Source: Thermoanaerobaculia bacterium | GTDB lineage: Bacteria > Acidobacteriota > Thermoanaerobaculia > UBA5066 | DNA: 64,000 nt | Direction: 5' to 3' | Assembly: GCA_963816185.1 (NCBI GenBank) | Contig: CAWFJJ010000030.1 | Coordinates: forward strand, 128,001 to 192,000 | Shown here: one piece after another, positions 1 to 64,000 of the stretch | Layout: each line of letters starts with the position of its first letter | Position numbering within the stretch: the stretch's first letter is position 1 | Translations under genes and position numbers: made by a program | Notes under the pieces: model-generated | What the model was told of the DNA's origin: nothing | The model's input: only the letters and a program-made list of their open reading frames with translations | Database searches by the model: none

Positions 1-651
1 GCCGGACGACAGGAGCGCCCAGGCCGAATCCGGGTCGAGCTCCGGCACGAGCTTTCCCTGGGCGTCGAGGAGGCCCTCGACGTCCGTGAGGAAGACGAGT
101 CTCTCGGCCCTCAGCGCCGCCGCGAGCGCGGAAGCGGCCGAGTCGGCATTCACGTTGAGGAGCGTCCCCTCGCGCCCGAGCGCGACGGAAGCGACGATGG
201 GCAGCAGGTCGGCGCCGAGGATCGCGCCGATGAGCTTCGGATTCGAGAACGTGACGCGCCCGACGAACCCGAAGTCCACGCCGTCGAGGCGAGGATGGAA
301 CTCGGCCCACAGGGTCTCGCCGTCCGCGCCCGAGAGTCCCGCCGCCGTGACTCCGAGCGAGCGGAACTCGGCCACCAGCGACTTGTTCACGAGGCCCGAC
401 AGAATCGAGACGACGACGTCGAGCGTCTCGGGATCCGTGATCCGAAGCCCGCGATACGTCTTCTTCGGGATCTTGAGCGCCTGCAGCGAGGCGTCGATCC
501 GCTTGCCGCCGCCGTGCACGACGACGATGCGCGAGCCCGCGGTCCATCGGGCCGCGATGGCGGCGAGCGCCCGCGCGCGGAGCGCGGGCTCCTCGAGAAG
601 GCTCCCGCCCAGCTTGACGACGATGGGCCGTCCGACGTGGGTCGCACTCAC
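1..651 (-). CDS. argB: Acetylglutamate kinase (runs off the window start)
   Basis: Manual translation from GTG at 651: MSATHVGRPIVVKLGGSLL...VVVHGGGKRI...LRITD...LNVNADSAA...FLTDVEG. Start overlaps the argC stop. Not in the ORF track. Confidence 0.93.
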   Translation of the reverse strand, partial: MSATHVGRPIVVKLGGSLLEEPALRARALAAIAARWTAGSRIVVVHGGGKRIDASLQALKIPKKTYRGLRITDPETLDVVVSILSGLVNKSLVAEFRSLGVTAAGLSGADGETLWAEFHPRLDGVDFGFVGRVTFSNPKLIGAILGADLLPIVASVALGREGTLLNVNADSAASALAAALRAERLVFLTDVEGLLDAQGKLVPELDPDSAWALLSSG

Positions 652-1673
652 GCGAGGCCCTCCGTCTCCGGATGTCCGAACAGCCGGTTCATGTTCTGGA
701 CGGCGGAGGACGCCGCGCCTTTGAGCAGGTTGTCGAGCGCGGAGACGAGGACGCCGCGCCGACCGCCCGCCAGAACCGCAAATCCGATTTCCGCGCGCGG
801 CGTGCCGACGACGTCGCGCAGCTCAGGCAGCTCTCCGGCCGCCCGGACGCGCACGAAGGGAGTCTTGTCGTACGGCTTCGCGTACGCGGCCGCGAGGGTT
901 TCGTCCGTCTGGGGCTCCGCGAAGGTGACGTGGAGCGTCGAGAGCAGCCCGCGTACGACCGGGAGGAGGTGAGGCACGAAGACGAACGGCGCATCGGGCG
1001 GAAGGCCCAGGCTCTGCCGCATCTCCGGCTCGTGCCGGTGCACGCCGACCCCGTAGGCCTTGAAATTGCCGTCGAGCTCCGAGAAGGAGTAGGCGACCTC
1101 ACTCTTTTTCCCCGCCCCCGAGACCCCGCTCACGCTGTCGCAGATGACGGGCTGACCTTTTTCGAGGAGAGGGAGCAAGGGCTTGAGAGCGAGGAGGACG
1201 GACGTCGGATAGCAGCCCGGATTCGCGACGAGCCGTGCGCCGGAAAGCTCCTCACCGCACCACTCGGTGAGGCCGTAGACCGCTTCCTCGAGGAGCCGGG
1301 GCGCGGGATGCTCGAAGCCGTACCACTTCGGGTAGGCGGCCGCGTCACGAAGGCGGAAGACCCCGGAAATATCGATGACCTTCGCGCCAAAATCGAGGAT
1401 CTTGGGCGCGAGCGCGGCCGACGTCTCGTTCGGCGTTGCCAGGAAGACGACGTCCGGCCGAGCCGCCTCGAGACGCTTCTCGGAGAACGGCTCGGCATCC
1501 GGCCCGAGAGCGCGCCCGAGCATCGGATGAAGACGCTCGAACGGGACGGGGCGCCCGTCCTTTCTGCCGGAGGAGAACACGGAGACGATCTCGGCGCGGG
1601 GGTGGCGCGAGAGAAGCGCGCACAGCTCCGCTCCCGAGTACCCCGTGGCCCCGACGACGGCGGCGCGCGTCAA
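648..1673 (-). CDS. argC: N-acetyl-gamma-glutamyl-phosphate reductase
   Basis: VVGATGYSG, ANPGCYPT, SGVSGAG and DNLLKGAA motifs. Likely TTG start at 1673 overlapping the argR stop. Confidence 0.95.
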   Translation of the reverse strand: MTRAAVVGATGYSGAELCALLSRHPRAEIVSVFSSGRKDGRPVPFERLHPMLGRALGPDAEPFSEKRLEAARPDVVFLATPNETSAALAPKILDFGAKVIDISGVFRLRDAAAYPKWYGFEHPAPRLLEEAVYGLTEWCGEELSGARLVANPGCYPTSVLLALKPLLPLLEKGQPVICDSVSGVSGAGKKSEVAYSFSELDGNFKAYGVGVHRHEPEMRQSLGLPPDAPFVFVPHLLPVVRGLLSTLHVTFAEPQTDETLAAAYAKPYDKTPFVRVRAAGELPELRDVVGTPRAEIGFAVLAGGRRGVLVSALDNLLKGAASSAVQNMNRLFGHPETEGLA

Positions 1674-2170
1674 CTGCGCCCCCGCCGGGGCCGTCCCGGC
1701 TGCAGGCCTGAGGCGAGGCGCCGGGCGAGCCTCTGCGCGATGGCGCCCGTCGCTGCCGCGAGGAAGATCGTGTCGTCGCCGGCAATCGTGCCCACGGCCC
1801 CCTCGAGCGCGGCCTCGTCCAGGGCGCGCGCCACGGGGTCCGCCGTCGCCGGAGGCGTCTTGAGGACGACGAGGTTTCCCGCCGTCGCGACGTCGAGCAC
1901 CCACTCGCGGAGCGCGCGCTCGAGGCGCCCCTCGCGCCGGGATTTGAGGTCGCCGTCGGCCTGTGGCGCCTCCGCGCCGGGCACGACGTAGCCGGCAGCG
2001 GACTTCGCGAGGCCGAGATCCTTGAGATCCCGCGAGAGCGTGGGCTGAGCCACGTCGATCCCGCGGCGTTGGAGGCGGTGCTGCAGCTCTTCCTGGGAGT
2101 GCACGGCACCGTCGCGGATGACCTTCAGGATCTCGTCTCGCCGCCTCAGCGCGGTCGAATGACTATTCAC
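1670..2170 (-). CDS. argR: Arginine repressor
   Basis: SQEEL...VAQPTLSRDLKDLG winged helix and GTIAGDDTI arginine-binding motif. Heads the arg operon. Confidence 0.95.
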   Translation of the reverse strand: MNSHSTALRRRDEILKVIRDGAVHSQEELQHRLQRRGIDVAQPTLSRDLKDLGLAKSAAGYVVPGAEAPQADGDLKSRREGRLERALREWVLDVATAGNLVVLKTPPATADPVARALDEAALEGAVGTIAGDDTIFLAAATGAIAQRLARRLASGLQPGRPRRGRS

Positions 2171-2191
2171 AAATTTGAATATTCATTCATT
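2154..2191. promoter_or_regulatory. Tandem ARG boxes overlapping the argR promoter and start codon
   Basis: CGAAT-gact-ATTCA (2156-2169) and TGAAT-attc-ATTCA (2176-2189) match TGAAT-N4-ATTCA. Minus-strand TTGACG-N17-AATATT promoter at 2206-2178. Confidence 0.85.
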
Positions 2192-2302
2192 TAGGCCGCG
2201 CGTCAAGCTTTTTCTTTTGCAATGAAACAGGCGGGTCCGCGGTCCTTCGAGGGCTAGAATTCCTCCGATGAGCTGTCGCGTCTCCCGCCGGGTGGCGCCG
2301 GG

Positions 2303-2866
2303 GTGAGCCCTTCGCCCTTCTCCGACCCGTTCGAGGCCGAGATCGGCCGGCTGCCGGAAAAGCTGCGGCGCTTTTTCCTGTCGCGTGGCGTGCGAACGGA
2401 GGACGACGCCCGGGATCTCGCGCAGGAGACGCTCCTGCGCGTCCTGCAGCGGCTGTCGCGCGGCGAGCTGCTGGACTCGCCCGAGGCCTTCTCCCTCGGA
2501 GTCGCGAAGAACGTCTTCTTCGAGTACTGCCGCCGCGTGGCGAAATCTCACGCTCACGACGGCCTCTCCGGCGCCGTGGAGCTTGCCGGAGCCGAGGATC
2601 CCCTGACGGACGCTCTCGCGTCGAGCCAGGCGATCGTCTTTCGCAAGGCGCTCGAGCTCCTGCCCGAGCGCATGAAGAGCCTTCTCGTAAAGCGGTTCGT
2701 GGATGAGGTTCCGTCGCGCACGATCGCCCGCGAGGAGGGAATCTCGACGGACGCCATCGACATGCGCGTCTATCGTGCGAAACGCGAGCTGAAGAAGCGC
2801 ATGGATCGCGAAAGGGCGGCGCGGGGGAACGGAGCTCCGCCTCCGGACCCGGATCTCCCTTCGTGA
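2303..2866 (+). CDS. ECF RNA polymerase sigma factor
   Basis: DARDLAQETLLRV region 2 and region 4 HTH (IAREEGISTDAIDMRVYRAKRELK). Confidence 0.88.
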   Translation: MSPSPFSDPFEAEIGRLPEKLRRFFLSRGVRTEDDARDLAQETLLRVLQRLSRGELLDSPEAFSLGVAKNVFFEYCRRVAKSHAHDGLSGAVELAGAEDPLTDALASSQAIVFRKALELLPERMKSLLVKRFVDEVPSRTIAREEGISTDAIDMRVYRAKRELKKRMDRERAARGNGAPPPDPDLPS

Positions 2867-3693
2867 GCGTCTCGTCGCCCGGATCCGGGGAGATCCGCGA
2901 CTACCTCCTCCGCCGCATGACCGATACGGCGCGGGGCCGTTTCGAGGAGGCCTACTTTCGCGACGACACGCTGCTGGACCGCATCGAAGCCGAGGAAGAT
3001 GCTCTCGTCTCCGACTACGTCCTCGGACATCTGAGCGACGTCGAGAGGCGCCTCTTCGAGGAGTCGCTTCTCGGGACGCCTTACTACCGCGAACGGGTCG
3101 AAACCACGAACCGTCTCCGGCTGAAGGTGAACTCAACCGCGCTTTTTCCGCCTCGCGTGAGCATCGCTGCCGCCGCCGACGCGCGCCTCTTCCCGGGGCG
3201 CACGGGTGTCGCCGTGGCGTTTTCTCTCCTGGCGCTCCTGCTCGTCGCGGCGCTTCTCTCCGCGCTTCGCCTCAAGAGCGACCTTTCGCACGCGCGGCTG
3301 GAGCTCGCGGCGAGACCGACGGCCGTTGCCGGTCCAGCCGCGCGGGCAGGCACCGTCCCGCTCGCTCAGTCGGTCGTCCTCGGCGCCGAGCGCTCCTTCG
3401 GTCCTGCGATTGCGAGCCTCAGGCGCGCGCCGGGCGGCGCGATCCTCCTGAGCTTTCCGCGGGCGGTTCTCGGACGGCAAAACGAGCCCTTTTCGGTCGT
3501 TCTTTCCGACGGCAAGAATGCGGCCTGGGAATCCGCCGTCTTCCCTACGAAGGAGATGGATGACGGAGACGTGTCGCTGCGGCTGCCGCCGGGTGTACCT
3601 CCCGCCGGCGCCTACTCGGTCCTTCTCAGGACTCCGGGTGCGCCGGACCGCCCGGAAATCCTGCTCGGAGTCCTCGAGATCTTGGACCGTTAG
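2863..3693 (+). CDS. Putative membrane-anchored anti-sigma factor
   Basis: 4-bp overlap with the ECF gene. Duplicated DYLL/DYVL...FEE helices, one TM segment and a C-terminal extracytoplasmic domain. Confidence 0.7.
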   Translation: MSVSSPGSGEIRDYLLRRMTDTARGRFEEAYFRDDTLLDRIEAEEDALVSDYVLGHLSDVERRLFEESLLGTPYYRERVETTNRLRLKVNSTALFPPRVSIAAAADARLFPGRTGVAVAFSLLALLLVAALLSALRLKSDLSHARLELAARPTAVAGPAARAGTVPLAQSVVLGAERSFGPAIASLRRAPGGAILLSFPRAVLGRQNEPFSVVLSDGKNAAWESAVFPTKEMDDGDVSLRLPPGVPPAGAYSVLLRTPGAPDRPEILLGVLEILDR

Positions 3694-4331
3694 GGGCGGA
3701 GGCCGTTCAGGAAGAGCGACGCGAACGCCTCCCCGATCTCGTCCGCGGAGGCCCCGCCCCCCGCCCGATACCAGCGCGCCATCCAGTTCAGGGCGCCGAG
3801 GATCGCGAATGCCGTGATCTTCGGATCGACCGGGCGAAAGATCGTCTTCGCCACGCCCTCGGCGATCACGTCGCGCAGGCTCGCTTCGTAGGCATCGCGG
3901 ACGCTCACGACGGCGGCACGCCGCCGCGCGTCGAGCGCGTCGAACTGGAGCGCGAGCGCGGTCCCGTGAAACTTGTCCACCATGACGCGGGCGTGCTCCA
4001 CGACGATCCGGCGCAGAGCCTGATCAGGGGGCAGCGCGGACGCCCGCACGCGCTCGGCCACGTCGAGCATCGCCTGGTTCGCGGTCTCGTGGCAGAGCGC
4101 GAGGATCTCTTCCTTGTCGCGAAAGTAGTAATAGAGGCTGCCTCGCGTCAGCAGAAGCTCCTCGGCGATGTCGTCCATCGAGGTGCCGTAGAACCCTTTC
4201 GCCGCGAAGCTGCGCACGGCGCTCTCCAGGATCCGCGCGCGCTTGGCCTTGCGTTTCGTCGCCACGTGCGCCGAGGGTGTCCGGCGGCGGGCGGCACTGC
4301 CCCGCGTTCCGGCTATTTCCTTGCGCGACAT
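3690..4331 (-). CDS. TetR/AcrR family regulator (KstR2-like C-terminus)
   Basis: ILESAVRSFAAKGFYGTSMDDIAEELLLTRGSLYYYF HTH and GALNWMARWY. Confidence 0.9.
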   Translation of the reverse strand: MSRKEIAGTRGSAARRRTPSAHVATKRKAKRARILESAVRSFAAKGFYGTSMDDIAEELLLTRGSLYYYFRDKEEILALCHETANQAMLDVAERVRASALPPDQALRRIVVEHARVMVDKFHGTALALQFDALDARRRAAVVSVRDAYEASLRDVIAEGVAKTIFRPVDPKITAFAILGALNWMARWYRAGGGASADEIGEAFASLFLNGLRP

Positions 4332-4368
4332 GGCGCCCGAGATCTTAGGCCCCCGGACTTCCGGAACG

Positions 4369-4396
4369 AAAAAGGCCCCGCGCGGGAAGCGGGGCC
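4369..4396 (-). terminator. Intrinsic terminator after tRNA-Pro
   Basis: Minus strand GGCCCCGC-ttcccgc-GCGGGGCC-TTTTT. Confidence 0.8.
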
Positions 4397-4409
4397 GAGG
4401 CGTGAGGAA

Positions 4410-4486
<77 letters not shown>

Positions 4487-4559
4487 AGGAGCGCGGACGA
4501 TACCATCCGGGACCGTTCCCGCGCCAGCTTGCACGCGAACGCGAAAGTCGGGCATGGCG

Positions 4560-4586
4560 TGTCGAATTCCGCCGTTCCCGTTCGAC
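4560..4586 (+). promoter_or_regulatory. Probable ECF42-type autoregulated promoter
   Basis: TGTCGA-N17-CGAC directly upstream of the ECF42-like sigma operon. Confidence 0.65.
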
Positions 4587-4657
4587 TAGTCCATGACGGC
4601 GTCAAAGACAGCGCCGGCGAAAGGAAGGAAAACCATGGAATACCTGCTGCTCGGCCC

Positions 4658-5905
4658 ATGGATCTCGACCGCTTTTTCCGCGAGGAGCGCGGACGCATCC
4701 TCGCGAGTCTCATCCGGCTCCTCGGAGATTTCGACCGTGCCGAAGAGGCGATGCAGGACGCGTTCGCGATCGCGGCGGAGACCTGGCCACGCCAGGGAAT
4801 TCCCGCGAGCCCGCGGGCCTGGATCGTCGGAATCGCGCGGCACAAGGCGCTCGACCGCTTGCGGCGCGAACGGATCTTCGCGGCGAAGGCGCCGCTCCTC
4901 CGGGAGGAGGAAACCGTGGGCAGCGCCGCGGATGCGGCTGACGAGCTCCCGGACGACCGCCTGCGCCTCGTCTTCACGTGCTGTCATCCGGCGCTCGCGC
5001 TCGAGGCCCAGATCGCGCTCACGCTCCACACGCTCGGCGGCCTCACGACCGAAGAGCTCGCGCGCGCCTTCCTCGTCCCCGTGCCGACGATGGCTCAGCG
5101 CCTCGTGCGGGCGAAGCGGAAGATTCGCGACGCGGCCATCCCGTATCGCATTCCCGCGCGCGACGAGCTGCCCGAGCGGATCGACGGGGTGCTCGCCACG
5201 CTCTACCTTATATTCAACGAGGGATATGCCGCGTCCTCGGGCGAGGCGCTCGTCCGGCGCGACCTGTCCGCGGAAGCGATCCGCCTGGCCCGTGTGCTCG
5301 CGGAGCTCCTTCCCGAAGAGCTCGAGCCTCGCGGACTTCTCGCGCTCATGCTGCTCGCGGACGCGCGGCGCGAGGCACGGGTCGACCGTAACGCCGACCT
5401 CGTCCTCCTCGAGGACCAGGACCGTTCGAAGTGGGATCGCGCGGAAATCGAGGAAGGGCTCGCGCTCGTTCCCTCTGCGCTCACCGGGCGCCCTCCCGGC
5501 CCGTATGCTCTCGAAGCGGCGATCGCCGCGCTGCACGCGCGTGCGCCACGCGCCGCCGATACCGACTGGCGGCAGATTGCCGCCATCTATGCCGTGCTCG
5601 AGAGCGTCCGCCCGTCCCCGGTCGTCGCGCTGAACCGGGCCGTGGCCGTTGCGATGGAGGAAGGGCCACAAGCCGGCCTCTCACTCGTCGGCGAGATCGA
5701 GCGCTCGGGCGCGCTCGACGGCTACTACCTTCTTCCCGCCGCGAAAGCCGACCTCCTCCGGCGCCTCGGCCGACATGCCGAGGCGGCGACGGCCTACCGC
5801 AAGGCGCTGGAGCTCGTCTCCACCGCGCCCGAACGGCGATTCCTCGCGCGAAGACTCGACGAAGTCACCCGCGCAGCCGCCTCGGGCCCGGCCGCGGCGC
5901 CGTAG
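4658..5905 (+). CDS. ECF42-type sigma factor with C-terminal TPR extension
   Basis: DDRLRLVFTCCHPAL, LYLIFNEGY, LEDQDRSKWD, TDWRQIAAIY and SPVVALNRAVA are signatures of this group. Confidence 0.93.
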   Translation: MDLDRFFREERGRILASLIRLLGDFDRAEEAMQDAFAIAAETWPRQGIPASPRAWIVGIARHKALDRLRRERIFAAKAPLLREEETVGSAADAADELPDDRLRLVFTCCHPALALEAQIALTLHTLGGLTTEELARAFLVPVPTMAQRLVRAKRKIRDAAIPYRIPARDELPERIDGVLATLYLIFNEGYAASSGEALVRRDLSAEAIRLARVLAELLPEELEPRGLLALMLLADARREARVDRNADLVLLEDQDRSKWDRAEIEEGLALVPSALTGRPPGPYALEAAIAALHARAPRAADTDWRQIAAIYAVLESVRPSPVVALNRAVAVAMEEGPQAGLSLVGEIERSGALDGYYLLPAAKADLLRRLGRHAEAATAYRKALELVSTAPERRFLARRLDEVTRAAASGPAAAP

Positions 5906-7590
5906 CCGCGGGGGTCCGCGACCCCGGTGAGCGTTCCGTCCTTTTCGAACGCGATCGCATGAACCCTTCCGAGCGTCCCGCGCTCGAAGACGGCGTGCCC
6001 TTTCGCGCGCAGCGCCGCCTTCACGCTCTCGGGATACGCCCCGATCTCCACCTCGATGCGGTCCGGCAGGTGCTGGTGGTGGAAGCGCGGCGCGGCGACG
6101 GCCTCGGCGAGCGGCTCTCCGCGCGGGCCGGCGTTCAGGAAGACCTGCAGGACCGTCGTCGGAATCGTGGCTCCGCCCGGAGAGCCGAGGACGAAGCGAG
6201 GCCGGCCGTCCTCGAGAACGATCGTCGGCGTCATGGACGAGAGCGGTCGCCCGCCCGCGCGCACGGCGTTCGCCTCGCCCTGGACGAGGCCGTATGCGTT
6301 CGCGGTTCCGGGCACCGCCGAGAAATCGTCCATCTCGTTGTTGAGGAGGACTCCGACTCCCGGCACCATCGTGCCGTTTCCGAACGCGTCGTTCAGCGTG
6401 TACGTGAGCGCCACGGCGTCGCCGTCCACGGTCGCGGTGGAGAGGTGCGTCGTCTGAACGTGCTCGCCGGGCCACGCGCCGCCCGTTATCTCCCGTGACG
6501 GCGTGGCCCGCGCGGGGTCGATCGAGAAGCCGAGCGCAGCGAGGCGGGCGGGCGCGAGGAGTCGCGCGAGCGGCTCGTCCACGCAGTCGGCATCCCCGAG
6601 AAAGCGGTTCCGGTCGGCGTACGCGCGGCGCTCGGCTTCCGCGATTAGGTGAATGGTCTCCGGAGCGTCGCGGGACGAGATGTCCCCGCGCGCGAATCGA
6701 AGCTGCCCGAGGATGGACGCGAGAAGGAAACCGCCCGACGAGGGAGACGGCAGCGTCACGAGCCGAAAGCGGCCGTAGTCGAACACGAACGGGATCCGCC
6801 ACGACGGCGCATAGCCGGCGAGGTCCGCTTCCGTCAGGACTCCGCCGGTCGCGCGGACGAACTCCGCGATCCGGCGCGCGATCTCGCCGCGAAGAAACCC
6901 GTCCGCTCCCCTCGAGGCGATCGCCTCGAGCGTTCTCGCGAGATCCGGTTGCACGAGGAGCGTCCCCGCGGCGACGGGCTTTCCCTGCGGATAGAAGAGG
7001 CGCGCTGCCTCCGGATCGCGGGAGAGGACCCGCCGGACGCCGTCTTCGGCGAGGTCGCCGGAGAGGCCGGCAGGAACGCGGTATCCGTTCCGCGCGAGCT
7101 CGATCGCCGGTGCGACGAGCCGCTTCCATGGCAGGCGGCCGAATTTCCTGTGCAGGGCCTCGAGGCCGCGCACCGTTCCGGGTGTCGCCACCGCGAGCCC
7201 GCCGAAGCGCGAGGCCTGCGGCCGCGAGGCTCCTCGTGCGTCGAGATACGTGTTGCGCCAGGAACCGGCCGGCGCCGTCTCGCGGAAGTCCAGCGCGAAG
7301 AGGCCGCCCTCGGGGGTTCGCACCACCGCGAACCCTCCGCCCGCGAGGTTGCCGGCCTGGGGATACGTGACCGCGAGAACGAAGGCGGCGGCGATCGCCG
7401 CGTCGACCGCGCCGCCTCCGGCCGCGAGCACCCGGGCGCCCGCTGCGACGGATTCCGGCGTGGCGGCCGCGACCATGCCCCTCTTCGAGCGTGCCGCCGG
7501 CGGCTCGCCGAAGGGCGCGGAGGCGCGCACCGAAAGAGCGGTGAATGCCAGAACGAGCGCTCCGGTTCCGGCGACGAGGCGCGAGCGCAT
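5794..7590 (-). CDS. ggt: Gamma-glutamyltransferase
   Basis: Signal peptide, DFRETAP, nucleophile motif QTTHLS, LNNEMDDF, RPLSSMTPT, GSPGG and ADPR. Confidence 0.95.
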   Translation of the reverse strand: MRSRLVAGTGALVLAFTALSVRASAPFGEPPAARSKRGMVAAATPESVAAGARVLAAGGGAVDAAIAAAFVLAVTYPQAGNLAGGGFAVVRTPEGGLFALDFRETAPAGSWRNTYLDARGASRPQASRFGGLAVATPGTVRGLEALHRKFGRLPWKRLVAPAIELARNGYRVPAGLSGDLAEDGVRRVLSRDPEAARLFYPQGKPVAAGTLLVQPDLARTLEAIASRGADGFLRGEIARRIAEFVRATGGVLTEADLAGYAPSWRIPFVFDYGRFRLVTLPSPSSGGFLLASILGQLRFARGDISSRDAPETIHLIAEAERRAYADRNRFLGDADCVDEPLARLLAPARLAALGFSIDPARATPSREITGGAWPGEHVQTTHLSTATVDGDAVALTYTLNDAFGNGTMVPGVGVLLNNEMDDFSAVPGTANAYGLVQGEANAVRAGGRPLSSMTPTIVLEDGRPRFVLGSPGGATIPTTVLQVFLNAGPRGEPLAEAVAAPRFHHQHLPDRIEVEIGAYPESVKAALRAKGHAVFERGTLGRVHAIAFEKDGTLTGVADPRGYGAAAGPEAAARVTSSSLRARNRRSGAVETSSSALR

Positions 7591-7618
7591 GCGGCCCCAG
7601 CCTAGCAGTCGCAACGAA

Positions 7619-9253
7619 TCAGCCGCCGCCCTTCACGACCATGTACCTGTCGACGGGCAGGTCTGTCAGCGTTTCCGCAGTCCCACTCGGCCACCGGACC
7701 TCCACTTTTTCGACCCGCGTCGCTTTCCCGAGCCCGAAGTGCAGCCGTGGGTCGTTTAGCGACAAGTACGACTGCGACCGCTGGTAGACGCGGACCTGCG
7801 TTCTTCCGCCCGCGGTCACCCGAACGACGGCGCCGACGGGCTCCGCCCGGTTCTTGCCCGGCTGGAGGCTGACGCCGAGCCAGTGGTTTCCGTTCGCGGT
7901 GACGTTTCTGAGCAGCGCGGGCGTGCCCTTCAGATCGACGTGTGAGACGACGATGTCGATCCGTCCGTCGTTGTCGAAATCCCCGAAAGCCGCCCCGCGG
8001 CCGCTCCGCTTCCCCAGGAAATACGGCCCACCGGTGTCCGCCGCATCGGTGAAGTGTCCTTTGCCGTCGTTCACGAGCAGGGTCGGGCGCTTATCCACGA
8101 GAGTATCGGCTCCGCCGTTCGCCGCGAAAACATCGAGGTCGCCGTCGTTGTCGAAGTCATAAAGCCCGGCTCCCCACGACTCGGTTCCATTCATGAGCCT
8201 CCGAATCCCGCTTTGCTCGACGATGTCGTCGAAACGACCGGGGCCGATCGCGCGATAGAGGCTCTGGAAGCTCAGGTCCGTCACGAAGAGGTCGACGAGT
8301 CCGTCACCGTCTACGTCGCCGAGCGAGCCGTGCATGTGGCCGGTCCCGACGCCGTCGAGGTTGACGCCGACTCCTGCCTCAGGCGCGACGTCCCTGAATT
8401 TTCCCCCGCCGAGATTGCGAAGAAGGAAGTTCGGCTGGTGGTCGTTCGCCTGGAAGATGTCGAGTAGGCCGTCCCCGTCGTAGTCGTAGACCGTCAGGCC
8501 CATGACCTTGCTTTCGGGGAAGTACAAGCCGGCCTCCTTCGTCACGTCTACGAATCGCCCGTCGGCCGCTCTCTTGTAAAGGATGGACGGCTGACCCCTG
8601 TACTCGGCCGGTGAGGGCATCCTCTCCGGCGAGCCAGGGCTTCGATACTTCGGATCGAAGGCGAGGAAGTTCCCGACGAAAAGCTCCGGGGTGCCATCCC
8701 CGTCAGCGTCGAAGGCCGCTGCACCGACGCTCCACTTGACGAATCCGTTGAGCGTGTCGGGGCCTTGGAGGCCGGCCTTCTCCGTCCAGTCCGAATAAGT
8801 ACCGTCCCCATTGTTGTGGAAGAACGTGTTCGGTCCGTAATTCGAGAGGAAGATGTCTTCGAGCCCGTCGCCGTCGAGATCGGCGATGGTCGCCGCCATC
8901 GACCAGTGACTCCCGCCGAGCCCGGCCTTCTCGGTCACGTCGGTGAACGTGCCGTCCCCGTTGTTCCGGTAGAGCGCGTTCTTCGCATTCGAAAAGACGA
9001 GGCCCTTCGGGTCGCTCACCCCTTCGATGTACCTGCCGTTCAGGAAGAGAATGTCCATCTTACCGTCGCCGTCGTAGTCGAAGACCGCGACCCCCGAGCC
9101 GCTCGACTCCAAGATGTTGTCGTAGGTGAAATCACCGAAGTTGTACCGAAAAGTAATGCCGGTCTGCGCCGTTACATCCTCGAAACGAGGCCCCGCTCCA
9201 CCACGGCACCCCGTGCCGGCCGTGAAGGCGCCGGCGAGGATCGCGACTGTCAT
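7619..9253 (-). CDS. CRTAC1/ASPIC-UnbV family FG-GAP repeat protein, possible lipoprotein
   Basis: Multiple DYDGDG/DFDNDG repeats, C-terminal NHWL...RLHFGLG...VRWPSG and an N-terminal lipobox-like AGTGC. Confidence 0.9.
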   Translation of the reverse strand: MTVAILAGAFTAGTGCRGGAGPRFEDVTAQTGITFRYNFGDFTYDNILESSGSGVAVFDYDGDGKMDILFLNGRYIEGVSDPKGLVFSNAKNALYRNNGDGTFTDVTEKAGLGGSHWSMAATIADLDGDGLEDIFLSNYGPNTFFHNNGDGTYSDWTEKAGLQGPDTLNGFVKWSVGAAAFDADGDGTPELFVGNFLAFDPKYRSPGSPERMPSPAEYRGQPSILYKRAADGRFVDVTKEAGLYFPESKVMGLTVYDYDGDGLLDIFQANDHQPNFLLRNLGGGKFRDVAPEAGVGVNLDGVGTGHMHGSLGDVDGDGLVDLFVTDLSFQSLYRAIGPGRFDDIVEQSGIRRLMNGTESWGAGLYDFDNDGDLDVFAANGGADTLVDKRPTLLVNDGKGHFTDAADTGGPYFLGKRSGRGAAFGDFDNDGRIDIVVSHVDLKGTPALLRNVTANGNHWLGVSLQPGKNRAEPVGAVVRVTAGGRTQVRVYQRSQSYLSLNDPRLHFGLGKATRVEKVEVRWPSGTAETLTDLPVDRYMVVKGGG

Positions 9254-9336
9254 GAACCGGCCCGAATGCCTCGATCTTCTAACGGTTGCGATCCTCTCTG
9301 GCGCGGCGGGTGAACGAGCTCCCGCGACCTCTACAT

Positions 9337-12080
9337 CTAGCGCAGGGTGACGGTGAGGTTCTTCGACGCGTCCACGTCGAGCGCGAGCGTGCGGCCGTCG
9401 CTGCCGAGAGTGAACGTGCCGACCCTGTACTGGTTGACGCTGCGATCCGTCGCGATGACCCAGGCTTTGAACTCGGCCTGCCCGCTCGGCAGATCGATCT
9501 CGCCGTCGAAGGTCCCGCCGCCCGCCTTGCGGCCGAAGTCGAAGGAGCGCCGGAAGACCTCGACGTCGTTGCGGCGCACCATGACGTAACCCTGCGGGGC
9601 CGGCACCGTCACGGCGATGCGCAGCCGGACCCGAGCCGGCGTTGGCTTCGGAGGCGGCGGGGTCTCGGGCTTCGGCGCCACCGCGACCGGCTCGGGGGCG
9701 GGCGTCGGCACGACGGACGGCTTCGATGAGGACTTCAAAGCGCGAATCTGCGCGGCCGCCTTCCTCTGGGCGGGGCGCCCCTGCTTGGCGACTTCCGCCT
9801 GGGCTTCGGCCTTCAGATCCCGTGCTTCGGCCGAATCGGGGATGAGCGCAAGGATCGTGTCCGCTTCCACGATGACGCGAGCGAAGTTCTTCGCGGCATA
9901 GGCCTCGCGGGCAACCGCGAGGCGTGCCCCGGCTTCGGCGACGCGGCGTTCCTGATCTTCCTTCTTCGCGAGCGCCGCGTCCGCCTTTTCGAGAGCCGCA
10001 CGGGCGGCGAGGGATTCGGGAGCCTGCCGCAGCAGCTCGAGAAAAGCCGCTCGCGCGTCCGCCGGACGCCCCTCGGCCAACGCCCGCGAGCCGTCCGCGA
10101 GAAGCTTCTTCCGTGCGAGCGTGTCCCGTTCGGTCGTTGCGTCGGAGGTCTTGCCCGCGATCGCCCAACTCCGCTGGAGGAGCGCGCCGACGATGACGAG
10201 CGCCACCAGAACGGCCGCGCCGACGATGAGGAACACAAAGCGGCGACTCACCTCGCGCTTGAGAGCCTCGGGTACCTTCGCGCCGAGCGGCTGCCCGTCC
10301 GCGAGGTTCACCGGTCCGGTCGCCGGCGCTCCGGAACGCGGCGGAATCGTCGCGACAGGGCCCGTGATGTCGCGGCCCGGTGGACGCACGGGCGCGCCCG
10401 CGGGGCGGCCCGCAGGCGACCGCGTTGCGGGCACTGCCATGCTCGCCGCGGGACGTAGCGGCTGGATCGGCCCCGTGATGTCCCGTCCGGCCTTGGCGAT
10501 ACGGGGAACGCCGCTCGGCGGCGTCACGGGCGGAGCGGGCGCGCGGCGCGCGGCGCCTGGGTCCGGGCGGGCGGGGCGGGTACGGCCGTGACCGCTGGAG
10601 GCGGCCCCGGAGGAGTGCTCTCCCGAACGACGTCCCTCGCCGGAACCTCGGCTGCCGGGGACCCCACGGGCGGGCGAATCATCTGGATTCTCTCGGTCTT
10701 TTGCGAGAGCGGGTCGTTCGCCGGCAGCACCGGCTCAGGCGGACGCTCCGGCACCTTGATGCGTCCGCTGTCCCGCTCCGTCGCCGGCTTGACGCCGCGC
10801 TTTACGTCCGAGACGAGCGTCCCGGGAGACGACGGCGGAGGCTCGTGAGGAGCAGAGACTTCGTCCCGCGCATTCACCGAATTTCTCTTCAACGAATCCG
10901 TGTCCAGACTCCAGTCGGGAATCGAAGTCTCCTTGCTGAGCGAGCGCGGAGGAAGGGCGGCCAACGAGGGGTCGAGATCGCTCCGACCACGTCGGGCGAG
11001 GTCCTCGAGAGTCGTGGTACCGCCGCCGAGCGGCCCGAACGCCCCTCCGAGGCGCGGCGCCGGCGGCGCAGGCGCAGGAAACTTCTCGGGGGCCGCCGTG
11101 AGGCTCTCCTTGGATTCGACGGCCGAGACGGGGCCGAGCCGCTCGGCCTGCGCCACCATCTCGCCCAGGTCTTTCAGCATCTCCATCTCGGCGTGGCGGG
11201 CGCGAAACTCGGAGAGGGCTCGCACAAAATCCCTTCCGCTCTGGAAACGCGCCGCCGGATCCTTCGCAAGCGCCTGCGCGAGGATCGGGTTGAACTCGAC
11301 CGGGATCGCCGCGTCATATGTTTGCGGGGACGGATACTCCTCGTGGACGATCTTGTAGGAGATCGACGTGAGGTTGTCGCCGGCGAACGGCTTTTTCTTC
11401 GTGAGCAGCTCGTACAGGACCACGCCGAGCGAGAACAGGTCGCTGCGCCCGTCGACGATCTCGGCCGTCACCTGTTCGGGCGACATGTAGTTCGGCGTGC
11501 CCAGAAACTGTCCGGTCGCCGTGAGACTCGAGCTTTCCATCTTCGCGATTCCGAAGTCCGTGATTTTCACGGTGCCGTCGGTCGTCAGGATGATGTTCGC
11601 GGGCTTCACGTCGCGGTGCACGATGCCGCGCCGGTGGGCGTAGTCGAGGGCTTCTCCGACGGAGATCACGATCTCGGCGATCCGGTCGTACGAAAAAGAC
11701 ACCTTGTCCTTCAGAAGCTGCTTGAGGTTCTTGCCCTCGACGTACTCCATCGCGATGAAGGACGTCCCGGTCTCGACGTCCTCGCCGACGTCGTGGATCG
11801 TGACGATATTCGGATGGGAGAGCGTGCCGGCCGCCTGCGCTTCGCGGAGGAAACGCTCCGTGAACTCCCTCGTATCCGAATCGTCCTCGCCGTTGGCCCG
11901 GATCGTCTTCAGCGCGACACGGCGGCCGATGACCGGGTCGCGTCCGAGGAAGACGACTCCCATCGCGCCTTTTCCCAGCTCGCGTTCCACCTCGTAGCGC
12001 GCGAATTTTCTGGGCAGGCTGGACGGTCCCGGTTCGGGCGGCAGACGACCTCCGTGTCTGCGTACGGTCACGCAGACCAT
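9337..12080 (-). CDS. Membrane Hanks-type Ser/Thr kinase with Pro-rich linker, TM and TPR-like ectodomain; split near 10560
   Basis: LGKGAMGVV, VALK, HRDVKPAN, DFG and GTPNYMSPEQ in ORF 10524-12161. The Pro-rich linker continues in ORF 9337-10527, which carries the TM and a helical domain. Confidence 0.8.
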
Positions 12081-12256
12081 CCGGGGGAATACCCGGAATC
12101 CCGAAATTCTAGCAGCCGCGGTCGGGGCCGCGCGGAGAGCCGCGCAATTGCCGTGTCCCATTCCTGCGCACTCCTGCGTTGGCGAAAAGAACCGCCGCGC
12201 CCGGAACCCCAGCGCCTATAATCCCCGCCCCGAACCGAAACTCCGGAGGGCCCCGA

Positions 12257-14347
12257 ATGAAGGTCTACCCCGCTTCCGCCATCCACAACGTCGCCGTCGT
12301 CGGCCACAATGGCGTCGGCAAGACGACGCTCGTTTCCGCCCTCTTGCACGAAGCCGGCGCAACGCCGCGCTTCGGGCGTGTGGAGGACGGCAATGCTCCG
12401 ACCGACTTCGATCCGGAGGAGATCGAGAGGAAGATCTCGATTTCGCTCGCCGTCGCGTCGCTCGAGTGGAAGAAGAAGAAGGTCAACCTCATCGACACGC
12501 CCGGTTACGGGATTTTCGTCTCCGAGATGATCTGCGGCTTGAAGGCGGCGGACGCCGCGCTCCTCGTCGTGGACGCCGTCGCCGGGGTCGAGGTTCAGAC
12601 GGAGAAAGCCTGGAAGGTCTGCGACGAGCTCGGCCTGCCCCGGCTCCTGATCGTGAACCGGATGGACCGCGAGAATGCGGACGGCGGCCGCGTGATGGAG
12701 CAGGTTTCCCGCAAGTTCGGCCGCACGTGCGTGTGCCTCGAGGCCCCCATCGGACGTGAGAAGGCCTTTCGCGGCGTGATCGACCTCGTGGCCATGGAGG
12801 GCTACCTGACCGATTCCACCGGCAAGACGGCGCCGGGCCCCATCCCCGAGGAGTTCACGAAGGATGCCGCAACCCTTCACGAGTCGCTCGTCGAGATGGT
12901 CGCGGAAGGCGACGACAAGCTCATGGAGATGTTCTTCGCCCAGGGGAACCTCTCCGAGGAGCAGATGAAGCCTGCCCTCACAAAGGCGATCCGCGACCGC
13001 AAGATCACGCCGGTCCTGTTCGCCGCGAGCGGCGACCACGAGACGGGCGTCGAGAAGCTTCTCGACGAGATCGTGGATCTGCTCCCGACGGCCGACTCCT
13101 TCCAGACCGTCGCAAAGAACAAGGCCGGGCAAAGCGAAGCGCTCGCAGCCGACGCGGCCGGTCCCGCGGCCGCGTTCGTCTTCAAGACGGTTTCCGACCC
13201 GTATTCCGGGCGCCTGACGCTCTTTCGAGTCGTCTCGGGCACGTTCAAGAGCGACGGCACGTACTGGAACGCCTCGCGCGAGACGGCCGAGCGCTTCGGT
13301 CCCGTCTTCTCGCCGATTGGCAAGACGATGCAGACGATTCCCGAGATTCCCGCCGGTGACATCGGGGGCGTCGCCAAGCTCAAGGAGACGCTCACGGGCG
13401 ATTCCATCTCCGCGAAGGAAAAGCCTTTCGTCTTCGCTCCGCCCTCCATTCCGGAGCCCGCGATCGCCTTCGCGATCGAGCCGAAGTCCAAGGGCGACGA
13501 GGACAAGATCTCGGCTGCGCTCCACAAGCTCATCGAGGAGGACCCGTCCCTTCACTTCTCGCGGGACGCCGACACGCACGAATTCCTGCTGGCGGGTGCG
13601 GGGCAGCTGCACGTCGAGATCGCGGTCGCACGCATGAAGAGGAAAAGCGGCGTCGAAGTCATCCTCCACCCGCCGAAAGTCCCGTACCGCGAGACGATCA
13701 CGCGGCCCGCAGAGGGGCACGGCCGCCACAAGAAGCAGACGGGTGGCCACGGCCAGTTCGCCGACTGCAAGATCCGCATCAAGCCCCTCGCCCGCGGTGA
13801 GGACTTCGAGTTCGTCGACGACCTCTACGGCGGCTCGATCCCGCGCAACTACGTGCCCGCGGTGGAGAAAGGCATTCAGGACGTCCGCAAGCGCGGCTTC
13901 CTCGCCGGATTCCCGATGGTGGACTTCCGGGTCGAGCTGTACGACGGCCAGTACCACGATGTCGACTCATCGGAGCTGGCGTTCAAGATCGCGGGATCTC
14001 TGGCCTACAAGGACGCCATGGAGAAGGCGAAGCCGACCATCCTCGAGCCGATCATGAAGGTCGCGATCCGGGCTCCGCAGGAGTACATGGGCGACCTGAT
14101 GGGCGACCTCACGTCGCGCCGCGGCCGGCCGGCGGGTATGGACCAGGAGGGCGACGACTCGATCATCCGTGCCGAGGCGCCGCTCGCGGAGATGATCTCG
14201 TACGGATCCATCCTGCGCGCCATCACCCAGGGGCGGGGCTCGTTCCACATGGAGATGGACCACTACGAAGAGGTCCCGCGCCCCCTCCAGGAGAAGCTCA
14301 TCGCCGAGCACGCCAAGCACCGGAAGGTGGAGGTCGTCGAGGAGTAG
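12257..14347 (+). CDS. fusA: Elongation factor G paralogue (EF-G2 type)
   Basis: GHNGVGKT, DTPGY, NRMD, KKQTGGHGQFA and YHDVDSSE. Stand-alone, outside the str operon, with GGAGG RBS. Confidence 0.92.
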   Translation: MKVYPASAIHNVAVVGHNGVGKTTLVSALLHEAGATPRFGRVEDGNAPTDFDPEEIERKISISLAVASLEWKKKKVNLIDTPGYGIFVSEMICGLKAADAALLVVDAVAGVEVQTEKAWKVCDELGLPRLLIVNRMDRENADGGRVMEQVSRKFGRTCVCLEAPIGREKAFRGVIDLVAMEGYLTDSTGKTAPGPIPEEFTKDAATLHESLVEMVAEGDDKLMEMFFAQGNLSEEQMKPALTKAIRDRKITPVLFAASGDHETGVEKLLDEIVDLLPTADSFQTVAKNKAGQSEALAADAAGPAAAFVFKTVSDPYSGRLTLFRVVSGTFKSDGTYWNASRETAERFGPVFSPIGKTMQTIPEIPAGDIGGVAKLKETLTGDSISAKEKPFVFAPPSIPEPAIAFAIEPKSKGDEDKISAALHKLIEEDPSLHFSRDADTHEFLLAGAGQLHVEIAVARMKRKSGVEVILHPPKVPYRETITRPAEGHGRHKKQTGGHGQFADCKIRIKPLARGEDFEFVDDLYGGSIPRNYVPAVEKGIQDVRKRGFLAGFPMVDFRVELYDGQYHDVDSSELAFKIAGSLAYKDAMEKAKPTILEPIMKVAIRAPQEYMGDLMGDLTSRRGRPAGMDQEGDDSIIRAEAPLAEMISYGSILRAITQGRGSFHMEMDHYEEVPRPLQEKLIAEHAKHRKVEVVEE

Positions 14348-14367
14348 ACGCCGTCGACCGGGGACGC

Positions 14368-14763
14368 TCAGCGGAGACGGGTGATACCGGGGTATCCGTC
14401 GAATCCCCCGTCGAAGGTCAGGATCTCGCGCACGCCCTGCTCCTCCATGACCGCGAGATGCAGGGCGTCGCGGGCCGACAACTTTCGTCGCGCCAGTACG
14501 ATCTCCTTGGCGCGGAGGAGTGACGACGACTGCACTGGAAATACCTCGTCGACCACTCCGAAGAGACAATCGAAAGCCGGCTGGATCATGTCTCGGCGGT
14601 CGATTGATACATATCGATGAAGAATTTCTTGCAGGACTTCGACGTCCGACACGAGGCGTTTCCTCTCGGCGATTAGGCCTTCGACGATGCGCTGAGCGTC
14701 CACCTTGTGGGGATGAGATGCCCCGACGAGATACATCGGAATGTTCGAATCGACGAAGATCAC
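14368..14763 (-). CDS. vapC: PIN-domain toxin
   Basis: VIFVDSNIPMY...EVLQEILHRY...ARDALHLAVM...ILTFDGGFD. Confidence 0.9.
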   Translation of the reverse strand: MIFVDSNIPMYLVGASHPHKVDAQRIVEGLIAERKRLVSDVEVLQEILHRYVSIDRRDMIQPAFDCLFGVVDEVFPVQSSSLLRAKEIVLARRKLSARDALHLAVMEEQGVREILTFDGGFDGYPGITRLR

Positions 14764-15011
14764 TCGCCCGATCCGTAACCCTTTTCGATCTCGGCAAGCA
14801 TCTGCTCGATGTCGCCGGTCGGGCCCTGGTGTCGCACGGCGCGGCGCACCGCTGCGATCTTGTCGGCAACGTCTCCGAGAGGCTCCTTCCGCCGCGCCTC
14901 GCGCAATGCTCCGCGTACCCACTCCGCGACCGTCATGCGCTTCGCGCGCGCGGCGCGCTGGATTTCGCGGATTTCAGGTTCGTCAAGAAGGACCTGAAGG
15001 CGCTTACTCAT
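14760..15011 (-). CDS. vapB: Ribbon-helix-helix antitoxin
   Basis: MSKRLQVLLDEPE...MTVAEWVRGAL. Overlaps the vapC start. Palindrome CTCAT-aggc-ATGAG at 15007-15020. Confidence 0.85.
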   Translation of the reverse strand: MSKRLQVLLDEPEIREIQRAARAKRMTVAEWVRGALREARRKEPLGDVADKIAAVRRAVRHQGPTGDIEQMLAEIEKGYGSGE

Positions 15012-15161
15012 AGGCATGAGTCTATCAGACTTGCATAGCGACTCACCGCCAGGCCGACGTGACCTTGTTCCGGCTGGACGGCGGCTGGTGTTTTGCACTG
15101 ATCTTCCCGCATCATGGCGGTAGGTGGCCCCGAGGGAGGACGTTTAGGAAGAGGGCCGCCT

Positions 15162-16493
15162 ATGCCAGTTCTGGAGACGACCGCCGAAGAAGAGATCCTC
15201 GGAGGATTGATGAAGGACGATTCGAGCCGGGCCAGAGCGCTCGTCTCTTCCGCTCCTGCCCTCGAAGCCCTTTGGAGCCAGCATTTCGCTCAGCGGATGC
15301 AGCGCATCAGGGCCTCGGTGATCCGTGAGCTCCTCAAGCTGACGGAAAAGCCGGATATCATCTCCTTCGGCGGTGGGCTGCCCGCACCCGAGGTCTTCCC
15401 CGTAGAGGAGATCCGCGCAGCCACGGACCGCGTCCTCACGCAGCACGGCACGATGGCGCTCCAGTACACGACGACCGAGGGCTATCGGCCTCTGCGCGAG
15501 CTGCTCATCCACCACATGGCGCGCTATGGAGTCGTCGTGCGCCCAGAGAACGTGCTCATCACGTCCGGCTCGCAGCAGGCGCTCGACCTCGTGGGCAAGC
15601 TCCTCATCAATCCTGGGGACCAGGTGCTCACCGAGGCGCCGACCTACCTCGGCGCGCTCCAGGCTTTCAACGCGTATCAGGCCGACTACCTCCCCGTGCC
15701 GATCGACGACGACGGCCTCGACCTCGACGTCCTCGAGAGACAGCTGCGCGCCGGTCCGAAGTTCCTGTACGTGCTGCCGAACTTCCAGAACCCCGGGGGG
15801 GTCACCCTCAGCCTCGACCGCCGCCGGCGAGTCGTCGAGCGGGCGGCTCACTACGGCATCCCGATCATCGAGGACGACCCCTACGGGCAGCTCCGATACG
15901 AGGGCGAGCACCTTCCACCCCTCGTCAAGATCGACGCCGAGCTCCGCGGCTGCGCGGACGGCGGGCGGGCGTTCGCGGGCAATGTGCTCTACATGTCGAC
16001 GCTCTCCAAGACCCTCGCGCCCGGACTGAGAATCGGCTGGGTCGTGGCGCCCGAAGCCGTCATCACGAAGCTCGTTCAGATCAAACAGGGCGCGGACCTC
16101 CACTCCTCGACCTTCTGCCAGTACGTGGCCTACGAAGTCGCGAGAGGCGGCTTCCTCGATCAGCACGTGCGCCGCATTCGCGCGGTCTACGGGGAGCGTC
16201 GGGAGGCCATGCTGTCCTCGCTCGCGCGGCATTTCCCGCACGGCGCCCGCTGGACGCGCCCGCAGGGAGGCCTGTTCCTTTGGGCCACGCTGCCGAAAGG
16301 CCTCGACACGACGGCTCTTCTCGAGGACGCGATCCGCGAGAAGGTCGCCTTCGTCCCGGGCGCGGCTTTCTACCCCTGCGGCGGAGGCGAGGAGACGATG
16401 CGCCTGAACTTCTCGTACGCGCCGCCGGACGTGATCGAGGAGGGGATCCGTCGGCTTTCGCAGGTCATCAAGGGAAAGACAAAGATTTCTTAG
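15162..16493 (+). CDS. PLP-dependent class I aminotransferase (2-aminoadipate transaminase-like)
   Basis: ISFGGGLP, NFQNPGG, EDDPYG, SKTLAPGLRIGW and MRLNFS. Confidence 0.92.
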   Translation: MPVLETTAEEEILGGLMKDDSSRARALVSSAPALEALWSQHFAQRMQRIRASVIRELLKLTEKPDIISFGGGLPAPEVFPVEEIRAATDRVLTQHGTMALQYTTTEGYRPLRELLIHHMARYGVVVRPENVLITSGSQQALDLVGKLLINPGDQVLTEAPTYLGALQAFNAYQADYLPVPIDDDGLDLDVLERQLRAGPKFLYVLPNFQNPGGVTLSLDRRRRVVERAAHYGIPIIEDDPYGQLRYEGEHLPPLVKIDAELRGCADGGRAFAGNVLYMSTLSKTLAPGLRIGWVVAPEAVITKLVQIKQGADLHSSTFCQYVAYEVARGGFLDQHVRRIRAVYGERREAMLSSLARHFPHGARWTRPQGGLFLWATLPKGLDTTALLEDAIREKVAFVPGAAFYPCGGGEETMRLNFSYAPPDVIEEGIRRLSQVIKGKTKIS

Positions 16494-16574
16494 AAAGGGT
16501 CATGAACGGGTCGCCGCTGCGGTGCGCCGACGGCTGTTGTTCGGCCACGACCCCACTCACCCTTCTAAGAAATC
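16484..16574. repeat. Bipartite inverted-arm element, copy E1
   Basis: GATTTCTTAGAAAGGGT ... ACCCTTCTAAGAAATC. The left arm supplies the aminotransferase TAG. Confidence 0.8.
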
Positions 16575-16611
16575 CCCGGTTCCCTCTCTCTTTCTAGATC
16601 TCTCCCCGTCC

Positions 16612-17391
16612 TTACGCCCCGTGGATTCCCTGCTCCGAGCTCGCGATGAAGTCGCGGAGGAGCTTCACGTCCTCGGACGTCGCGCCGAGCGCATCGAGCC
16701 CTGCCAGGAGGGCGGCCTTGTCGTGGCGGTGCTTGTGGAGAACGCGGTAGGCCTTCTGCAGAGCGGCCACGCGCTCTTTCGAGAACCCCTTCCGCGCGAG
16801 CCCTACGCTGTTCACCTTCCACGCCCTCACGTCGCGATCCGACGAAGTCCAGAGAAACGGCAGGACGTCGTGGTTCAGCCCGGCGAACGCCCCGACGAAG
16901 GCGTGCGGGCCGATCCTCAGGAACTGCCGGACACCGGCGAAGGCCCCGAGGATGACGTCGTCCCCGACGGCACAGTGACCTGCGAGCGAGGCGCCGTTCG
17001 CGAAGACCGTCCGGTTTCCGACGACGCAGTCGTGAGCCACGTGCGAATACGCCATGAACAGGTTGTCGTCCCCGATGATCGTGGTGCCGTGCCCGGTCAT
17101 CGTCCCGCGGTGAACCGTGCAGAACTCCCGAAACGTGTTGCGGTTGCCGATCGTCAGGGTCGTTGGCTCGCCTTTGTACTTGAGGTCTTGCGGGGGGCCT
17201 CCGAGAGCGGCCAGCGCGGCCACGCGGTTATCCTCTCCGAGCGTCGTCGGTCCTTCGATCACGGCGTGTGCTCCTACGGTCGTGCGCGCGCCGATCGTGA
17301 CGCGCGCGCCCACGATCGCGTAGGGGCCGATCTGAGCGGATTCGTGGACGGAAGCCGACGGGTCGACGATCGCGGTGACGTGTGTGGCCAT
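16612..17391 (-). CDS. lpxA: UDP-N-acetylglucosamine O-acyltransferase
   Basis: Hexapeptide repeats, PQDLKYKGE, HRGT and HVAHDC. Confidence 0.96.
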   Translation of the reverse strand: MATHVTAIVDPSASVHESAQIGPYAIVGARVTIGARTTVGAHAVIEGPTTLGEDNRVAALAALGGPPQDLKYKGEPTTLTIGNRNTFREFCTVHRGTMTGHGTTIIGDDNLFMAYSHVAHDCVVGNRTVFANGASLAGHCAVGDDVILGAFAGVRQFLRIGPHAFVGAFAGLNHDVLPFLWTSSDRDVRAWKVNSVGLARKGFSKERVAALQKAYRVLHKHRHDKAALLAGLDALGATSEDVKLLRDFIASSEQGIHGA

Positions 17392-17870
17392 CAGCGTCTC
17401 GCCGCCGGGATCCTGACGAGACTGCTCATGAACTCGCCCTCCGCGCACAGAGCGCCCTCGACGCGGGCTTCCGCCTTCATGCGCACCATGTTGGAGCGGA
17501 CCTGAACGATCTCGGCGTCGACGATGAGCTGGTCGCCCGGGAAGACCGGTCGCCTGAAGCGCGCCTTGTCGACGCCCGAGAGGTACATCAGGGTCTTCTC
17601 CGGCTCGTCCACGCCCGTGAAGAAGAGGCAGCCGCCGACTTGAGCCATGCACTCGAGGATGAGAACGCCTGGCATGACGGGATTCCCGGGAAAATGTCCC
17701 TGGAAGTACGGCTCGTTGACGGAGACGTTCTTGAGGCCCGTGACTTTCGAGCCTGGGACCACGGGACCTTCGCTGATGGAGACGATGCGGTCCACGAGCA
17801 GGAAGGGATAGCGGTGCGGCAGGAGCCGCATGATCTCCAGGATGTTCCTCCCCGTGTTCGATGCGCTCAT
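17391..17870 (-). CDS. fabZ: 3-hydroxyacyl-ACP dehydratase
   Basis: LPHRYPFLLVDRI and FQGHFPGNPVMPGVLILECMAQ. Confidence 0.97.
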   Translation of the reverse strand: MSASNTGRNILEIMRLLPHRYPFLLVDRIVSISEGPVVPGSKVTGLKNVSVNEPYFQGHFPGNPVMPGVLILECMAQVGGCLFFTGVDEPEKTLMYLSGVDKARFRRPVFPGDQLIVDAEIVQVRSNMVRMKAEARVEGALCAEGEFMSSLVRIPAARR

Positions 17871-18898
17871 TCCCCTGCTCCCTTGAGGAGACCCGCTTTC
17901 CGGGCGAGGCTGCGGACGAGACGCGCCGTCTCCGGCAGCCGGCGGAACTCGACGTGCGATTTCTGATAGGCGCGGTACGCGAAGGCGGGCGTCCCGTGGA
18001 GCGCTTCGCCATCCGGCACGTCCGCGCCGATGCCGCTCTGAGCCTGCGCTTTCACGCCGTTTCCGACCGCAATGTGGCCGGCGACGCCCACCTGCCCGCC
18101 GAGAACGACGCCATCTCCGACGACGGCCGAGCCGGCCACACCCACCTGCGCGCAGAGGACGTCGTGACGGCCGATGCGCACGTTGTGGCCCAGCATGACG
18201 AGGTCGTCGATCTTCGTGCCGGCGCCGACGGACGTGGTCTCGAGGGCTGCGCGGTCGATGCATGTGTTCGCGCCGACCTCGACGTCGTCGCCGATCGTGA
18301 CGCCGCCGACCTGAGGAATCTTCACGAGGCCCTTCTCCGTCGTCGCATAGCCGAACCCGTCCCCGCCGAGGATGGCGCCACTGTGGATCTCGACACGCTC
18401 CCCCAGAACAACGTCGTCGTACAGAACGACGTGGGGATGCAGCCACGAGCCCGCGCCCACCCGGCATCGGGCCCCGATGACTGCGTGAGCGCCTAAGATC
18501 GTGTTCGCCTCGATGCGCGAGTGGTCTCCGACGACGGCATAAGGACCGACCTCCGCGGACGGGTCGACGAGCGCGCCCGCATCGATCACGGCGGTCGCGT
18601 GAATGCCGGGCCGCGGAATCCGCGCCGGGTGAAAAAGGCGCAGCACGGGAATGAGAGCCGCGGACGGATCCGGAACTTCGATGACCGTCCGGCCGAGGAA
18701 GGCGGACGCCGACCGCGCCAGCAACGCGCCCGCCGCGGAGGCGGCCGCGCGCGGCAGGGCCCGTTCCTCGTTCACGAACGAGAGCGCGTCTTCGCCCGCG
18801 CCCTCGAGGGAGCGCACGCCGGAGAGTCTCCGTTCCCCATCGCCGACGACGCGTCCGCCGCAGGCGGCGGCCACTTCGGCGACGGAGAAGGACGCCAC
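17867..18898 (-). CDS. lpxD: UDP-3-O-acylglucosamine N-acyltransferase
   Basis: GGDGFGY, KIPQVG, IDRAAL and KIDDLVMLGHNV. Confidence 0.96.
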   Translation of the reverse strand: MASFSVAEVAAACGGRVVGDGERRLSGVRSLEGAGEDALSFVNEERALPRAAASAAGALLARSASAFLGRTVIEVPDPSAALIPVLRLFHPARIPRPGIHATAVIDAGALVDPSAEVGPYAVVGDHSRIEANTILGAHAVIGARCRVGAGSWLHPHVVLYDDVVLGERVEIHSGAILGGDGFGYATTEKGLVKIPQVGGVTIGDDVEVGANTCIDRAALETTSVGAGTKIDDLVMLGHNVRIGRHDVLCAQVGVAGSAVVGDGVVLGGQVGVAGHIAVGNGVKAQAQSGIGADVPDGEALHGTPAFAYRAYQKSHVEFRRLPETARLVRSLARKAGLLKGAGE

Positions 18899-18906
18899 GA
18901 CGGACG

Positions 18907-19524
18907 TTACTTCTTCGGGGCTGCCGGGGCCGCGGGCTTCGGCGCGGCGGCGGGCTTCGCCGTCGCGGGTGCGGGCGGCGCCGCGATCTGCGAGTTGAAC
19001 TTCGTGATGACGGCCTCCGTCAGGTCGACGGTCTTGTCGTCGGCGAAGAGCAGCCCGGAGTTGAACTTGTTGAAGACGAGGGCGTAACCCTGCTCGCGCG
19101 CGACCTCGTTGATGATGGGCATGATCCGCTTCTCGAGCTCGCCGAGCTCCTTGCGCTGCGATTCCTCGAGCTCGCGTTGCGCGTCGTCTTGGAAGCGCTT
19201 CAGATCGAGCGCTTTCGTCTGATACTCCTTCTGGAGCTTCTCCATCGCGTCCTCGGACAGGGACTTACCCTGGTCCTGAATCTTCTGCTCCATGTCCCGC
19301 AGCTCTTTCTGGCGCTTCTGCAGGTCTTCCTGCTTGGCCTGCTGGACCTTCTGGACGCGGGCCAGGCTTTCCTTGCCGATGGCAGATTCCTGGACGATCT
19401 TCTGGACCTCGATCACGCCGATCTTTCCGCCGGGCGTGTTCGCGGAGGGGGCTTGCGCGGAGGCGCCGCCGGCGAAAACTCCGAGGGCGAGGGCGCCGGC
19501 CGCGAGGGTGACGATGCGATTCAT
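18907..19524 (-). CDS. skp: OmpH/Skp periplasmic chaperone
   Basis: Signal peptide, KIGVIEVQKI, coiled coil and DLTEAVI. Lies between bamA and lpxD. Confidence 0.92.
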   Translation of the reverse strand: MNRIVTLAAGALALGVFAGGASAQAPSANTPGGKIGVIEVQKIVQESAIGKESLARVQKVQQAKQEDLQKRQKELRDMEQKIQDQGKSLSEDAMEKLQKEYQTKALDLKRFQDDAQRELEESQRKELGELEKRIMPIINEVAREQGYALVFNKFNSGLLFADDKTVDLTEAVITKFNSQIAAPPAPATAKPAAAPKPAAPAAPKK

Positions 19525-19601
19525 GGATGGAACTCCTTCGTTGGTTTTGGCCCCGGGTGAGGACGCCGAGTCCACGGAAACGGGGATCATACTGGAAATG
19601 G

Positions 19602-22166
19602 CTAGAACGTCGTCCCGATGGAGAACGCGAAATCCGTTCGGGACTCGGGCTGGATCACGTTACCCGCCTGGTCTTTGATGTCCTTCGGCGAGAGGTTGAT
19701 GCCGTAGATGAACCGCAGGGGTGCCTGGAAGATCGGCAGGAGGATCCTCATCTCGAGACCCGTCGACTTCCGCAGCGCTCCCAGGTCCGGGGATTGGCCC
19801 TCGAGCCACGTGTTCCCCGCGTCGAAAAAGAGCGCGACCTTGAGAGGGCCGGCCAGGGTATAGACGTATTCGGAGTTGAAGACGAGGAATCGGTCGCCCC
19901 CGATGAGCGCCCCGGCGCTCGTGAAGAACGCCTTGTTCTGGCTGTCCACCGGGAAGATGGATCCGAATTTGAAGCCGCGCACGGATCGGTCTCCGCCGAG
20001 GCGGTACCGCTCGAAAAGAGGGATCCGGCTGTCGTAGCCGATCTCGGCGGGGTCCTGTGCGCCGCTGTAGGCTCGAAGCAGACCGAGGTCGAGGTTGAAC
20101 GCGAAGTCGCCCCTCTTCCCGAAAGGGATGTATTTCGTAGCGTTCGCGCTCAGTTTGAAATATGAAAAGTCGCCTCCGAAGGGGCCTCCCGCGATCGAAA
20201 GCGAGACTCCGAACTTCGTTCCGCGGGTCGGATCGAACGGATCGTTGCGGCTGTCATAGCGGTACCCGGGCGTGACCGCCGACGTCTTGCCGGCATACGT
20301 CGCGAACGCGGTGGGCACCGTCCCGGCTCCCGGGGGGGGCGGGGGCGGATAGACCTGGTACGTGCTCGTCTGGTCCGTAAACCCGTAGAAGATCGACGCG
20401 AGGTCGAAGAGCCCCAGCCCGTACCCGAACGAGACGCTCGCACCCTTGCTCTTCTCGTCGAGGCCTCCCGCGACGTCGCTGTAGTCGAGGGTCCGGTTGA
20501 ACACCGAGCCGCCGACGGACATCCGCTGGTCGAGGAACCACGGCTCGGAGAACGAAATGTCGAAAAAGTTCGAGCGGTTGCCGCGCTGGAACTGGAGACC
20601 CAGGGTGTCGCCCCGGCCGAGGAAATTGCGCGTCGAGAACTGGAACTGTCCGAAGAGGCCGTCGAGCTGCGAATAGCCCGCTCCGAACTGGACCTCGTTG
20701 CGATTCGTGTCCGTCCCCTTGATCGAGACGTCGACGGTCTTCTTTTCCGAGTTGACCCGGAAATCCGGGTCTTCCTCGATCTTGTAGTAGCCGAGCTGCG
20801 TCACCTTGAACAGGCTCTTCTTGAAGGTCTCCATGTCCATGATGTCGCCTTCGAAAACCTGCAGCTCGCGTCTCAGCACCTTGTCGCGCGTCGTCTTGTT
20901 GCCCGTGAACTCGATCCGGCCGAGCCGGTACTGATCGCCCTCGGTGACCTTCACGGCGACGTCCACGACGTGGTTCGGCTTCTCGGTGTTCTCCGGATTC
21001 ATGAAGACGTAGATGTAGCCCCGGCTGCGGTAGATCGCGTCGATCGCCTTCATGCCGTCCGCGATCACGGCCCGGCTCATCGGCTTTCCGGGCTTGTACG
21101 GGAAGAACCGCTCGAGCGCTTCCGGCCTGAACACCGTCGACCCCTCGACGGTGACTTTGCCGAAGTAGAACCTCTCTCCCTCGACGATCGGGATCGTCAT
21201 CCTCACACGCCTCTTGATCTTCTCCGGGCGCTTCTCGGAAGGGTTTGTCACGAACACGTCGAGGATGGGATCCTTGATGACGACGTCCTTGTAGCCGACG
21301 TCCTGATAGCGCTTGCGCAGCGCCTCGACGTCCTCCTCGTACCCCGCCTGGTTGTACGTGGACTTGCTGTCGAAGAAGCGCCACCAGTGCGCCTGCTTCG
21401 TCTTCTTGAGCGTGTAGCGGAGCTTCGTCTGCCCGAAGACCGTGTTGCCCGAGAACTTGATCGATTCGATCTTGATCTTGTCGCCTTCATCGATCAGGAA
21501 GACGATGCGGCGCTGAAGGTCGGAGACGTTCTCGGTCGTGGCGTCGACCGCGGCGGAGCGGAATCCTTCGGCCTTGTATGCGTCGAGAAGAACGGTCTTG
21601 GCTTTCGCCACGTCGCGCAGCGAGACCGGCGCGCCGACGCGGATCTCGGCCTTTCCTTCCTTGAGCTTGTCCTTGAGCTGCGAAGTCGTGAGCTTCTTGT
21701 TGCCTCGGAACTCGAGGTCCGCGACGGTGGGCCGTTCCACCACGGTCGCGACGATCACGACGCCTGCGGGGGACGTCTCCTTTTCCAGCGTCACGTCTTC
21801 GAAGAGCCCGGAATCCCAGAGCTTGTTGAAATTCCGCTTGATGAGGTCTTCGTCGTAGGGGTCGCCGACTTTGACGCCGAGATAGAAGCCGACCGTCTCG
21901 GGAGCGGTGGTCTTTCCGCCGTGCACGACGATCTGCGCGATCTTCGGCCTGTTCGCGGAGGCCGCGGGCTCGGGCGCGATCGCCACGGACGCTTTCGGCA
22001 TCGTGCCCGTGAGCGGCGACTCGGGCCGGGTCGCGCCGAAGATGCTTTCGCCGGCGGCCGCGGGAGAGGGCGTGGGCGTCGGAGTCGGCGCCTGCGCGTG
22101 GACCGTCTCGCGACCGAGAAAGACCGCCAGAACCCCTGCGAGAGCTCCCGCCCGTATGAAGCGCAC
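19602..22166 (-). CDS. bamA: Outer membrane protein assembly factor
   Basis: POTRA repeats, RNFLGRG, SVRGF and a C-terminal FSIGTTF. Start is approximate. Confidence 0.95.
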   Translation of the reverse strand: MRFIRAGALAGVLAVFLGRETVHAQAPTPTPTPSPAAAGESIFGATRPESPLTGTMPKASVAIAPEPAASANRPKIAQIVVHGGKTTAPETVGFYLGVKVGDPYDEDLIKRNFNKLWDSGLFEDVTLEKETSPAGVVIVATVVERPTVADLEFRGNKKLTTSQLKDKLKEGKAEIRVGAPVSLRDVAKAKTVLLDAYKAEGFRSAAVDATTENVSDLQRRIVFLIDEGDKIKIESIKFSGNTVFGQTKLRYTLKKTKQAHWWRFFDSKSTYNQAGYEEDVEALRKRYQDVGYKDVVIKDPILDVFVTNPSEKRPEKIKRRVRMTIPIVEGERFYFGKVTVEGSTVFRPEALERFFPYKPGKPMSRAVIADGMKAIDAIYRSRGYIYVFMNPENTEKPNHVVDVAVKVTEGDQYRLGRIEFTGNKTTRDKVLRRELQVFEGDIMDMETFKKSLFKVTQLGYYKIEEDPDFRVNSEKKTVDVSIKGTDTNRNEVQFGAGYSQLDGLFGQFQFSTRNFLGRGDTLGLQFQRGNRSNFFDISFSEPWFLDQRMSVGGSVFNRTLDYSDVAGGLDEKSKGASVSFGYGLGLFDLASIFYGFTDQTSTYQVYPPPPPPGAGTVPTAFATYAGKTSAVTPGYRYDSRNDPFDPTRGTKFGVSLSIAGGPFGGDFSYFKLSANATKYIPFGKRGDFAFNLDLGLLRAYSGAQDPAEIGYDSRIPLFERYRLGGDRSVRGFKFGSIFPVDSQNKAFFTSAGALIGGDRFLVFNSEYVYTLAGPLKVALFFDAGNTWLEGQSPDLGALRKSTGLEMRILLPIFQAPLRFIYGINLSPKDIKDQAGNVIQPESRTDFAFSIGTTF

Positions 22167-22225
22167 GGATCGACCCGACGCTGACCCGGCGGTACCGCCG
22201 GACGGGTGATTCAGGGGCACCCCGC

Positions 22226-24652
22226 TTACCGGCCCGTACCGACCGGCTCGGGAGCTCGAACCTGAACCTTGAGCTCGTCTCCTGATACGGTCACTTCGAC
22301 ACACTCGATAGGCTCTTTAGAGCCGATGAGCAATTCCGATACCGCATCCTCGACGTGCCGTTGAATGGTCCTGCGCAGCGGCCGCGCGCCCGAATGGATG
22401 TCGTGCCCCGACGCCTTGAGGAGCCAGTCCACGGCGGCTTCGTCCACGACGAGCCTCAAGCCGCGATGCTTCAGAGTCATCCCGACGTCATCGAGAAGCA
22501 GTCGGCCGATGCCCCGGAGCTCCGCGAGCCCCAGCGGGTTGAACACGATGATCTCGTCGATGCGGTTGATGAACTCCGGCGAGAACTCGCGCCGAAGCTC
22601 TTTGAGGACCATGTCCTCGATCTCGCGCTTCTCGGGGGCGTTCTTCGTGTCCCCGAAGCCCATGCGGCTGCCCGTGACGAGGAACTTCGTCCCCACGTTC
22701 GAGGTCATGATGATGAGCGTGTTCTTGAAGTCGACGACGTTTCCGTACGCGTCCGTGAGCTGTCCGTCCTCGAGAATCTGCAGGAGAAGATTCGCGATGT
22801 CCGGATGGGCCTTCTCGATCTCGTCGAGGAGGATCACCGAGTAGGGCTGGCGCCGGATGCGCTCCGTGAGCTGGCCGCCCTCCTCGTGCCCCACGTAGCC
22901 GGGGGGCGACCCGATGAGCTTCGAGACGGCGTGCTTCTCCATGTACTCGGACATGTCGAATCGCACGAGGGCCTTCTGATTGTTGAAGAGGAATTCGGCG
23001 AGCTGGCGAGCGGCCTCTGTCTTGCCGACGCCGGAGGGCCCGAGAAAAATGAACGATCCCATCGGCCGGTTCGGGCTCTTGACCCCGAGGCGCGAGCGGC
23101 GGATGGCGCGGCTGATTGCCTCGAGCGCGCGATCCTGACCGATGACGCGCTTCTTGAGGGACTCCTCCATGTGGAGGAGCTTCTCTGCTTCCTCCATCTG
23201 GAGGGACGTCACCGGGATCCCCGTCCAGCTCGAGATGATCTCCTCGACGTCCGAACGGTTCACGTCCACTGGTTGCCCGTCGTCGAGAGCGGAGGTCTTC
23301 GTGTGCTCGATCTCCTCCTTGATCTCGATCTCGCGTTCGCGCAGGAAGACGGCCCGCTCGAAGTCCTTTTCCGAGATCGCCTTCTTCATGTCCTTGACGA
23401 TCCCCTTGATCTCGCCCTCGAGGCGCCTCAGGTTCTGGGTGTCCGCCGTCTTGCGCAGCTTCACCTTCGCGCCGGCCTCGTCGAGGATGTCGATGGCTTT
23501 GTCCGGGAAGAAGCGGTCCGGAATGTAACGGTTCGCCTGGTAGACGGCCGTCTTGATGGCGTCCGCCGTGTAGTGCACGCGGTGGAACGTCTCGTAGCGC
23601 TCGCGGACTCCGTCGAGGATCCGGAGCGTCTCTTCCTCGTCCGGCGGAGCCACCATGATGGCCTGGAAGCGGCGAAGGAGGGACCGGTCCTTCTCGATGT
23701 ACTTGCGGTACTCCTTCAGCGTCGTCGCGCCGATGCAGGAGATCTCCCCGCGCGAGAGCGCGGGCTTGAGGATGTTCGCGGCGTCGAGCGAGCCTTCGGC
23801 CGAGCCCGCGCCGATCAGCGAGTGGATCTCGTCGATGAAGACGATGAGGTCGAGGTTCTCCTTCAGCTCCTTGAGGATGCCCTTGAGGCGCTCCTCGAAC
23901 TGGCCGCGGTACTTCGTGCCCGCGACGATGAGCGAGAGGTCCAGGGCGAGGATCTTCCTCTGCGCGAGGAACAGAGGAACGCCGCCCTCCACGATGCGCT
24001 GCGCGAGGCCCTCGACGATCGCGGTCTTGCCGACGCCCGGCTCGCCGAGAAGGATCGGGTTGTTCTTCGTACGGCGCGAGAGGATCTGAATGATCCGCTC
24101 GACCTCCACGTCGCGCCCGACGAGCGGGTCGAATGCTCCCTGCTGCGCGAGCGCGGTCAGGTCGCGCGCGTACTCGGCCAGGAACGGCAATTCCTTCTTC
24201 TGCTTCGACGCCTCGCGCTCCTTGATCAGCGCGATCGTCTCCTCGCGCACGCCGTACAGGTTGAAGCCGTGCGACATCAGGATGCGGCCCGCGACGCACG
24301 GATCCACGCGGAGGATGCCGATGAGGAGGTGCTCCGTGCCGACGTAGGGATGCATCATCGACTCGGCCTCGTGCGAGGCGTAGGCGAGGATCTTCTTGGA
24401 CTCCTCCGAGAGCGGCAGCTCCTGGGTGGAGGAGACGCGCTCGACGAACACGCGATCGCCCTCGATCTCCCGGCGGATCTCGTCGGGCTTCACGTTGAAG
24501 CGGGCGAAGATCTCCTTGATGATCTCTTCGCCCTCGCGGAGGACCCCGAGCAGGATGTGCTCGGACTCGATGACCTTGGAGCCCAGCTTCGAGGACTCGT
24601 ACCGGGCGAAGAACAACGCCCGGCGCGCCTTCTCGTTGTATTTTTCGAACAT
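22226..24652 (-). CDS. clpC: ATP-dependent Clp protease ATPase subunit
   Basis: [11 protein letters not shown] Clp-N repeats, two Walker A motifs ([16 protein letters not shown]) and a UVR-like middle domain. Confidence 0.95.
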
Positions 24653-24666
24653 GTCAGTTGACCGTT

Positions 24667-25389
24667 TCAACCCCTCGAAGAGAGCGGGAGGGCGCTCCCC
24701 ACGACATCGCTCAAACCCTCTTCTCCCAGCAATTTGATCGTAGCACAGCGACGCGCCCACTCCGGGTCGTGAGTCACGACGATCGCGGCTCCGGCGCGCT
24801 CTTTCGCAACCTCGGCCAGGAGCTCGAAGACCTGGGTCGCGTGGGCGGCGTCGAGGCTCCCCGTGGGCTCGTCACAGAGGAGGAGCCGCGGTCGCCTCAC
24901 GACCGCGCGTGCGATCGCGACGCGCTGCCTCTCGCCGCCCGAGAGAGTCCGCGGAAAGGCGGCCGCACGGCCGAGAAGGCCCACACGGTCGAGAACCTCG
25001 CGCGCGACGCCGCGGCCTTCCTCTTCGGTTGCCCCGGCGAGGAAGAGCGGAAGCGCAACGTTCTCCTCGGCCGAGAGCTCGGGAAGAAGATGGTGGAACT
25101 GAAACACGAAGCCCACGCTCGCGCCGCGCACGGCCGCGCGTGGGGCCGGCCCGAGCGCCGCCCAGTCCGCGCCGTCGAGCGTGACGCGGCCGGCGTCGGG
25201 CGTGTCGAGCCCGGCGAAAAGGTGGAGCAGCGTCGACTTTCCGCAGCCCGAAGGCCCCGTGATGGCGAGAAGATCGCCCGGCCTCACGGCGAGCGAAACT
25301 CCGCGGAAGACCTCGACCCGCGCCTCGCCTGCCCCGAACCCCTTCGCGAGGCCCTCCGCGACGAGCAAGGCCGCCGCTTCAGGCCCCAC
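24667..25389 (-). CDS. lolD: Lipoprotein-releasing ABC transporter ATPase
   Basis: [31 protein letters not shown] and DEPTG. Confidence 0.9.
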
Positions 25390-26524
25390 GGAGGGCCTCC
25401 ACGGCACTCTGGCGCGCGGCGGTGCGGGCGGGCACCGTCGCCACGACGAACGCCCACAGGATCGACAGCACCGCGACCGCGCTCACGTCGAGAGGATCGA
25501 CGCGGAAGGGTGCGTGGCTCATCCCGTAGAGCTGCGCGGGCAGAGGAATGAGGCCGAGCCTCTCGAGCAGGAAAGATGCCGCGACGCCGAGGAGAACTCC
25601 CGCGAGCGTGCCCGCCATCCCAACGCAGCCCCCTGCGACTCGAAAGACCTTCTCCACGATCCTCGGAGACGCCCCGAGCACCGAAAGGACGGCGGCGTCC
25701 CCCGCGCGCGTCGCCGCGAGGACCGCCGACGTGGCCGCCAGGTTCAGGCCCGCCACGATCACGATCAGGAAAACAGCCGCGAACAGGACGAAGCGCTCGA
25801 GCCTCAGTGCGAGGACGAGGGCCCGGTTCTGCTCTTCCCACGTCGTCACGGCAACGGAAGGCCCGAGCGCGGCCGCCACGGCCTCTGCGCCGGCCTTCGC
25901 GTTCGTCGGATCCTTCAGGATGACCTCGTAGCCGGTCGCCCCGTCCGGGCCGAGCGCGAAGAGGCGCCTCGCCTCGTCGAGCGAAAGGCTCGCCTCGGCG
26001 GCGCGACGCCCGGTGGACGAGGGTGCGAGGGCGGTGATTCTCAAGGTCGAGACGATCGGCACCGGGCCGAGCGGCGAGAGCCGCGCGCGCGACGAGACGA
26101 GAGTCACGGTTTCTCCCGGCACGACGCCGAGCGGCCGGGCCTGGGCCACGTCGAGCACGAGCCCTTTCGTTTTCTCGCGACCCACGACCTCCGCCGGAGC
26201 GGCGTCGCGCCCCATCGACACCCACACACGGCCGCGCACGACGGGCGACACCGAGACGACGCCGGCGATAGCCGCGAGCTTCCCGGCGATCCGGTCCACG
26301 TCGTGGAACGGGCCGCGGCCGGCAGGCGTCACGAGGAGATGCGGCGTCTCGGCGAGAAGCCGGCTCCTCACGTGCGTCTGAAACCCCGCGAGCAGCGCGA
26401 GTGACACGACGAGTGCCGCGACTCCGAGCGTGAGCCCGCAAAAAGCCGCGAGGGCGACGACCCCCACCTGCGCATCGCGCCGCGACGCGAGGAGATAACG
26501 CTTGGCGAGAAAGAAAGAAATCAA
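25379..26524 (-). CDS. Lipoprotein-releasing ABC transporter permease (LolC/E family)
   Basis: FFLAKRYL...GLTLGVAALVVSL, FtsX-type C-terminus, adjacent to lolD. Confidence 0.88.
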   Translation of the reverse strand: MISFFLAKRYLLASRRDAQVGVVALAAFCGLTLGVAALVVSLALLAGFQTHVRSRLLAETPHLLVTPAGRGPFHDVDRIAGKLAAIAGVVSVSPVVRGRVWVSMGRDAAPAEVVGREKTKGLVLDVAQARPLGVVPGETVTLVSSRARLSPLGPVPIVSTLRITALAPSSTGRRAAEASLSLDEARRLFALGPDGATGYEVILKDPTNAKAGAEAVAAALGPSVAVTTWEEQNRALVLALRLERFVLFAAVFLIVIVAGLNLAATSAVLAATRAGDAAVLSVLGASPRIVEKVFRVAGGCVGMAGTLAGVLLGVAASFLLERLGLIPLPAQLYGMSHAPFRVDPLDVSAVAVLSILWAFVVATVPARTAARQSAVEALRGA

Positions 26525-26532
26525 GAGAAGAG

Positions 26533-26618
26533 GATTTTCTTAGGGGGAAAAGAGAAGAGGAAGATCTTCTTAGAAGGGGAAGAGGGCGCAGGCCACCTGC
26601 TGACCTTTCTAAGCATCT
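26533..26618. repeat. Bipartite inverted-arm element, copy E2 (two left arms)
   Basis: GATTTTCTTAGGGG (26533), GATCTTCTTAGAAGG (26563) ... CCTTTCTAAGCATC (26604). The right arm supplies the lysS TAG. Confidence 0.75.
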
Positions 26619-28240
26619 TTATCTTTCTTCGGTCTCATCAATGGAAACAAAATCACGTCGCGAATGGACGGCGAGTTCGTGAAGAGCATCGCGAGGCGGT
26701 CGATGCCGACGCCTTCGCCCGCCGTGGGCGGCATCCCGTACGAAAGCGCCTCGACGTAGTCCTCGTCGTAGAGCATCGCCTCCTCGTCGCCCTTGCCGCG
26801 CTCTTTCACCTGTGCGCGGAACTTCTCCGCCTGCTCGTCGGGGTCGTTCAGCTCTGAGAACCCGTTCGCGACCTCCATCCTCCCGATGAACAGCTCGAAG
26901 CGGTCGGCGGTATCCGGGTCGCCCGGCTTCGTCTTCGAGAGCGGCGAAATCTCCGCCGGATAGTCGACGATGTACGTCGGCTGCAGGAGCCGTTTCTCGA
27001 CGACGGCGCCGAAGATTTCGGCGAGGAGCTTCCCTTTCGAATCGCCGAAACGCTCGACGGACTCCACGCCATAGCGTTCGGCTGTTTTTCTTAGAAGGTG
27101 GAGGTCGCTGAGGGTCTCACGAGTGACGGCGGGGCGCTCGCCCGCCCGCACGGGACCATTCGAAGAAATCTTCTCTTCTTCTTTCTTCCTGTCTTCTTCC
27201 GCCGCCGGGATGTTCTCGAGAATCGCGTCCACCATGGAGATCCGCTTGAACGGCGCCTTGAGCGAGATCGTCTCGTTGCCCCACTCGAGCTCGGTCGTCC
27301 CGAGGATCTCCCGCGCGGCGCCCGTGAGAAGCTCCTCCGTGAGCGCCATCTGGTCTCGCGCGTCGGCGTAGGCCGTGTAGAACTCGAGCATCGTGAATTC
27401 GGGATTGTGGTGCGTGGAGATCCCTTCGTTCCGGAAATTGCGGTTGATCTCGTAGACCCTCGGGAAGCCGCCGATGACGAGCCGCTTGAGATAAAGCTCG
27501 GGAGCGATGCGCAGGAAGAGGTCTAGGTCGAGCGCGTGGTGATGCGTCACGAACGGGCGCGCGGCCGCGCCCCCCGCGAGCGTCTGCATCATCGGCGTCT
27601 CCACCTCGACGAAGCCGCGCGCGTCGAAGAAGCGGCGAATGAACCCCACGATCTTCGCCCGGATCTCGAACGTCCTGCGCGTCTCCGGCGAGACGACGAG
27701 GTCGACGTAACGCTGCCGGTACTTCCGCTCGACGTCCGTCAGGCCGTGCCATTTTTCCGGCAGCGGCCGCAGGGACTTCGAGAGGAAATCGAGGGAGCCC
27801 GCCCTCACGGACAGCTCTCCGGTACGGGTCCGGAAGACCGTTCCGGCGACTCCCACGTGGTCGCCGAGGTCGAGCTGCTCCAGAAGGTCCCAGTCGCCCG
27901 GGCGAAGCGCGTCCTTCTTGAGGTAAGCCTGCACGCGGCGGACGCCGTCCGAGAGATCGAGGAAGGTCGCCTTCCCCATCTTGCGGATCGCGAGGATGCG
28001 GCCCGGCACGCGCACGAACCGCTCGGCTGAGGGTTCAGCGTCGAGGGCGGCGGCGTCCAGGGGCGACCACCTCGCGACGACGTCCGACACGAGATGCGTG
28101 GGATCCCAGCGATTCGGGTACAGCGCGCGCCCGAGGGCCGCGATGCGCGCGCGCGCGGCGCGGCGGTTCGCGATCTGCTCGGGGAGCTCGAGCTCCCGGG
28201 GAGGTACCGGCGGGGCGGCGGCTTTAGGAGTTTCGGCCAT
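26609..28240 (-). CDS. lysS: Lysine--tRNA ligase (class II)
   Basis: KYRQRYVDL, LRIAPELYLKRL, FRNEGIS.HNPEFT and GIDRL. Confidence 0.97.
   Translation of the reverse strand: MAETPKAAAPPVPPRELELPEQIANRRAARARIAALGRALYPNRWDPTHLVSDVVARWSPLDAAALDAEPSAERFVRVPGRILAIRKMGKATFLDLSDGVRRVQAYLKKDALRPGDWDLLEQLDLGDHVGVAGTVFRTRTGELSVRAGSLDFLSKSLRPLPEKWHGLTDVERKYRQRYVDLVVSPETRRTFEIRAKIVGFIRRFFDARGFVEVETPMMQTLAGGAAARPFVTHHHALDLDLFLRIAPELYLKRLVIGGFPRVYEINRNFRNEGISTHHNPEFTMLEFYTAYADARDQMALTEELLTGAAREILGTTELEWGNETISLKAPFKRISMVDAILENIPAAEEDRKKEEEKISSNGPVRAGERPAVTRETLSDLHLLRKTAERYGVESVERFGDSKGKLLAEIFGAVVEKRLLQPTYIVDYPAEISPLSKTKPGDPDTADRFELFIGRMEVANGFSELNDPDEQAEKFRAQVKERGKGDEEAMLYDEDYVEALSYGMPPTAGEGVGIDRLAMLFTNSPSIRDVILFPLMRPKKDKDA
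27085..27171. repeat. Bipartite inverted-arm element, copy E3, inside lysS
   Basis: TTTTTCTTAGAAGG (27085-27098) ... CCATTCGAAGAAATCT (27156-27171). Confidence 0.7.
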
Positions 28241-28301
28241 CGGGCCGATTAAACCATCGACGCGTCCGGCGGGGTTGTGGTCCGAGTCTTCCCCGTTTCC
28301 T

Positions 28302-29888
28302 TCACCTTCCGCCGAGGGCGTCGTAGAGCAGCCAGAGCCCCGCGAATGCACGGAGATGCCGGAAGCGCGAGCGGGTCAGGTGATTCCACGGCTCGATGCC
28401 CTCCGATTCGGCTGCGGCGAGCGCCTGTCGGAAGAGGCCGTCGACCTCCCGGGCGCGCGCGAGGCACTTGCCCGCGGGTTGGAGCGTGCTCTCGGAGGCG
28501 GACGAGTCTCCCACCTCGCCGACGAGGTCGCGCAACTTGTGCGCCTCTTCGTCCATTCTCTGCCGAAGGACGGCGGCGTTGAAGAAGAGGCGGTCTCGTT
28601 CGGCTGCGGGCTCTCCGTCCTTGCCTTTACGAAGGACCCGGAGGGTCGACCGCACCTCCCAGGTCTCGAGCCGGGCTCCGTGCACGGGCACGCCGCTCGG
28701 CGGGTCCGACCGGACGAGATCCACGCTCGCGAAGAGGCGGCGGGAGCTCTCGGACGTGAGGCGGTCCGTCTCGGCGCGCCAAGCGATCCCCGCGCCCGTG
28801 TCCCGTCGGATCGGCAGGGGTGTCGCACCTTTCGACACCTCGCTCTTCCGGCGGCCGCCCGTTCCGGCGGTCGAATCCGAGCCCACGTCGAACTCCTCCG
28901 CAGCCGCGGGATCGAGGCGTGAGAGGAGCTTGTGGAGCGACTCCTTCAGCCTCTTGACGTCGCGCGGGCGCACCCCGCGCCGGCGGCTCGCCTTCTCGAA
29001 CTCGTCCTTGTCCTTGCGAAAGCGCTCGAGATCGTCGCGGAACTCGGGGCTCATGAAGCGGGCGTCCTGCTCGAGGTCCTTTTCTTTCTCGAGAACCTCG
29101 CGGGAGGCCGAGAGGATGCGCTTCTCCTCCTCCTTGTAAAGGAGCTGGAACTTCTTCTTCACCGCGACGTTCGACGAGAGGATCGCCTGCATGACCTCGG
29201 AGTCGTAGAACGCCCTTCCCATCCGGTGCTTCAGCGTGCGGATGTTCTCGAGCGTCCTGCGCTTGGAGAGGTCCTCGAAGCGTTCGCAGGCTTCGAGGTC
29301 GCGGCGAAGGATGTCCAGGAGGGAGACGACGGACTTCACCTCGGCGGCATCGGCCCGCTGCCGCACCATGAGAGAGAGAAGCGCCTCGCTCAGCTTCTGC
29401 AGCTCGGGGGCGGACTTGAGCTCGGTCTCGCCCACTTTTCCCGCCGTGGTGCCGAGGCGCGTCATGAGGAAGTCTACCTTGTCCATCTCGTCGGACGAGA
29501 GCGTCGGCGTGTAGTAATAGAACTTCACGATCGAGAGGAGCAGCTCCTCGTCGCCGGCCTTTACACGCTCGAAGAACTGGCGCATCGCGCTCGGGGAAAT
29601 CTGGCTGTCGTCCTCGGCCAGCGTCGCGTGCAGCGTGTCGAGCTGGCCGTCGAGGCGCGCCATCGCCGCGCGCGTGTCGGCTGCGGGCTCCACGCCTTTC
29701 GTCTCCTTGATGCGCTTGATCTGCTCGTAAAGGGGTGCGAAGGAGACCGCCGGCCCCGTGGCCCCACGAAGGCTCGTCCTGTGCACCCCCTGGAGGAACT
29801 GATGAAACGTCCAAAGGGTCTTGAACTTCATGGAGAGGCGGGCGTAGGCCAGCGAGATGGCTTCGGGGTCGGGCACGGTGCTCGTCAC
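28302..29888 (-). CDS. Hypothetical alpha-helical protein
   Basis: Long ORF with genome-typical codon usage. No family recognised. GTG start inferred. Confidence 0.75.
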   Translation of the reverse strand: MTSTVPDPEAISLAYARLSMKFKTLWTFHQFLQGVHRTSLRGATGPAVSFAPLYEQIKRIKETKGVEPAADTRAAMARLDGQLDTLHATLAEDDSQISPSAMRQFFERVKAGDEELLLSIVKFYYYTPTLSSDEMDKVDFLMTRLGTTAGKVGETELKSAPELQKLSEALLSLMVRQRADAAEVKSVVSLLDILRRDLEACERFEDLSKRRTLENIRTLKHRMGRAFYDSEVMQAILSSNVAVKKKFQLLYKEEEKRILSASREVLEKEKDLEQDARFMSPEFRDDLERFRKDKDEFEKASRRRGVRPRDVKRLKESLHKLLSRLDPAAAEEFDVGSDSTAGTGGRRKSEVSKGATPLPIRRDTGAGIAWRAETDRLTSESSRRLFASVDLVRSDPPSGVPVHGARLETWEVRSTLRVLRKGKDGEPAAERDRLFFNAAVLRQRMDEEAHKLRDLVGEVGDSSASESTLQPAGKCLARAREVDGLFRQALAAAESEGIEPWNHLTRSRFRHLRAFAGLWLLYDALGGR

Positions 29889-29914
29889 GTTTTGCCGATG
29901 ATAGTCTGACCGCC

Positions 29915-30433
29915 ATGATCGACCGTATCCTGCTTTCCGAGGAGACGATCGCGAGACGCCTGGACGTTCTCGCGAAGGAGATCGACGCGGCATACGCGGG
30001 CAAGGATCTCCTCGCCGTCGGCATCCTGAAGGGCTCGGTGTTCTTCCTGACCGACCTCCTGAAGCGCCTCAGCGTGCCGGTCTCGGTCGACTTTCTCCAG
30101 GTGCGTTCCTATGCCGGAACGAGCTCCTCGGGAAACATCAACATCGTCCACGATCTTTCGATGGACGTCCTGGGTAGAGACGTCCTTCTCTTCGAGGACG
30201 TGATCGACACGGGCCTCACGCTCCGGAAGATCCTCGACCTCCTTGCCTCGAGAAAGCCCCGCTCCTTGAGAGTGGCGGCGCTCCTCAAGAAGAGGCTGCC
30301 CGAAAACCGCGACATCCGCACGGACTTCCTCGGGTTCGAGATCGGCCCCGAGTTCGTCATAGGCTACGGCCTCGACCTAGACGAGAAGTACCGAAATCTG
30401 CCGCACGTGGCTGTATGGGATCCAACGCGATGA
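29915..30433 (+). CDS. hpt: Hypoxanthine phosphoribosyltransferase
   Basis: VGILKGS, LLFEDVIDTGLTL and FVIGYGLD..EKYRNLP. Confidence 0.96.
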   Translation: MIDRILLSEETIARRLDVLAKEIDAAYAGKDLLAVGILKGSVFFLTDLLKRLSVPVSVDFLQVRSYAGTSSSGNINIVHDLSMDVLGRDVLLFEDVIDTGLTLRKILDLLASRKPRSLRVAALLKKRLPENRDIRTDFLGFEIGPEFVIGYGLDLDEKYRNLPHVAVWDPTR

Positions 30434-30813
30434 GCCTGAAGACGATCTCCGTCGACAACGCCCCAAAGGCCATCGGCCCCTATGCGCAGGGAATCGTGGC
30501 CGGAGGCTTCCTCTTCACCGCGGGCCAGGTGGGCCTCGACCCGGCCACGATGAAGCTCGTCCAAGGCGACGTCGCTGCCCAGACGCAGCGCGTCTTCGAC
30601 AATCTCGAGGCCGTCCTGGCGGGTGCGGGCGCTTCGCTTTCGGACGTCGTCCGCGCGGGCGTCTACCTCGTCGACATGGGCGACTTCGCGAAAATGAACG
30701 AAGTCTTTTCAGCCCGCTTCGGCGCCCACCGCCCGGCGCGGTCGACCGTCGCGGTCGCAACGCTCCCGGCCGGGGCCCGGGTGGAGATCGACCTCGTCGT
30801 CCGCGTAGGATAG
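30430..30813 (+). CDS. ridA: RidA/YjgF family enamine deaminase
   Basis: APKAIGPYAQG, AGQVGLDP and PARSTVAV..LP.GARVEID. Confidence 0.93.
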   Translation: MSLKTISVDNAPKAIGPYAQGIVAGGFLFTAGQVGLDPATMKLVQGDVAAQTQRVFDNLEAVLAGAGASLSDVVRAGVYLVDMGDFAKMNEVFSARFGAHRPARSTVAVATLPAGARVEIDLVVRVG

Positions 30814-30850
30814 GGGCCCCGTTCGGACACTCTGGACGGAAGGAGCCCCG

Positions 30851-31300
30851 ATGCGACTCACCTGCTGCCTCCCGGCCCTCGCGGTCTTCCTTCTCCTCTC
30901 CCTCCCGGCGCATGCCGATGAGACAGCGGCGACCACCCCGCCGAAGGAGGCCGCGAAGAAGGCTCCGGCTACGGCGACAGCGAAGCCCGCAGCGGCGACG
31001 GGGTCCTCCTTGACCGTGGCGCGCGATCCCGTCACGGGCGCCCTGCGCCCTCTCACGCCCGAAGAGGCGCGCAAGCTCCTGGGACGACGGCCGCAGGTCG
31101 CGGCCGCGCCCCAGGTCGTCACGCTGCCGGACGGAACCAAAGTGATGACGCTCGGCCCGGATCAAGCCAGCCTCTCCGTTGTGCGGGAGAATCCGGACGG
31201 AACTCTCACGAGCGCTTGCGTCCACGACGCCGATGAAGCACGTGCCTTCCTCGAGGCCGCGCCTCGACCCTCTCCGCCCCCCGCGACCCGCGAGAAGTAG
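30851..31300 (+). CDS. Small secreted protein preceding the PA-domain peptidase
   Basis: AGGAG RBS, signal peptide and ARDPVTGALRPLTPEE motif. Confidence 0.75.
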   Translation: MRLTCCLPALAVFLLLSLPAHADETAATTPPKEAAKKAPATATAKPAAATGSSLTVARDPVTGALRPLTPEEARKLLGRRPQVAAAPQVVTLPDGTKVMTLGPDQASLSVVRENPDGTLTSACVHDADEARAFLEAAPRPSPPPATREK

Positions 31301-31307
31301 GCGAAAA

Positions 31308-33395
31308 ATGACGCGCCGCTTCCTCTTGCCGGCCCTTCTCCTCGCGTCTCTCGCCGCCCGGCCGCTTTTCGCCGGGGCGAACATCGTCATCGTCAACAAC
31401 GATCCGGCCGGCACCGGCCTGAGCGATCCCACCCCGGTCTCGCCCGTCGGCGGAAACGCGGGGACGACTCTCGGCGAACAGCGGCTCAACGTGTTCAAGC
31501 AGGCCGCGGCGATCTGGGGAGGGCTCCTCGCGAGCACCGTCGACATCCGGGTGAGCGCGAGCTTCACTGCTCTCGATTGCACCGCGACGACCGGCGTCCT
31601 GGGCTCGACCTATTCGAACAAGGTCTACTCCGATTTTTCGGGGGCCCCGATCGCAGGGACGTGGTACGCAAAGGCGCTCGCAAACAAGCTTCACGGCTCG
31701 GACCTCGCCCCCGCCTCGTTCGACATGATCGCGCAGTTCAACAGCAAGCTCGGCCAGACGGGCTGCCTGACGGGCACCTCGTTCTATCTCGGCCTCGACA
31801 ACAATCACGGGTCGGACATCAATTTCCTCACGGTGGCCCTGCACGAGTTCGCGCACGGGCTCGGGTTCTTCTCGGGCGTGGATTCGACGGGCGCGCTCCT
31901 CGGCAGCACGTCATCGCAGCCGACGCCGCAGCCGACCATCTTCGACCGCTTCATCTACGACGACACGCTCGGTAAGACGTGGGACAAGCTCACGGACGCC
32001 GAGCGCGCGGCGTCCGAGCTCAACACGGGCAACCTGACGTGGTCGGGGACGGCGGCGAACGCGTTCGCGGGCACGTATCTCGGCAAGAGGCGGCGCCTTC
32101 TCGTGACCGCTGGGGCGGCGTCCGGCTCCTACTCCGTCGGCACCGCCTCCTTCGGGCCGGCGCTCTCAAACCCGGGCGTCACCGGGCAGATCGTCGCGGC
32201 CCTCTACGGATTCGCCACGGACGGGTGCAGCCCGATCACGTCGAATGTCTCCGGCAAGATCGCGCTCATCGACCGCGGAACCTGTAATTTTACAGTCAAG
32301 GCCAAGAACGCCCAGAACGCGGGCGCGATCGGCGCCATCATCGCGGACAACACGACCGAGCCTCTGTTCGGAATGTCCGGCACGGACGCCACGATCACGA
32401 TCCCGTCCATCCTCGTCACCATGAGCGACGGCGCGACTCTCCGCGCGAACCTTCCCGTTTCGGCGAATCTGGGGACCGAAGCGGTGCTCCTTGCAGGCGC
32501 GGATGCGGCCGGTCGGATGCAGCTTTACGCTCCGAACCCATACGAAAGCGGCTCGTCGGTGTCCCACTGGGACACGTCGGCGTTTCCGAACCTCCTCATG
32601 GAGCCGAACATCTCGTCCGACCTGCCGATAGGAGTCGACGCCACGCTTCCCGTGTTCATCGACATCGGCTGGCTCGCCGGCTCGGGCGGCCCGACGTCCA
32701 CGTACATCCTGCCCTCGAGCGCCCACGCCCCCGGCAAGAACGGCGCCTTCTACACGACGGACCTGACGATCGCGAACCGCGGTGCGACGGACGCGAACCT
32801 CACGCTCCAGTTCCTGGGCCACGACCAGGACGGCACCGGGGGGCCGAAGCAGGTCCGTGCGCTCGCGGCGAACAAGGCCGTGACCTATGCCGACGTCCTG
32901 GCCTCGCTCTTCGGGGTCGGCGCCGCGGATCCTCAGAACTACGGCGCGATCCAGATCACGGCCGACTCGGCGTCGCTCAAAGTGGTCAGCCAGACCTCGA
33001 CGCCGACGCCGAGCGGCGTCGGCACCTTCGGTCAGTCCGTTCCGGCCTTGGGCGCGAACGACCTCGTCACGCCCGGTACACCGAAAGCGCTCATCGGCCT
33101 TCGCGATGACGCCGCATTCCGCACGAACGTCGTTCTCGCGAACGCGACGACTTTGAGCGTGGACGTGACGCTCACGCTGCTCGCCGCGGACGGCTCGACT
33201 TTCGGCACGACGACCCGGACGCTGTCCCCGCTCGGGATGACGCAGATCGGCAACGTCGTCACCACGCTCCTCGCGCCCTTCGGCACGACGAACGCGGTTC
33301 TCGTCGTGACGACCGCGACGGCCGGCGCTCAGGTCGCGACGTACGCCGCGGTCATCGACAACAACACGAACGACCCCAGAACGATCCTTCCGTAG
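31308..33395 (+). CDS. Secreted zinc metallopeptidase with PA domain
   Basis: Signal peptide, LHEFAHGLGF, PA domain (IALIDRGTCNF..KAKNAQNAGA), GSSVSHWD and NLLMEP. Confidence 0.88.
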   Translation: MTRRFLLPALLLASLAARPLFAGANIVIVNNDPAGTGLSDPTPVSPVGGNAGTTLGEQRLNVFKQAAAIWGGLLASTVDIRVSASFTALDCTATTGVLGSTYSNKVYSDFSGAPIAGTWYAKALANKLHGSDLAPASFDMIAQFNSKLGQTGCLTGTSFYLGLDNNHGSDINFLTVALHEFAHGLGFFSGVDSTGALLGSTSSQPTPQPTIFDRFIYDDTLGKTWDKLTDAERAASELNTGNLTWSGTAANAFAGTYLGKRRRLLVTAGAASGSYSVGTASFGPALSNPGVTGQIVAALYGFATDGCSPITSNVSGKIALIDRGTCNFTVKAKNAQNAGAIGAIIADNTTEPLFGMSGTDATITIPSILVTMSDGATLRANLPVSANLGTEAVLLAGADAAGRMQLYAPNPYESGSSVSHWDTSAFPNLLMEPNISSDLPIGVDATLPVFIDIGWLAGSGGPTSTYILPSSAHAPGKNGAFYTTDLTIANRGATDANLTLQFLGHDQDGTGGPKQVRALAANKAVTYADVLASLFGVGAADPQNYGAIQITADSASLKVVSQTSTPTPSGVGTFGQSVPALGANDLVTPGTPKALIGLRDDAAFRTNVVLANATTLSVDVTLTLLAADGSTFGTTTRTLSPLGMTQIGNVVTTLLAPFGTTNAVLVVTTATAGAQVATYAAVIDNNTNDPRTILP

Positions 33396-33428
33396 AGAGA
33401 AGCTCGAGACGAAAGTCGCGACACGCAC

Positions 33429-34452
33429 ATGGCCATGACCGTCGGCATCATGGGATTCGGAAGGATCGGACGGAACGTCTTCCGGATCCTCTACAAGAGA
33501 GACGACATCCGCATCGGCGCCGTGAGCGACCTGGGCGACGCGGCGTCCGTCGAGTATCTGCTGAAGTTCGACACTCTCTTCGGCCGCTTCCCGGACGAGC
33601 TCAGCGCGAAGGAAGGACATCTCTACGTCGTGGGGCGCCAGATCGCGCTCCTCGCGGGCCAGGAGAGGGGCGTCATTCCGCCCTGGGGCGACCTCGGCGT
33701 GGACACCGTCATCGAGGCGACCGCCCGCAGGCTTACCCGGGCCGAGCTGGAGAGGCACCTGGCCGCCGGCGCCAGGCGCGTGATCCTGTGCGAGCCGCCG
33801 GTGGACGCGTTGGATCTCACGGTCGTCAACGGCATCAACGACGGCCTCCTCAGGCGCGAGCATCGGATCGTCTCGAGCGCATCCTCCACCGTTCACTGCG
33901 TGGCGCCGCTCGCGAAGATCCTCCTCGACGCGTTCGGCATCAAGAAACTGCTGTTCACGACGATGCACTCCTACACGAACCAGCACCGGCTCGCGGACGT
34001 GCCGGCCGAAGACATGCGCCGCGGCCGGGCTGCGGCCGAGAACATCATCCCGCAGGAATCGCGCTCCCCCGGCATGCTGCAGGAGCTGATCCCCGGGCTT
34101 ACCGGGAAGGTCGTCGGCGCGGCCATGAACGTGCCCGTGCCCGAACGGCTCGGCGGTCGACCTCGTGTGCTGGCACGAGAAGAAAGTGACCGTCACCGCG
34201 ATCAACGAAGTGGTCCGCACGGCCATCGCGGCGAACTGGAAGGGAATCATGGACTACGAGACCGAGCCCATCGTCTCGAGCGACGTGACCCACAGCAGCT
34301 TCTCGTCCACGTTCGACTCGCTGGCCACGATGGTCCTCGGCGAGAACGTCTCCAAGACGCTCTCGTGGTACGACGCGGGCTGGGGCTACGCGCACCGCGC
34401 CGTGGAGCTTCTCGATCGCTTCGCGGCCCTGGACCGGGAGGCCTCCCGATGA
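33429..34452 (+). CDS. GAPDH-like protein lacking the catalytic Cys; +1 frameshift near 34141
   Basis: GIMGFGRIGR, SSASSTVHC. After removing one C it reads VPVPNGSAVDL...SWYDAGWGYAHR to TGA at 34452. Confidence 0.85.
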
Positions 34453-35450
34453 GCCGTATCGCGATCAACGGCTTCGGCCGCATCGGCCGGACCGTCTACC
34501 GCATCCTCAGCGACCGGAAGGACATCGAGGTCGTCGCCATCAACGACCTCTTCGACAACGACCAGCTCGCCTACCTCCTGAAGTACGACACGGTGATGGG
34601 CGTCTTCGAGAAAGACGTGCGCGTCGACGGTGAGGTCATGACGGTGGACGGCCGGCGCGTCCTCATGACGGCGGAGAAGGACCCGGCGAAGCTCGCCTGG
34701 GGAAAGCTGGGCGTGGACGTCGTCGTGGAGGCCACGGGCAAGCTCGTCACGCGCGAGAAGCTGCAGAAGCACCTGGACGCGGGAGCGAAAAGGGTCGTCC
34801 TGACGGTCCCGCCGAAGGACGAGATCGACGCGATGGTCGTCGTGGGCGTGAACGACGACGCGCTCCGCAAGGAGCACCGCATCGTCTCGAACGCCTCCTG
34901 CACGACGAATTGCCTCGCGCCGATCGCGAAGATCCTGGACGAGGCCTTCGGCATCCAGGACGGCTTCATGACGACGGTTCACGCCTACACGAACGACCAG
35001 CGCCTCGCGGACGTGGCGCACAAGGATCTCCGCCGCGCGCGGGCGGCTGCGGAGAACATCATCCCGACGACGACGGGCGCCGCCCGTGCCGTCGGAAAAG
35101 TCCTGCCGCGGCTGAAGGGAAAGCTGGACGGCACCGCGATCCGGGTGCCGGTGCCGGACGGCTCGATCGTCGACCTCTCGTTAAGGCTCTTGAAGAAGCC
35201 GTCGGTCCTGGACGTCAACGCGGCCGTCAAGGCCGCGGCCGACGGGCCGATGAAGCGGATCGTGGAGTACAGCGAGGTACCGCTCGTCTCCTCCGACATC
35301 ATCGGCAATCCGCACTCCTCGATCTTCGACGCCCTCTCGACCCGGACCGACGGCGACGGATGGCTCAAGGTCGTGGCCTGGTACGACAACGAGTGGGGCT
35401 ACTCGAACCGCGTCGTGGACCTCATCGACCGGCTGGTCGCGCTGGGCTGA
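34449..35450 (+). CDS. gap: Type I glyceraldehyde-3-phosphate dehydrogenase
   Basis: MSRIAINGFGRIGR, SNASCTTNCLAP and WYDNEWGYSNR. GGAGG RBS and ATGA overlap with the upstream paralogue. Confidence 0.96.
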   Translation: MSRIAINGFGRIGRTVYRILSDRKDIEVVAINDLFDNDQLAYLLKYDTVMGVFEKDVRVDGEVMTVDGRRVLMTAEKDPAKLAWGKLGVDVVVEATGKLVTREKLQKHLDAGAKRVVLTVPPKDEIDAMVVVGVNDDALRKEHRIVSNASCTTNCLAPIAKILDEAFGIQDGFMTTVHAYTNDQRLADVAHKDLRRARAAAENIIPTTTGAARAVGKVLPRLKGKLDGTAIRVPVPDGSIVDLSLRLLKKPSVLDVNAAVKAAADGPMKRIVEYSEVPLVSSDIIGNPHSSIFDALSTRTDGDGWLKVVAWYDNEWGYSNRVVDLIDRLVALG

Positions 35451-35482
35451 GCATTCCTCCGGTGTTCGGGGCTTCGCAGGCG

Positions 35483-36531
35483 TCAGCGGCCAGAAGCGAT
35501 TTCTTCGAAAGCCGAGAGCGCGCGGTCGACGTCCGCGTCGCCGACGTCGGCGTGCGTGACCATGCGGATGGAGTCCAAGCGCCTGCGGCTCCCGCGAGGA
35601 CACCACGCGATCGAAGCTTCGCCACGACCCCGGCCGGGTCGCCCCATTCACCTTCCAAGAAGAAGAACAGAATGTTCGTCTCGACGTCCGCAGGATCGAT
35701 CCGAAGTCCGCGAATCCCCGCGAGTCCCTCCGCGAGCTTCTTCGCCCGAACATGGTCCTCGGGCAGGCGCGAACGCTCGTCCTCCAGCGCCACGAGCGCT
35801 GCCGCCGCGATGACGCCGACCTGGCGCATTCCGCCCCCGAAGAGCTTGCGGACGCGACGCGCCTCGGCGACGAAGGCCTTCGAGCCCGCCACGGCGCTAC
35901 CCACGGGCGCGCGCAGGCCCTTCGAGAAGCACGTCATGACGGAGTCGAAGCCTTCCGCGAGGGACGCCTCGGAGACGCCGAGCGCTGCCGCCGCGTTCCA
36001 CAGGCGGGCGCCGTCGAGGTGCGTCGCGAGGCCCTTCTCCTTCGCGAGGGCGAGGAGCGGGTCGACGACCGAGCGCGGGAGGACGGCGCCGCCGGCGAAG
36101 TTGTGCGTGTTCTCGAGGGCGAGAACGGACGTGCGCGGCAGGTAGTAGACCGTGTCGGGCCTGATCCACGCCGCGACCTGCTCTCTCGTCATCCGGCCGC
36201 GCGCCGCGTCGACGGGGCGCGGCAGGAGGCCCGAGAGCGCGGCCATGCCCGCCATCTCGTAGTGGAAGATGTGGCTCTTTCCCTCGAGGATGACTTCCGT
36301 GCCCGAGCGAGCGTGCACCCGCAGGGAAAGCTGGTTGCCCATGGAGCCGCTCGGGACGAAGAGAGCCGCCTCCTTGCCGAGAACCTCGGCCGTCCTCTCC
36401 TCGAGGCGCCGGACGGTCGGGTCCTCGCCATAGACGTCGTCGCCGACCTCCGCCTCGGCCATGGCGCGCCGCATTTTCGGGGTCGGCTTCGTGACGGTGT
36501 CGGAGCGAAAGTCGGAAACGGGGTCCGTCAT
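35483..36531 (-). CDS. ltaE: Low-specificity L-threonine aldolase; frameshift near 35580
   Basis: DFRSDTVT, HLDGARLWNA and CFSKGL.APVGS. The alternative frame gives IRMVTHADV...EEIASGR stop at 35483. Confidence 0.9.
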
Positions 36532-36539
36532 GCCCTCGA

Positions 36540-37082
36540 TCATCCCAGAACGAGCGCGGCGAGTGCCAGAAGGAAGCCGAAGAGATCGAGGCGGGCCGCC
36601 CGGCGCCGCGCGGCATCGGCGCGACTCACCCACGGCGGTCGAAGATTCTCTTCGAAGGTCAATGATTTTTCGCGGTAGTAGCGCTCCCGAGGAAGCACGA
36701 CCATTACGGCGGAGACGAGAGCCGCGAGCAGCAAGAAGATCGCCACCGCCCGCCACACGTGGCGCGGCGGGAGGCTCGAGCCGAGGACCTGCGTCTCCAG
36801 CAGCACCCCCACGAGAAGCGCGCCCGCCGCGACGAACTTCGCCTTCGCGAGCTGCTCCCTTTCTTCGTCTTCCCCTTCTAAGAGAATCCCCAGCGCCGAG
36901 GCCCGGTGCGCACCCGCTTTCTCGCTCCCGTCCCGCTCAGCCGTTCCCTCTCCTTCTTCTCTTTCTAAGAGAATCTTCTTCTTTCTTCTGACAAGAAGAG
37001 CCAGAGGAACCCCGATGAAGACCGCGAGCCCCAGCCCGATCAGGACGCGCGACGCCTCGAGGAGAAAGTCCGGCAGCGACAT
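36540..37082 (-). CDS. Hypothetical membrane protein
   Basis: About four hydrophobic segments. TACACT -10 lies 7 nt before the ATG. Confidence 0.7.
   Translation of the reverse strand: MSLPDFLLEASRVLIGLGLAVFIGVPLALLVRRKKKILLEREEGEGTAERDGSEKAGAHRASALGILLEGEDEEREQLAKAKFVAAGALLVGVLLETQVLGSSLPPRHVWRAVAIFLLLAALVSAVMVVLPRERYYREKSLTFEENLRPPWVSRADAARRRAARLDLFGFLLALAALVLG
36872..36977. repeat. Two same-orientation arms of the dispersed element inside a CDS
   Basis: CCCCTTCTAAGAGAATC (36872) and CTTTCTAAGAGAATCTT (36961). Confidence 0.6.
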
Positions 37083-37114
37083 TCGGGCGAGTGTAGCGGG
37101 ATAATCGGCGCCAG

Positions 37115-37777
37115 ATGGGCCTGTATCTCATCGAGACCTTCCCGGTCGGGCCGCTCCAGTGCAACTGCGCGATCGTGGCGGACCCGGCGACCCGCGAGGC
37201 TGTCGTGATCGATCCCGGGGACGAGCCCGACCGCATTCTCGAGGCGCTTGCCGGGGCCGGCCTGCGGGCGGTCGCGCTCGTCCACACACACGCGCACTTC
37301 GACCACGCGGGCTGCTCGGCGCTGCTCAAACGCATCACGGGCGCACCGATCCTCATGCACGCGGGCGACCGGCCGCTTTACCAGAATCTCACCGTGCAGG
37401 GCCAGACTTTCGGACTGTCATTGGACGCGCCCGGCATCATCGACCGGACTCTCGAGGGCGGGGACCGGGTCGCCTGCGGCAAGGGAGGGCTCGAGGTCAT
37501 CCACACGCCGGGCCACACGCCGGGCAGCCTCTCCTTCCGGATGACCAGCGAGAACGGCGACGTGCTCTTCTCGGGCGACACCCTCTTTCGGCGTTCGATC
37601 GGGCGTACGGACTTGTGGGGCGGCTCGACCCCCCAGATCCTGGAGTCGATCCGCGACCGGCTCCTGACCCTGCCCGGAGGCCTTCGCGTCATTCCGGGAC
37701 ATGGCGACGAGACGACCATCGCCGACGAGGGAAGGAAGAACCCCTTCGTGGGAGACCCGAATTACCGCCCTCTATAA
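37115..37777 (+). CDS. MBL-fold metallohydrolase (glyoxalase II-like)
   Basis: HTHAHFDH, HTPGHTPG, FSGDTLF and PGHG. Confidence 0.93.
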   Translation: MGLYLIETFPVGPLQCNCAIVADPATREAVVIDPGDEPDRILEALAGAGLRAVALVHTHAHFDHAGCSALLKRITGAPILMHAGDRPLYQNLTVQGQTFGLSLDAPGIIDRTLEGGDRVACGKGGLEVIHTPGHTPGSLSFRMTSENGDVLFSGDTLFRRSIGRTDLWGGSTPQILESIRDRLLTLPGGLRVIPGHGDETTIADEGRKNPFVGDPNYRPL

Positions 37778-37786
37778 TCCCGGCCG

Positions 37787-38452
37787 ATGAAGCTGACGTT
37801 CGAGCAAAGCGCGGCGCTCCTCCACAAGTTCTGGTCCGGCCAGAGTGTCCCGTCCCCGAAGACCGGCCGCCCGATGCGAGCTTTCTTCGTGGATCGCAGC
37901 TTCAACCCGCAGGTCGTCATGATCGGCGGAAAGGGCGAGCATCTTCGTTTCGACCAGAAACCGCGGCAGATCGTCTTCTCGGACGGGCACCTCAAGTCCA
38001 TGGTGCGCGACGCCAAGGAGCGCGAGAACCCCGTCTGCCCGCAGGACTTCGAGCCGCTCATCGTCAAGCGCACGCCCGCCGTGCGCTTCCCGAACGAGTG
38101 GGACTGGAAGTTCCAGTGTCCGAGGTGCTATTCGTTCGGGAGCTGGGAGTACACCGACAAGAAAGACGACGTGGTCGCGAAGCCCGCCGTCCGGAAAGAC
38201 GCGCCCGCGTTCCACGACGAGACCATCCCGCTCCCGAAACGCATGGAGATGGCGAAGGCGGGCGACCTCGCGCTGAAGCTCTACGCGGCGATGGCGCAGA
38301 CCGACTGCACGGCCTGCGGCTACGACTGCGAGGGTTACGCGAAAGCCATTGCGACCGGCAAGGAGAAAGACCTCACGCTCTGCGTCCCGGGCATGCAGGA
38401 GACGGAGGACGTCGTCAAGAAGCTCGTCGCCGGCACCTACGTTTTCGCCTGA
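37787..38452 (+). CDS. Protein with a C-terminal putative Fe-S cluster domain and Zn-ribbon-like Cys pairs
   Basis: DCTACGYDCEGYAKAI...LCVPG resembles the RnfB/CdhE N-terminal FeS domain. CPQD and CPRC lie upstream. Confidence 0.75.
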   Translation: MKLTFEQSAALLHKFWSGQSVPSPKTGRPMRAFFVDRSFNPQVVMIGGKGEHLRFDQKPRQIVFSDGHLKSMVRDAKERENPVCPQDFEPLIVKRTPAVRFPNEWDWKFQCPRCYSFGSWEYTDKKDDVVAKPAVRKDAPAFHDETIPLPKRMEMAKAGDLALKLYAAMAQTDCTACGYDCEGYAKAIATGKEKDLTLCVPGMQETEDVVKKLVAGTYVFA

Positions 38453-38676
38453 GCCTCCGCGAGCATCGCCTCGATCACGGGCCGGCAGCGCTCGCCCGCG
38501 CACTCCCCCGTCGTGCAGCCCGTCGTGCGCGCCACGTCCTCGATCGTCCGCGCCCCGCGGTCGATCGCCTCTTTCACGCGCGGATACCGGATCGTGTTGC
38601 AGATGCACACGGGCCGGAATTTCAGCAGCATGAGCTGGCGTTTCTCTTCGGTGGTCAGTGGTCGGGCTGCGGACAT
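38437..38676 (-). CDS. BFD-like [2Fe-2S]-binding protein
   Basis: VCICNTI...AIDRGARTIEDV...TGCTTGECAGERCRPVI. Confidence 0.82.
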   Translation of the reverse strand: MSAARPLTTEEKRQLMLLKFRPVCICNTIRYPRVKEAIDRGARTIEDVARTTGCTTGECAGERCRPVIEAMLAEAQAKT

Positions 38677-38705
38677 GCGATTAAGGATTTCTAGAAAGAT
38701 TTTCG

Positions 38706-38807
38706 GATGAAGATTTTCTTAGAAGGGTGTGTGTGGCCGGGGCCTCGAGAAGAGCTGCGGCCGCACAGAACTGGGAACGCTCGACCACCTTCTAAGAAAT
38801 CTTCGTC
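38706..38807. repeat. Bipartite inverted-arm element, copy E4
   Basis: GATGAAGATTTTCTTAGAAGGGTG ... CACCTTCTAAGAAATCTTCGTC. About 22 bp near-perfect inverted arms. Confidence 0.85.
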
Positions 38808-38828
38808 TTTCTCCCCTCTCCCTCTTCC

Positions 38829-39341
38829 TCAAAAATCCACCGTGTAGCGGATCGACGCGCGGTCGCGCACACGGTCGAGGTAGACGACGCCGTCGAGGTG
38901 GTCGCTTTCGTGGAGGACGACGCGCGCGTGGAAGTCGTCCGCGACGAAGGTGACGGGTTTCCCGGACGTATCCAGCGCAGTCACGCGAATGCTCTTCGGG
39001 CGCGGGACCTTCGCCGCGAGAAACGGCACGGAGAGGCAGGCCTCGAAATCCTCGTCTTCCGTCTTGTCGAGCACCTCGAACGTGGGGTTCACGAGGAGCG
39101 TGGGCGCGACCTCGAGGACGTCCTTGCCGCGTTTCTCGCCGTGGACTTCGTAGAGCACCACGCGGAGGCCCGTCGACACCTGCGGCGCGGCGAGACCCGT
39201 ACCGTGGTACTCGACCATCGTCTCCATCATGTCCTCGAAGAAAGCCCGGAACCGGCCCTTCTTGAGGTCGTGCGCCTCGATTTCCGACGCGCGTTTTCTG
39301 AGGATCGGCGAGCCGAGCTTGGCGACTTTCAGAATGGCCAC
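38829..39341 (-). CDS. def: Peptide deformylase
   Basis: GTGLAAPQV, EACLSV and HESDHLDG. Confidence 0.95.
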   Translation of the reverse strand: MAILKVAKLGSPILRKRASEIEAHDLKKGRFRAFFEDMMETMVEYHGTGLAAPQVSTGLRVVLYEVHGEKRGKDVLEVAPTLLVNPTFEVLDKTEDEDFEACLSVPFLAAKVPRPKSIRVTALDTSGKPVTFVADDFHARVVLHESDHLDGVVYLDRVRDRASIRYTVDF

Positions 39342-39400
39342 GTGATCTCCCGGGAGCGGTGCTCCGCCCGCGCATTGTAGGGGGCCTTAGAATCCGTCCC

Positions 39401-40327
39401 ATCCGATACGTCTTTCTCTTCAATCCCGCGGCCGGGAAGGGACGGGTGATGCGCGATCGCGACCGCATTCGCTCCGTTCTCGATGCCGCCGGCCTCAAGG
39501 GAGACTTCCTCGACACGGAGCGCCCCGGCCACGCCGCCGACCTCGCCGAAGCGGCCGGGAATCCCGGAGCCGACGTCGTCGTGGCGATCGGCGGCGATGG
39601 CACGGTGAACGAGACCGTGAACGGCCTCATGCGGCTCCCCGAGGCGAGGCGCCCGGCCCTTGGCCTCATGCCCGACGGAACCGGAAACGATTACGGGTTC
39701 GCGCTCGGCCTCAGGCCGGGAGACCTCGCTGACGCCTCGCGCGTCCTCGCCGAAGGCAAGACGCGCGTCCTCGACGTGGGAGAGGTCAACGGGCGCTTCT
39801 TCGCCAACAGCGTCGGTCTCGGGTTCGACGGCGCCGTAGCCGAGGCCGCCTCGAAGGTGCGCTATCTCAAGGGATTTCCGGCTTACCTGTGGTCCGTGTT
39901 CACGGTCCTGAAAGACTGGGCCAACTTCGAGCTCACTCTGACGGCGGACGGGAGAGTTCTCGAGGGCAAAGCGTTCCTTGCGGCGGTCGCGAATGGACCG
40001 CGCAGCGGGGGCGGCTTCCTCCTCGCGCCCGCCGCACGGCCCGACGACGGCCTCTTCGACGTGTGCCGCCTTGGCAACCTTGGCAAGCTCGAGGCGCTGC
40101 GACATCTGCCGAAGGCGCTCGACGGCTCGCACGTGGGCCTGCCGTGGGTCACGATCGTCCGCGCCCGCGAGGTCATCCTGGCCTCGGACCGGCCTCTCAC
40201 GGCGCACGTCGACGGCAACCTCGTCTTTTCGGCGGGACACCCCGACCCGCTCGTCTTCCGAATGCATCCCAAAGCGCTGCGCGTTGTCGGAAACTGGAAA
40301 GAGGATGGTGCCCAGGGGCGGAATTGA
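39401..40327 (+). CDS. Diacylglycerol/lipid kinase family protein (start uncertain)
   Basis: FNPAAGKG, GGDGTVNE, GTGNDY, DDGLFDV and HVDGN. Confidence 0.9.
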   Translation: MRYVFLFNPAAGKGRVMRDRDRIRSVLDAAGLKGDFLDTERPGHAADLAEAAGNPGADVVVAIGGDGTVNETVNGLMRLPEARRPALGLMPDGTGNDYGFALGLRPGDLADASRVLAEGKTRVLDVGEVNGRFFANSVGLGFDGAVAEAASKVRYLKGFPAYLWSVFTVLKDWANFELTLTADGRVLEGKAFLAAVANGPRSGGGFLLAPAARPDDGLFDVCRLGNLGKLEALRHLPKALDGSHVGLPWVTIVRAREVILASDRPLTAHVDGNLVFSAGHPDPLVFRMHPKALRVVGNWKEDGAQGRN

Positions 40328-40381
40328 ACCGTCGACACCGCGCTTTTCAGGCGCGTGCTCTACCAACTGAGCTACCTGGGC
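40306..40381 (-). tRNA. tRNA-Phe(GAA)
   Basis: GCCCAGGTAGCTCAGTTGGTAGAGCACGCGCCTGAAAAGCGCG...GGTTCAATTCC...TGGGCACCA. Confidence 0.95.
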
Positions 40382-40486
40382 TGGCCGCGCGACCATCGCA
40401 CCCCGGGCACGTCCCTTGCGAAGAGGCAGGCCGCGAAGCGCCTGCGGGTTATAAGTGGCGCGCCTAGAATAGTCAACCGAAAGGGA

Positions 40487-41422
40487 ATGATGCTCGCTCT
40501 CCTGACTCTCCTGCCGCTACTTCTCGCCCAGCAGCCGGCGGCCCCTGCTCCCGCAACACCTGCGCCGGCGTCCGAACCACCCAGCACGGGGAGCGCCGTC
40601 GCCGGAGAGGCCGGCCTCGAGGTGCTTTGGGCCCGGACGCTCCCCGAGGCGACCGAGGGGGCGAAGCGCTTGAAGGACGGACGCATCCTGATCTTCTTCG
40701 TGGCGCCCGACTGCGGTCAGTGCCAACGGATGGAAGCGCTCGTTGCGCCGTCCACGTCTTTCTACGCGTTCACGCGCGACAAGGTGCCTCTCTACGAGGA
40801 CATCTCGACAACGGAAGGCCGAGACCTCGCGCGGCGCCTCAAGGTCCGCGGCGCGCCCACATGGATCGTCGTCACGCCGGACCTTCTCGAGTGCGGCCGG
40901 CAGGAAGGGCCGACGACGCAGCAGGGTTGGGTGAACGCCTTCATCGAGGCCGAACGCGGCTGGGCCGGCTACCGAAAGCTGCTTGCCGCCGAATCCGCCG
41001 ACCCGGGGAATCCGCAGCTCGTTTTCGAGGTGGCGCGCCAGACGTATCAGCGCGGCGGCGGCACGCAGGCCGAGCCCAGGTTTCGGAGACTCGCGGGCGA
41101 CGCGAAGGCGCCCGCCGCGATTCGCGAGCAGTCTCTCGGCTACCTGACCTCGCTCGAAATGGACTCGGGCCGCTTCGACGACGCGGTCTCTCACCTCGAT
41201 ACGCTCATCGCGACCGCGAAAGATCCCACGCTCAAGGAGCGTGCCGAGCTTCGCCGCGCGGACGTCGAGATCGCGCGCGGCCGCAAGGATCTCGCAACGT
41301 GGCGTCTCAGGGAATTCCTGAAGACCCATCCGAACTCACCTCTCGCGGCCGAGGCGCAGGCGCTCCTCGACGCGTTACAGGGAAAGGCTCCGGCGGCCCA
41401 TCCCGCCCCCAAGGAGAGCTGA
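40487..41422 (+). CDS. Exported thioredoxin-fold plus TPR protein
   Basis: Signal peptide, DCGQCQRME, VRGAPT cis-Pro loop and C-terminal TPR-like helices. Confidence 0.78.
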   Translation: MMLALLTLLPLLLAQQPAAPAPATPAPASEPPSTGSAVAGEAGLEVLWARTLPEATEGAKRLKDGRILIFFVAPDCGQCQRMEALVAPSTSFYAFTRDKVPLYEDISTTEGRDLARRLKVRGAPTWIVVTPDLLECGRQEGPTTQQGWVNAFIEAERGWAGYRKLLAAESADPGNPQLVFEVARQTYQRGGGTQAEPRFRRLAGDAKAPAAIREQSLGYLTSLEMDSGRFDDAVSHLDTLIATAKDPTLKERAELRRADVEIARGRKDLATWRLREFLKTHPNSPLAAEAQALLDALQGKAPAAHPAPKES

Positions 41423-43232
41423 TGTCCCTCCGATCCACCCTCGCCGCGCTGGCGCTCGCCGCCGCTCCGGCTCTCGCGCAGCCCGTCCCGGCTTCGAACA
41501 CGATCGTCGCGCCGCGCCTCGCGGCCGACGCGGACCAGCTCGTCCAGGGAAGGCCCTTCCGGCTCGCGGTCGTGGCCGACATCAAGGCAGGCTGGCACGT
41601 GAACAGCCACACGCCGAAAGAGGATTTCCTCATCCCCACGGTCGTCAAGATCAAGCCGGCGCCGGGCCTCACGTTTTCAGCGGTGACGTACCCGATGCAC
41701 AAGGAAACGAAGTTCTCGTTCTCCGACCAGCCCCTGGCCGTCTACGAAGGAAGACCGGTCTTCCTCGTGCCCGGTTCCGTCGAGGCGAAGGCCGCCCCCG
41801 GCCCGCGAACGTTGACGGCCGTGATCTCGTACCAGCCCTGCAACGACAACCAGTGTCTGCCGCCCACCGAGCTGACGACGTCGCTCACGATCGACGTCGC
41901 GAAAGCCGGTGCCGAGTCGAAGCCGAAGAACCCGGACGTGTTCGGTGGCCCTGCATCCGCTACCGGCGGTACCACCGGTGGCGCGGCCCCCGGTGACGGT
42001 GGCCCGGCCGCAGATGCCGGCGCAGCCGGTGGCGCGCCGCTGGGGTCGGCGGCGTTGCGCGAAAGATGGAAAGTCCAGGGCGTCCCGACGCTCCTTTTCC
42101 TGGGTCCGGACGGGAAGGAGACGGGGACGCGAGTCGTGGGCTTCGAGCCGCCCGAGACGTTCGCGCCGCGCTTCAGAGGAGGCGGCCCGGCGGCGGCGAA
42201 AGACGGCCTCGCGGGCAAGTCTCTGCCGATCCTGCTCGGCCTCGTCTTCGTCTCGGGCCTCGCGCTCAACCTCACGCCCTGCGTGTACCCCTTGATCCCC
42301 ATCACGCTCGGCTTCTTCAGCCGGCAGGCGGGTGGAAGCAAGGGCGGCACGTTCGGCCTTGCGCTCGCCTACGTCCTCGGCATGAGCGCCACGTACTCCG
42401 CACTCGGCGTTTTCGCCGCTCTCTCCGGCTCGCTCTTCGGGGTCTGGCTCCAGAAGCCGGCCGTCCTCGTCGCGATCGCGGCGATCGTCCTCGCGCTCGC
42501 GCTCTCGATGTTCGGCCTCTTCGAGATCCAGGCTCCCCACTTCATCACGGACCGCACGGGCTCGAAGTCGGGAGCCGTCGGGGCGCTCACGATGGGGTTT
42601 TTCGTCGGCTTCGTGGCCGCGCCCTGCATCGGCCCGTTCGTCCTGTCGCTGCTCACGTATGTCGCCGCAAGAGGCTCGGCGCCGCTCGGCCTCGGTCTCT
42701 TCTTCACGCTCGCGATGGGGCTCGGCCTTCCCTATCTCGTACTCGGCACGGCCTCCGGCAGCCTGAAGGCGCTCCCCCGGTCGGGAGAGTGGATGACCGC
42801 CGTGCGTCGGGTGTTCGGCTTCGCGCTCGTCGCGCTCGCCGTGTATTTTCTGCGCCCGCTCCTCCCGGCACGCGTTTACGAGATCGGCCTCGCGCTTCCG
42901 CTCCTCTCGGAGGAGTGTGGTTCCTCTTCTTCGAGAAGAGCGGAGCCGGCCTCCGCGGATTCGCCGCCGTGAAGGCGGCGGTCGCCGTCGCGCTCCTCGC
43001 CGCGGGCGCGGCCTTCGCGATGCCCCGGAAGGCTTCGGCCGAGCTCGCGTTCCAGCCGTACTCCGATGCCGCCGTCGAGGCGGCGCGGTCGGCCGGCAAG
43101 CCCGTGATGATCGACTTCTACGCGGACTGGTGCCTTCCCTGCAGGGAGCTCGACCACAAGACCTTTCACGACGTGCGCGTGATCGCGGCGGCGAAGGGCT
43201 GGGTGCTGCTGAAGGCTGATCTGACGAGATAG
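41422..43232 (+). CDS. dsbD: DsbD-family thiol:disulfide interchange protein; frameshift near 42905
   Basis: Alpha domain (GWHVNS, PCNDNQCLPP), TM domain (LTPCVYP, AAPCIGP, LPRSGEWM) and DFYADWCLPC. Confidence 0.88.
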
Positions 43233-43255
43233 TCTGTGGCGAACACCGCCTCGAT

Positions 43256-45138
43256 CTATCGGAAATAGCCGTTGACGTCCACGATGAAGTGGACGGACCC
43301 GCTCGCGTCGTTCTGGACGCCGATCGAGCCCGCGCCGTCGGTTGCGAGATAGAGCATGGTGTTGTTTGCGCGGGTTTGGCCGGCCCTGAAGGCGATCGTG
43401 GTCGTGCCGGTCGGAATGGCGTTCCCGGGGAAACAGGTAAGGCTCCCCGCCGCTGCTGGCTGCGTCACGGTGACGTTCGCCGAGATCGTCTTCGCGTCCG
43501 CCGGTACCGCGCAGCTTCCCGCCAGAACGAACGTTCGCCGCGCGCCGTTTCCGTCGAGCGCGGGCCCTCCGAACGGGCCGCTCGCGTTCCGGGTGTCGAC
43601 GATACGGCAAGGCGTCAGCGGGAAGAACCGCGATTCGGCCGGAGGAGGGGCGTAGAAGAAGCTGGCCGCCAGAATCAGGGGTTGAGCGCCGGGATTCGTG
43701 ACCGTCAGGGCCACGGTCCAGGGACTGAGATGCGGTCGTGAAGTGATCGTCGTTGGATCAACGACCGTCACGCCGGTCGCGGGGACACTCCCGACCGAGA
43801 CCGTCGCCCCGGACCGAAAGCCCGTGCCCAGGACGGTGACCGGGGTCCCTCCCGCGTCCGGCCCGAAGGAGGGCGTCACCCGGGTCACCGACGGCGCGGG
43901 AGCGCCCAGATTGATCCGTCCCACATCGTAGCCGTCGGCGAACCAGATCGCGCCGTCCGGACCGGCAGCGATCCCGCGGGGAACACTCCCGAAGGGAAGA
44001 GGAAACGTGGTTACCTGGCCCGAAGGCGTGATCCGTCCGACCCATGCATCGACGAAGTCGCTGTTCGTGAACCACAGGTTGCCATCCGCGCCGGCCGCGA
44101 TGTCATGCACCTCGATCCCCGTCGCGACGGGGAACTCCGAATAGACCCCAGCCGTGGTGAGGCGCCCGATGCTCAGACGGCCGGTGTATTGGAACCAAAG
44201 GTTGCCGTCGGGGCCGGCCACGATCTTCTGCGGACAGACGCCGAGCGCAGGATTGGGGGTTGGGAAGTCCTGGAACTGCCCGCCGGGCAGCAGACGAGTT
44301 CAAGCCCCGCCAGCGCCTTTGCATCCCGCGAGCCACAGCGCACCGTCCGGGCCGAGCGTAATCCCGTGCGCGAAGGTCGCGACGAGGAATTCCGTGATCG
44401 AACCGCCCGTCGTGATTCTCCCTGCGACGTTGACGCCGCTTTCCGTGAACCACAAGGCGCCGTCTGGACCCGCGGTGTCCCCATGGGACTGCTCACGGTA
44501 GCGAGCGAGAATTCTGTCGCGGTGCCGGAGGGGGTATGAGGCCGATGAACTCCGGAACGGTTCCGCACCAGAATTCCCGTCCGGCCGCGCGATGTGGGTA
44601 GCAGCGGATCAGCGAGGGAGTTGAGTGAAAAACAGGGTGTTGATGTTGAGATCCATGGGTCGAGCGACTCGCCTCCGTTGTTGAGAAGCCAGAGGTTGCC
44701 GTCCGGACCCGCCGTGATGTCAGTGAAGGCGCCGTCGGGGATGGGGAAATACTGGATGCCGAACTGGCCCGAGGCCGTCAGATACTTGTAGGCGTTGGCG
44801 AGGCTGCCGGACTGGCCGCCCGGGTTGCTGACGGAGACTGCGACCGGTCCGATGGAATGAGCGGGAGGGTGGGCCGTCAGCGAGGTCGAATTGACGATCG
44901 CCACCGACGTCGCGGGAACGCCCCCGAAAGTGACCGTCGCCCCGGCCGCGAAGCCGGTGCCGGTCACGATCACGATGTTGCTTCCCGCAGCCGGTCCGAA
45001 GGCCGGCACGACCCGGGCGAGGTTCGGCGTCTGGCTGAAAGCCGGCACCGAAAGCAGCAGCAACCCGGCCCCCGCGAGCAGAATTCTTCCGGGTCCGCGG
45101 CGCTGACGAAGGATGCCCACCGAATGGAACGGATTCAT
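43256..45138 (-). pseudogene. Secreted IPT/TIG plus Vgb-like beta-propeller protein, multiply frameshifted
   Basis: Signal peptide, IPT domains (VTGTGF..GATVTFG), AGPDGNLW repeats and a C-terminal PLTPCRIVDTR...DVNGYF domain. Indels at 44200-44700 may be assembly errors. Confidence 0.7.
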
Positions 45139-45269
45139 GGCTTCCTCCTCCCTCGTGGAATCGGTTCCAGACAGAGATGCGCAAACCGAAGCGATTCGTT
45201 GCACTCACCCAAAGGAGGTCATGCGTCCGCCGCGGGCGGCGTGTCAGAATACGGCTGGCTTCCCTCTCC

Positions 45270-45854
45270 ATGCACGAAAGGGTCCCGGATCGGCCGCACG
45301 ACATCACTGGGCTCCTGAGGGCTTGGAGCGCGGGCGACCGGCGCGCCCTCGAGGAGCTCGTGCCTCTCATCTATGCCGATCTGCGCCGCCGCGCGGCTTC
45401 GCTCATGAGAAATGAGCGGGTCGAGCACACGCTCCAGCCGACCGCCGTCGTGCACGAGGCCTTCGTGAGGCTCGTCCGTGCCAAAGGAGTCGACTGGAAG
45501 GACCGCGCCCACTTCTTCGGAGTCGCGGCACATGCCATGCGCGAGGTTCTCGTCGACCACGCGCGGCGGCGCGATGCCGGAAAGAGGGGGCCGGGCCGGA
45601 AACGTCTCGCGATCGAGACCGTCGACGTCGCGGTACATCCCCGCACGGTCGACCTCCTCGCCCTCGACGAGGCCCTCGAGAACCTCGCCACCCTCGACGA
45701 GCGGCAGGCCCGGCTCGTCGAGCTGCGTCTCTTCGCGGGCCTCACCGTTCAGGAGTCGGCAGAAGTCCTGGGTTGCTCGGCCGCCACCGCGAGCCGCGAC
45801 TACCGGCATGCCGAGGCGTGGCTTCGGCGGCAGATGAGGGGCGCAACGGCGTGA
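45270..45854 (+). CDS. Kinase-associated ECF sigma factor (TIGR02999/ECF43-like)
   Basis: DITGLLRAW..GD, HTLQPTAVVHEA, DRAHFFG and VELRLFAGL. Confidence 0.9.
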   Translation: MHERVPDRPHDITGLLRAWSAGDRRALEELVPLIYADLRRRAASLMRNERVEHTLQPTAVVHEAFVRLVRAKGVDWKDRAHFFGVAAHAMREVLVDHARRRDAGKRGPGRKRLAIETVDVAVHPRTVDLLALDEALENLATLDERQARLVELRLFAGLTVQESAEVLGCSAATASRDYRHAEAWLRRQMRGATA

Positions 45855-48253
45855 CGCCCGAGCTTTTCCGGAAATCGCGAGCGCTCTTCGACGAGGCCAT
45901 CGAGCTGCCGCACGCAGACCGCGACACGTTCCTCCGTGAGACCTGCGGGGATGACGCCGCGCTGCGCGAAGAGGTCGAGGCGCTGCTCGCCGAGTCCGAA
46001 TCGGCCCCTCTCGACAGCGGCGTGCGCGAAGCCGTGCGCTCCTTCGACACGATTACGAAGGGCACCCGGGTCGGGCCGTACGAGCTCGTTCAGGAGATCG
46101 GACGCGGCGGAATGGGGACCGTCCATCTCGCGCGCCGCGCGGACGACACGTTCCGGAAAGACGTCGCGATCAAGCTCGTCGGTTTTGGTCTCGATGCGAC
46201 ATATTTCCTCGAGCGCTTTCGGGGAGGAGCGCCGGATCCTCGCGTCGCTCGCGCACCCGAACATCGCCGCGCTCCTCGACGGCGGGACGACGGAGGACGG
46301 ACACCCGTATCTCGTGATGGAGCTCGTGTCCGGCCGACCGATCGACGTCTACTGCCGGGAGGAGAACGCGTCCGTCGAGCGCCGGCTCCGGCTCTTCCGG
46401 GACGTCTGCGCCGCGGTCCAGCACGCGCACCGCAACCTGGTCGTCCACCGCGAACTGAAGCCGTCCAACATCCTCGTCACGCAGGAGGGTATCCCCAAGC
46501 TCCTCGACTTCGGCCTCGCCCGCCTGCTCCTGCCGGAGGGCGGGGCGGAGCGCACCGCCACCGAATACCGCGCGCTGACGCCCGCCTTCGCGAGCCCGGA
46601 GCAGGTACGCGGCGACGCCGCCACGACAGCTTCCGACGTTTACTCCCTCGGTGTCCTGCTGTACGTGCTTCTCACCGGCCGGAAGCCCTATAGGGCGGCC
46701 ACCGGCGACGAGTACGCCGGCCTGCTGCACTCCGTGCTCACCGAAGAGCCCCTGCGGTTCGAAGACGCCGTCCCCGGAGCGAAGATCCCCAAGGACCTCG
46801 AGGCGATTGCGCTGAAGGCGCTTCGCAAGAAAGCCGAGGAGCGCTACGGCTCCGTCGAGACGCTCTCGGCAGACGTCGAGCGCTTCCTCGAAGGCCGACC
46901 CGTCGAGGCGCGGCGGGGCTCCAGGCTGTATCGCGCGCGCAAGTTCGCCGGGCGTCACTGGTCGGGACTCGCCGCGACCGGGCTCGTCGCCGCGTCGCTC
47001 GTGGCGGGTCTCCTCGTCGCGAACCAACAGCGGAGGAAGGCGGAAAGACGATTCGACGAAGTCCGCAAGCTGGCGCGGACCGTGATGTTCGACCTGCACG
47101 ACGGCATCGCCCGCCTGCCCGGCTCGACGAAGGTCCGGGAGAGGCTGGTCAAGACCGGATTGGAATATGCAGACGCGCTCGCGAAAGAAGGGTCCTCGGA
47201 TCCCGGCTTCCAGCGCGAGATCGCGGCGGCCTATTCGCGGCTCGGCGACGTGCAGGGAGGCGGCAACTCGAACCTGGGCGACAGGGAAGGCGCGAAGGAG
47301 AGCTATCGAAAGGCGGTGGCGATCCGTGAGGCTCTCGCCGTGTCGCGGTTCGCCACCGACCAGGATCGGCTCCTGCTCGCCACGAACTTCGTCCGGCTGG
47401 GGCAGATCGGCGGCCCCGAGGCTCAAGGCCGCCTTCAGAGGGCGCGCGAGATCCAGGAAGCGGTTCTTCGCGCCGACCCCGGGAGTTTCGCCGCCCGGGG
47501 GGGCCTCGCCCTGACTCACACGGCGTTCGCGGGGTTCTACCAGCAGGACCCGCAAAAGGCGCTCGAGGAGTGGCGGATTGCCCATCGGCTCTTCGAGGAG
47601 CTGGCCCGCGAGAGACCTGACGATGCCGTCGCACAGAGGGATCTCGCCGTCAGCTGCAAGTACCTGGGCGCGCGACTCCAGCAGATGGGCGACCTCGAGG
47701 CCGCGCTGCCGCTCTACCGGCAGGCAGTGGCTATCGACGAGAAGCGCATGGCAGCGGATCCGAACGACGCCCTGGCTCGCCTCGACCTCTCCTTCAGCCT
47801 CGGCTCCGTCAGCTCCTGCCTCGGCGACATGGGAGATATGCGGAGCGCACTGGGGTTCCGCGAGCGCGCGGTCGTCTTACGCGAGGCGATCGCCGCGGCC
47901 GATCCGGCGGAGAGCTGGGGGAAAGTCGGCCTCGCGGATGCCCTGGAGGATGGCGAGATTCGCTTTCGGAGCGAGGATTCGAAGGTGCCCGCGCTGCTTT
48001 TTCACGCGGCACGTCCATCCTCGAAATCTGGCTTCAACGGGAGCCGAAGGACGTGAACCTGAGAGCCAGCCTGGCCGGGACGAGGGGGTGGCAGGTGATC
48101 GCCGAAGCCGCGCTTGCGCGCCGGGGCAAACGAAGCGATCGCGCGAAACAGCTCTCTGCCGCTCGGGCGCGCCTGCTCGAGATCCAGGCTAGTTCGACGA
48201 CAAAGAGCGTGAAGAACCCTCGCGGCTTGAACGCCAGCTATCCGAGAAGATAG
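45851..48253 (+). CDS. Ser/Thr kinase with TM and TPR repeats; frameshift near 46222, 3' end degraded
   Basis: IGRGGMGTV, VAIK, HPNIA, HRELKPSN, DFG, TPAFASPEQ and AERRFDEVRKLA. End coordinate uncertain. Confidence 0.78.
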
Positions 48254-51142
48254 AGCCGAGCTCGCCAAGCTCGACCCGAGCTGGCGGAAGCAAGCGCGGC
48301 CGCCTGCCTCGCCTCGGTGAGGCCGCTCGGGGTATTCGGCCGCCTGCCGAGAACCAGGGTCCTGCCTCGACGACGCTGGGCGCGAGCGGGACGCATGCGG
48401 CCCGAGCCGCTAGGGACAGCCGCTCTCTTTGCGCTCCAGGTCCCATTCCCACAGGATTGGACCCGTCGGCGGGACCGGCGCGAGGTACGGGGACGGGCCC
48501 TGGACGGACGGCGTATGCGAGGCCGACGACCGGGACGACCGGTCCGAGGGGAAACTCGCTCAGGGAATCTCGAGCCGTCGTTGCCGATGGTCACGTAGTC
48601 GTAGCCGAGCCCGGTCGGAATGAACCAGTCGAGCTCCAACCGGAAGACGTCCTTGTCCACGTCGTAGACGCCGCTGTTGAGACCGACGTGCATCTGAGGA
48701 TCGCCTTTGCGCGCGAGATCGACATTGGTCTTGTCGCAGGCGGTGGGAGAGCCGAAATACGCGCGGGTGTCGATGGAATCCGCGCGCATCGTGACGTTCA
48801 GGTTGTCGTCGATGCTGAAGGACAGGCTCGACTGGTACCTCACGTGGTCGTCTGCAAAGACCAGGGGACACTTGAACTGGTCGTCCAGCGAGGCCGTGAG
48901 GGTCCAGTCTCGGGCCAGGACACGAACCAGTAGCCCGAGTGCTTTCGAATGAGGCCCCGAAACGTCCGGTTGGTTATGCGAGAGCTTCACGGCGATGTTG
49001 ACCGGATTGTTGGTCGGGACGCAGCGGGGAGCGGTGTACGTGGCGTTGTTGCCGTCATGCGAGACGAGCGTGCCGTCCGCGGGATCTTCGAGAGCCTCGA
49101 GCGAGCCGTTCAGGTACCAGGCATATGTGAGACGGCTCGGATCGACCGGACCCAGCGGGGAGGAGCCGAAGATGCTGCCCTCCGAGGACGAGGCCCCCAC
49201 GTCGAGAACCAGCAGGGGCAGTTCTCCGCCCGTGGGGAGCGCCGCCTTCTTGGGGAAGATCTGAATCGAACGGAACGTCCCCCAGTCAACACCCGGCGAG
49301 TCGACAAGAGCACGGAAGGCCGCAGGTGTCGCGGCTGCCGCGGGCGCGGTCGACGTGATCGGCACCGCGAGCATCCGAGCGGCCGTGTTCACCGACCCGC
49401 CCGTCTCGACGAACCACGTGCTGCCGTTCCTGAAGGCGAGGCCGAGCGATCCCGGGGCGCTGCCGACCACGTCGTTGCTGCCGTAACGAAAGACGAGCGT
49501 GGCCGGTTTCGCGAAGCCGAGACCGCCCGGCGACAGCGTGTAGCTCGCGCCCGTGGCCTGCGGCGCGTCGGTCGGCGTCGTCTGTAATGACAAGGCGACC
49601 GCGAGGCGAGCGCCCCCGCGGGGATCCTAAGAGTCAGCCGTCCATCATCCGACCGGATCGATCCGCCCGCCGGTCCGATCGTCGCACTCGAGGGGATCGT
49701 GGTAGGGAGCGCCGCGATCGGCGTCACGACGGGATCTCCCGAGAGGTTGTCGATGGACGAGTCGAAGACGTCGACGCTGCCGGCCGTGACCTTCACGCGG
49801 AGCGTCGCGTTCTCGGGGATCGTAGTGCTCGGAAGAAGGTCCTGGATCCCCGGCTGCGTCCAGCCGAAGGCACCGAGAGAGGCCGACGTCGTCGCGACCG
49901 TCGCCCCCGCCGCGTCCTGAAGGGTAAGCGTGTACTGAGCACCGTCCGCGCCAGCCGCAAAGCCGACGTTGGTCCGGAAGGCCGCGTTCTGCCGGATCCC
50001 GGTGACTGCGGCTCCGGCGTCCGCCGACGTCACGAACGACAGGAGCGGGACGGGCTTCTGCTGCGAGCCGAACGTGCCGGGCCTCGCGCCAGCGGGGTCC
50101 ACGTTGCTCGTCCGGCAGAGTATCGCCACCGGCCACTCCGACTGGAATCTCAGCGCGCCAGCGGATCCGACCGGCAGGCTCAGCAGCGAATCGAGGACAT
50201 CGACGACATCGCGGATCCTCCCGGCGGGGACCACGAACGACGCGACCGCGGGTGAGGGGTTCGCGTTGCCGTTCGCGTGGAACGCGACCTGGACCGTCGC
50301 GTCCGTGTCCGTCGGGTTGTAGAACCGTCCGTCCGTCCGGAAGAACGCCCCGTTCCGGCCGCTCGCCCGCGCGACGCCGTTCACGACGACGTCCTGGATA
50401 CCGGCCGGCAGGTCCTCGAACGCGAAGAGCAAGCTGTCGCCCGTAACGTTGTCCACGACGACCGCGTATCCGGCGGCGTGTCCGCGCGTCACGGCAACCT
50501 GCGCCCGCCCGACGGTCACGGCTCCGGCGAAGCTGGCGACCGAGAACTGCTGGAGGCCCGCCGCATCGAGCGAGAAATCCTGATGTCCGTGCACGTTACC
50601 GTCCGCGTCATAGACGGTCACTGTCGCCGCGCCGCCCGACGGGTCCGGGAAGACGAGGGCCACGTTCGTCCGATAGCCCTCACTCGGCGAGGGATCCTGG
50701 CTGATCCAGAGGCTGTCGCCTACGTCGCCGGGGGCGAGAAGACGGTCGGAGGCGACAACGGGAAGGGCCACGCCGTAGGTCCCGGACGCAGCCGTGTTGT
50801 AAGTTTTCGCGCGGATCAGGAGCGGCTGGTCCGAGGCGACCGAGACGGCGCCCGCGGTCCCCGGCGACCCGAAAAGGCTCGCGACGACGTCCGTCGAGAC
50901 GACCGTCTGGCCCGGGGTGCCAGCACCTTCGAGCTCGCACCGGACGGGAAGAGCGAGAGCGTGACGTTTGCGGCGGCGCCACCCGGGTTCGTCACGGTCA
51001 GGTCCGAGACGAAGTGGGTCCCGTTCAACCCGGACGCGTTCACAATCCCGGGGATCGTCCAGGAGGATTGGGCCGAGACGGGAGACGCGAGCATCAAGAG
51101 GGCCGCGGTCATGAACTCCGAGGCGAGGCGACTGAGGCGCAT
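48238..51142 (-). pseudogene. Large secreted protein with repeated beta-rich domains and a ZU5-like domain, multiply frameshifted
   Basis: Signal peptide at 51142 (AGGAGG RBS). Coding continues across ORFs 50816-51142, 49389-50930 and 48238-49593. IGPAGGSI...LRIPAGAL is ZU5-like. Confidence 0.65.
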
Positions 51143-51202
51143 CCCGTACCTCCTGGCGGCGGCACGTGCACCGCCACCAGTAAGAGATGCGCAAAACCGG
51201 AG

Positions 51203-51290
51203 CTTTTCCTAGCAGGGTTTCTCAGAAGACATCGGTCACCGTCGACGCCGCGGCGCCGCGGATCGTCCGAATTGCCTTCCAAGAAACTCT
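51203..51290. repeat. Bipartite inverted-arm element, degenerate copy E5
   Basis: TTTTCCTAGCAGGG and GTTTCTCAGAAG ... CCTTCCAAGAAACTCT immediately downstream of rnc. Confidence 0.55.
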
Positions 51291-51291
51291 T

Positions 51292-51999
51292 CTATTCTTT
51301 CTTCTCGAGCCGACTCAGCAGCGCGTCCGCCGCGGCCCGCTGGGCGTCTTTCTTCGAATTCCCTTGTCCCCGCGCGCTGATCCCGTCGCCGTAAGCCACG
51401 TCGTAGGAGAAGCGCCGGTCGTGCGGGGGGCCGCTCTCCTCGACGAGAAGATAGACCGGAAGCGGCTTCCCTTCGGCCTGCGCCCGCTCCTGGAGCGCCG
51501 TCTTCGGATCGCGGCGACGCAGCCCTTCGAAGTCGAGCGAGGCCACGTCGGCGTCGAAGAGACGTCCCGCCGCTGCGCGCGCCGCGTCGATCCCGCCGTC
51601 GAGAAGCAGCGCCGCGAACACGGCCTCGAACGCGTCCGCCAGGCGCGCGTCGCGGTCGCGGCCGCCCGCGCGCTCCTCGCCGGGCGACAGGCGCAGCGCC
51701 GAGCCGAGCCCGACGCGCCGCGCGAGCGCCGCGAAATGCTCTTCCGAGACGAGCTGTGACCGAGCTTTCGACAACGTGCCTTCACTCTCGAGCGGGAACG
51801 CCGCGAAGAGCTTCTCCGCCACGAGAAAGTTCAGGATGCTGTCACCGAGGAATTCCAGCTTCTCGTTATCCTCCACATCCACGTTCTCGTTCGCGAACGA
51901 GGCGTGCGTGAGGGCGCGCTGCAGCAAGACGGAATCGCGAAAGCGATGGCCGAGGGCGCTCTCGAGCGCGTCGATGGCGTCTGGGCCTTCCGAGGACAT
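51292..51999 (-). CDS. rnc: Ribonuclease III
   Basis: ALTHAS, NEKLEFLGDSIL, ADAFEA and a dsRBD (DPKTALQE...GPPHDRRF...SKKDAQ). Confidence 0.96.
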   Translation of the reverse strand: MSSEGPDAIDALESALGHRFRDSVLLQRALTHASFANENVDVEDNEKLEFLGDSILNFLVAEKLFAAFPLESEGTLSKARSQLVSEEHFAALARRVGLGSALRLSPGEERAGGRDRDARLADAFEAVFAALLLDGGIDAARAAAGRLFDADVASLDFEGLRRRDPKTALQERAQAEGKPLPVYLLVEESGPPHDRRFSYDVAYGDGISARGQGNSKKDAQRAAADALLSRLEKKE

Positions 52000-52010
52000 C
52001 GGGCCTCCCC

Positions 52011-52436
52011 TCAGAACGGATTTCGCCAACGCAAGCCAGGAAATCGCGCGAAATCTGCGTCGTTCGAGTGCAGCTCGCACTGGTGCTCGATCGCGATGGC
52101 CGCGAGGTGAGCATCCGTGGTCAGGTTTGCGGCGACGCCCACGGAGGTCAGTAGCCTTTCGAGAATTTCGAGATGCCGCGGTCCGGGCTCGAGAACCTCG
52201 ACGAGCGGCCGCTCGAACCACAACCGGACGTGGTGAAGTGTTCGTCCGGGATCGAGAGGGTTGACGAGGACTGCCGGATGCGTCATCAGGCGGACGAACC
52301 CGCACACGACCGCCCATGGCAACCCTACGGGATCCGAACCGTTGAGCAGTCCTTCCCACCACGCCTTGGCGTCGGCGTGGTGCGGGGCATGGCGGTTGTA
52401 TGCGAAGACGAGAAGATTGATGTCCGGCAGGATCAT
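52011..52436 (-). CDS. vapC: PIN-domain toxin
   Basis: MILPDINLLVFA...GFVRLMT...DAHLAAIAIEH...SNDADFARF. Confidence 0.92.
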   Translation of the reverse strand: MILPDINLLVFAYNRHAPHHADAKAWWEGLLNGSDPVGLPWAVVCGFVRLMTHPAVLVNPLDPGRTLHHVRLWFERPLVEVLEPGPRHLEILERLLTSVGVAANLTTDAHLAAIAIEHQCELHSNDADFARFPGLRWRNPF

Positions 52437-52702
52437 CGATCGGCCCGCGTCTCGCCGACGAAGTCCTCCGCCTCGAGCCGGTCCGAGATCTGGTTTAGCT
52501 TGCCAGGGTCGACGCCCGGCCGGAGGCCGCTCGAATTAGGCTCGACGGTGAAGCGGCGCCGCGGGGAGGGCGCGCTCTCCTGGGCGGCGAGCCCTCGGCG
52601 AAGGACGGTGTTGAGCGCGACCTTGAAGGAAGAACGCCTCCGGCGCGCGTACTCCTTGAGCTTGTCGGCAAGGTCTTGCTCCAGAGTCACCGTGGTTCTC
52701 AC
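52433..52702 (-). CDS. vapB: Antitoxin
   Basis: MRTTVTLEQDL...SFKVALNTVLRRGL. Overlaps the vapC start. Confidence 0.88.
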   Translation of the reverse strand: MRTTVTLEQDLADKLKEYARRRRSSFKVALNTVLRRGLAAQESAPSPRRRFTVEPNSSGLRPGVDPGKLNQISDRLEAEDFVGETRADR

Positions 52703-52706
52703 GAAG

Positions 52707-52737
52707 GCATCATGATGCTATTTAATGCTGCTGTCAA
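52707..52737 (-). promoter_or_regulatory. vapBC promoter and operator
   Basis: TTGACA-N17-CATGAT, 6 nt before the GTG. Palindrome GCATCATGATGC (52707-52718) covers the -10. Confidence 0.8.
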
Positions 52738-52798
52738 GATGGCACGGGGGCGTTCATTCAAATTCACTTCGACTGCGATTAAGCTCTCACCTCGACCT

Positions 52799-53935
52799 AT
52801 GGACCGTCGACGCTTCCTCACGATGTCCCTCACCACGTCGGCCGCGTCCGTCCTGTTCCCGCAGCTCATGATTCCCCCGCGGCTCCTCGCCACGAGCCCC
52901 AAGAAGATTCTCGTCTTGGGAGGGACCAGCTTCCTGGGACCCGCGGTCGTCGAAGCCGCTGTCGTGGCCGGACACAGCGTGACGTTGTTCAATCGTGGAA
53001 TTACCAATCCCGCGTTGTTCCCGGCCCTCGAGAAGCTGCGCGGGTTCCGCAGCCCCGACCCCGCGGACGAGAACTTCACGGCGTTGGGCCGGCGGCGCTG
53101 GGACGTGGTCATCGACGTATGGCCATCCGATCCCTCGGTCGCCGAGAGCGCAGCTCGCCTGCTGCGGGATCAAACGACGCATTATCTCTACGTCTCGTCG
53201 ATCGCCGCGTACGATCGAAAGGGCTTTGCGCAAGCGGGTCTGACGGAAAACGCGCGCCTGAATCCCTGGGATACAGCCATTCGCCCGTACGACCGGGGGA
53301 AAGCGGAAAGCGAGCGCCGCCTCGTCGCTCTCCTGAGGAATCGACTCACAGTCGTCCGTCCCGGACCTATCAAGGGCGACCGGGACACCACACCCGACCT
53401 CCTGGCCTGGTTACGACGGGCTCAGACAGGGACGACGCACATCGGACCGGGAACGGGTGAGGACCACGTGCAGCTGGTCGACGTCAAGGACGTGGCACGA
53501 TTTCTCGTCCTCGCCATCGACCGATCCCTTCACGGAACATTCAACCTCACCGGCACCCCCATGTCGTTCCGCGATTTCCTCGCACGCTGCGTCGCCGCCA
53601 CGCGCTCGAGTTCCGATTTCGTCTGGATCCCCCAGGATTTTCTGCACCAGCGAGGACTGGATCCCGATCCCTCCTATCTTGGCAAGTTTCCGTTCTGGCA
53701 TCCAGAACCCGAGCGACGCGGTTTCTTCCAGATCAGCAGTCAGAAGGCATTCGACGCAGGTTGGACTCAGCGCCCGTTCACGGAGACTGCGCTCGAGTCC
53801 CTATGGTTTTTCGATCAACTCGATCCCACCGTGTGGGAGTGGACTGACGAACTGTCGCCGCAGAGCGAAGCGAGCGCTCTCGCGGCATGGAGGGAAGCGA
53901 CCCTGTCTCTGACTGGTACCGGAGGAGGGATTTGA
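52799..53935 (+). CDS. NAD-dependent epimerase/dehydratase family protein with Tat-like signal
   Basis: MDRRRFL, ILVLGGTSFLG, TLFNRG, YVSS and Y..GK. Confidence 0.88.
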   Translation: MDRRRFLTMSLTTSAASVLFPQLMIPPRLLATSPKKILVLGGTSFLGPAVVEAAVVAGHSVTLFNRGITNPALFPALEKLRGFRSPDPADENFTALGRRRWDVVIDVWPSDPSVAESAARLLRDQTTHYLYVSSIAAYDRKGFAQAGLTENARLNPWDTAIRPYDRGKAESERRLVALLRNRLTVVRPGPIKGDRDTTPDLLAWLRRAQTGTTHIGPGTGEDHVQLVDVKDVARFLVLAIDRSLHGTFNLTGTPMSFRDFLARCVAATRSSSDFVWIPQDFLHQRGLDPDPSYLGKFPFWHPEPERRGFFQISSQKAFDAGWTQRPFTETALESLWFFDQLDPTVWEWTDELSPQSEASALAAWREATLSLTGTGGGI

Positions 53936-54001
53936 ACCCTCACGACCCTTTCGGGTCAGGGGATTTTAAGTCCCCTGCGTCTGCCATTTCGCCACTCCGG
54001 C
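53914..54001 (-). tRNA. tRNA-Leu(TAA)
   Basis: GCCGGAGTGGCGAAATGGCAGACGCAGGGGACTTAAAATCCCC, long variable arm, CCA end. Confidence 0.95.
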
Positions 54002-54046
54002 GCGGAGAAGCTTACGCCGGGAGGCGGGCGCGAGGGAGGACGGGAT

Positions 54047-54122
54047 TGGAGGCGACGGTCGGAGTCGAACCGACGAATGAGGCTTTTGCAGAGCCTTCCC
54101 TTAACCACTTGGGTACGTCGCC
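54047..54122 (-). tRNA. tRNA-Cys(GCA)
   Basis: GGCGACGTACCCAAGTGGTTAAGGGAAGGCTCTGCAAAAGCCT...GGTTCGACTCC...CGCCTCCA. Confidence 0.95.
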
Positions 54123-54159
54123 GTCCCGCTCGGAGGCGGGATGTTAGCAGGCCGAGGCC

Positions 54160-55131
54160 TCAGCTCGACATCGCGCGCGCGAGGACGAACAGCGACGGAT
54201 CGAGGGGCTTCGTCTTCCCGGCGACGTCGTCGAGAGGCGTGGCTGCCACGACCCCCCCGAGCTGGCCGACGAGGATGCCGGACTCCCCCGCCGCGAGGCG
54301 CTGGACTGCCGCTGCGCCGAGGCGCGTCGCGAGGAGCCGATCGAAGGCGCCCGGCGAGCCCCCGCGCTGCACGTGGCCGAGCTGCGTGACGCGCAAGTCG
54401 AAGCCGAGGCGCTTCTCGTTCTCCCGGAAATACTGCGCGAGCGCCCGGGCGTTCTGACGCGCACCCTCCGCCACGACCACGATGGCGTGCCTCTTCCCGC
54501 GCTCACGCGCGACGTAGAGGTCCTGCGCGAGCTCCTCGAGGTTGGTCTCCATCTCGGGGATGACGATCGCCTCGGCTCCTCCCGCGATTCCCGCCATGAG
54601 CGCGAGATAACCGCAATCGCGGCCCATGACCTCGACGAGGAACGCGCGCTCGTGAGAAGACGCCGTGACCTTCAGCCGGTCGATGGCCTCCAGGGCGATG
54701 TTGAGGGCCGTGTCGACGCCGATCGTGATGTCCGAGCCCGGAAGGTCGTTGTCGATCGTGGAGGCGACGCCAACGACGGGGAATCCGGCCTTCGCGAGCG
54801 CGTTCGCCCCCATTTGAGAGCCGCTGCCGCCGATGACGACGAGGCATTCGACGCCGCGGGCCCTGAGGACGCCCAGCGCCTGCTCGCGTCCGACTGTCGT
54901 CTTGAATGCGTCGCAGCGCGCGCTCCCGAGGATCGTCCCGCCCTGCTGGATGATGCCGCCCACGTCGCGCGGGCCGAGCGGCGAAAGCTCGCCGCCGAGG
55001 AGTCCCGCGAAGCCGTGATGCACGCCGAAGATGCTCCAGCCCTGCGCGATCCCCGCGCGAACGACGGCGCGGATCGCCGCGTTCATGCCCGGCGCGTCAC
55101 CTCCGCTCGTCAGGACGGCCATGCTTCTCAT
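54160..55131 (-). CDS. pfkA: ATP-dependent 6-phosphofructokinase
   Basis: LTSGGDAPGMNAA, GGTILGSAR, TIDND, EVMGR and LGHVQRGG. Confidence 0.93.
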   Translation of the reverse strand: MRSMAVLTSGGDAPGMNAAIRAVVRAGIAQGWSIFGVHHGFAGLLGGELSPLGPRDVGGIIQQGGTILGSARCDAFKTTVGREQALGVLRARGVECLVVIGGSGSQMGANALAKAGFPVVGVASTIDNDLPGSDITIGVDTALNIALEAIDRLKVTASSHERAFLVEVMGRDCGYLALMAGIAGGAEAIVIPEMETNLEELAQDLYVARERGKRHAIVVVAEGARQNARALAQYFRENEKRLGFDLRVTQLGHVQRGGSPGAFDRLLATRLGAAAVQRLAAGESGILVGQLGGVVAATPLDDVAGKTKPLDPSLFVLARAMSS

Positions 55132-55153
55132 GCGGACTCCCTTCGTTCCCCGC

Positions 55154-56503
55154 TCAAGCGGGGCGGACAAACGGCCATTCTGCCTTCCTTCGCGCCATCA
55201 CGAGATACGCGATGACGCCGGCGCCGAGGACGACGAGCCCCGTCAGCTTGAACCCTTTCTCGGGCGAGAGAAGGACGAAGCCCCAGAGAACGAGCGCGAC
55301 GAGCGCCGGCAGCGGGTAGAGCCACATGCGGAAAGGGCGCGCGAGATCCGGCCGCGTCTTTCGGAGGACGAGCGCCGCGGCGACCTGGGCGATGAACGGG
55401 ATGACCGCGCGAATCGAAACGATGGCCGAGACGACGACCCTGAGGTCCAGGAAAGAGAATACCGAGGCCGCGCCGCCGAGCGCGACGAGCGCGACGACCG
55501 GATAGCCTTCGGTCGGATGCAGGCGCGCGAACGCCGGGAAGAAGTTTCCGTCCCGCGCGGCCGCGAAGAGGATGCGCGAGTAGCCGAGCGTCAGCGAGAA
55601 GACCGACGCGAACGCGGTCCACAGGATGAGGCCCGTCACGAGGCGTGCGACGGGCCGGCCCGCGAGTACCGCGACGAAGTCCGCGACCGTGGATTTCGAG
55701 CCCATGGCCTCGGCCATCGGCAGGACGGAGACGATGCAGGCATTCATGAGGATATAGAGGACGGCCACCGAGAGGATCGAGATGACGATGACACGCGGGA
55801 TCGTCTTCGTCGGCTCGACGATCTCCTCCGCGAGGTAGCAGACGTTGTAGTAGCCGAGGTAGTCGTACACGGCGAGGATGAGGGCCAGTCCGAGCCCGCC
55901 GAGGACTCCGGCGGGCGGCGCGATTCCCGGCGCGGAGACGACGGGCGCCTCCCAGAACCGGAACGCCGCGAGCTTCAGGTGCGGGAGGCCGAGTCCGATC
56001 ACGATCCCCAGCGTCGAGAGGACGCCGATCCAGAGGACGACCGAAAACCGCCCGATCGCACCGATCCGGCGCATGAGGAGGAGAGTGACGGCGACGCACA
56101 ACAGGGACGCCACGGGCGCCTCCCACCTGTCGGGAATCTGCGGAAAGACGAAGTGGAGATAGCGCGAGAAGCCGATCGCCCCCGAAGCCATCGAGAGCGG
56201 AGCCGAGAAGATGATCTGGAAGAGGAACAGGAACGACACGAGCCGGCCCCAGCGCGCGGGACCGTACGCCTCTCGCAGGAACGCATACGAGCCTCCCGCG
56301 CGCGGCAGCTCGGCCGACAGCTCCGCCGTGACGAGCCCGTCCGCGATCGCGAGGACGGCACCGAGGATCCAGGCGCCGAGCGCGCGGCCGCCGCCCATCG
56401 CGGCGAGGATGAGGGGAAGGGTCACGAAGGGCCCGATCCCCACCATGTCGATGATGTTCAGGGCGGTGCCCTGCCAGAGCCCGATCTCGCGCTTGAGCGC
56501 CAT
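55154..56503 (-). CDS. APC-family amino acid permease
   Basis: DMVGIGPF, AELSAELPRAGGSY, about 12 TM segments and RPFRMWLYP. Confidence 0.92.
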   Translation of the reverse strand: MALKREIGLWQGTALNIIDMVGIGPFVTLPLILAAMGGGRALGAWILGAVLAIADGLVTAELSAELPRAGGSYAFLREAYGPARWGRLVSFLFLFQIIFSAPLSMASGAIGFSRYLHFVFPQIPDRWEAPVASLLCVAVTLLLMRRIGAIGRFSVVLWIGVLSTLGIVIGLGLPHLKLAAFRFWEAPVVSAPGIAPPAGVLGGLGLALILAVYDYLGYYNVCYLAEEIVEPTKTIPRVIVISILSVAVLYILMNACIVSVLPMAEAMGSKSTVADFVAVLAGRPVARLVTGLILWTAFASVFSLTLGYSRILFAAARDGNFFPAFARLHPTEGYPVVALVALGGAASVFSFLDLRVVVSAIVSIRAVIPFIAQVAAALVLRKTRPDLARPFRMWLYPLPALVALVLWGFVLLSPEKGFKLTGLVVLGAGVIAYLVMARRKAEWPFVRPA

Positions 56504-56530
56504 GAGCGGGAGAGAATAGCCGTAATCGGC

Positions 56531-57370
56531 ATGCCGAGACTCTCCCCTTCGTTCGTCCTCCCGACGGCGCTCGTTCTCCTCCACGCGCCTGTTCTCGCGC
56601 AGGGTCCCGCGGCTACGCCTCAGATCCAGGACAACAGCTTCCTCATCGAGGAGGCCTACAACCAGACGCCGGGAGTCGTCCAGACGATCCAGACGTTCTC
56701 GCGGATGTCCGGATCAGGCGACTGGGTCTACACCCTGACGCAGGAATGGCCGGTTCCAAGGGAGACGCACCAGCTCAGCGTCACGATTCCGGTGCAGGGC
56801 GTCACGACGGACACCGGGCGGGCGCGGGGCCTCGGCGACGTCGCCCTCAACTACCGTTACCAGCTCGTCGGAAACGGCGACGCCAGGGTCGCCGTCAGTC
56901 CGCGGCTCACGCTCCTCGTTCCGTCCGGCGATCGCACGCGGTCTCTCGGCGCCGGCGGTCTCGGCATCCAGGTCAGCCTCCCGCTCAGCCTCGTTCTCTC
57001 CGATCATTTCGTCACGCACTGGAACGCCGGAGTCACGTTTACGCCCGCGGCGACGGACGTCTCGGGCGAAACGGCGAGCCTCGCCACCTGGAACGCCGGC
57101 CAAAGCGTCGTCTGGCTCGCTCAGCCGCGCTTCAATCTGCTCCTCGAGACCGTGATGACTTCCACGCAGGCCTTCGCGGACCGCGGCGGCACCGAACGCC
57201 GGACCGATGTGCTGGTTTCTCCCGGTGCACGCTTCGCGTTCAATCTGCCGGACAACCTCCAGATCGTCATCGGCCTCGCGGCGCCGATCGACGTCGGCAC
57301 GAGCCACGGGCAGAACAGCGTCTTCCTGTATTTCAGCGTCGAGCTGCCCTTCTGGCACCCGGCGCAGTGA
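56531..57370 (+). CDS. Putative outer-membrane beta-barrel protein
   Basis: Signal peptide, DNSFLIEEAYNQ, GLGDVALNYRYQ, alternating beta strands and a C-terminal YFSVELPF. Confidence 0.75.
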   Translation: MPRLSPSFVLPTALVLLHAPVLAQGPAATPQIQDNSFLIEEAYNQTPGVVQTIQTFSRMSGSGDWVYTLTQEWPVPRETHQLSVTIPVQGVTTDTGRARGLGDVALNYRYQLVGNGDARVAVSPRLTLLVPSGDRTRSLGAGGLGIQVSLPLSLVLSDHFVTHWNAGVTFTPAATDVSGETASLATWNAGQSVVWLAQPRFNLLLETVMTSTQAFADRGGTERRTDVLVSPGARFAFNLPDNLQIVIGLAAPIDVGTSHGQNSVFLYFSVELPFWHPAQ

Positions 57371-57377
57371 ACCGCCC

Positions 57378-58553
57378 TCAGCCCCGCTTCAGGACGTCCT
57401 TCGCGATCGTGTTGAGCTGCATGAAGGAGGTCCCCTCGTAGATCTTTCCGATCTTCGCGTCGCGGTAAAGCTTCTCGAGCGGGTAGTCCTTCACGTAGCC
57501 GTAGCCGCCGAGGAGCTCGAGGCCCCGCGACGTGCACATCTCGGCGACCTCGGAGCCCTTGAGCTTCGCGATCGCGGCCTCCCGCGCGAACGGCAGGCCG
57601 TTCTCCTTCAGGCGCGCCGCGTTGTAGACGGCGAGGCGGGCGCATTCGAGCTCCATGTCCATGCGGGCGAGCTCGTGCTGCACGGCCTGGAACTGCGCGA
57701 GCGGCTGTCCGAACTGTCGGCGTTCCCTCACGTATTTCGCCGTGTAGTCGAGCGCGGCGCGAGAGATGCCGACCATCTGCGCACCAATGCCGATGCGGCC
57801 CTCGTTCAGCGTCTCGATGGCGATCTTATAACCCTCGCCCACGTTGCCGACGACGTTCTCGGCCGGCACCTCGAGGTCCTCGAACGCGAGCGCGAGCGTC
57901 GAGGACGCACGGATTCCGAGCTTGTCCTCCTTCTTGCCCTTGTGGAATCCCTTCCACTGCGACTCGATGAAGAAAGCGGTGATGCCCTTGTAGCCCTTGC
58001 TCTTGTCGACGGTCGCGAAGACGAGGAAGAGCTCGGACTCCAGGCCGTTCGTGATCCAGAGCTTTTCGCCGTTCAGGAGGTAGCGGTCGCCCTTCGGCGT
58101 GGCCGTCGTCGCGAGGGCGAACGCGTCGGAACCCGACCCGGCTTCCGACAGAGCATACGAAGCGACTTTCTTCTTCGCGAGCTGCGGAAAGTACTTCTTC
58201 TGCAAAGCCGGCGAGGCCCAGCGCTTGATCGCGTTGTTCACGAGCGTGTTCTGGACGTCCACGACGACGGCGCAGGCCGCGTCGACGCGGGCGAGCGCCT
58301 CGATGATGGCGATGGACGTGCCGAAGTTCGCGTCGAGGCCGCCGAACTCCTCCGGGATCTCGATTCCCATGAGATCGAGATCGAAGAATTTCCGGATGAG
58401 GTCGGGGTCCATGACGTTCGCCCGGTCCATCTCGCCCGACTTGGGGCCGATCGTCTCCAGGGCGAAGTCATAGACGCCTTCCGCAAGCTCCCGCTCGTGG
58501 TCGGAGAGGACCGACACAGGCGGAATCGCGCGCGTCTCAGTCGTAACAGTCAT
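57378..58553 (-). CDS. Acyl-CoA dehydrogenase (short/branched-chain-like)
   Basis: YALSEAGSGSDA, NGEKLWITN, KLGIRASST, RRQFG and KIYEGTS. Confidence 0.94.
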   Translation of the reverse strand: MTVTTETRAIPPVSVLSDHERELAEGVYDFALETIGPKSGEMDRANVMDPDLIRKFFDLDLMGIEIPEEFGGLDANFGTSIAIIEALARVDAACAVVVDVQNTLVNNAIKRWASPALQKKYFPQLAKKKVASYALSEAGSGSDAFALATTATPKGDRYLLNGEKLWITNGLESELFLVFATVDKSKGYKGITAFFIESQWKGFHKGKKEDKLGIRASSTLALAFEDLEVPAENVVGNVGEGYKIAIETLNEGRIGIGAQMVGISRAALDYTAKYVRERRQFGQPLAQFQAVQHELARMDMELECARLAVYNAARLKENGLPFAREAAIAKLKGSEVAEMCTSRGLELLGGYGYVKDYPLEKLYRDAKIGKIYEGTSFMQLNTIAKDVLKRG

Positions 58554-58593
58554 CAAAAAATCCTCCACGACTGTAGAATATCTGAAAGAGGGA

Positions 58594-58674
58594 GAATTTC
58601 TTAGAAGGCGAATGCACTAGCCGCCAGCCGGCTTGCGCGACGTGTTTCACCGGGCGCGGGCACCCTCTAAGAAG
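58594..58674. repeat. Bipartite inverted-arm element, copy E6
   Basis: GAATTTCTTAGAAGG (58594) ... CCCTCTAAGAAG (58663). Confidence 0.75.
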
Positions 58675-58703
58675 AAGCGCCGGGGCGTCGAGCCCCGGCG
58701 CTT
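58669..58703 (-). terminator. Terminator-like hairpin after the TonB-dependent receptor
   Basis: Minus strand AAGCGCCGGGGC-tcgac-GCCCCGGCGCTT followed by CTTCTT. Confidence 0.7.
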
Positions 58704-58726
58704 ACATTCATCGAAATGCAGGACCG

Positions 58727-61700
58727 CTAGAACGAGAGGCGCGCTCCCCACTTCAGCTGGTAGCGCGAGCGGATGTCGTTGGTGCTGTACTGCCTCCCCT
58801 CGTTGAGCGCGCCCGAGCTGACCGTGTAGATGGGCTTGCCCGTGGCCGAGTCGATCCCGGAATAATTGAGCGCGGTGTACGTCTGGAAGTTGACGTAACG
58901 GAGGAGTCCCCAGTTGCTGTTGATCAGGTTGAACAGGTTCAGGACGTCGAACGTGAGCTGCACCTGAACCACCGAGATCGGCAGCGTAATGTCGTAGTGG
59001 AAGTCGAGCGAATGGATCCACGGGGCGTCGAGCGCGTTGCGCGGAGCGATCCGGCCGCGGTATTTGTCGAGGCCCGTCGTCGCGAGGAAGGTATTCCACT
59101 GATCTTCGGTAGGCGCCCCCGCTCCCTTCCAGACGACGTCGCCGTAGTTCTGGGGGACGAAGAGCTGATCGTTGCCCGAGGCCCCGTCCTTGTTCGGGTC
59201 GCCGCCCATCAGGATCGAGTACGGCTGTCCCGACTGGGCGAAGTAGACCAACCCGACGTTGTGATTCAGAGGCCCGGTCTTGAAGGCCTGCGTCACGACG
59301 AGGTTGAAGCGGTGCGGCACGTCGAAGAAGGAGCGCGTGAGCTCCTGGGAGTAGATGTCGCCGTCGCCCGTCTGGAACTGCCAGTTCGACAGAGCCACGC
59401 TGGAAGTCGCCTCGAATGCGGACTTCGCGTTCATGTAGGCGTACGTCCCGTTGACGTAGAGGCCGAAGGGGAAGCGCTTCTCCAGCTGCGCGACGAGGTT
59501 CTGCTGCTCGCCCTTCGTGGTGTTGGAAAGGAAGATCGTGTTGCTGAACCCGTTGCTGAGGTTCTTGTAGATGGGCGCGCCCCAGAACGTCGTGCTCCCG
59601 CTCGGGACCTTGTTGATGTTCGTGTAGAAGACGTCCTCGAGAGTCTTCGTGAACATCGCCTCGACGCTCCCGCGAATCCCGAACGGGAGCTCGCGGTCGT
59701 AGCCCAGCGTGCTGCGAAGGACCTTGGGGAACTTGAAATCGGGATCGATCCCGGCGACCGAGATCGCGCCGGTTCCCGGAGGGAAGTCCTTCGGCACGTT
59801 GTTGGGATCCCCGGTGAACGCCACGTTGCTCGCGCTCAGGTTCGTGATCCCGATGCCGGTGTTACCGTAGTTGTTCGAGATCCAGACGAACGGGGTGCGG
59901 CCCGCGAAGACGCCGACCCCGCCGCGCACCTGATCCCTGCCCGACCCGCCCACGTTCCAGTTGAACCCGAGGCGGGGCGAGATGATCAGCTGGTCGCTGG
60001 GCACGTTGCTGGTGTCGACGCCGAACGTATTGAAGACGAGCGGGTTGTAGGTGGGCTTGTCGGTGAGCCGCGGGAGATCCCCCCGGATGCCCAGGTTCAC
60101 CGTGAAGCTGTTGCTGACCCGCCACTGGTCGCCCACGTAGAGGCCCCATTGCTGGGCACTGAACTGCGACGCCGGATTGAATCCGGGGGTGCCGAACTGG
60201 ACCTGGTACCGGGCTGCGTTCCCGGATTCGAGGCTGTGCGCGTCCCCGGGAGTGTTGATGCTGTTGAAGAAGTACGTCCCATAGACGTCCTGGACGAAGA
60301 GGTTGTCGAACTTGAAGAACTCGTTGTGGGTCCCGACCGTGATCGTGTGGTTCCCCTTGATCAGCGTGAAGTCGTCGGTGACCTCGAGGATCTTCTGATC
60401 GAGCGAGTTCGCTCCGGAAGAGCGCTCGGTCCCGGCGACCAGGTTGTAGGTCCCGCTCCCGGTACAGTTCGTGTTGGGCGACTTGCAGACGTAGATCGAC
60501 GGGAAGGCCACCGGCACCGCACGGACGTCCGTGATCGTCTGGTAGCCGACGCGGCCCTGGTTGAAGGACTCGGCACCGAAGACGCTGTTGACCTGCAGCA
60601 CTCCCGAGTTCGTCTTGTTGGTGATCGTGTACCCGGCCGTGTCGAAGGTGAAGGCGCTGGAAGTGCGGCTCTGACTGATTACGTCCTGCAGGGCGTCGAC
60701 GTAGTTGTACCGGAACGTCACCTGGTCGGAGCTCGTGGCGTTGAGATCGAGCCGGCCGAACAGCATGGGGTAGCTGTTCGTCCTCAGATTGGTGTCCCCG
60801 AGCGAACCCGGGTTGTAGCCGTACTTGCTGGTCAGGATGCTCTTGAACGCCGCGGCCCCCGCCGGATCGCTGTACGTGTTGACCGTCGACCCGTCGGCAG
60901 ACCCGTTCGTCGGTTGCGAAAGCTTGTTCCTTTCGCCGTTGACGAAGAAGAAGAGCTTGTCTCTCAGGATCGGTCCGCCCACGCGGGCGCCGAGCTGGTC
61001 GGAGTCGAAGGACGCGATCGGCTTGTCGATCGAGTCGCCGTAGGCCTGCGGGGCCTTGCTGCCGATGTACTTCTGGTTCCGCTTCGAGCCGAAGACCGAG
61101 CCGTGGAAGTCGTTCGTCCCGCTCCTCGTGATGGCGTTGATGGCGCCGCCGGTGAACCCGCCCTGCTTGATGTCGTAGGGGGAGACGGCGACCTGGATCT
61201 CCTGGATGGTGTCCAGCGAGATGGGCTGCGTGTCCGTCAGGCCGCCCGGGGTGCCCGAACCGGAGAGCCCGAAGAGGTCGTTGTTGACCGCGCCGTCGAT
61301 CTGGATCGTGTTGTACCGGTTGTTCATCCCCGCGATGGAGATGGTCGTCTGCGTCGAATCGAAAGGCTGTACGTTGGCGTAGGGGCTCGTCCGGACGAAG
61401 TCCTGGAACTGCCGGCGAATCGTCGGCAGGGACTTGATCTCGTCGTTCGAAACCGACTGGGCCGAGCCCATCCGGTCCGGGCTGATCAGCGGCGCGGCCT
61501 CGGCCGTGACGTTGACGTTCTCCGCCACCGCCTCGAGGTTCAGCTCGAATGTGAGGAAGCGCTTCTCGCCGAGGGCGACGTTGACGTCCTTGATGGTCTC
61601 GGTCCTGAAGCCGCTGATCTTCGCGGTCAGCGTGTAGGGTCCGCCCACGCGGACGTTGAGGATGCTGAAGAGTCCGCTGGCCGAAGACACCGTCGTGTAA

Positions 61701-61888
61701 CGAGTGCCGGTGGGGACGTGGACGGCCTCCACCGTGGCACCGGGAAGGGGACTCTTGTCCGACTTGACCTCCACGATTCCCTGAAGACCGCCGGTGGTCT
61801 CCTGGCCGCGCGCGGGCACGGCCGACAGGAAGAAGGCCGCGGTCGCGGCAAGGGCGAACGGAAGTCCGATACGGGGGCGCAGTTTCAT
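58727..61888 (-). CDS. Oar-like TonB-dependent receptor with carboxypeptidase-regulatory-like N-terminal domain
   Basis: Signal peptide, LPGATV..VHVPTG, IDGAVNNDLFG, GGAINAITRSGTN, SPRLGFNW and a terminal F. Confidence 0.92.
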   Translation of the reverse strand: MKLRPRIGLPFALAATAAFFLSAVPARGQETTGGLQGIVEVKSDKSPLPGATVEAVHVPTGTRYTTVSSASGLFSILNVRVGGPYTLTAKISGFRTETIKDVNVALGEKRFLTFELNLEAVAENVNVTAEAAPLISPDRMGSAQSVSNDEIKSLPTIRRQFQDFVRTSPYANVQPFDSTQTTISIAGMNNRYNTIQIDGAVNNDLFGLSGSGTPGGLTDTQPISLDTIQEIQVAVSPYDIKQGGFTGGAINAITRSGTNDFHGSVFGSKRNQKYIGSKAPQAYGDSIDKPIASFDSDQLGARVGGPILRDKLFFFVNGERNKLSQPTNGSADGSTVNTYSDPAGAAAFKSILTSKYGYNPGSLGDTNLRTNSYPMLFGRLDLNATSSDQVTFRYNYVDALQDVISQSRTSSAFTFDTAGYTITNKTNSGVLQVNSVFGAESFNQGRVGYQTITDVRAVPVAFPSIYVCKSPNTNCTGSGTYNLVAGTERSSGANSLDQKILEVTDDFTLIKGNHTITVGTHNEFFKFDNLFVQDVYGTYFFNSINTPGDAHSLESGNAARYQVQFGTPGFNPASQFSAQQWGLYVGDQWRVSNSFTVNLGIRGDLPRLTDKPTYNPLVFNTFGVDTSNVPSDQLIISPRLGFNWNVGGSGRDQVRGGVGVFAGRTPFVWISNNYGNTGIGITNLSASNVAFTGDPNNVPKDFPPGTGAISVAGIDPDFKFPKVLRSTLGYDRELPFGIRGSVEAMFTKTLEDVFYTNINKVPSGSTTFWGAPIYKNLSNGFSNTIFLSNTTKGEQQNLVAQLEKRFPFGLYVNGTYAYMNAKSAFEATSSVALSNWQFQTGDGDIYSQELTRSFFDVPHRFNLVVTQAFKTGPLNHNVGLVYFAQSGQPYSILMGGDPNKDGASGNDQLFVPQNYGDVVWKGAGAPTEDQWNTFLATTGLDKYRGRIAPRNALDAPWIHSLDFHYDITLPISVVQVQLTFDVLNLFNLINSNWGLLRYVNFQTYTALNYSGIDSATGKPIYTVSSGALNEGRQYSTNDIRSRYQLKWGARLSF

Positions 61889-62209
61889 GTAGTCACCTCT
61901 TGCTGAATTGGAAAATAAATGAAAGAAAACGACTCGCAGATTTGCAGTCGGGTGTAAACACTACGTGAAGGCAGGTTCATGGCAGCGTCTTTTCGAAGAG
62001 CTTTCCTGAACCAGGAGCGGGTTTAGCGGGCGCCGTCAATCCCCGCAGCTTATGGCACCGGAACCTGTCTCGGCTACTGGGTAAGGTGCATCAGTCCTTC
62101 GACCCTCCATCGGGCCCATCATTAGAGCTGTTGCCTTCCCTCTCTTCCCCGCAACTCGACATCCCGGCCGGCGAAACCCGGCGGGCTCAATGAACTAACA
62201 GGAGGTTTC

Positions 62210-63640
62210 ATGTCAGATACTGTCAAAACTCTCGATGCCGAGGTCGCGAAAAAGCCGGGGCGCCCGACAGGAGGATCCAAGTCCGTGTACGTCAAGAACC
62301 TGATGGCCGAGGTCAAGGCCAAGAACCCCGCCGAGCCTGAGTTCCACCAGGCGGTCGAGGAGGTTGCCGATTCGCTTCAGCTCGTCCTCGAGCAGAGGCC
62401 TGAATACCGGAGCGCGAAGATCCTCGAGCGGATGATCGAGCCCGAGCGGGTTCTCATGTTCCGGGTGCCCTGGCAGGATGACCAGGGGACGTACAGGGTC
62501 AACCGGGGATTCCGGATCCAGATGAACAGCGCGATCGGTCCCTACAAGGGAGGGCTCCGTTTCCACCCCTCGGTCAACCTCGGGATCCTGAAGTTCCTGG
62601 CCTTCGAGCAGGTCCTCAAGAACTCGCTGACCACGCTGCCGATGGGCGGCGGCAAGGGCGGCTCGGACTTCGATCCGAAAGGCAAGAGCGACGGCGAGGT
62701 CATGCGCTTCTGCCAGAGCTTCATGACGGAGCTCTTCCGCCACATCGGACCCGACACCGACGTCCCGGCCGGCGACATCGGCGTGGGCGGGCGCGAGATC
62801 GGCTTCCTGTTCGGCCAGTACAAGCGGCTCAGGAACGAGTTCTCGGGCGTCCTGACGGGCAAGGGCCTCCACTGGGGCGGCTCGCTGATCCGTCCGGAGG
62901 CCACCGGCTACGGCTCCGTGTACTTCGCGGCCGAGATGATCGGCACGCGTGGTCAGACGCTGGAAGGCAAGAGCTGCCTGGTCTCCGGCAGCGGTAACGT
63001 CTCGCAATATACCGTCGAGAAGCTCCTCCAGCTCAAGGCCAAGCCCGTGACTCTCTCCGACTCGGAAGGCTACATCTACGACGAGGCGGGAATCACGGCC
63101 GAAAAGCTGGCCTTCGTGATGGACCTCAAGAACGTCCGGCGCGGCCGCATCAAGGAGTACGCCGACAAGTTCAAGGGCGTCGTCTACACGCCGGTGAACC
63201 CGAAGCTCGACCACAATCCGCTCTGGACGCACAAGGCGCAGTGCGCCTTCCCGAGCGCGACGCAAAACGAGATCAACGGATTCGACGCGGCGCACCTCCT
63301 GAGGGGTGGCGTCTACGTCGTGACCGAGGGCGCCAACATGCCGACGACTCTCGACGGCGTGAAGGTCTTCCTCGATGCCGGCATTCTCTACGGGCCCGGA
63401 AAGGCCGCGAATGCGGGGGGAGTCGCGACCTCGGGGCTGGAGATGTCGCAGAACAGCATGCGCCTTTCCTGGACCCGCGAGGAAGTGGACAACCGGTTGC
63501 ATCTCATCATGAAGTCGATTCACGCGGCCTGCCGCGAAACGGCCGACCGGTTCGGGACGCCCGGCAACTACGTCAACGGGGCGAACATCGCCGGCTTCCT
63601 CAAGGTCGCCGACTCGATGATCGACCAGGGACTCGTCTAA
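62210..63640 (+). CDS. gdhA: NADP-specific glutamate dehydrogenase
   Basis: GPYKGGLRFHPSVN, GGGKGGSDFDP, DVPAGDIGVG, RPEATGYG and GKAANAGGV. AGGAGG RBS. Confidence 0.97.
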   Translation: MSDTVKTLDAEVAKKPGRPTGGSKSVYVKNLMAEVKAKNPAEPEFHQAVEEVADSLQLVLEQRPEYRSAKILERMIEPERVLMFRVPWQDDQGTYRVNRGFRIQMNSAIGPYKGGLRFHPSVNLGILKFLAFEQVLKNSLTTLPMGGGKGGSDFDPKGKSDGEVMRFCQSFMTELFRHIGPDTDVPAGDIGVGGREIGFLFGQYKRLRNEFSGVLTGKGLHWGGSLIRPEATGYGSVYFAAEMIGTRGQTLEGKSCLVSGSGNVSQYTVEKLLQLKAKPVTLSDSEGYIYDEAGITAEKLAFVMDLKNVRRGRIKEYADKFKGVVYTPVNPKLDHNPLWTHKAQCAFPSATQNEINGFDAAHLLRGGVYVVTEGANMPTTLDGVKVFLDAGILYGPGKAANAGGVATSGLEMSQNSMRLSWTREEVDNRLHLIMKSIHAACRETADRFGTPGNYVNGANIAGFLKVADSMIDQGLV

Positions 63641-63650
63641 CCTAGGCCCC

Positions 63651-63688
63651 GGAGGCGGCGTGGGGGATTCTCGCTTCACGCCGCCTCC
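63651..63688 (+). other. Strong intergenic hairpin without U-tract
   Basis: GGAGGCGGCGTG ... CACGCCGCCTCC between gdhA and the next gene. Confidence 0.65.
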
Positions 63689-63701
63689 CGGGGAGTCATC
63701 G

Positions 63702-64000
63702 ATGTCCGAACGAGGCCCGGACGGCCCCACCCTCCGCTCAGAGAGCCCGTGGGGCGGGTTCCACGACCTGATGCAGTACCGGGTCCAGGACATCCTGCTC
63801 GTTTCCAGCCTCTACGATTACTTCATCCTGGCCGAAGACGGCCAGCTAAACGAGCGGATCCTTTCCGAATCTCTCGAGCTGAACCTCCGGCACGTTCCCG
63901 GAATCACCCGCGTCTCCACGGGCGAGGAGGCGCTCGCGAGGGCGCGCGCGGAGCCCCGCTTCAACCTGGTCATCACGTCCCTTCACGTGGGCGACATGGA
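63702..64000 (+). CDS. N-terminus of a receiver-like/PEP-pyruvate-binding domain protein (partial)
   Basis: Manual translation: GFHDLMQYRVQDILLVSSLYDYFILAEDGQLNERI..E..ELNL. Resembles the PEP-synthase-like proteins found beside gdh in several phyla. Confidence 0.7.
   Translation, partial: MSERGPDGPTLRSESPWGGFHDLMQYRVQDILLVSSLYDYFILAEDGQLNERILSESLELNLRHVPGITRVSTGEEALARARAEPRFNLVITSLHVGDM

Follow-up and report, generated by a model that had tools for sequence, protein, structure and literature searches.

Paired inverted arms around unrelated interiors: a dispersed repeat family in the genes and spacers of a Thermoanaerobaculia genus

Elements in the 64-kb window

The window, that is, the whole stretch of 64,000 nucleotides analyzed here, comes from an uncultured soil genus of Thermoanaerobaculia. 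Its genes include convergent aminotransferase and lpxA-like genes, lysS with an FtsX-type permease gene beside it, def, an RNase III gene, a TonB-type outer-membrane protein gene and an acyl-CoA dehydrogenase gene. In and between them lie arms that match TTTCTTAGAAGG, mostly as facing pairs. The initial annotation had named six such elements (E1 to E6); all six lie where it placed them, and two more were found.

16486..16572: E1, a facing pair with arms at 16486-16497 (+) and 16561-16572 (-), between the convergent aminotransferase and lpxA-like genes
26536..26616: E2, with arms at 26536-26547 (+) and 26566-26577 (+) and a degenerate facing arm at 26605-26616
27087..27168: E3, a pair within the lysS coding sequence, in frame, with arms at 27087-27098 (+) and 27157-27168 (-)
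35500..35662: a further pair with degenerate arms at 35500 and 35651 and an outer span of 163 bp, absent from the earlier list
36647..36972: a composite of one + arm (36647) and two - arms (36874-36885 and 36961-36972), also absent from the earlier list
38666..38828: E4, a lineage-specific 163-bp gain with arms at 38715-38726 (+) and 38788-38799 (-) and a degenerate arm at 38686-38699
51205..51286: E5, a degenerate pair adjoining the 3' end of the RNase III gene
58597..58674: E6, a facing pair with arms at 58597-58608 (+) and 58663-58674 (-), between the terminator of the TonB-type outer-membrane protein gene and the start of the acyl-CoA dehydrogenase gene

Two arms supply the stop codons of adjacent genes, as had been claimed: the TAG of the aminotransferase gene (16491-16493) lies inside the left arm of E1, and that of lysS (26609-26611, minus strand) lies inside the degenerate right arm of E2, which occupies the spacer between lysS and the FtsX-type permease gene.

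Comparison with relatives revealed the empty orthologous sites that the initial annotation had proposed to look for. Among 21 placed loci orthologous to E1, the pair was present in 5, 12 had no arm and 2 had other repeats only; one was collapsed to GATTTCTTAGAAATC and one carried a single arm among other repeats. E4 is absent from the relatives G003 and G011, in which 3 nt separate the def stop codon from the next start. In this genome the gain separates that stop from the start of the following gene, and it carries purine-rich and pyrimidine-rich flanks; in run X5, two contigs from soil lack 155 and 151 nt at the same site, and no relative of the E4 interior was detected elsewhere in the genome. 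G003 lacks one 33-bp arm unit of E2. In both G003 and G011 the right arm of the 35500..35662 pair is retained and the left arm has decayed, and in G011 E5 is collapsed and the right arm and interior of E6 are deleted. The last 87-bp arm unit of the composite was found in this genome only, relative to the relatives compared.

Arms, spacing and interiors

The window contains 18 matches to the motif (at most 2 mismatches) versus 1.33 expected, and none of 100 shuffles reached 18. Extending the scan to the whole 5.09-Mb genome, as the initial annotation had suggested, gave counts far above chance and a predominance of facing pairs. There were 149 exact matches to TTTCTTAGAAGG, compared with 2 for the control pattern read backwards, and 843 matches at 2 or fewer mismatches; the over-representation is thousands-fold, although the density of elements is low, at about 1 pair per 12-18 kb. 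Arms were about equally frequent on the two strands (423 and 430). The consensus of 413 arms showed that the conserved arm is longer than first given, about 22-24 nt, consisting of TTTCTTAGAAGG followed by kGAArrGG, and that its self-complementary part is confined to the TTCT-N-AGAA core. The position profile of the same arms bore out the earlier impression that the outer flank is purine-rich at the left arm and pyrimidine-rich at the right. A centre-base test, in which 0 'wrong-centre' arms were found versus 42 and 38, indicated that the arms are inverted and not direct copies.

Genome-wide, 256 facing pairs were counted versus 23 true back-to-back pairs. A facing partner scoring above 10 bits was present within 250 bp on the inner side of 77% of 412 good arms, and on the outer side of only 1.7%. 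The outer length of the pairs has its mode at 86-87 bp; between arm centres, distances are most often 74-78 bp, on top of a broad peak (68-88 bp) whose tail passes 300 bp; the spacing of about 70 bp proposed at first thus corresponds to a real genome-wide peak of facing pairs, but it is not fixed. Same-strand arm pairs showed a matching preference for about 72-88 bp.

The interiors are mostly unrelated and GC-rich (GC 0.73), as had been described, with only 48 BLAST hits in a comparison of 196 pairs. They resemble non-coding DNA without structure, having no codon periodicity (0.22 versus 0.465 in coding DNA) and no excess folding (z -0.13 versus 0.00 in controls). Those near-identical interiors that were checked proved to be parts of larger duplicated segments, and four loci share only the inner 60-124 nt. 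Near-identical copies at different loci were not found in this genome, which therefore shows no sign of recent copying.

Placement in genes and turnover between species

Of 414 arms, 171 (about 40%) lie inside called genes, with all six reading frames represented (31/23/42 forward and 38/20/17 reverse). Gene positions were taken from a rough caller of our own and held wherever they were tested by Pfam; 19 of 20 host genes tested carried Pfam families, including AcrB, UvrD, UvrA, RNase R, ThrRS and AspRS. Twelve genes stop at the arm's own stop codon, and in the remaining 31 cases with the arm stop in frame the stop is altered to a sense codon. Compared with solved structures and outgroups, the segments of LysRS, RNase R and UvrA that hold the arms are insertions or are variable. 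Elements also occur in intergenic spacers of every kind, and their placement tracks the length of these spacers; neither promoters nor gene ends, convergent or tandem, are preferred.

E3, in the lysS gene, reads in LysRS as ...EEEKISSNG...DLHLLRK..., and residues 383-405 have no counterpart in E. coli LysU. The HLLRK-type arm was present in 19 of 19 lysS loci of the genus and the upstream arm in 15 of the 19, compared with neither in 11 outgroup loci. The HLLRK arm replaces residues that are aligned with those of the outgroups, leaving the length unchanged, and part of the E3 'interior' derives from ancestral lysS; this locus is better explained by arms gained one at a time, or by replacement of a patch, than by a jumping unit.

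The motif was detected in all genomes of the genus in two samples (18/18 and 21/21), in 1 of 21 genomes of other genera of the same family, and in none of 48 genomes of two other, neighbouring families. Between species, elements are gained, lost, collapsed between the arms and duplicated by arm units. Contig C30 carries 62 element clusters, of which 39 could be placed in a relative and 13 are kept with arms in both relatives. Besides E1 and E4 there are further clean cases of presence and absence. In the clean cases, E4 included, the element takes the place of 8-42 nt of unrelated spacer. The insertions, E1 and E4 included, are 70-160 bp long (163 bp for E4), and the inserted DNA reaches 30-40 nt beyond the arms. 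No direct repeat was found at E4 or at three other clean gain or loss sites, in keeping with the earlier remark that no target duplication is obvious.

Recognition of the arms and the nature of the family

A three-genome test, in which a site was picked in the third genome and identity was taken between the other two for clusters of similar length only, gave identities of 0.889 for the cores, 0.783 for the interiors and 0.81 for the flanks (56 clusters); the rate of change in the cores is roughly half that in the interiors. In 251 pairs the arm-to-arm core identity was 0.815 within pairs and 0.814 between pairs, and no compensatory change or covariation between the two arms was detected. As the cores evolve slowly and yet do not co-vary, each arm is held to the consensus and not to its partner. 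This is consistent with the paired protein-binding site considered in the initial annotation; the wrapping of DNA over about seven helical turns, however, finds no support, given the wide range of spacings and the lack of 10.5-bp phasing (p 0.19).

The independent constraint could reflect a host function, in which a nucleoid-associated or regulatory protein binds the arms, two dimers bridge or loop the ~75 bp, and selection, not selfish spread, preserves the sites locus by locus. The palindromic TTCT-N-AGAA core, the conservation of cores across species, the presence of the motif in all sampled members of the genus and the spacing preference of same-strand pairs all accord with such a function. 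However, ~40% of the arms are in coding sequence, including that of essential enzymes, insertions of up to 163 bp bring their own flanks, placement follows intergenic length and not promoters or gene ends, helical phasing is lacking and no candidate protein was found. We regard a host function as unlikely.

A long-range RNA stem had also been suggested, and intact pairs can indeed fold beyond shuffles (E4, z -4.8; E1, z -3.5). With E2 and E4 occupying spacers between operon genes, co-transcribed arms and flanks might form a long mRNA hairpin that serves as a terminator, stabilizer or RNase III site, as for REP, ERIC and Correia elements (REP and Correia precedents in excerpts of PMC3733652 and PMC10969869). 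Against this, E6 did not fold above shuffles (z +0.9), the interiors are structureless, the arms show no covariation, are equally common on either strand and often lie in coding regions (~40%), and neither convergent nor tandem gene ends are favoured; an RNA-level element is, in our judgement, more doubtful still. Single arms with their flanks folded no better than shuffles in all four cases (z -0.6 to +1.6).

USS and DUS accumulate by drive in Pasteurellaceae and Neisseriaceae. By analogy, the arm could be an uptake sequence or a motif favoured by biased recombination, given that it is short, thousands-fold over-represented, equal on both strands, genus-wide, conserved at orthologous sites, located in genes in all frames and in weakly constrained loops, and, for the HLLRK arm of lysS, acquired without length change; but ~75% of the arms stand in facing pairs of preferred spacing, many arose together with 70-160 bp of inserted DNA and typical flanks, and their density is low. 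We consider this the least probable of the three alternatives.

The initial annotation had seen no transposase, and our searches linked none to the arms, whether through RAYTs, IS ends or arm-bracketed genes. A Y1_Tnp/RAYT gene (PF01797) was not detected in this genome (94.9% complete). It was present in 3 of 26 genomes of the genus, where the three loci had 1, 0 and 1 arm-like matches and no flanking pair. DDE_Tnp_1 was found in 4 of 31 relatives and DDE_3 in 7 of 31; no IS shared the arm ends, the three IS copies having other ends or no arm nearby, although IS may go unassembled in MAGs. Far arm pairs enclose 14 genes, none of them transposase- or recombinase-like, and none of the 11 genes flanked by arms on both sides (12.4 expected by chance) was recombinase-like. 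Neither an enzyme that spreads the arms nor a protein that binds them emerged as a candidate in the genome and relatives searched.

The literature searches likewise yielded no described element matching these paired arms, in agreement with the initial annotation, which recognized none. REP dimers have spacers of 20-100 bp that differ in sequence and size, and a GTAG or CGTC tag lies at one end of the unit, according to excerpts of Di Nocera et al. (2013, PMC3733652). The likeness to REP dimers, BIMEs and REPINs as excerpted there lies in conserved units of small size that mostly form inverted dimers, a few tens of bp apart, in singletons as dimer remnants, in copies within genes, repair genes such as uvrA among them, and in copy number that varies among relatives. 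Unlike in REP or REPIN, however, a single arm here forms no hairpin, the GTAG/CGTC tag is absent from the 413-arm consensus, no RAYT is associated and ~40% of arms are intragenic. The elements thus do not fit a RAYT-mobilized REP/REPIN, although the arms do form inverted dimers. Rickettsia palindromic elements (RPEs) are about 150 bp long, and both their sequence and the peptide it encodes are conserved (PMC10969869, in excerpt). In the terms of that excerpt, the elements described here resemble them in being translated in frame in unrelated, often essential genes (here LysRS, RNase R, UvrA and UvrD), but conservation is limited to the arms, which are read in six frames and give no conserved peptide. 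Correia, ERIC and Nezha MITEs, as excerpted in PMC10969869, share inverted terminal repeats of ~25 bp, small size, presence/absence differences and co-transcription. Unlike MITEs, these elements showed no conserved interior, target duplication or parent IS, and their arms are internal to variable flanks; the inverted repeats are there, but a classical MITE does not fit. The REPIN/MITE-like family first envisaged thus holds in outline, for dispersal and for sites that differ between species, with evidence against both the REPIN and the classical MITE part. An integron attC-type site, in which the variable centre too belongs to an imperfect palindrome, does not fit either, as the interiors fold no better than controls. 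In Neisseria, NIMEs form intergenic arrays whose inner segments make up repeat families, and dRS3 is a phage integration target. The 20-bp dRS3/NIME repeat brackets variable segments of 50-150 bp and would in this resemble the arms. Neisseria CGTC-1 elements correspond to dRS3 (PMC3733652, in excerpt).

We are inclined to view the elements as a lineage-specific family of small, non-autonomous dispersed repeats whose arms are recognized by a putative sequence-specific DNA-binding protein. In our best reading the family is nearest to REP dimers and RPEs and is new as a family. Each element comprises two inverted arms of 22-24 nt, with a purine-rich flank outside one and a pyrimidine-rich flank outside the other, and a spacer free in sequence and length. 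Each arm would be a recognition site, the TTCT-N-AGAA core suggesting a protein dimer; the protein might be the enzyme responsible for placing or moving the arms, or else a host factor that adopted them later. The spacer may be neutral filler, which could be why copies look unrelated, and the near-palindromic cores may give rise to deletions by slipping or by recombining with one another. It is conceivable, though unlikely, that a lineage-confined enzyme or architectural protein installs or maintains 24-nt arms singly, facing an existing arm ~75 bp off. If so, the arms would surround arbitrary host or filler DNA and the inherited unit would be a protein site, not a transposon body; unrelated interiors, missing target duplications, ancestral lysS sequence between arms and constraint without pairing would then be covered jointly.

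These elements add to the known dispersed repeats a family from an uncultured class of Acidobacteriota, with Thermoanaerobaculia MAGs as the closest named relatives; the family fits neither the REP/RAYT nor the MITE/IS scheme. The conservation of cores without arm-to-arm compensation points to a trans-acting protein, which is directly searchable. In practice, gene calls are interrupted or lengthened by the arms, which provide 12 stop codons and account for many low-complexity peptide stretches; the arms also mark this uncultured soil genus in metagenomes. With hundreds of insertions, the family offers a large-scale case of essential enzymes tolerating translated repeats, a phenomenon best known from Rickettsia.

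Abundance and pairing of the arms

The initial annotation had placed six elements, E1 to E6, in the window, each made of two facing (inverted) arms around an interior, and all six were found where it had put them. Scanning for the 12-mer core of the arm, TTTCTTAGAAGG, with up to 2 mismatches gave 18 matches in the window against 1.33 expected, a number reached by 0 of 100 shuffles, and added arms to the earlier list. Window positions are as follows.

16486-16572: E1
26536-26616: E2
27087-27168: E3, inside lysS
35500/35651, 36647, 36874 and 36961: additional arms (up to 2 mismatches)
38666-38828: E4
51205-51286: E5
58597-58674: E6
58678-58702: canonical GC-rich terminator hairpin (gcgccggggc...gccccggcgc), just 3' of a TonB-type outer-membrane protein gene and abutting the right arm of E6

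The genome-wide scan of TTTCTTAGAAGG proposed in the initial annotation was carried out on 5,088,052 bp in 30 contigs (GC 0.672) and returned 149 exact occurrences (73 plus, 76 minus) and 843 within 2 mismatches; the pattern read backwards, used as a control, occurred twice. Conservation extended from about −5 to +20 (R-R-W-TTTCTTAGAAGG-kGAArrGG), with a purine-rich flank outside the conserved arm and no conservation beyond +28. The centre base was strictly tied to orientation, and the arms are therefore inverted rather than direct copies. Facing pairs within 400 bp numbered 256 and true back-to-back pairs 23. Facing partners were also sought with a 26-nt weight matrix (score above 10 bits, distance up to 250 bp); among 412 good arms, 77% had such a partner on the inner side and 1.7% on the outer side. 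A preferred centre-to-centre distance was present as a peak at 74-78 bp, but it formed part of a broad 68-88 bp peak with a long tail and was not the fixed spacing of about 70 bp proposed earlier. Nor was the suggested wrapping over about seven helical turns supported, as 10.5-bp phasing was not detected; a signal at 9-9.5 bp was weak (p ~0.007) and was lost on correction for the 11 periods tested.

The spacing histogram also has a spike at 93 bp, which is due to paralogous Ser/Thr kinase genes. At least nine such paralogues carry arm-like sequences, always spaced by 104 bp, at one constant site within the kinase domain (EEFFEGEE ... SFEEIP, then a Ser run); the positions in the source genome, G000, are listed here.

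C24:602898-622894
C4:8673
C23:2634 and 5303
C5:136940
C8:329057

Contigs C29, C6, C12 and C18 of the source genome had a much lower arm density (0-0.56 per 10 kb) than the other large contigs (1.0-2.9), and may be contamination of the bin or DNA acquired recently.

Interiors and constraint

The view that interiors are unrelated to one another was largely upheld, since 196 pairs yielded only 48 BLAST matches among interiors, and the near-identical interior pairs that we checked lay within larger duplicated segments (95-97% over >900 nt). Two such inter-contig duplicates in the source genome (C14:4046 vs C24:179005; C13:2595 vs C30:304353) are probably strain variants or MAG assembly redundancy. 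The interiors of E1, E4 and E6 had no matches elsewhere in the genome that would indicate capture. Four long elements (spans 219-330 bp) were 85-92% identical over 60-124 nt of their inner part, with similarity ending inside the arms; a second repeat may be nested there.

G000 C25:104916
G000 C28:439662
G000 C24:129878
G000 C30:539966

Interiors had a GC content of 0.73 and showed no excess folding relative to control DNA (mean z −0.13 vs 0.00, n=163, p 0.30). Long hairpins are possible for the intact elements E4 (z −4.8) and E1 (z −3.5), but not for E6 (z +0.9); no self-folding was seen in any of four single arms tested (z −0.6 to +1.6), and an Rfam search of the window returned 4 tRNAs only. 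Codon periodicity was absent from interiors (0.22, compared with 0.465 in coding and 0.26 in other intergenic DNA). We rejected a small ORF per element, with a Shine-Dalgarno-like AGAAGG, an ATG and a stop in the far arm, on the grounds that spacing had no 3-nt periodicity (p 0.21) and interiors no coding signal.

Substitution rates were compared by choosing sites in one genome and comparing the other two, a design that avoids ascertainment bias. Identity between the two fell from the core (0.889) through the inner flank (0.846) and the flanks (0.81) to the interior (0.783) (56 clusters of similar length, from three genomes only), and this order held under all three ascertaining genomes. Arm-arm identity was equal within and between pairs in every segment tested (core 0.815 vs 0.814, 251 pairs), so that there is no compensation from arm to arm. 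Flanks, too, were equally alike within and between pairs, and we rejected an origin of the pairs by fold-back or inverted duplication. A central insertion splitting a solo palindrome was also rejected, as ATTTCTWAGAAAT had 0 occurrences in this genome; the solo site in the relative G003 more plausibly arose by deletion between arms. Because orthologous interiors align collinearly (0.78-0.81 identity), there is no sign of an inversion switch.

Placement between and within genes

Genes were called with a simple, self-written caller based on codon bias (4004 genes, 82.6% coding). Pfam families were found in 8/8 chosen ORFs of the window and in 0/5 overlapping ORFs discarded by the caller, and in 19/20, 13/14 and 10/11 members of further gene sets. 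Arms with at most 1 mismatch numbered 414, of which 243 were intergenic and 171 lay in called genes, the intergenic density being about 6.7 times higher. Intergenic arms fell in tandem (171), divergent (43) and convergent (26) spacers, a split that roughly tracks the lengths of these classes (530, 203 and 128 kb) and therefore gives no gene-end or promoter bias. Spacers are often filled end to end by an element: E2 takes up everything between the lysS stop and the gene that follows, and E4 everything between the def stop and the following start. E6 has the terminator hairpin on one side and the start of an acyl-CoA dehydrogenase gene on the other.

Arms inside genes occurred in all six frames (31, 23 and 42 forward; 38, 20 and 17 reverse). 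Two of these frames would put the TAG/TAA of the arm itself in frame; there the gene ended at it in 12 cases, and in 31 the stop had been replaced by a sense codon. Among the host genes are those for AcrB, UvrD, UvrA, an AddA-like helicase, RNase R, ThrRS, AspRS, an ABC-F protein, CcmF and alpha-2-macroglobulin. The weak codon periodicity of in-gene interiors (0.29) fits inserted non-coding-like DNA. The UvrA element lies within a stretch of about 69 residues, only 2 of which match solved UvrA. For RNase R, the 12 outgroup loci have 33-34 arm-free residues, and the 18 loci of the genus have 30-90 residues, with at least one arm in 16.

Residues 383-405 of LysRS, which carries E3, have no counterpart in E. 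coli LysU. An arm-free segment of 38 residues was found in 10 of 11 outgroup loci (8/9 without the unpublished genomes G019 and G024). The HLLRK-type arm is common to all 19 loci of the genus, 15 of which also carry the upstream arm and the Glu/Lys-rich flank that goes with it; locus L013 has an additional partial copy of the upstream arm and L015 an extra internal arm. The HLLRK arm overlays residues that can be aligned with the outgroups, and AVTRETL, part of the "interior", is ancestral lysS sequence; the lysS arms look as if they were acquired singly around host sequence. At L014 (G008) and L028 (G006), a 1-nt insertion in the element interior shifts the frame with the flanking lysS intact, and may reflect either a genuine frameshift or an error in the MAG consensus.

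Turnover, range and relation to known repeats

Orthologous sites free of arms, looked for in relatives as the initial annotation had advised, do exist. The E1 spacer was short and arm-free in 12 of 21 placed loci; a pair was present in 5, a collapsed solo palindrome GATTTCTTAGAAATC in 1, a single arm among other repeats in 1 and other repeats only in 2. The orthologous spacers of L038 (G007) and L039 (G008) contain a different long palindromic repeat (ccggatgtccgg...tcaaggg / cccttga...ccggacatccgg), and that of L049 (G005) another GC-rich repeat also present in L039; this convergent spacer looks like a hot spot shared by several families of repeats.

E4 is a gain of 163 bp (window 38665-38829) that splits def from a small downstream gene and looks like a unit insertion. 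G003 and G011, another relative, have 3 nt between the def stop and the next start, and the downstream gene starts with ATG here and TTG in G011. In the public soil run X5, two contigs lack 155 and 151 nt at E4; stretches without public-run contig coverage were not counted as evidence. In G011, E5 is collapsed and the right arm of E6 is gone; E2 lacks a 33-bp arm unit in G003, and an 87-bp arm unit (window 36885-36972) occurs in this genome only. A three-way comparison of three genomes covered about 330 kb of syntenic DNA. Contig C30 carries 62 clusters. Placement in a relative succeeded for 39 and failed in both relatives for 23. Thirteen of the 39 kept their arms in both relatives; each of the others was, in one relative or both, shorter, longer, decayed or absent. 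In clean presence/absence cases the element, with a purine-rich start and a pyrimidine-rich end, replaces 8-42 nt of unrelated spacer, and no target duplication was seen at these sites.

The source organism is an uncultured acidobacterium, and its nearest relatives with a name are "uncultured Acidobacteriota" and Thermoanaerobaculia MAGs. The motif was present in 18/18 and 21/21 sampled genomes of the genus and in 1 of 21 from other genera of the family (G055, with 5 copies including the orthologous RNase R element), and in none of 48 genomes from two other families (0/46 without G019 and G024). Viral contigs gave 0 matches to the paired pattern; the 14-mer alone gave, among the matches listed, one per contig scattered over many contigs, which we took as chance.

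No mobilising enzyme was found for the arms. The suggested check for a RAYT gave Y1/RAYT in 0/1 own genome and in 3/26 genomes of the genus, at loci without flanking arm pairs. DDE_Tnp_1 was present in 4/31 relatives and DDE_3 in 7/31. None of the inspected IS copies shared the arm at its ends: either the ends were unrelated to it or the nearest 2 kb contained no arm. G011 carries, on contigs C1 and C2, 9 identical-scoring copies of an IS whose DDE_Tnp_1 ORF is 388 aa long; in the one examined, the 22-nt ends (CTAGCAGGCTGCTGAAGAAAGG) bear no relation to the arms. Far arm pairs enclose 14 genes, all ordinary metabolic or unassigned, with no transposase or recombinase among them; the same is true of the 11 genes flanked by arms on both sides (12.4 expected by chance). 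Arm pairs about 2290 bp apart were rejected as IS ends, the four such regions having no mutual homology and containing housekeeping genes.

The statement that this is not a described element was in keeping with the literature searched, where nothing on it was found for Acidobacteria and MITE or for RPE. Searches with the motif string returned only 2 unrelated papers (supplementary files lay outside their scope), and no paper was found pairing Thermoanaerobaculia with "inverted repeat". REP dimers, as portrayed in PMC3733652, have spacers of 20-100 bp that may vary in sequence and size, and copies inside repair genes; the arm family resembles them in both respects, and resembles Rickettsia RPEs (PMC10969869) in its predicted translation within genes. 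Unlike REP/REPIN, it has no hairpin unit, tag or RAYT; unlike a MITE, no common body, target duplication or parent IS; and unlike an RPE, no conserved peptide, so that it fails the defining features of all three alike. The observations fit a lineage-specific, non-autonomous repeat family whose only conserved parts are two putative protein-type recognition sites, between which the spacer would drift freely.
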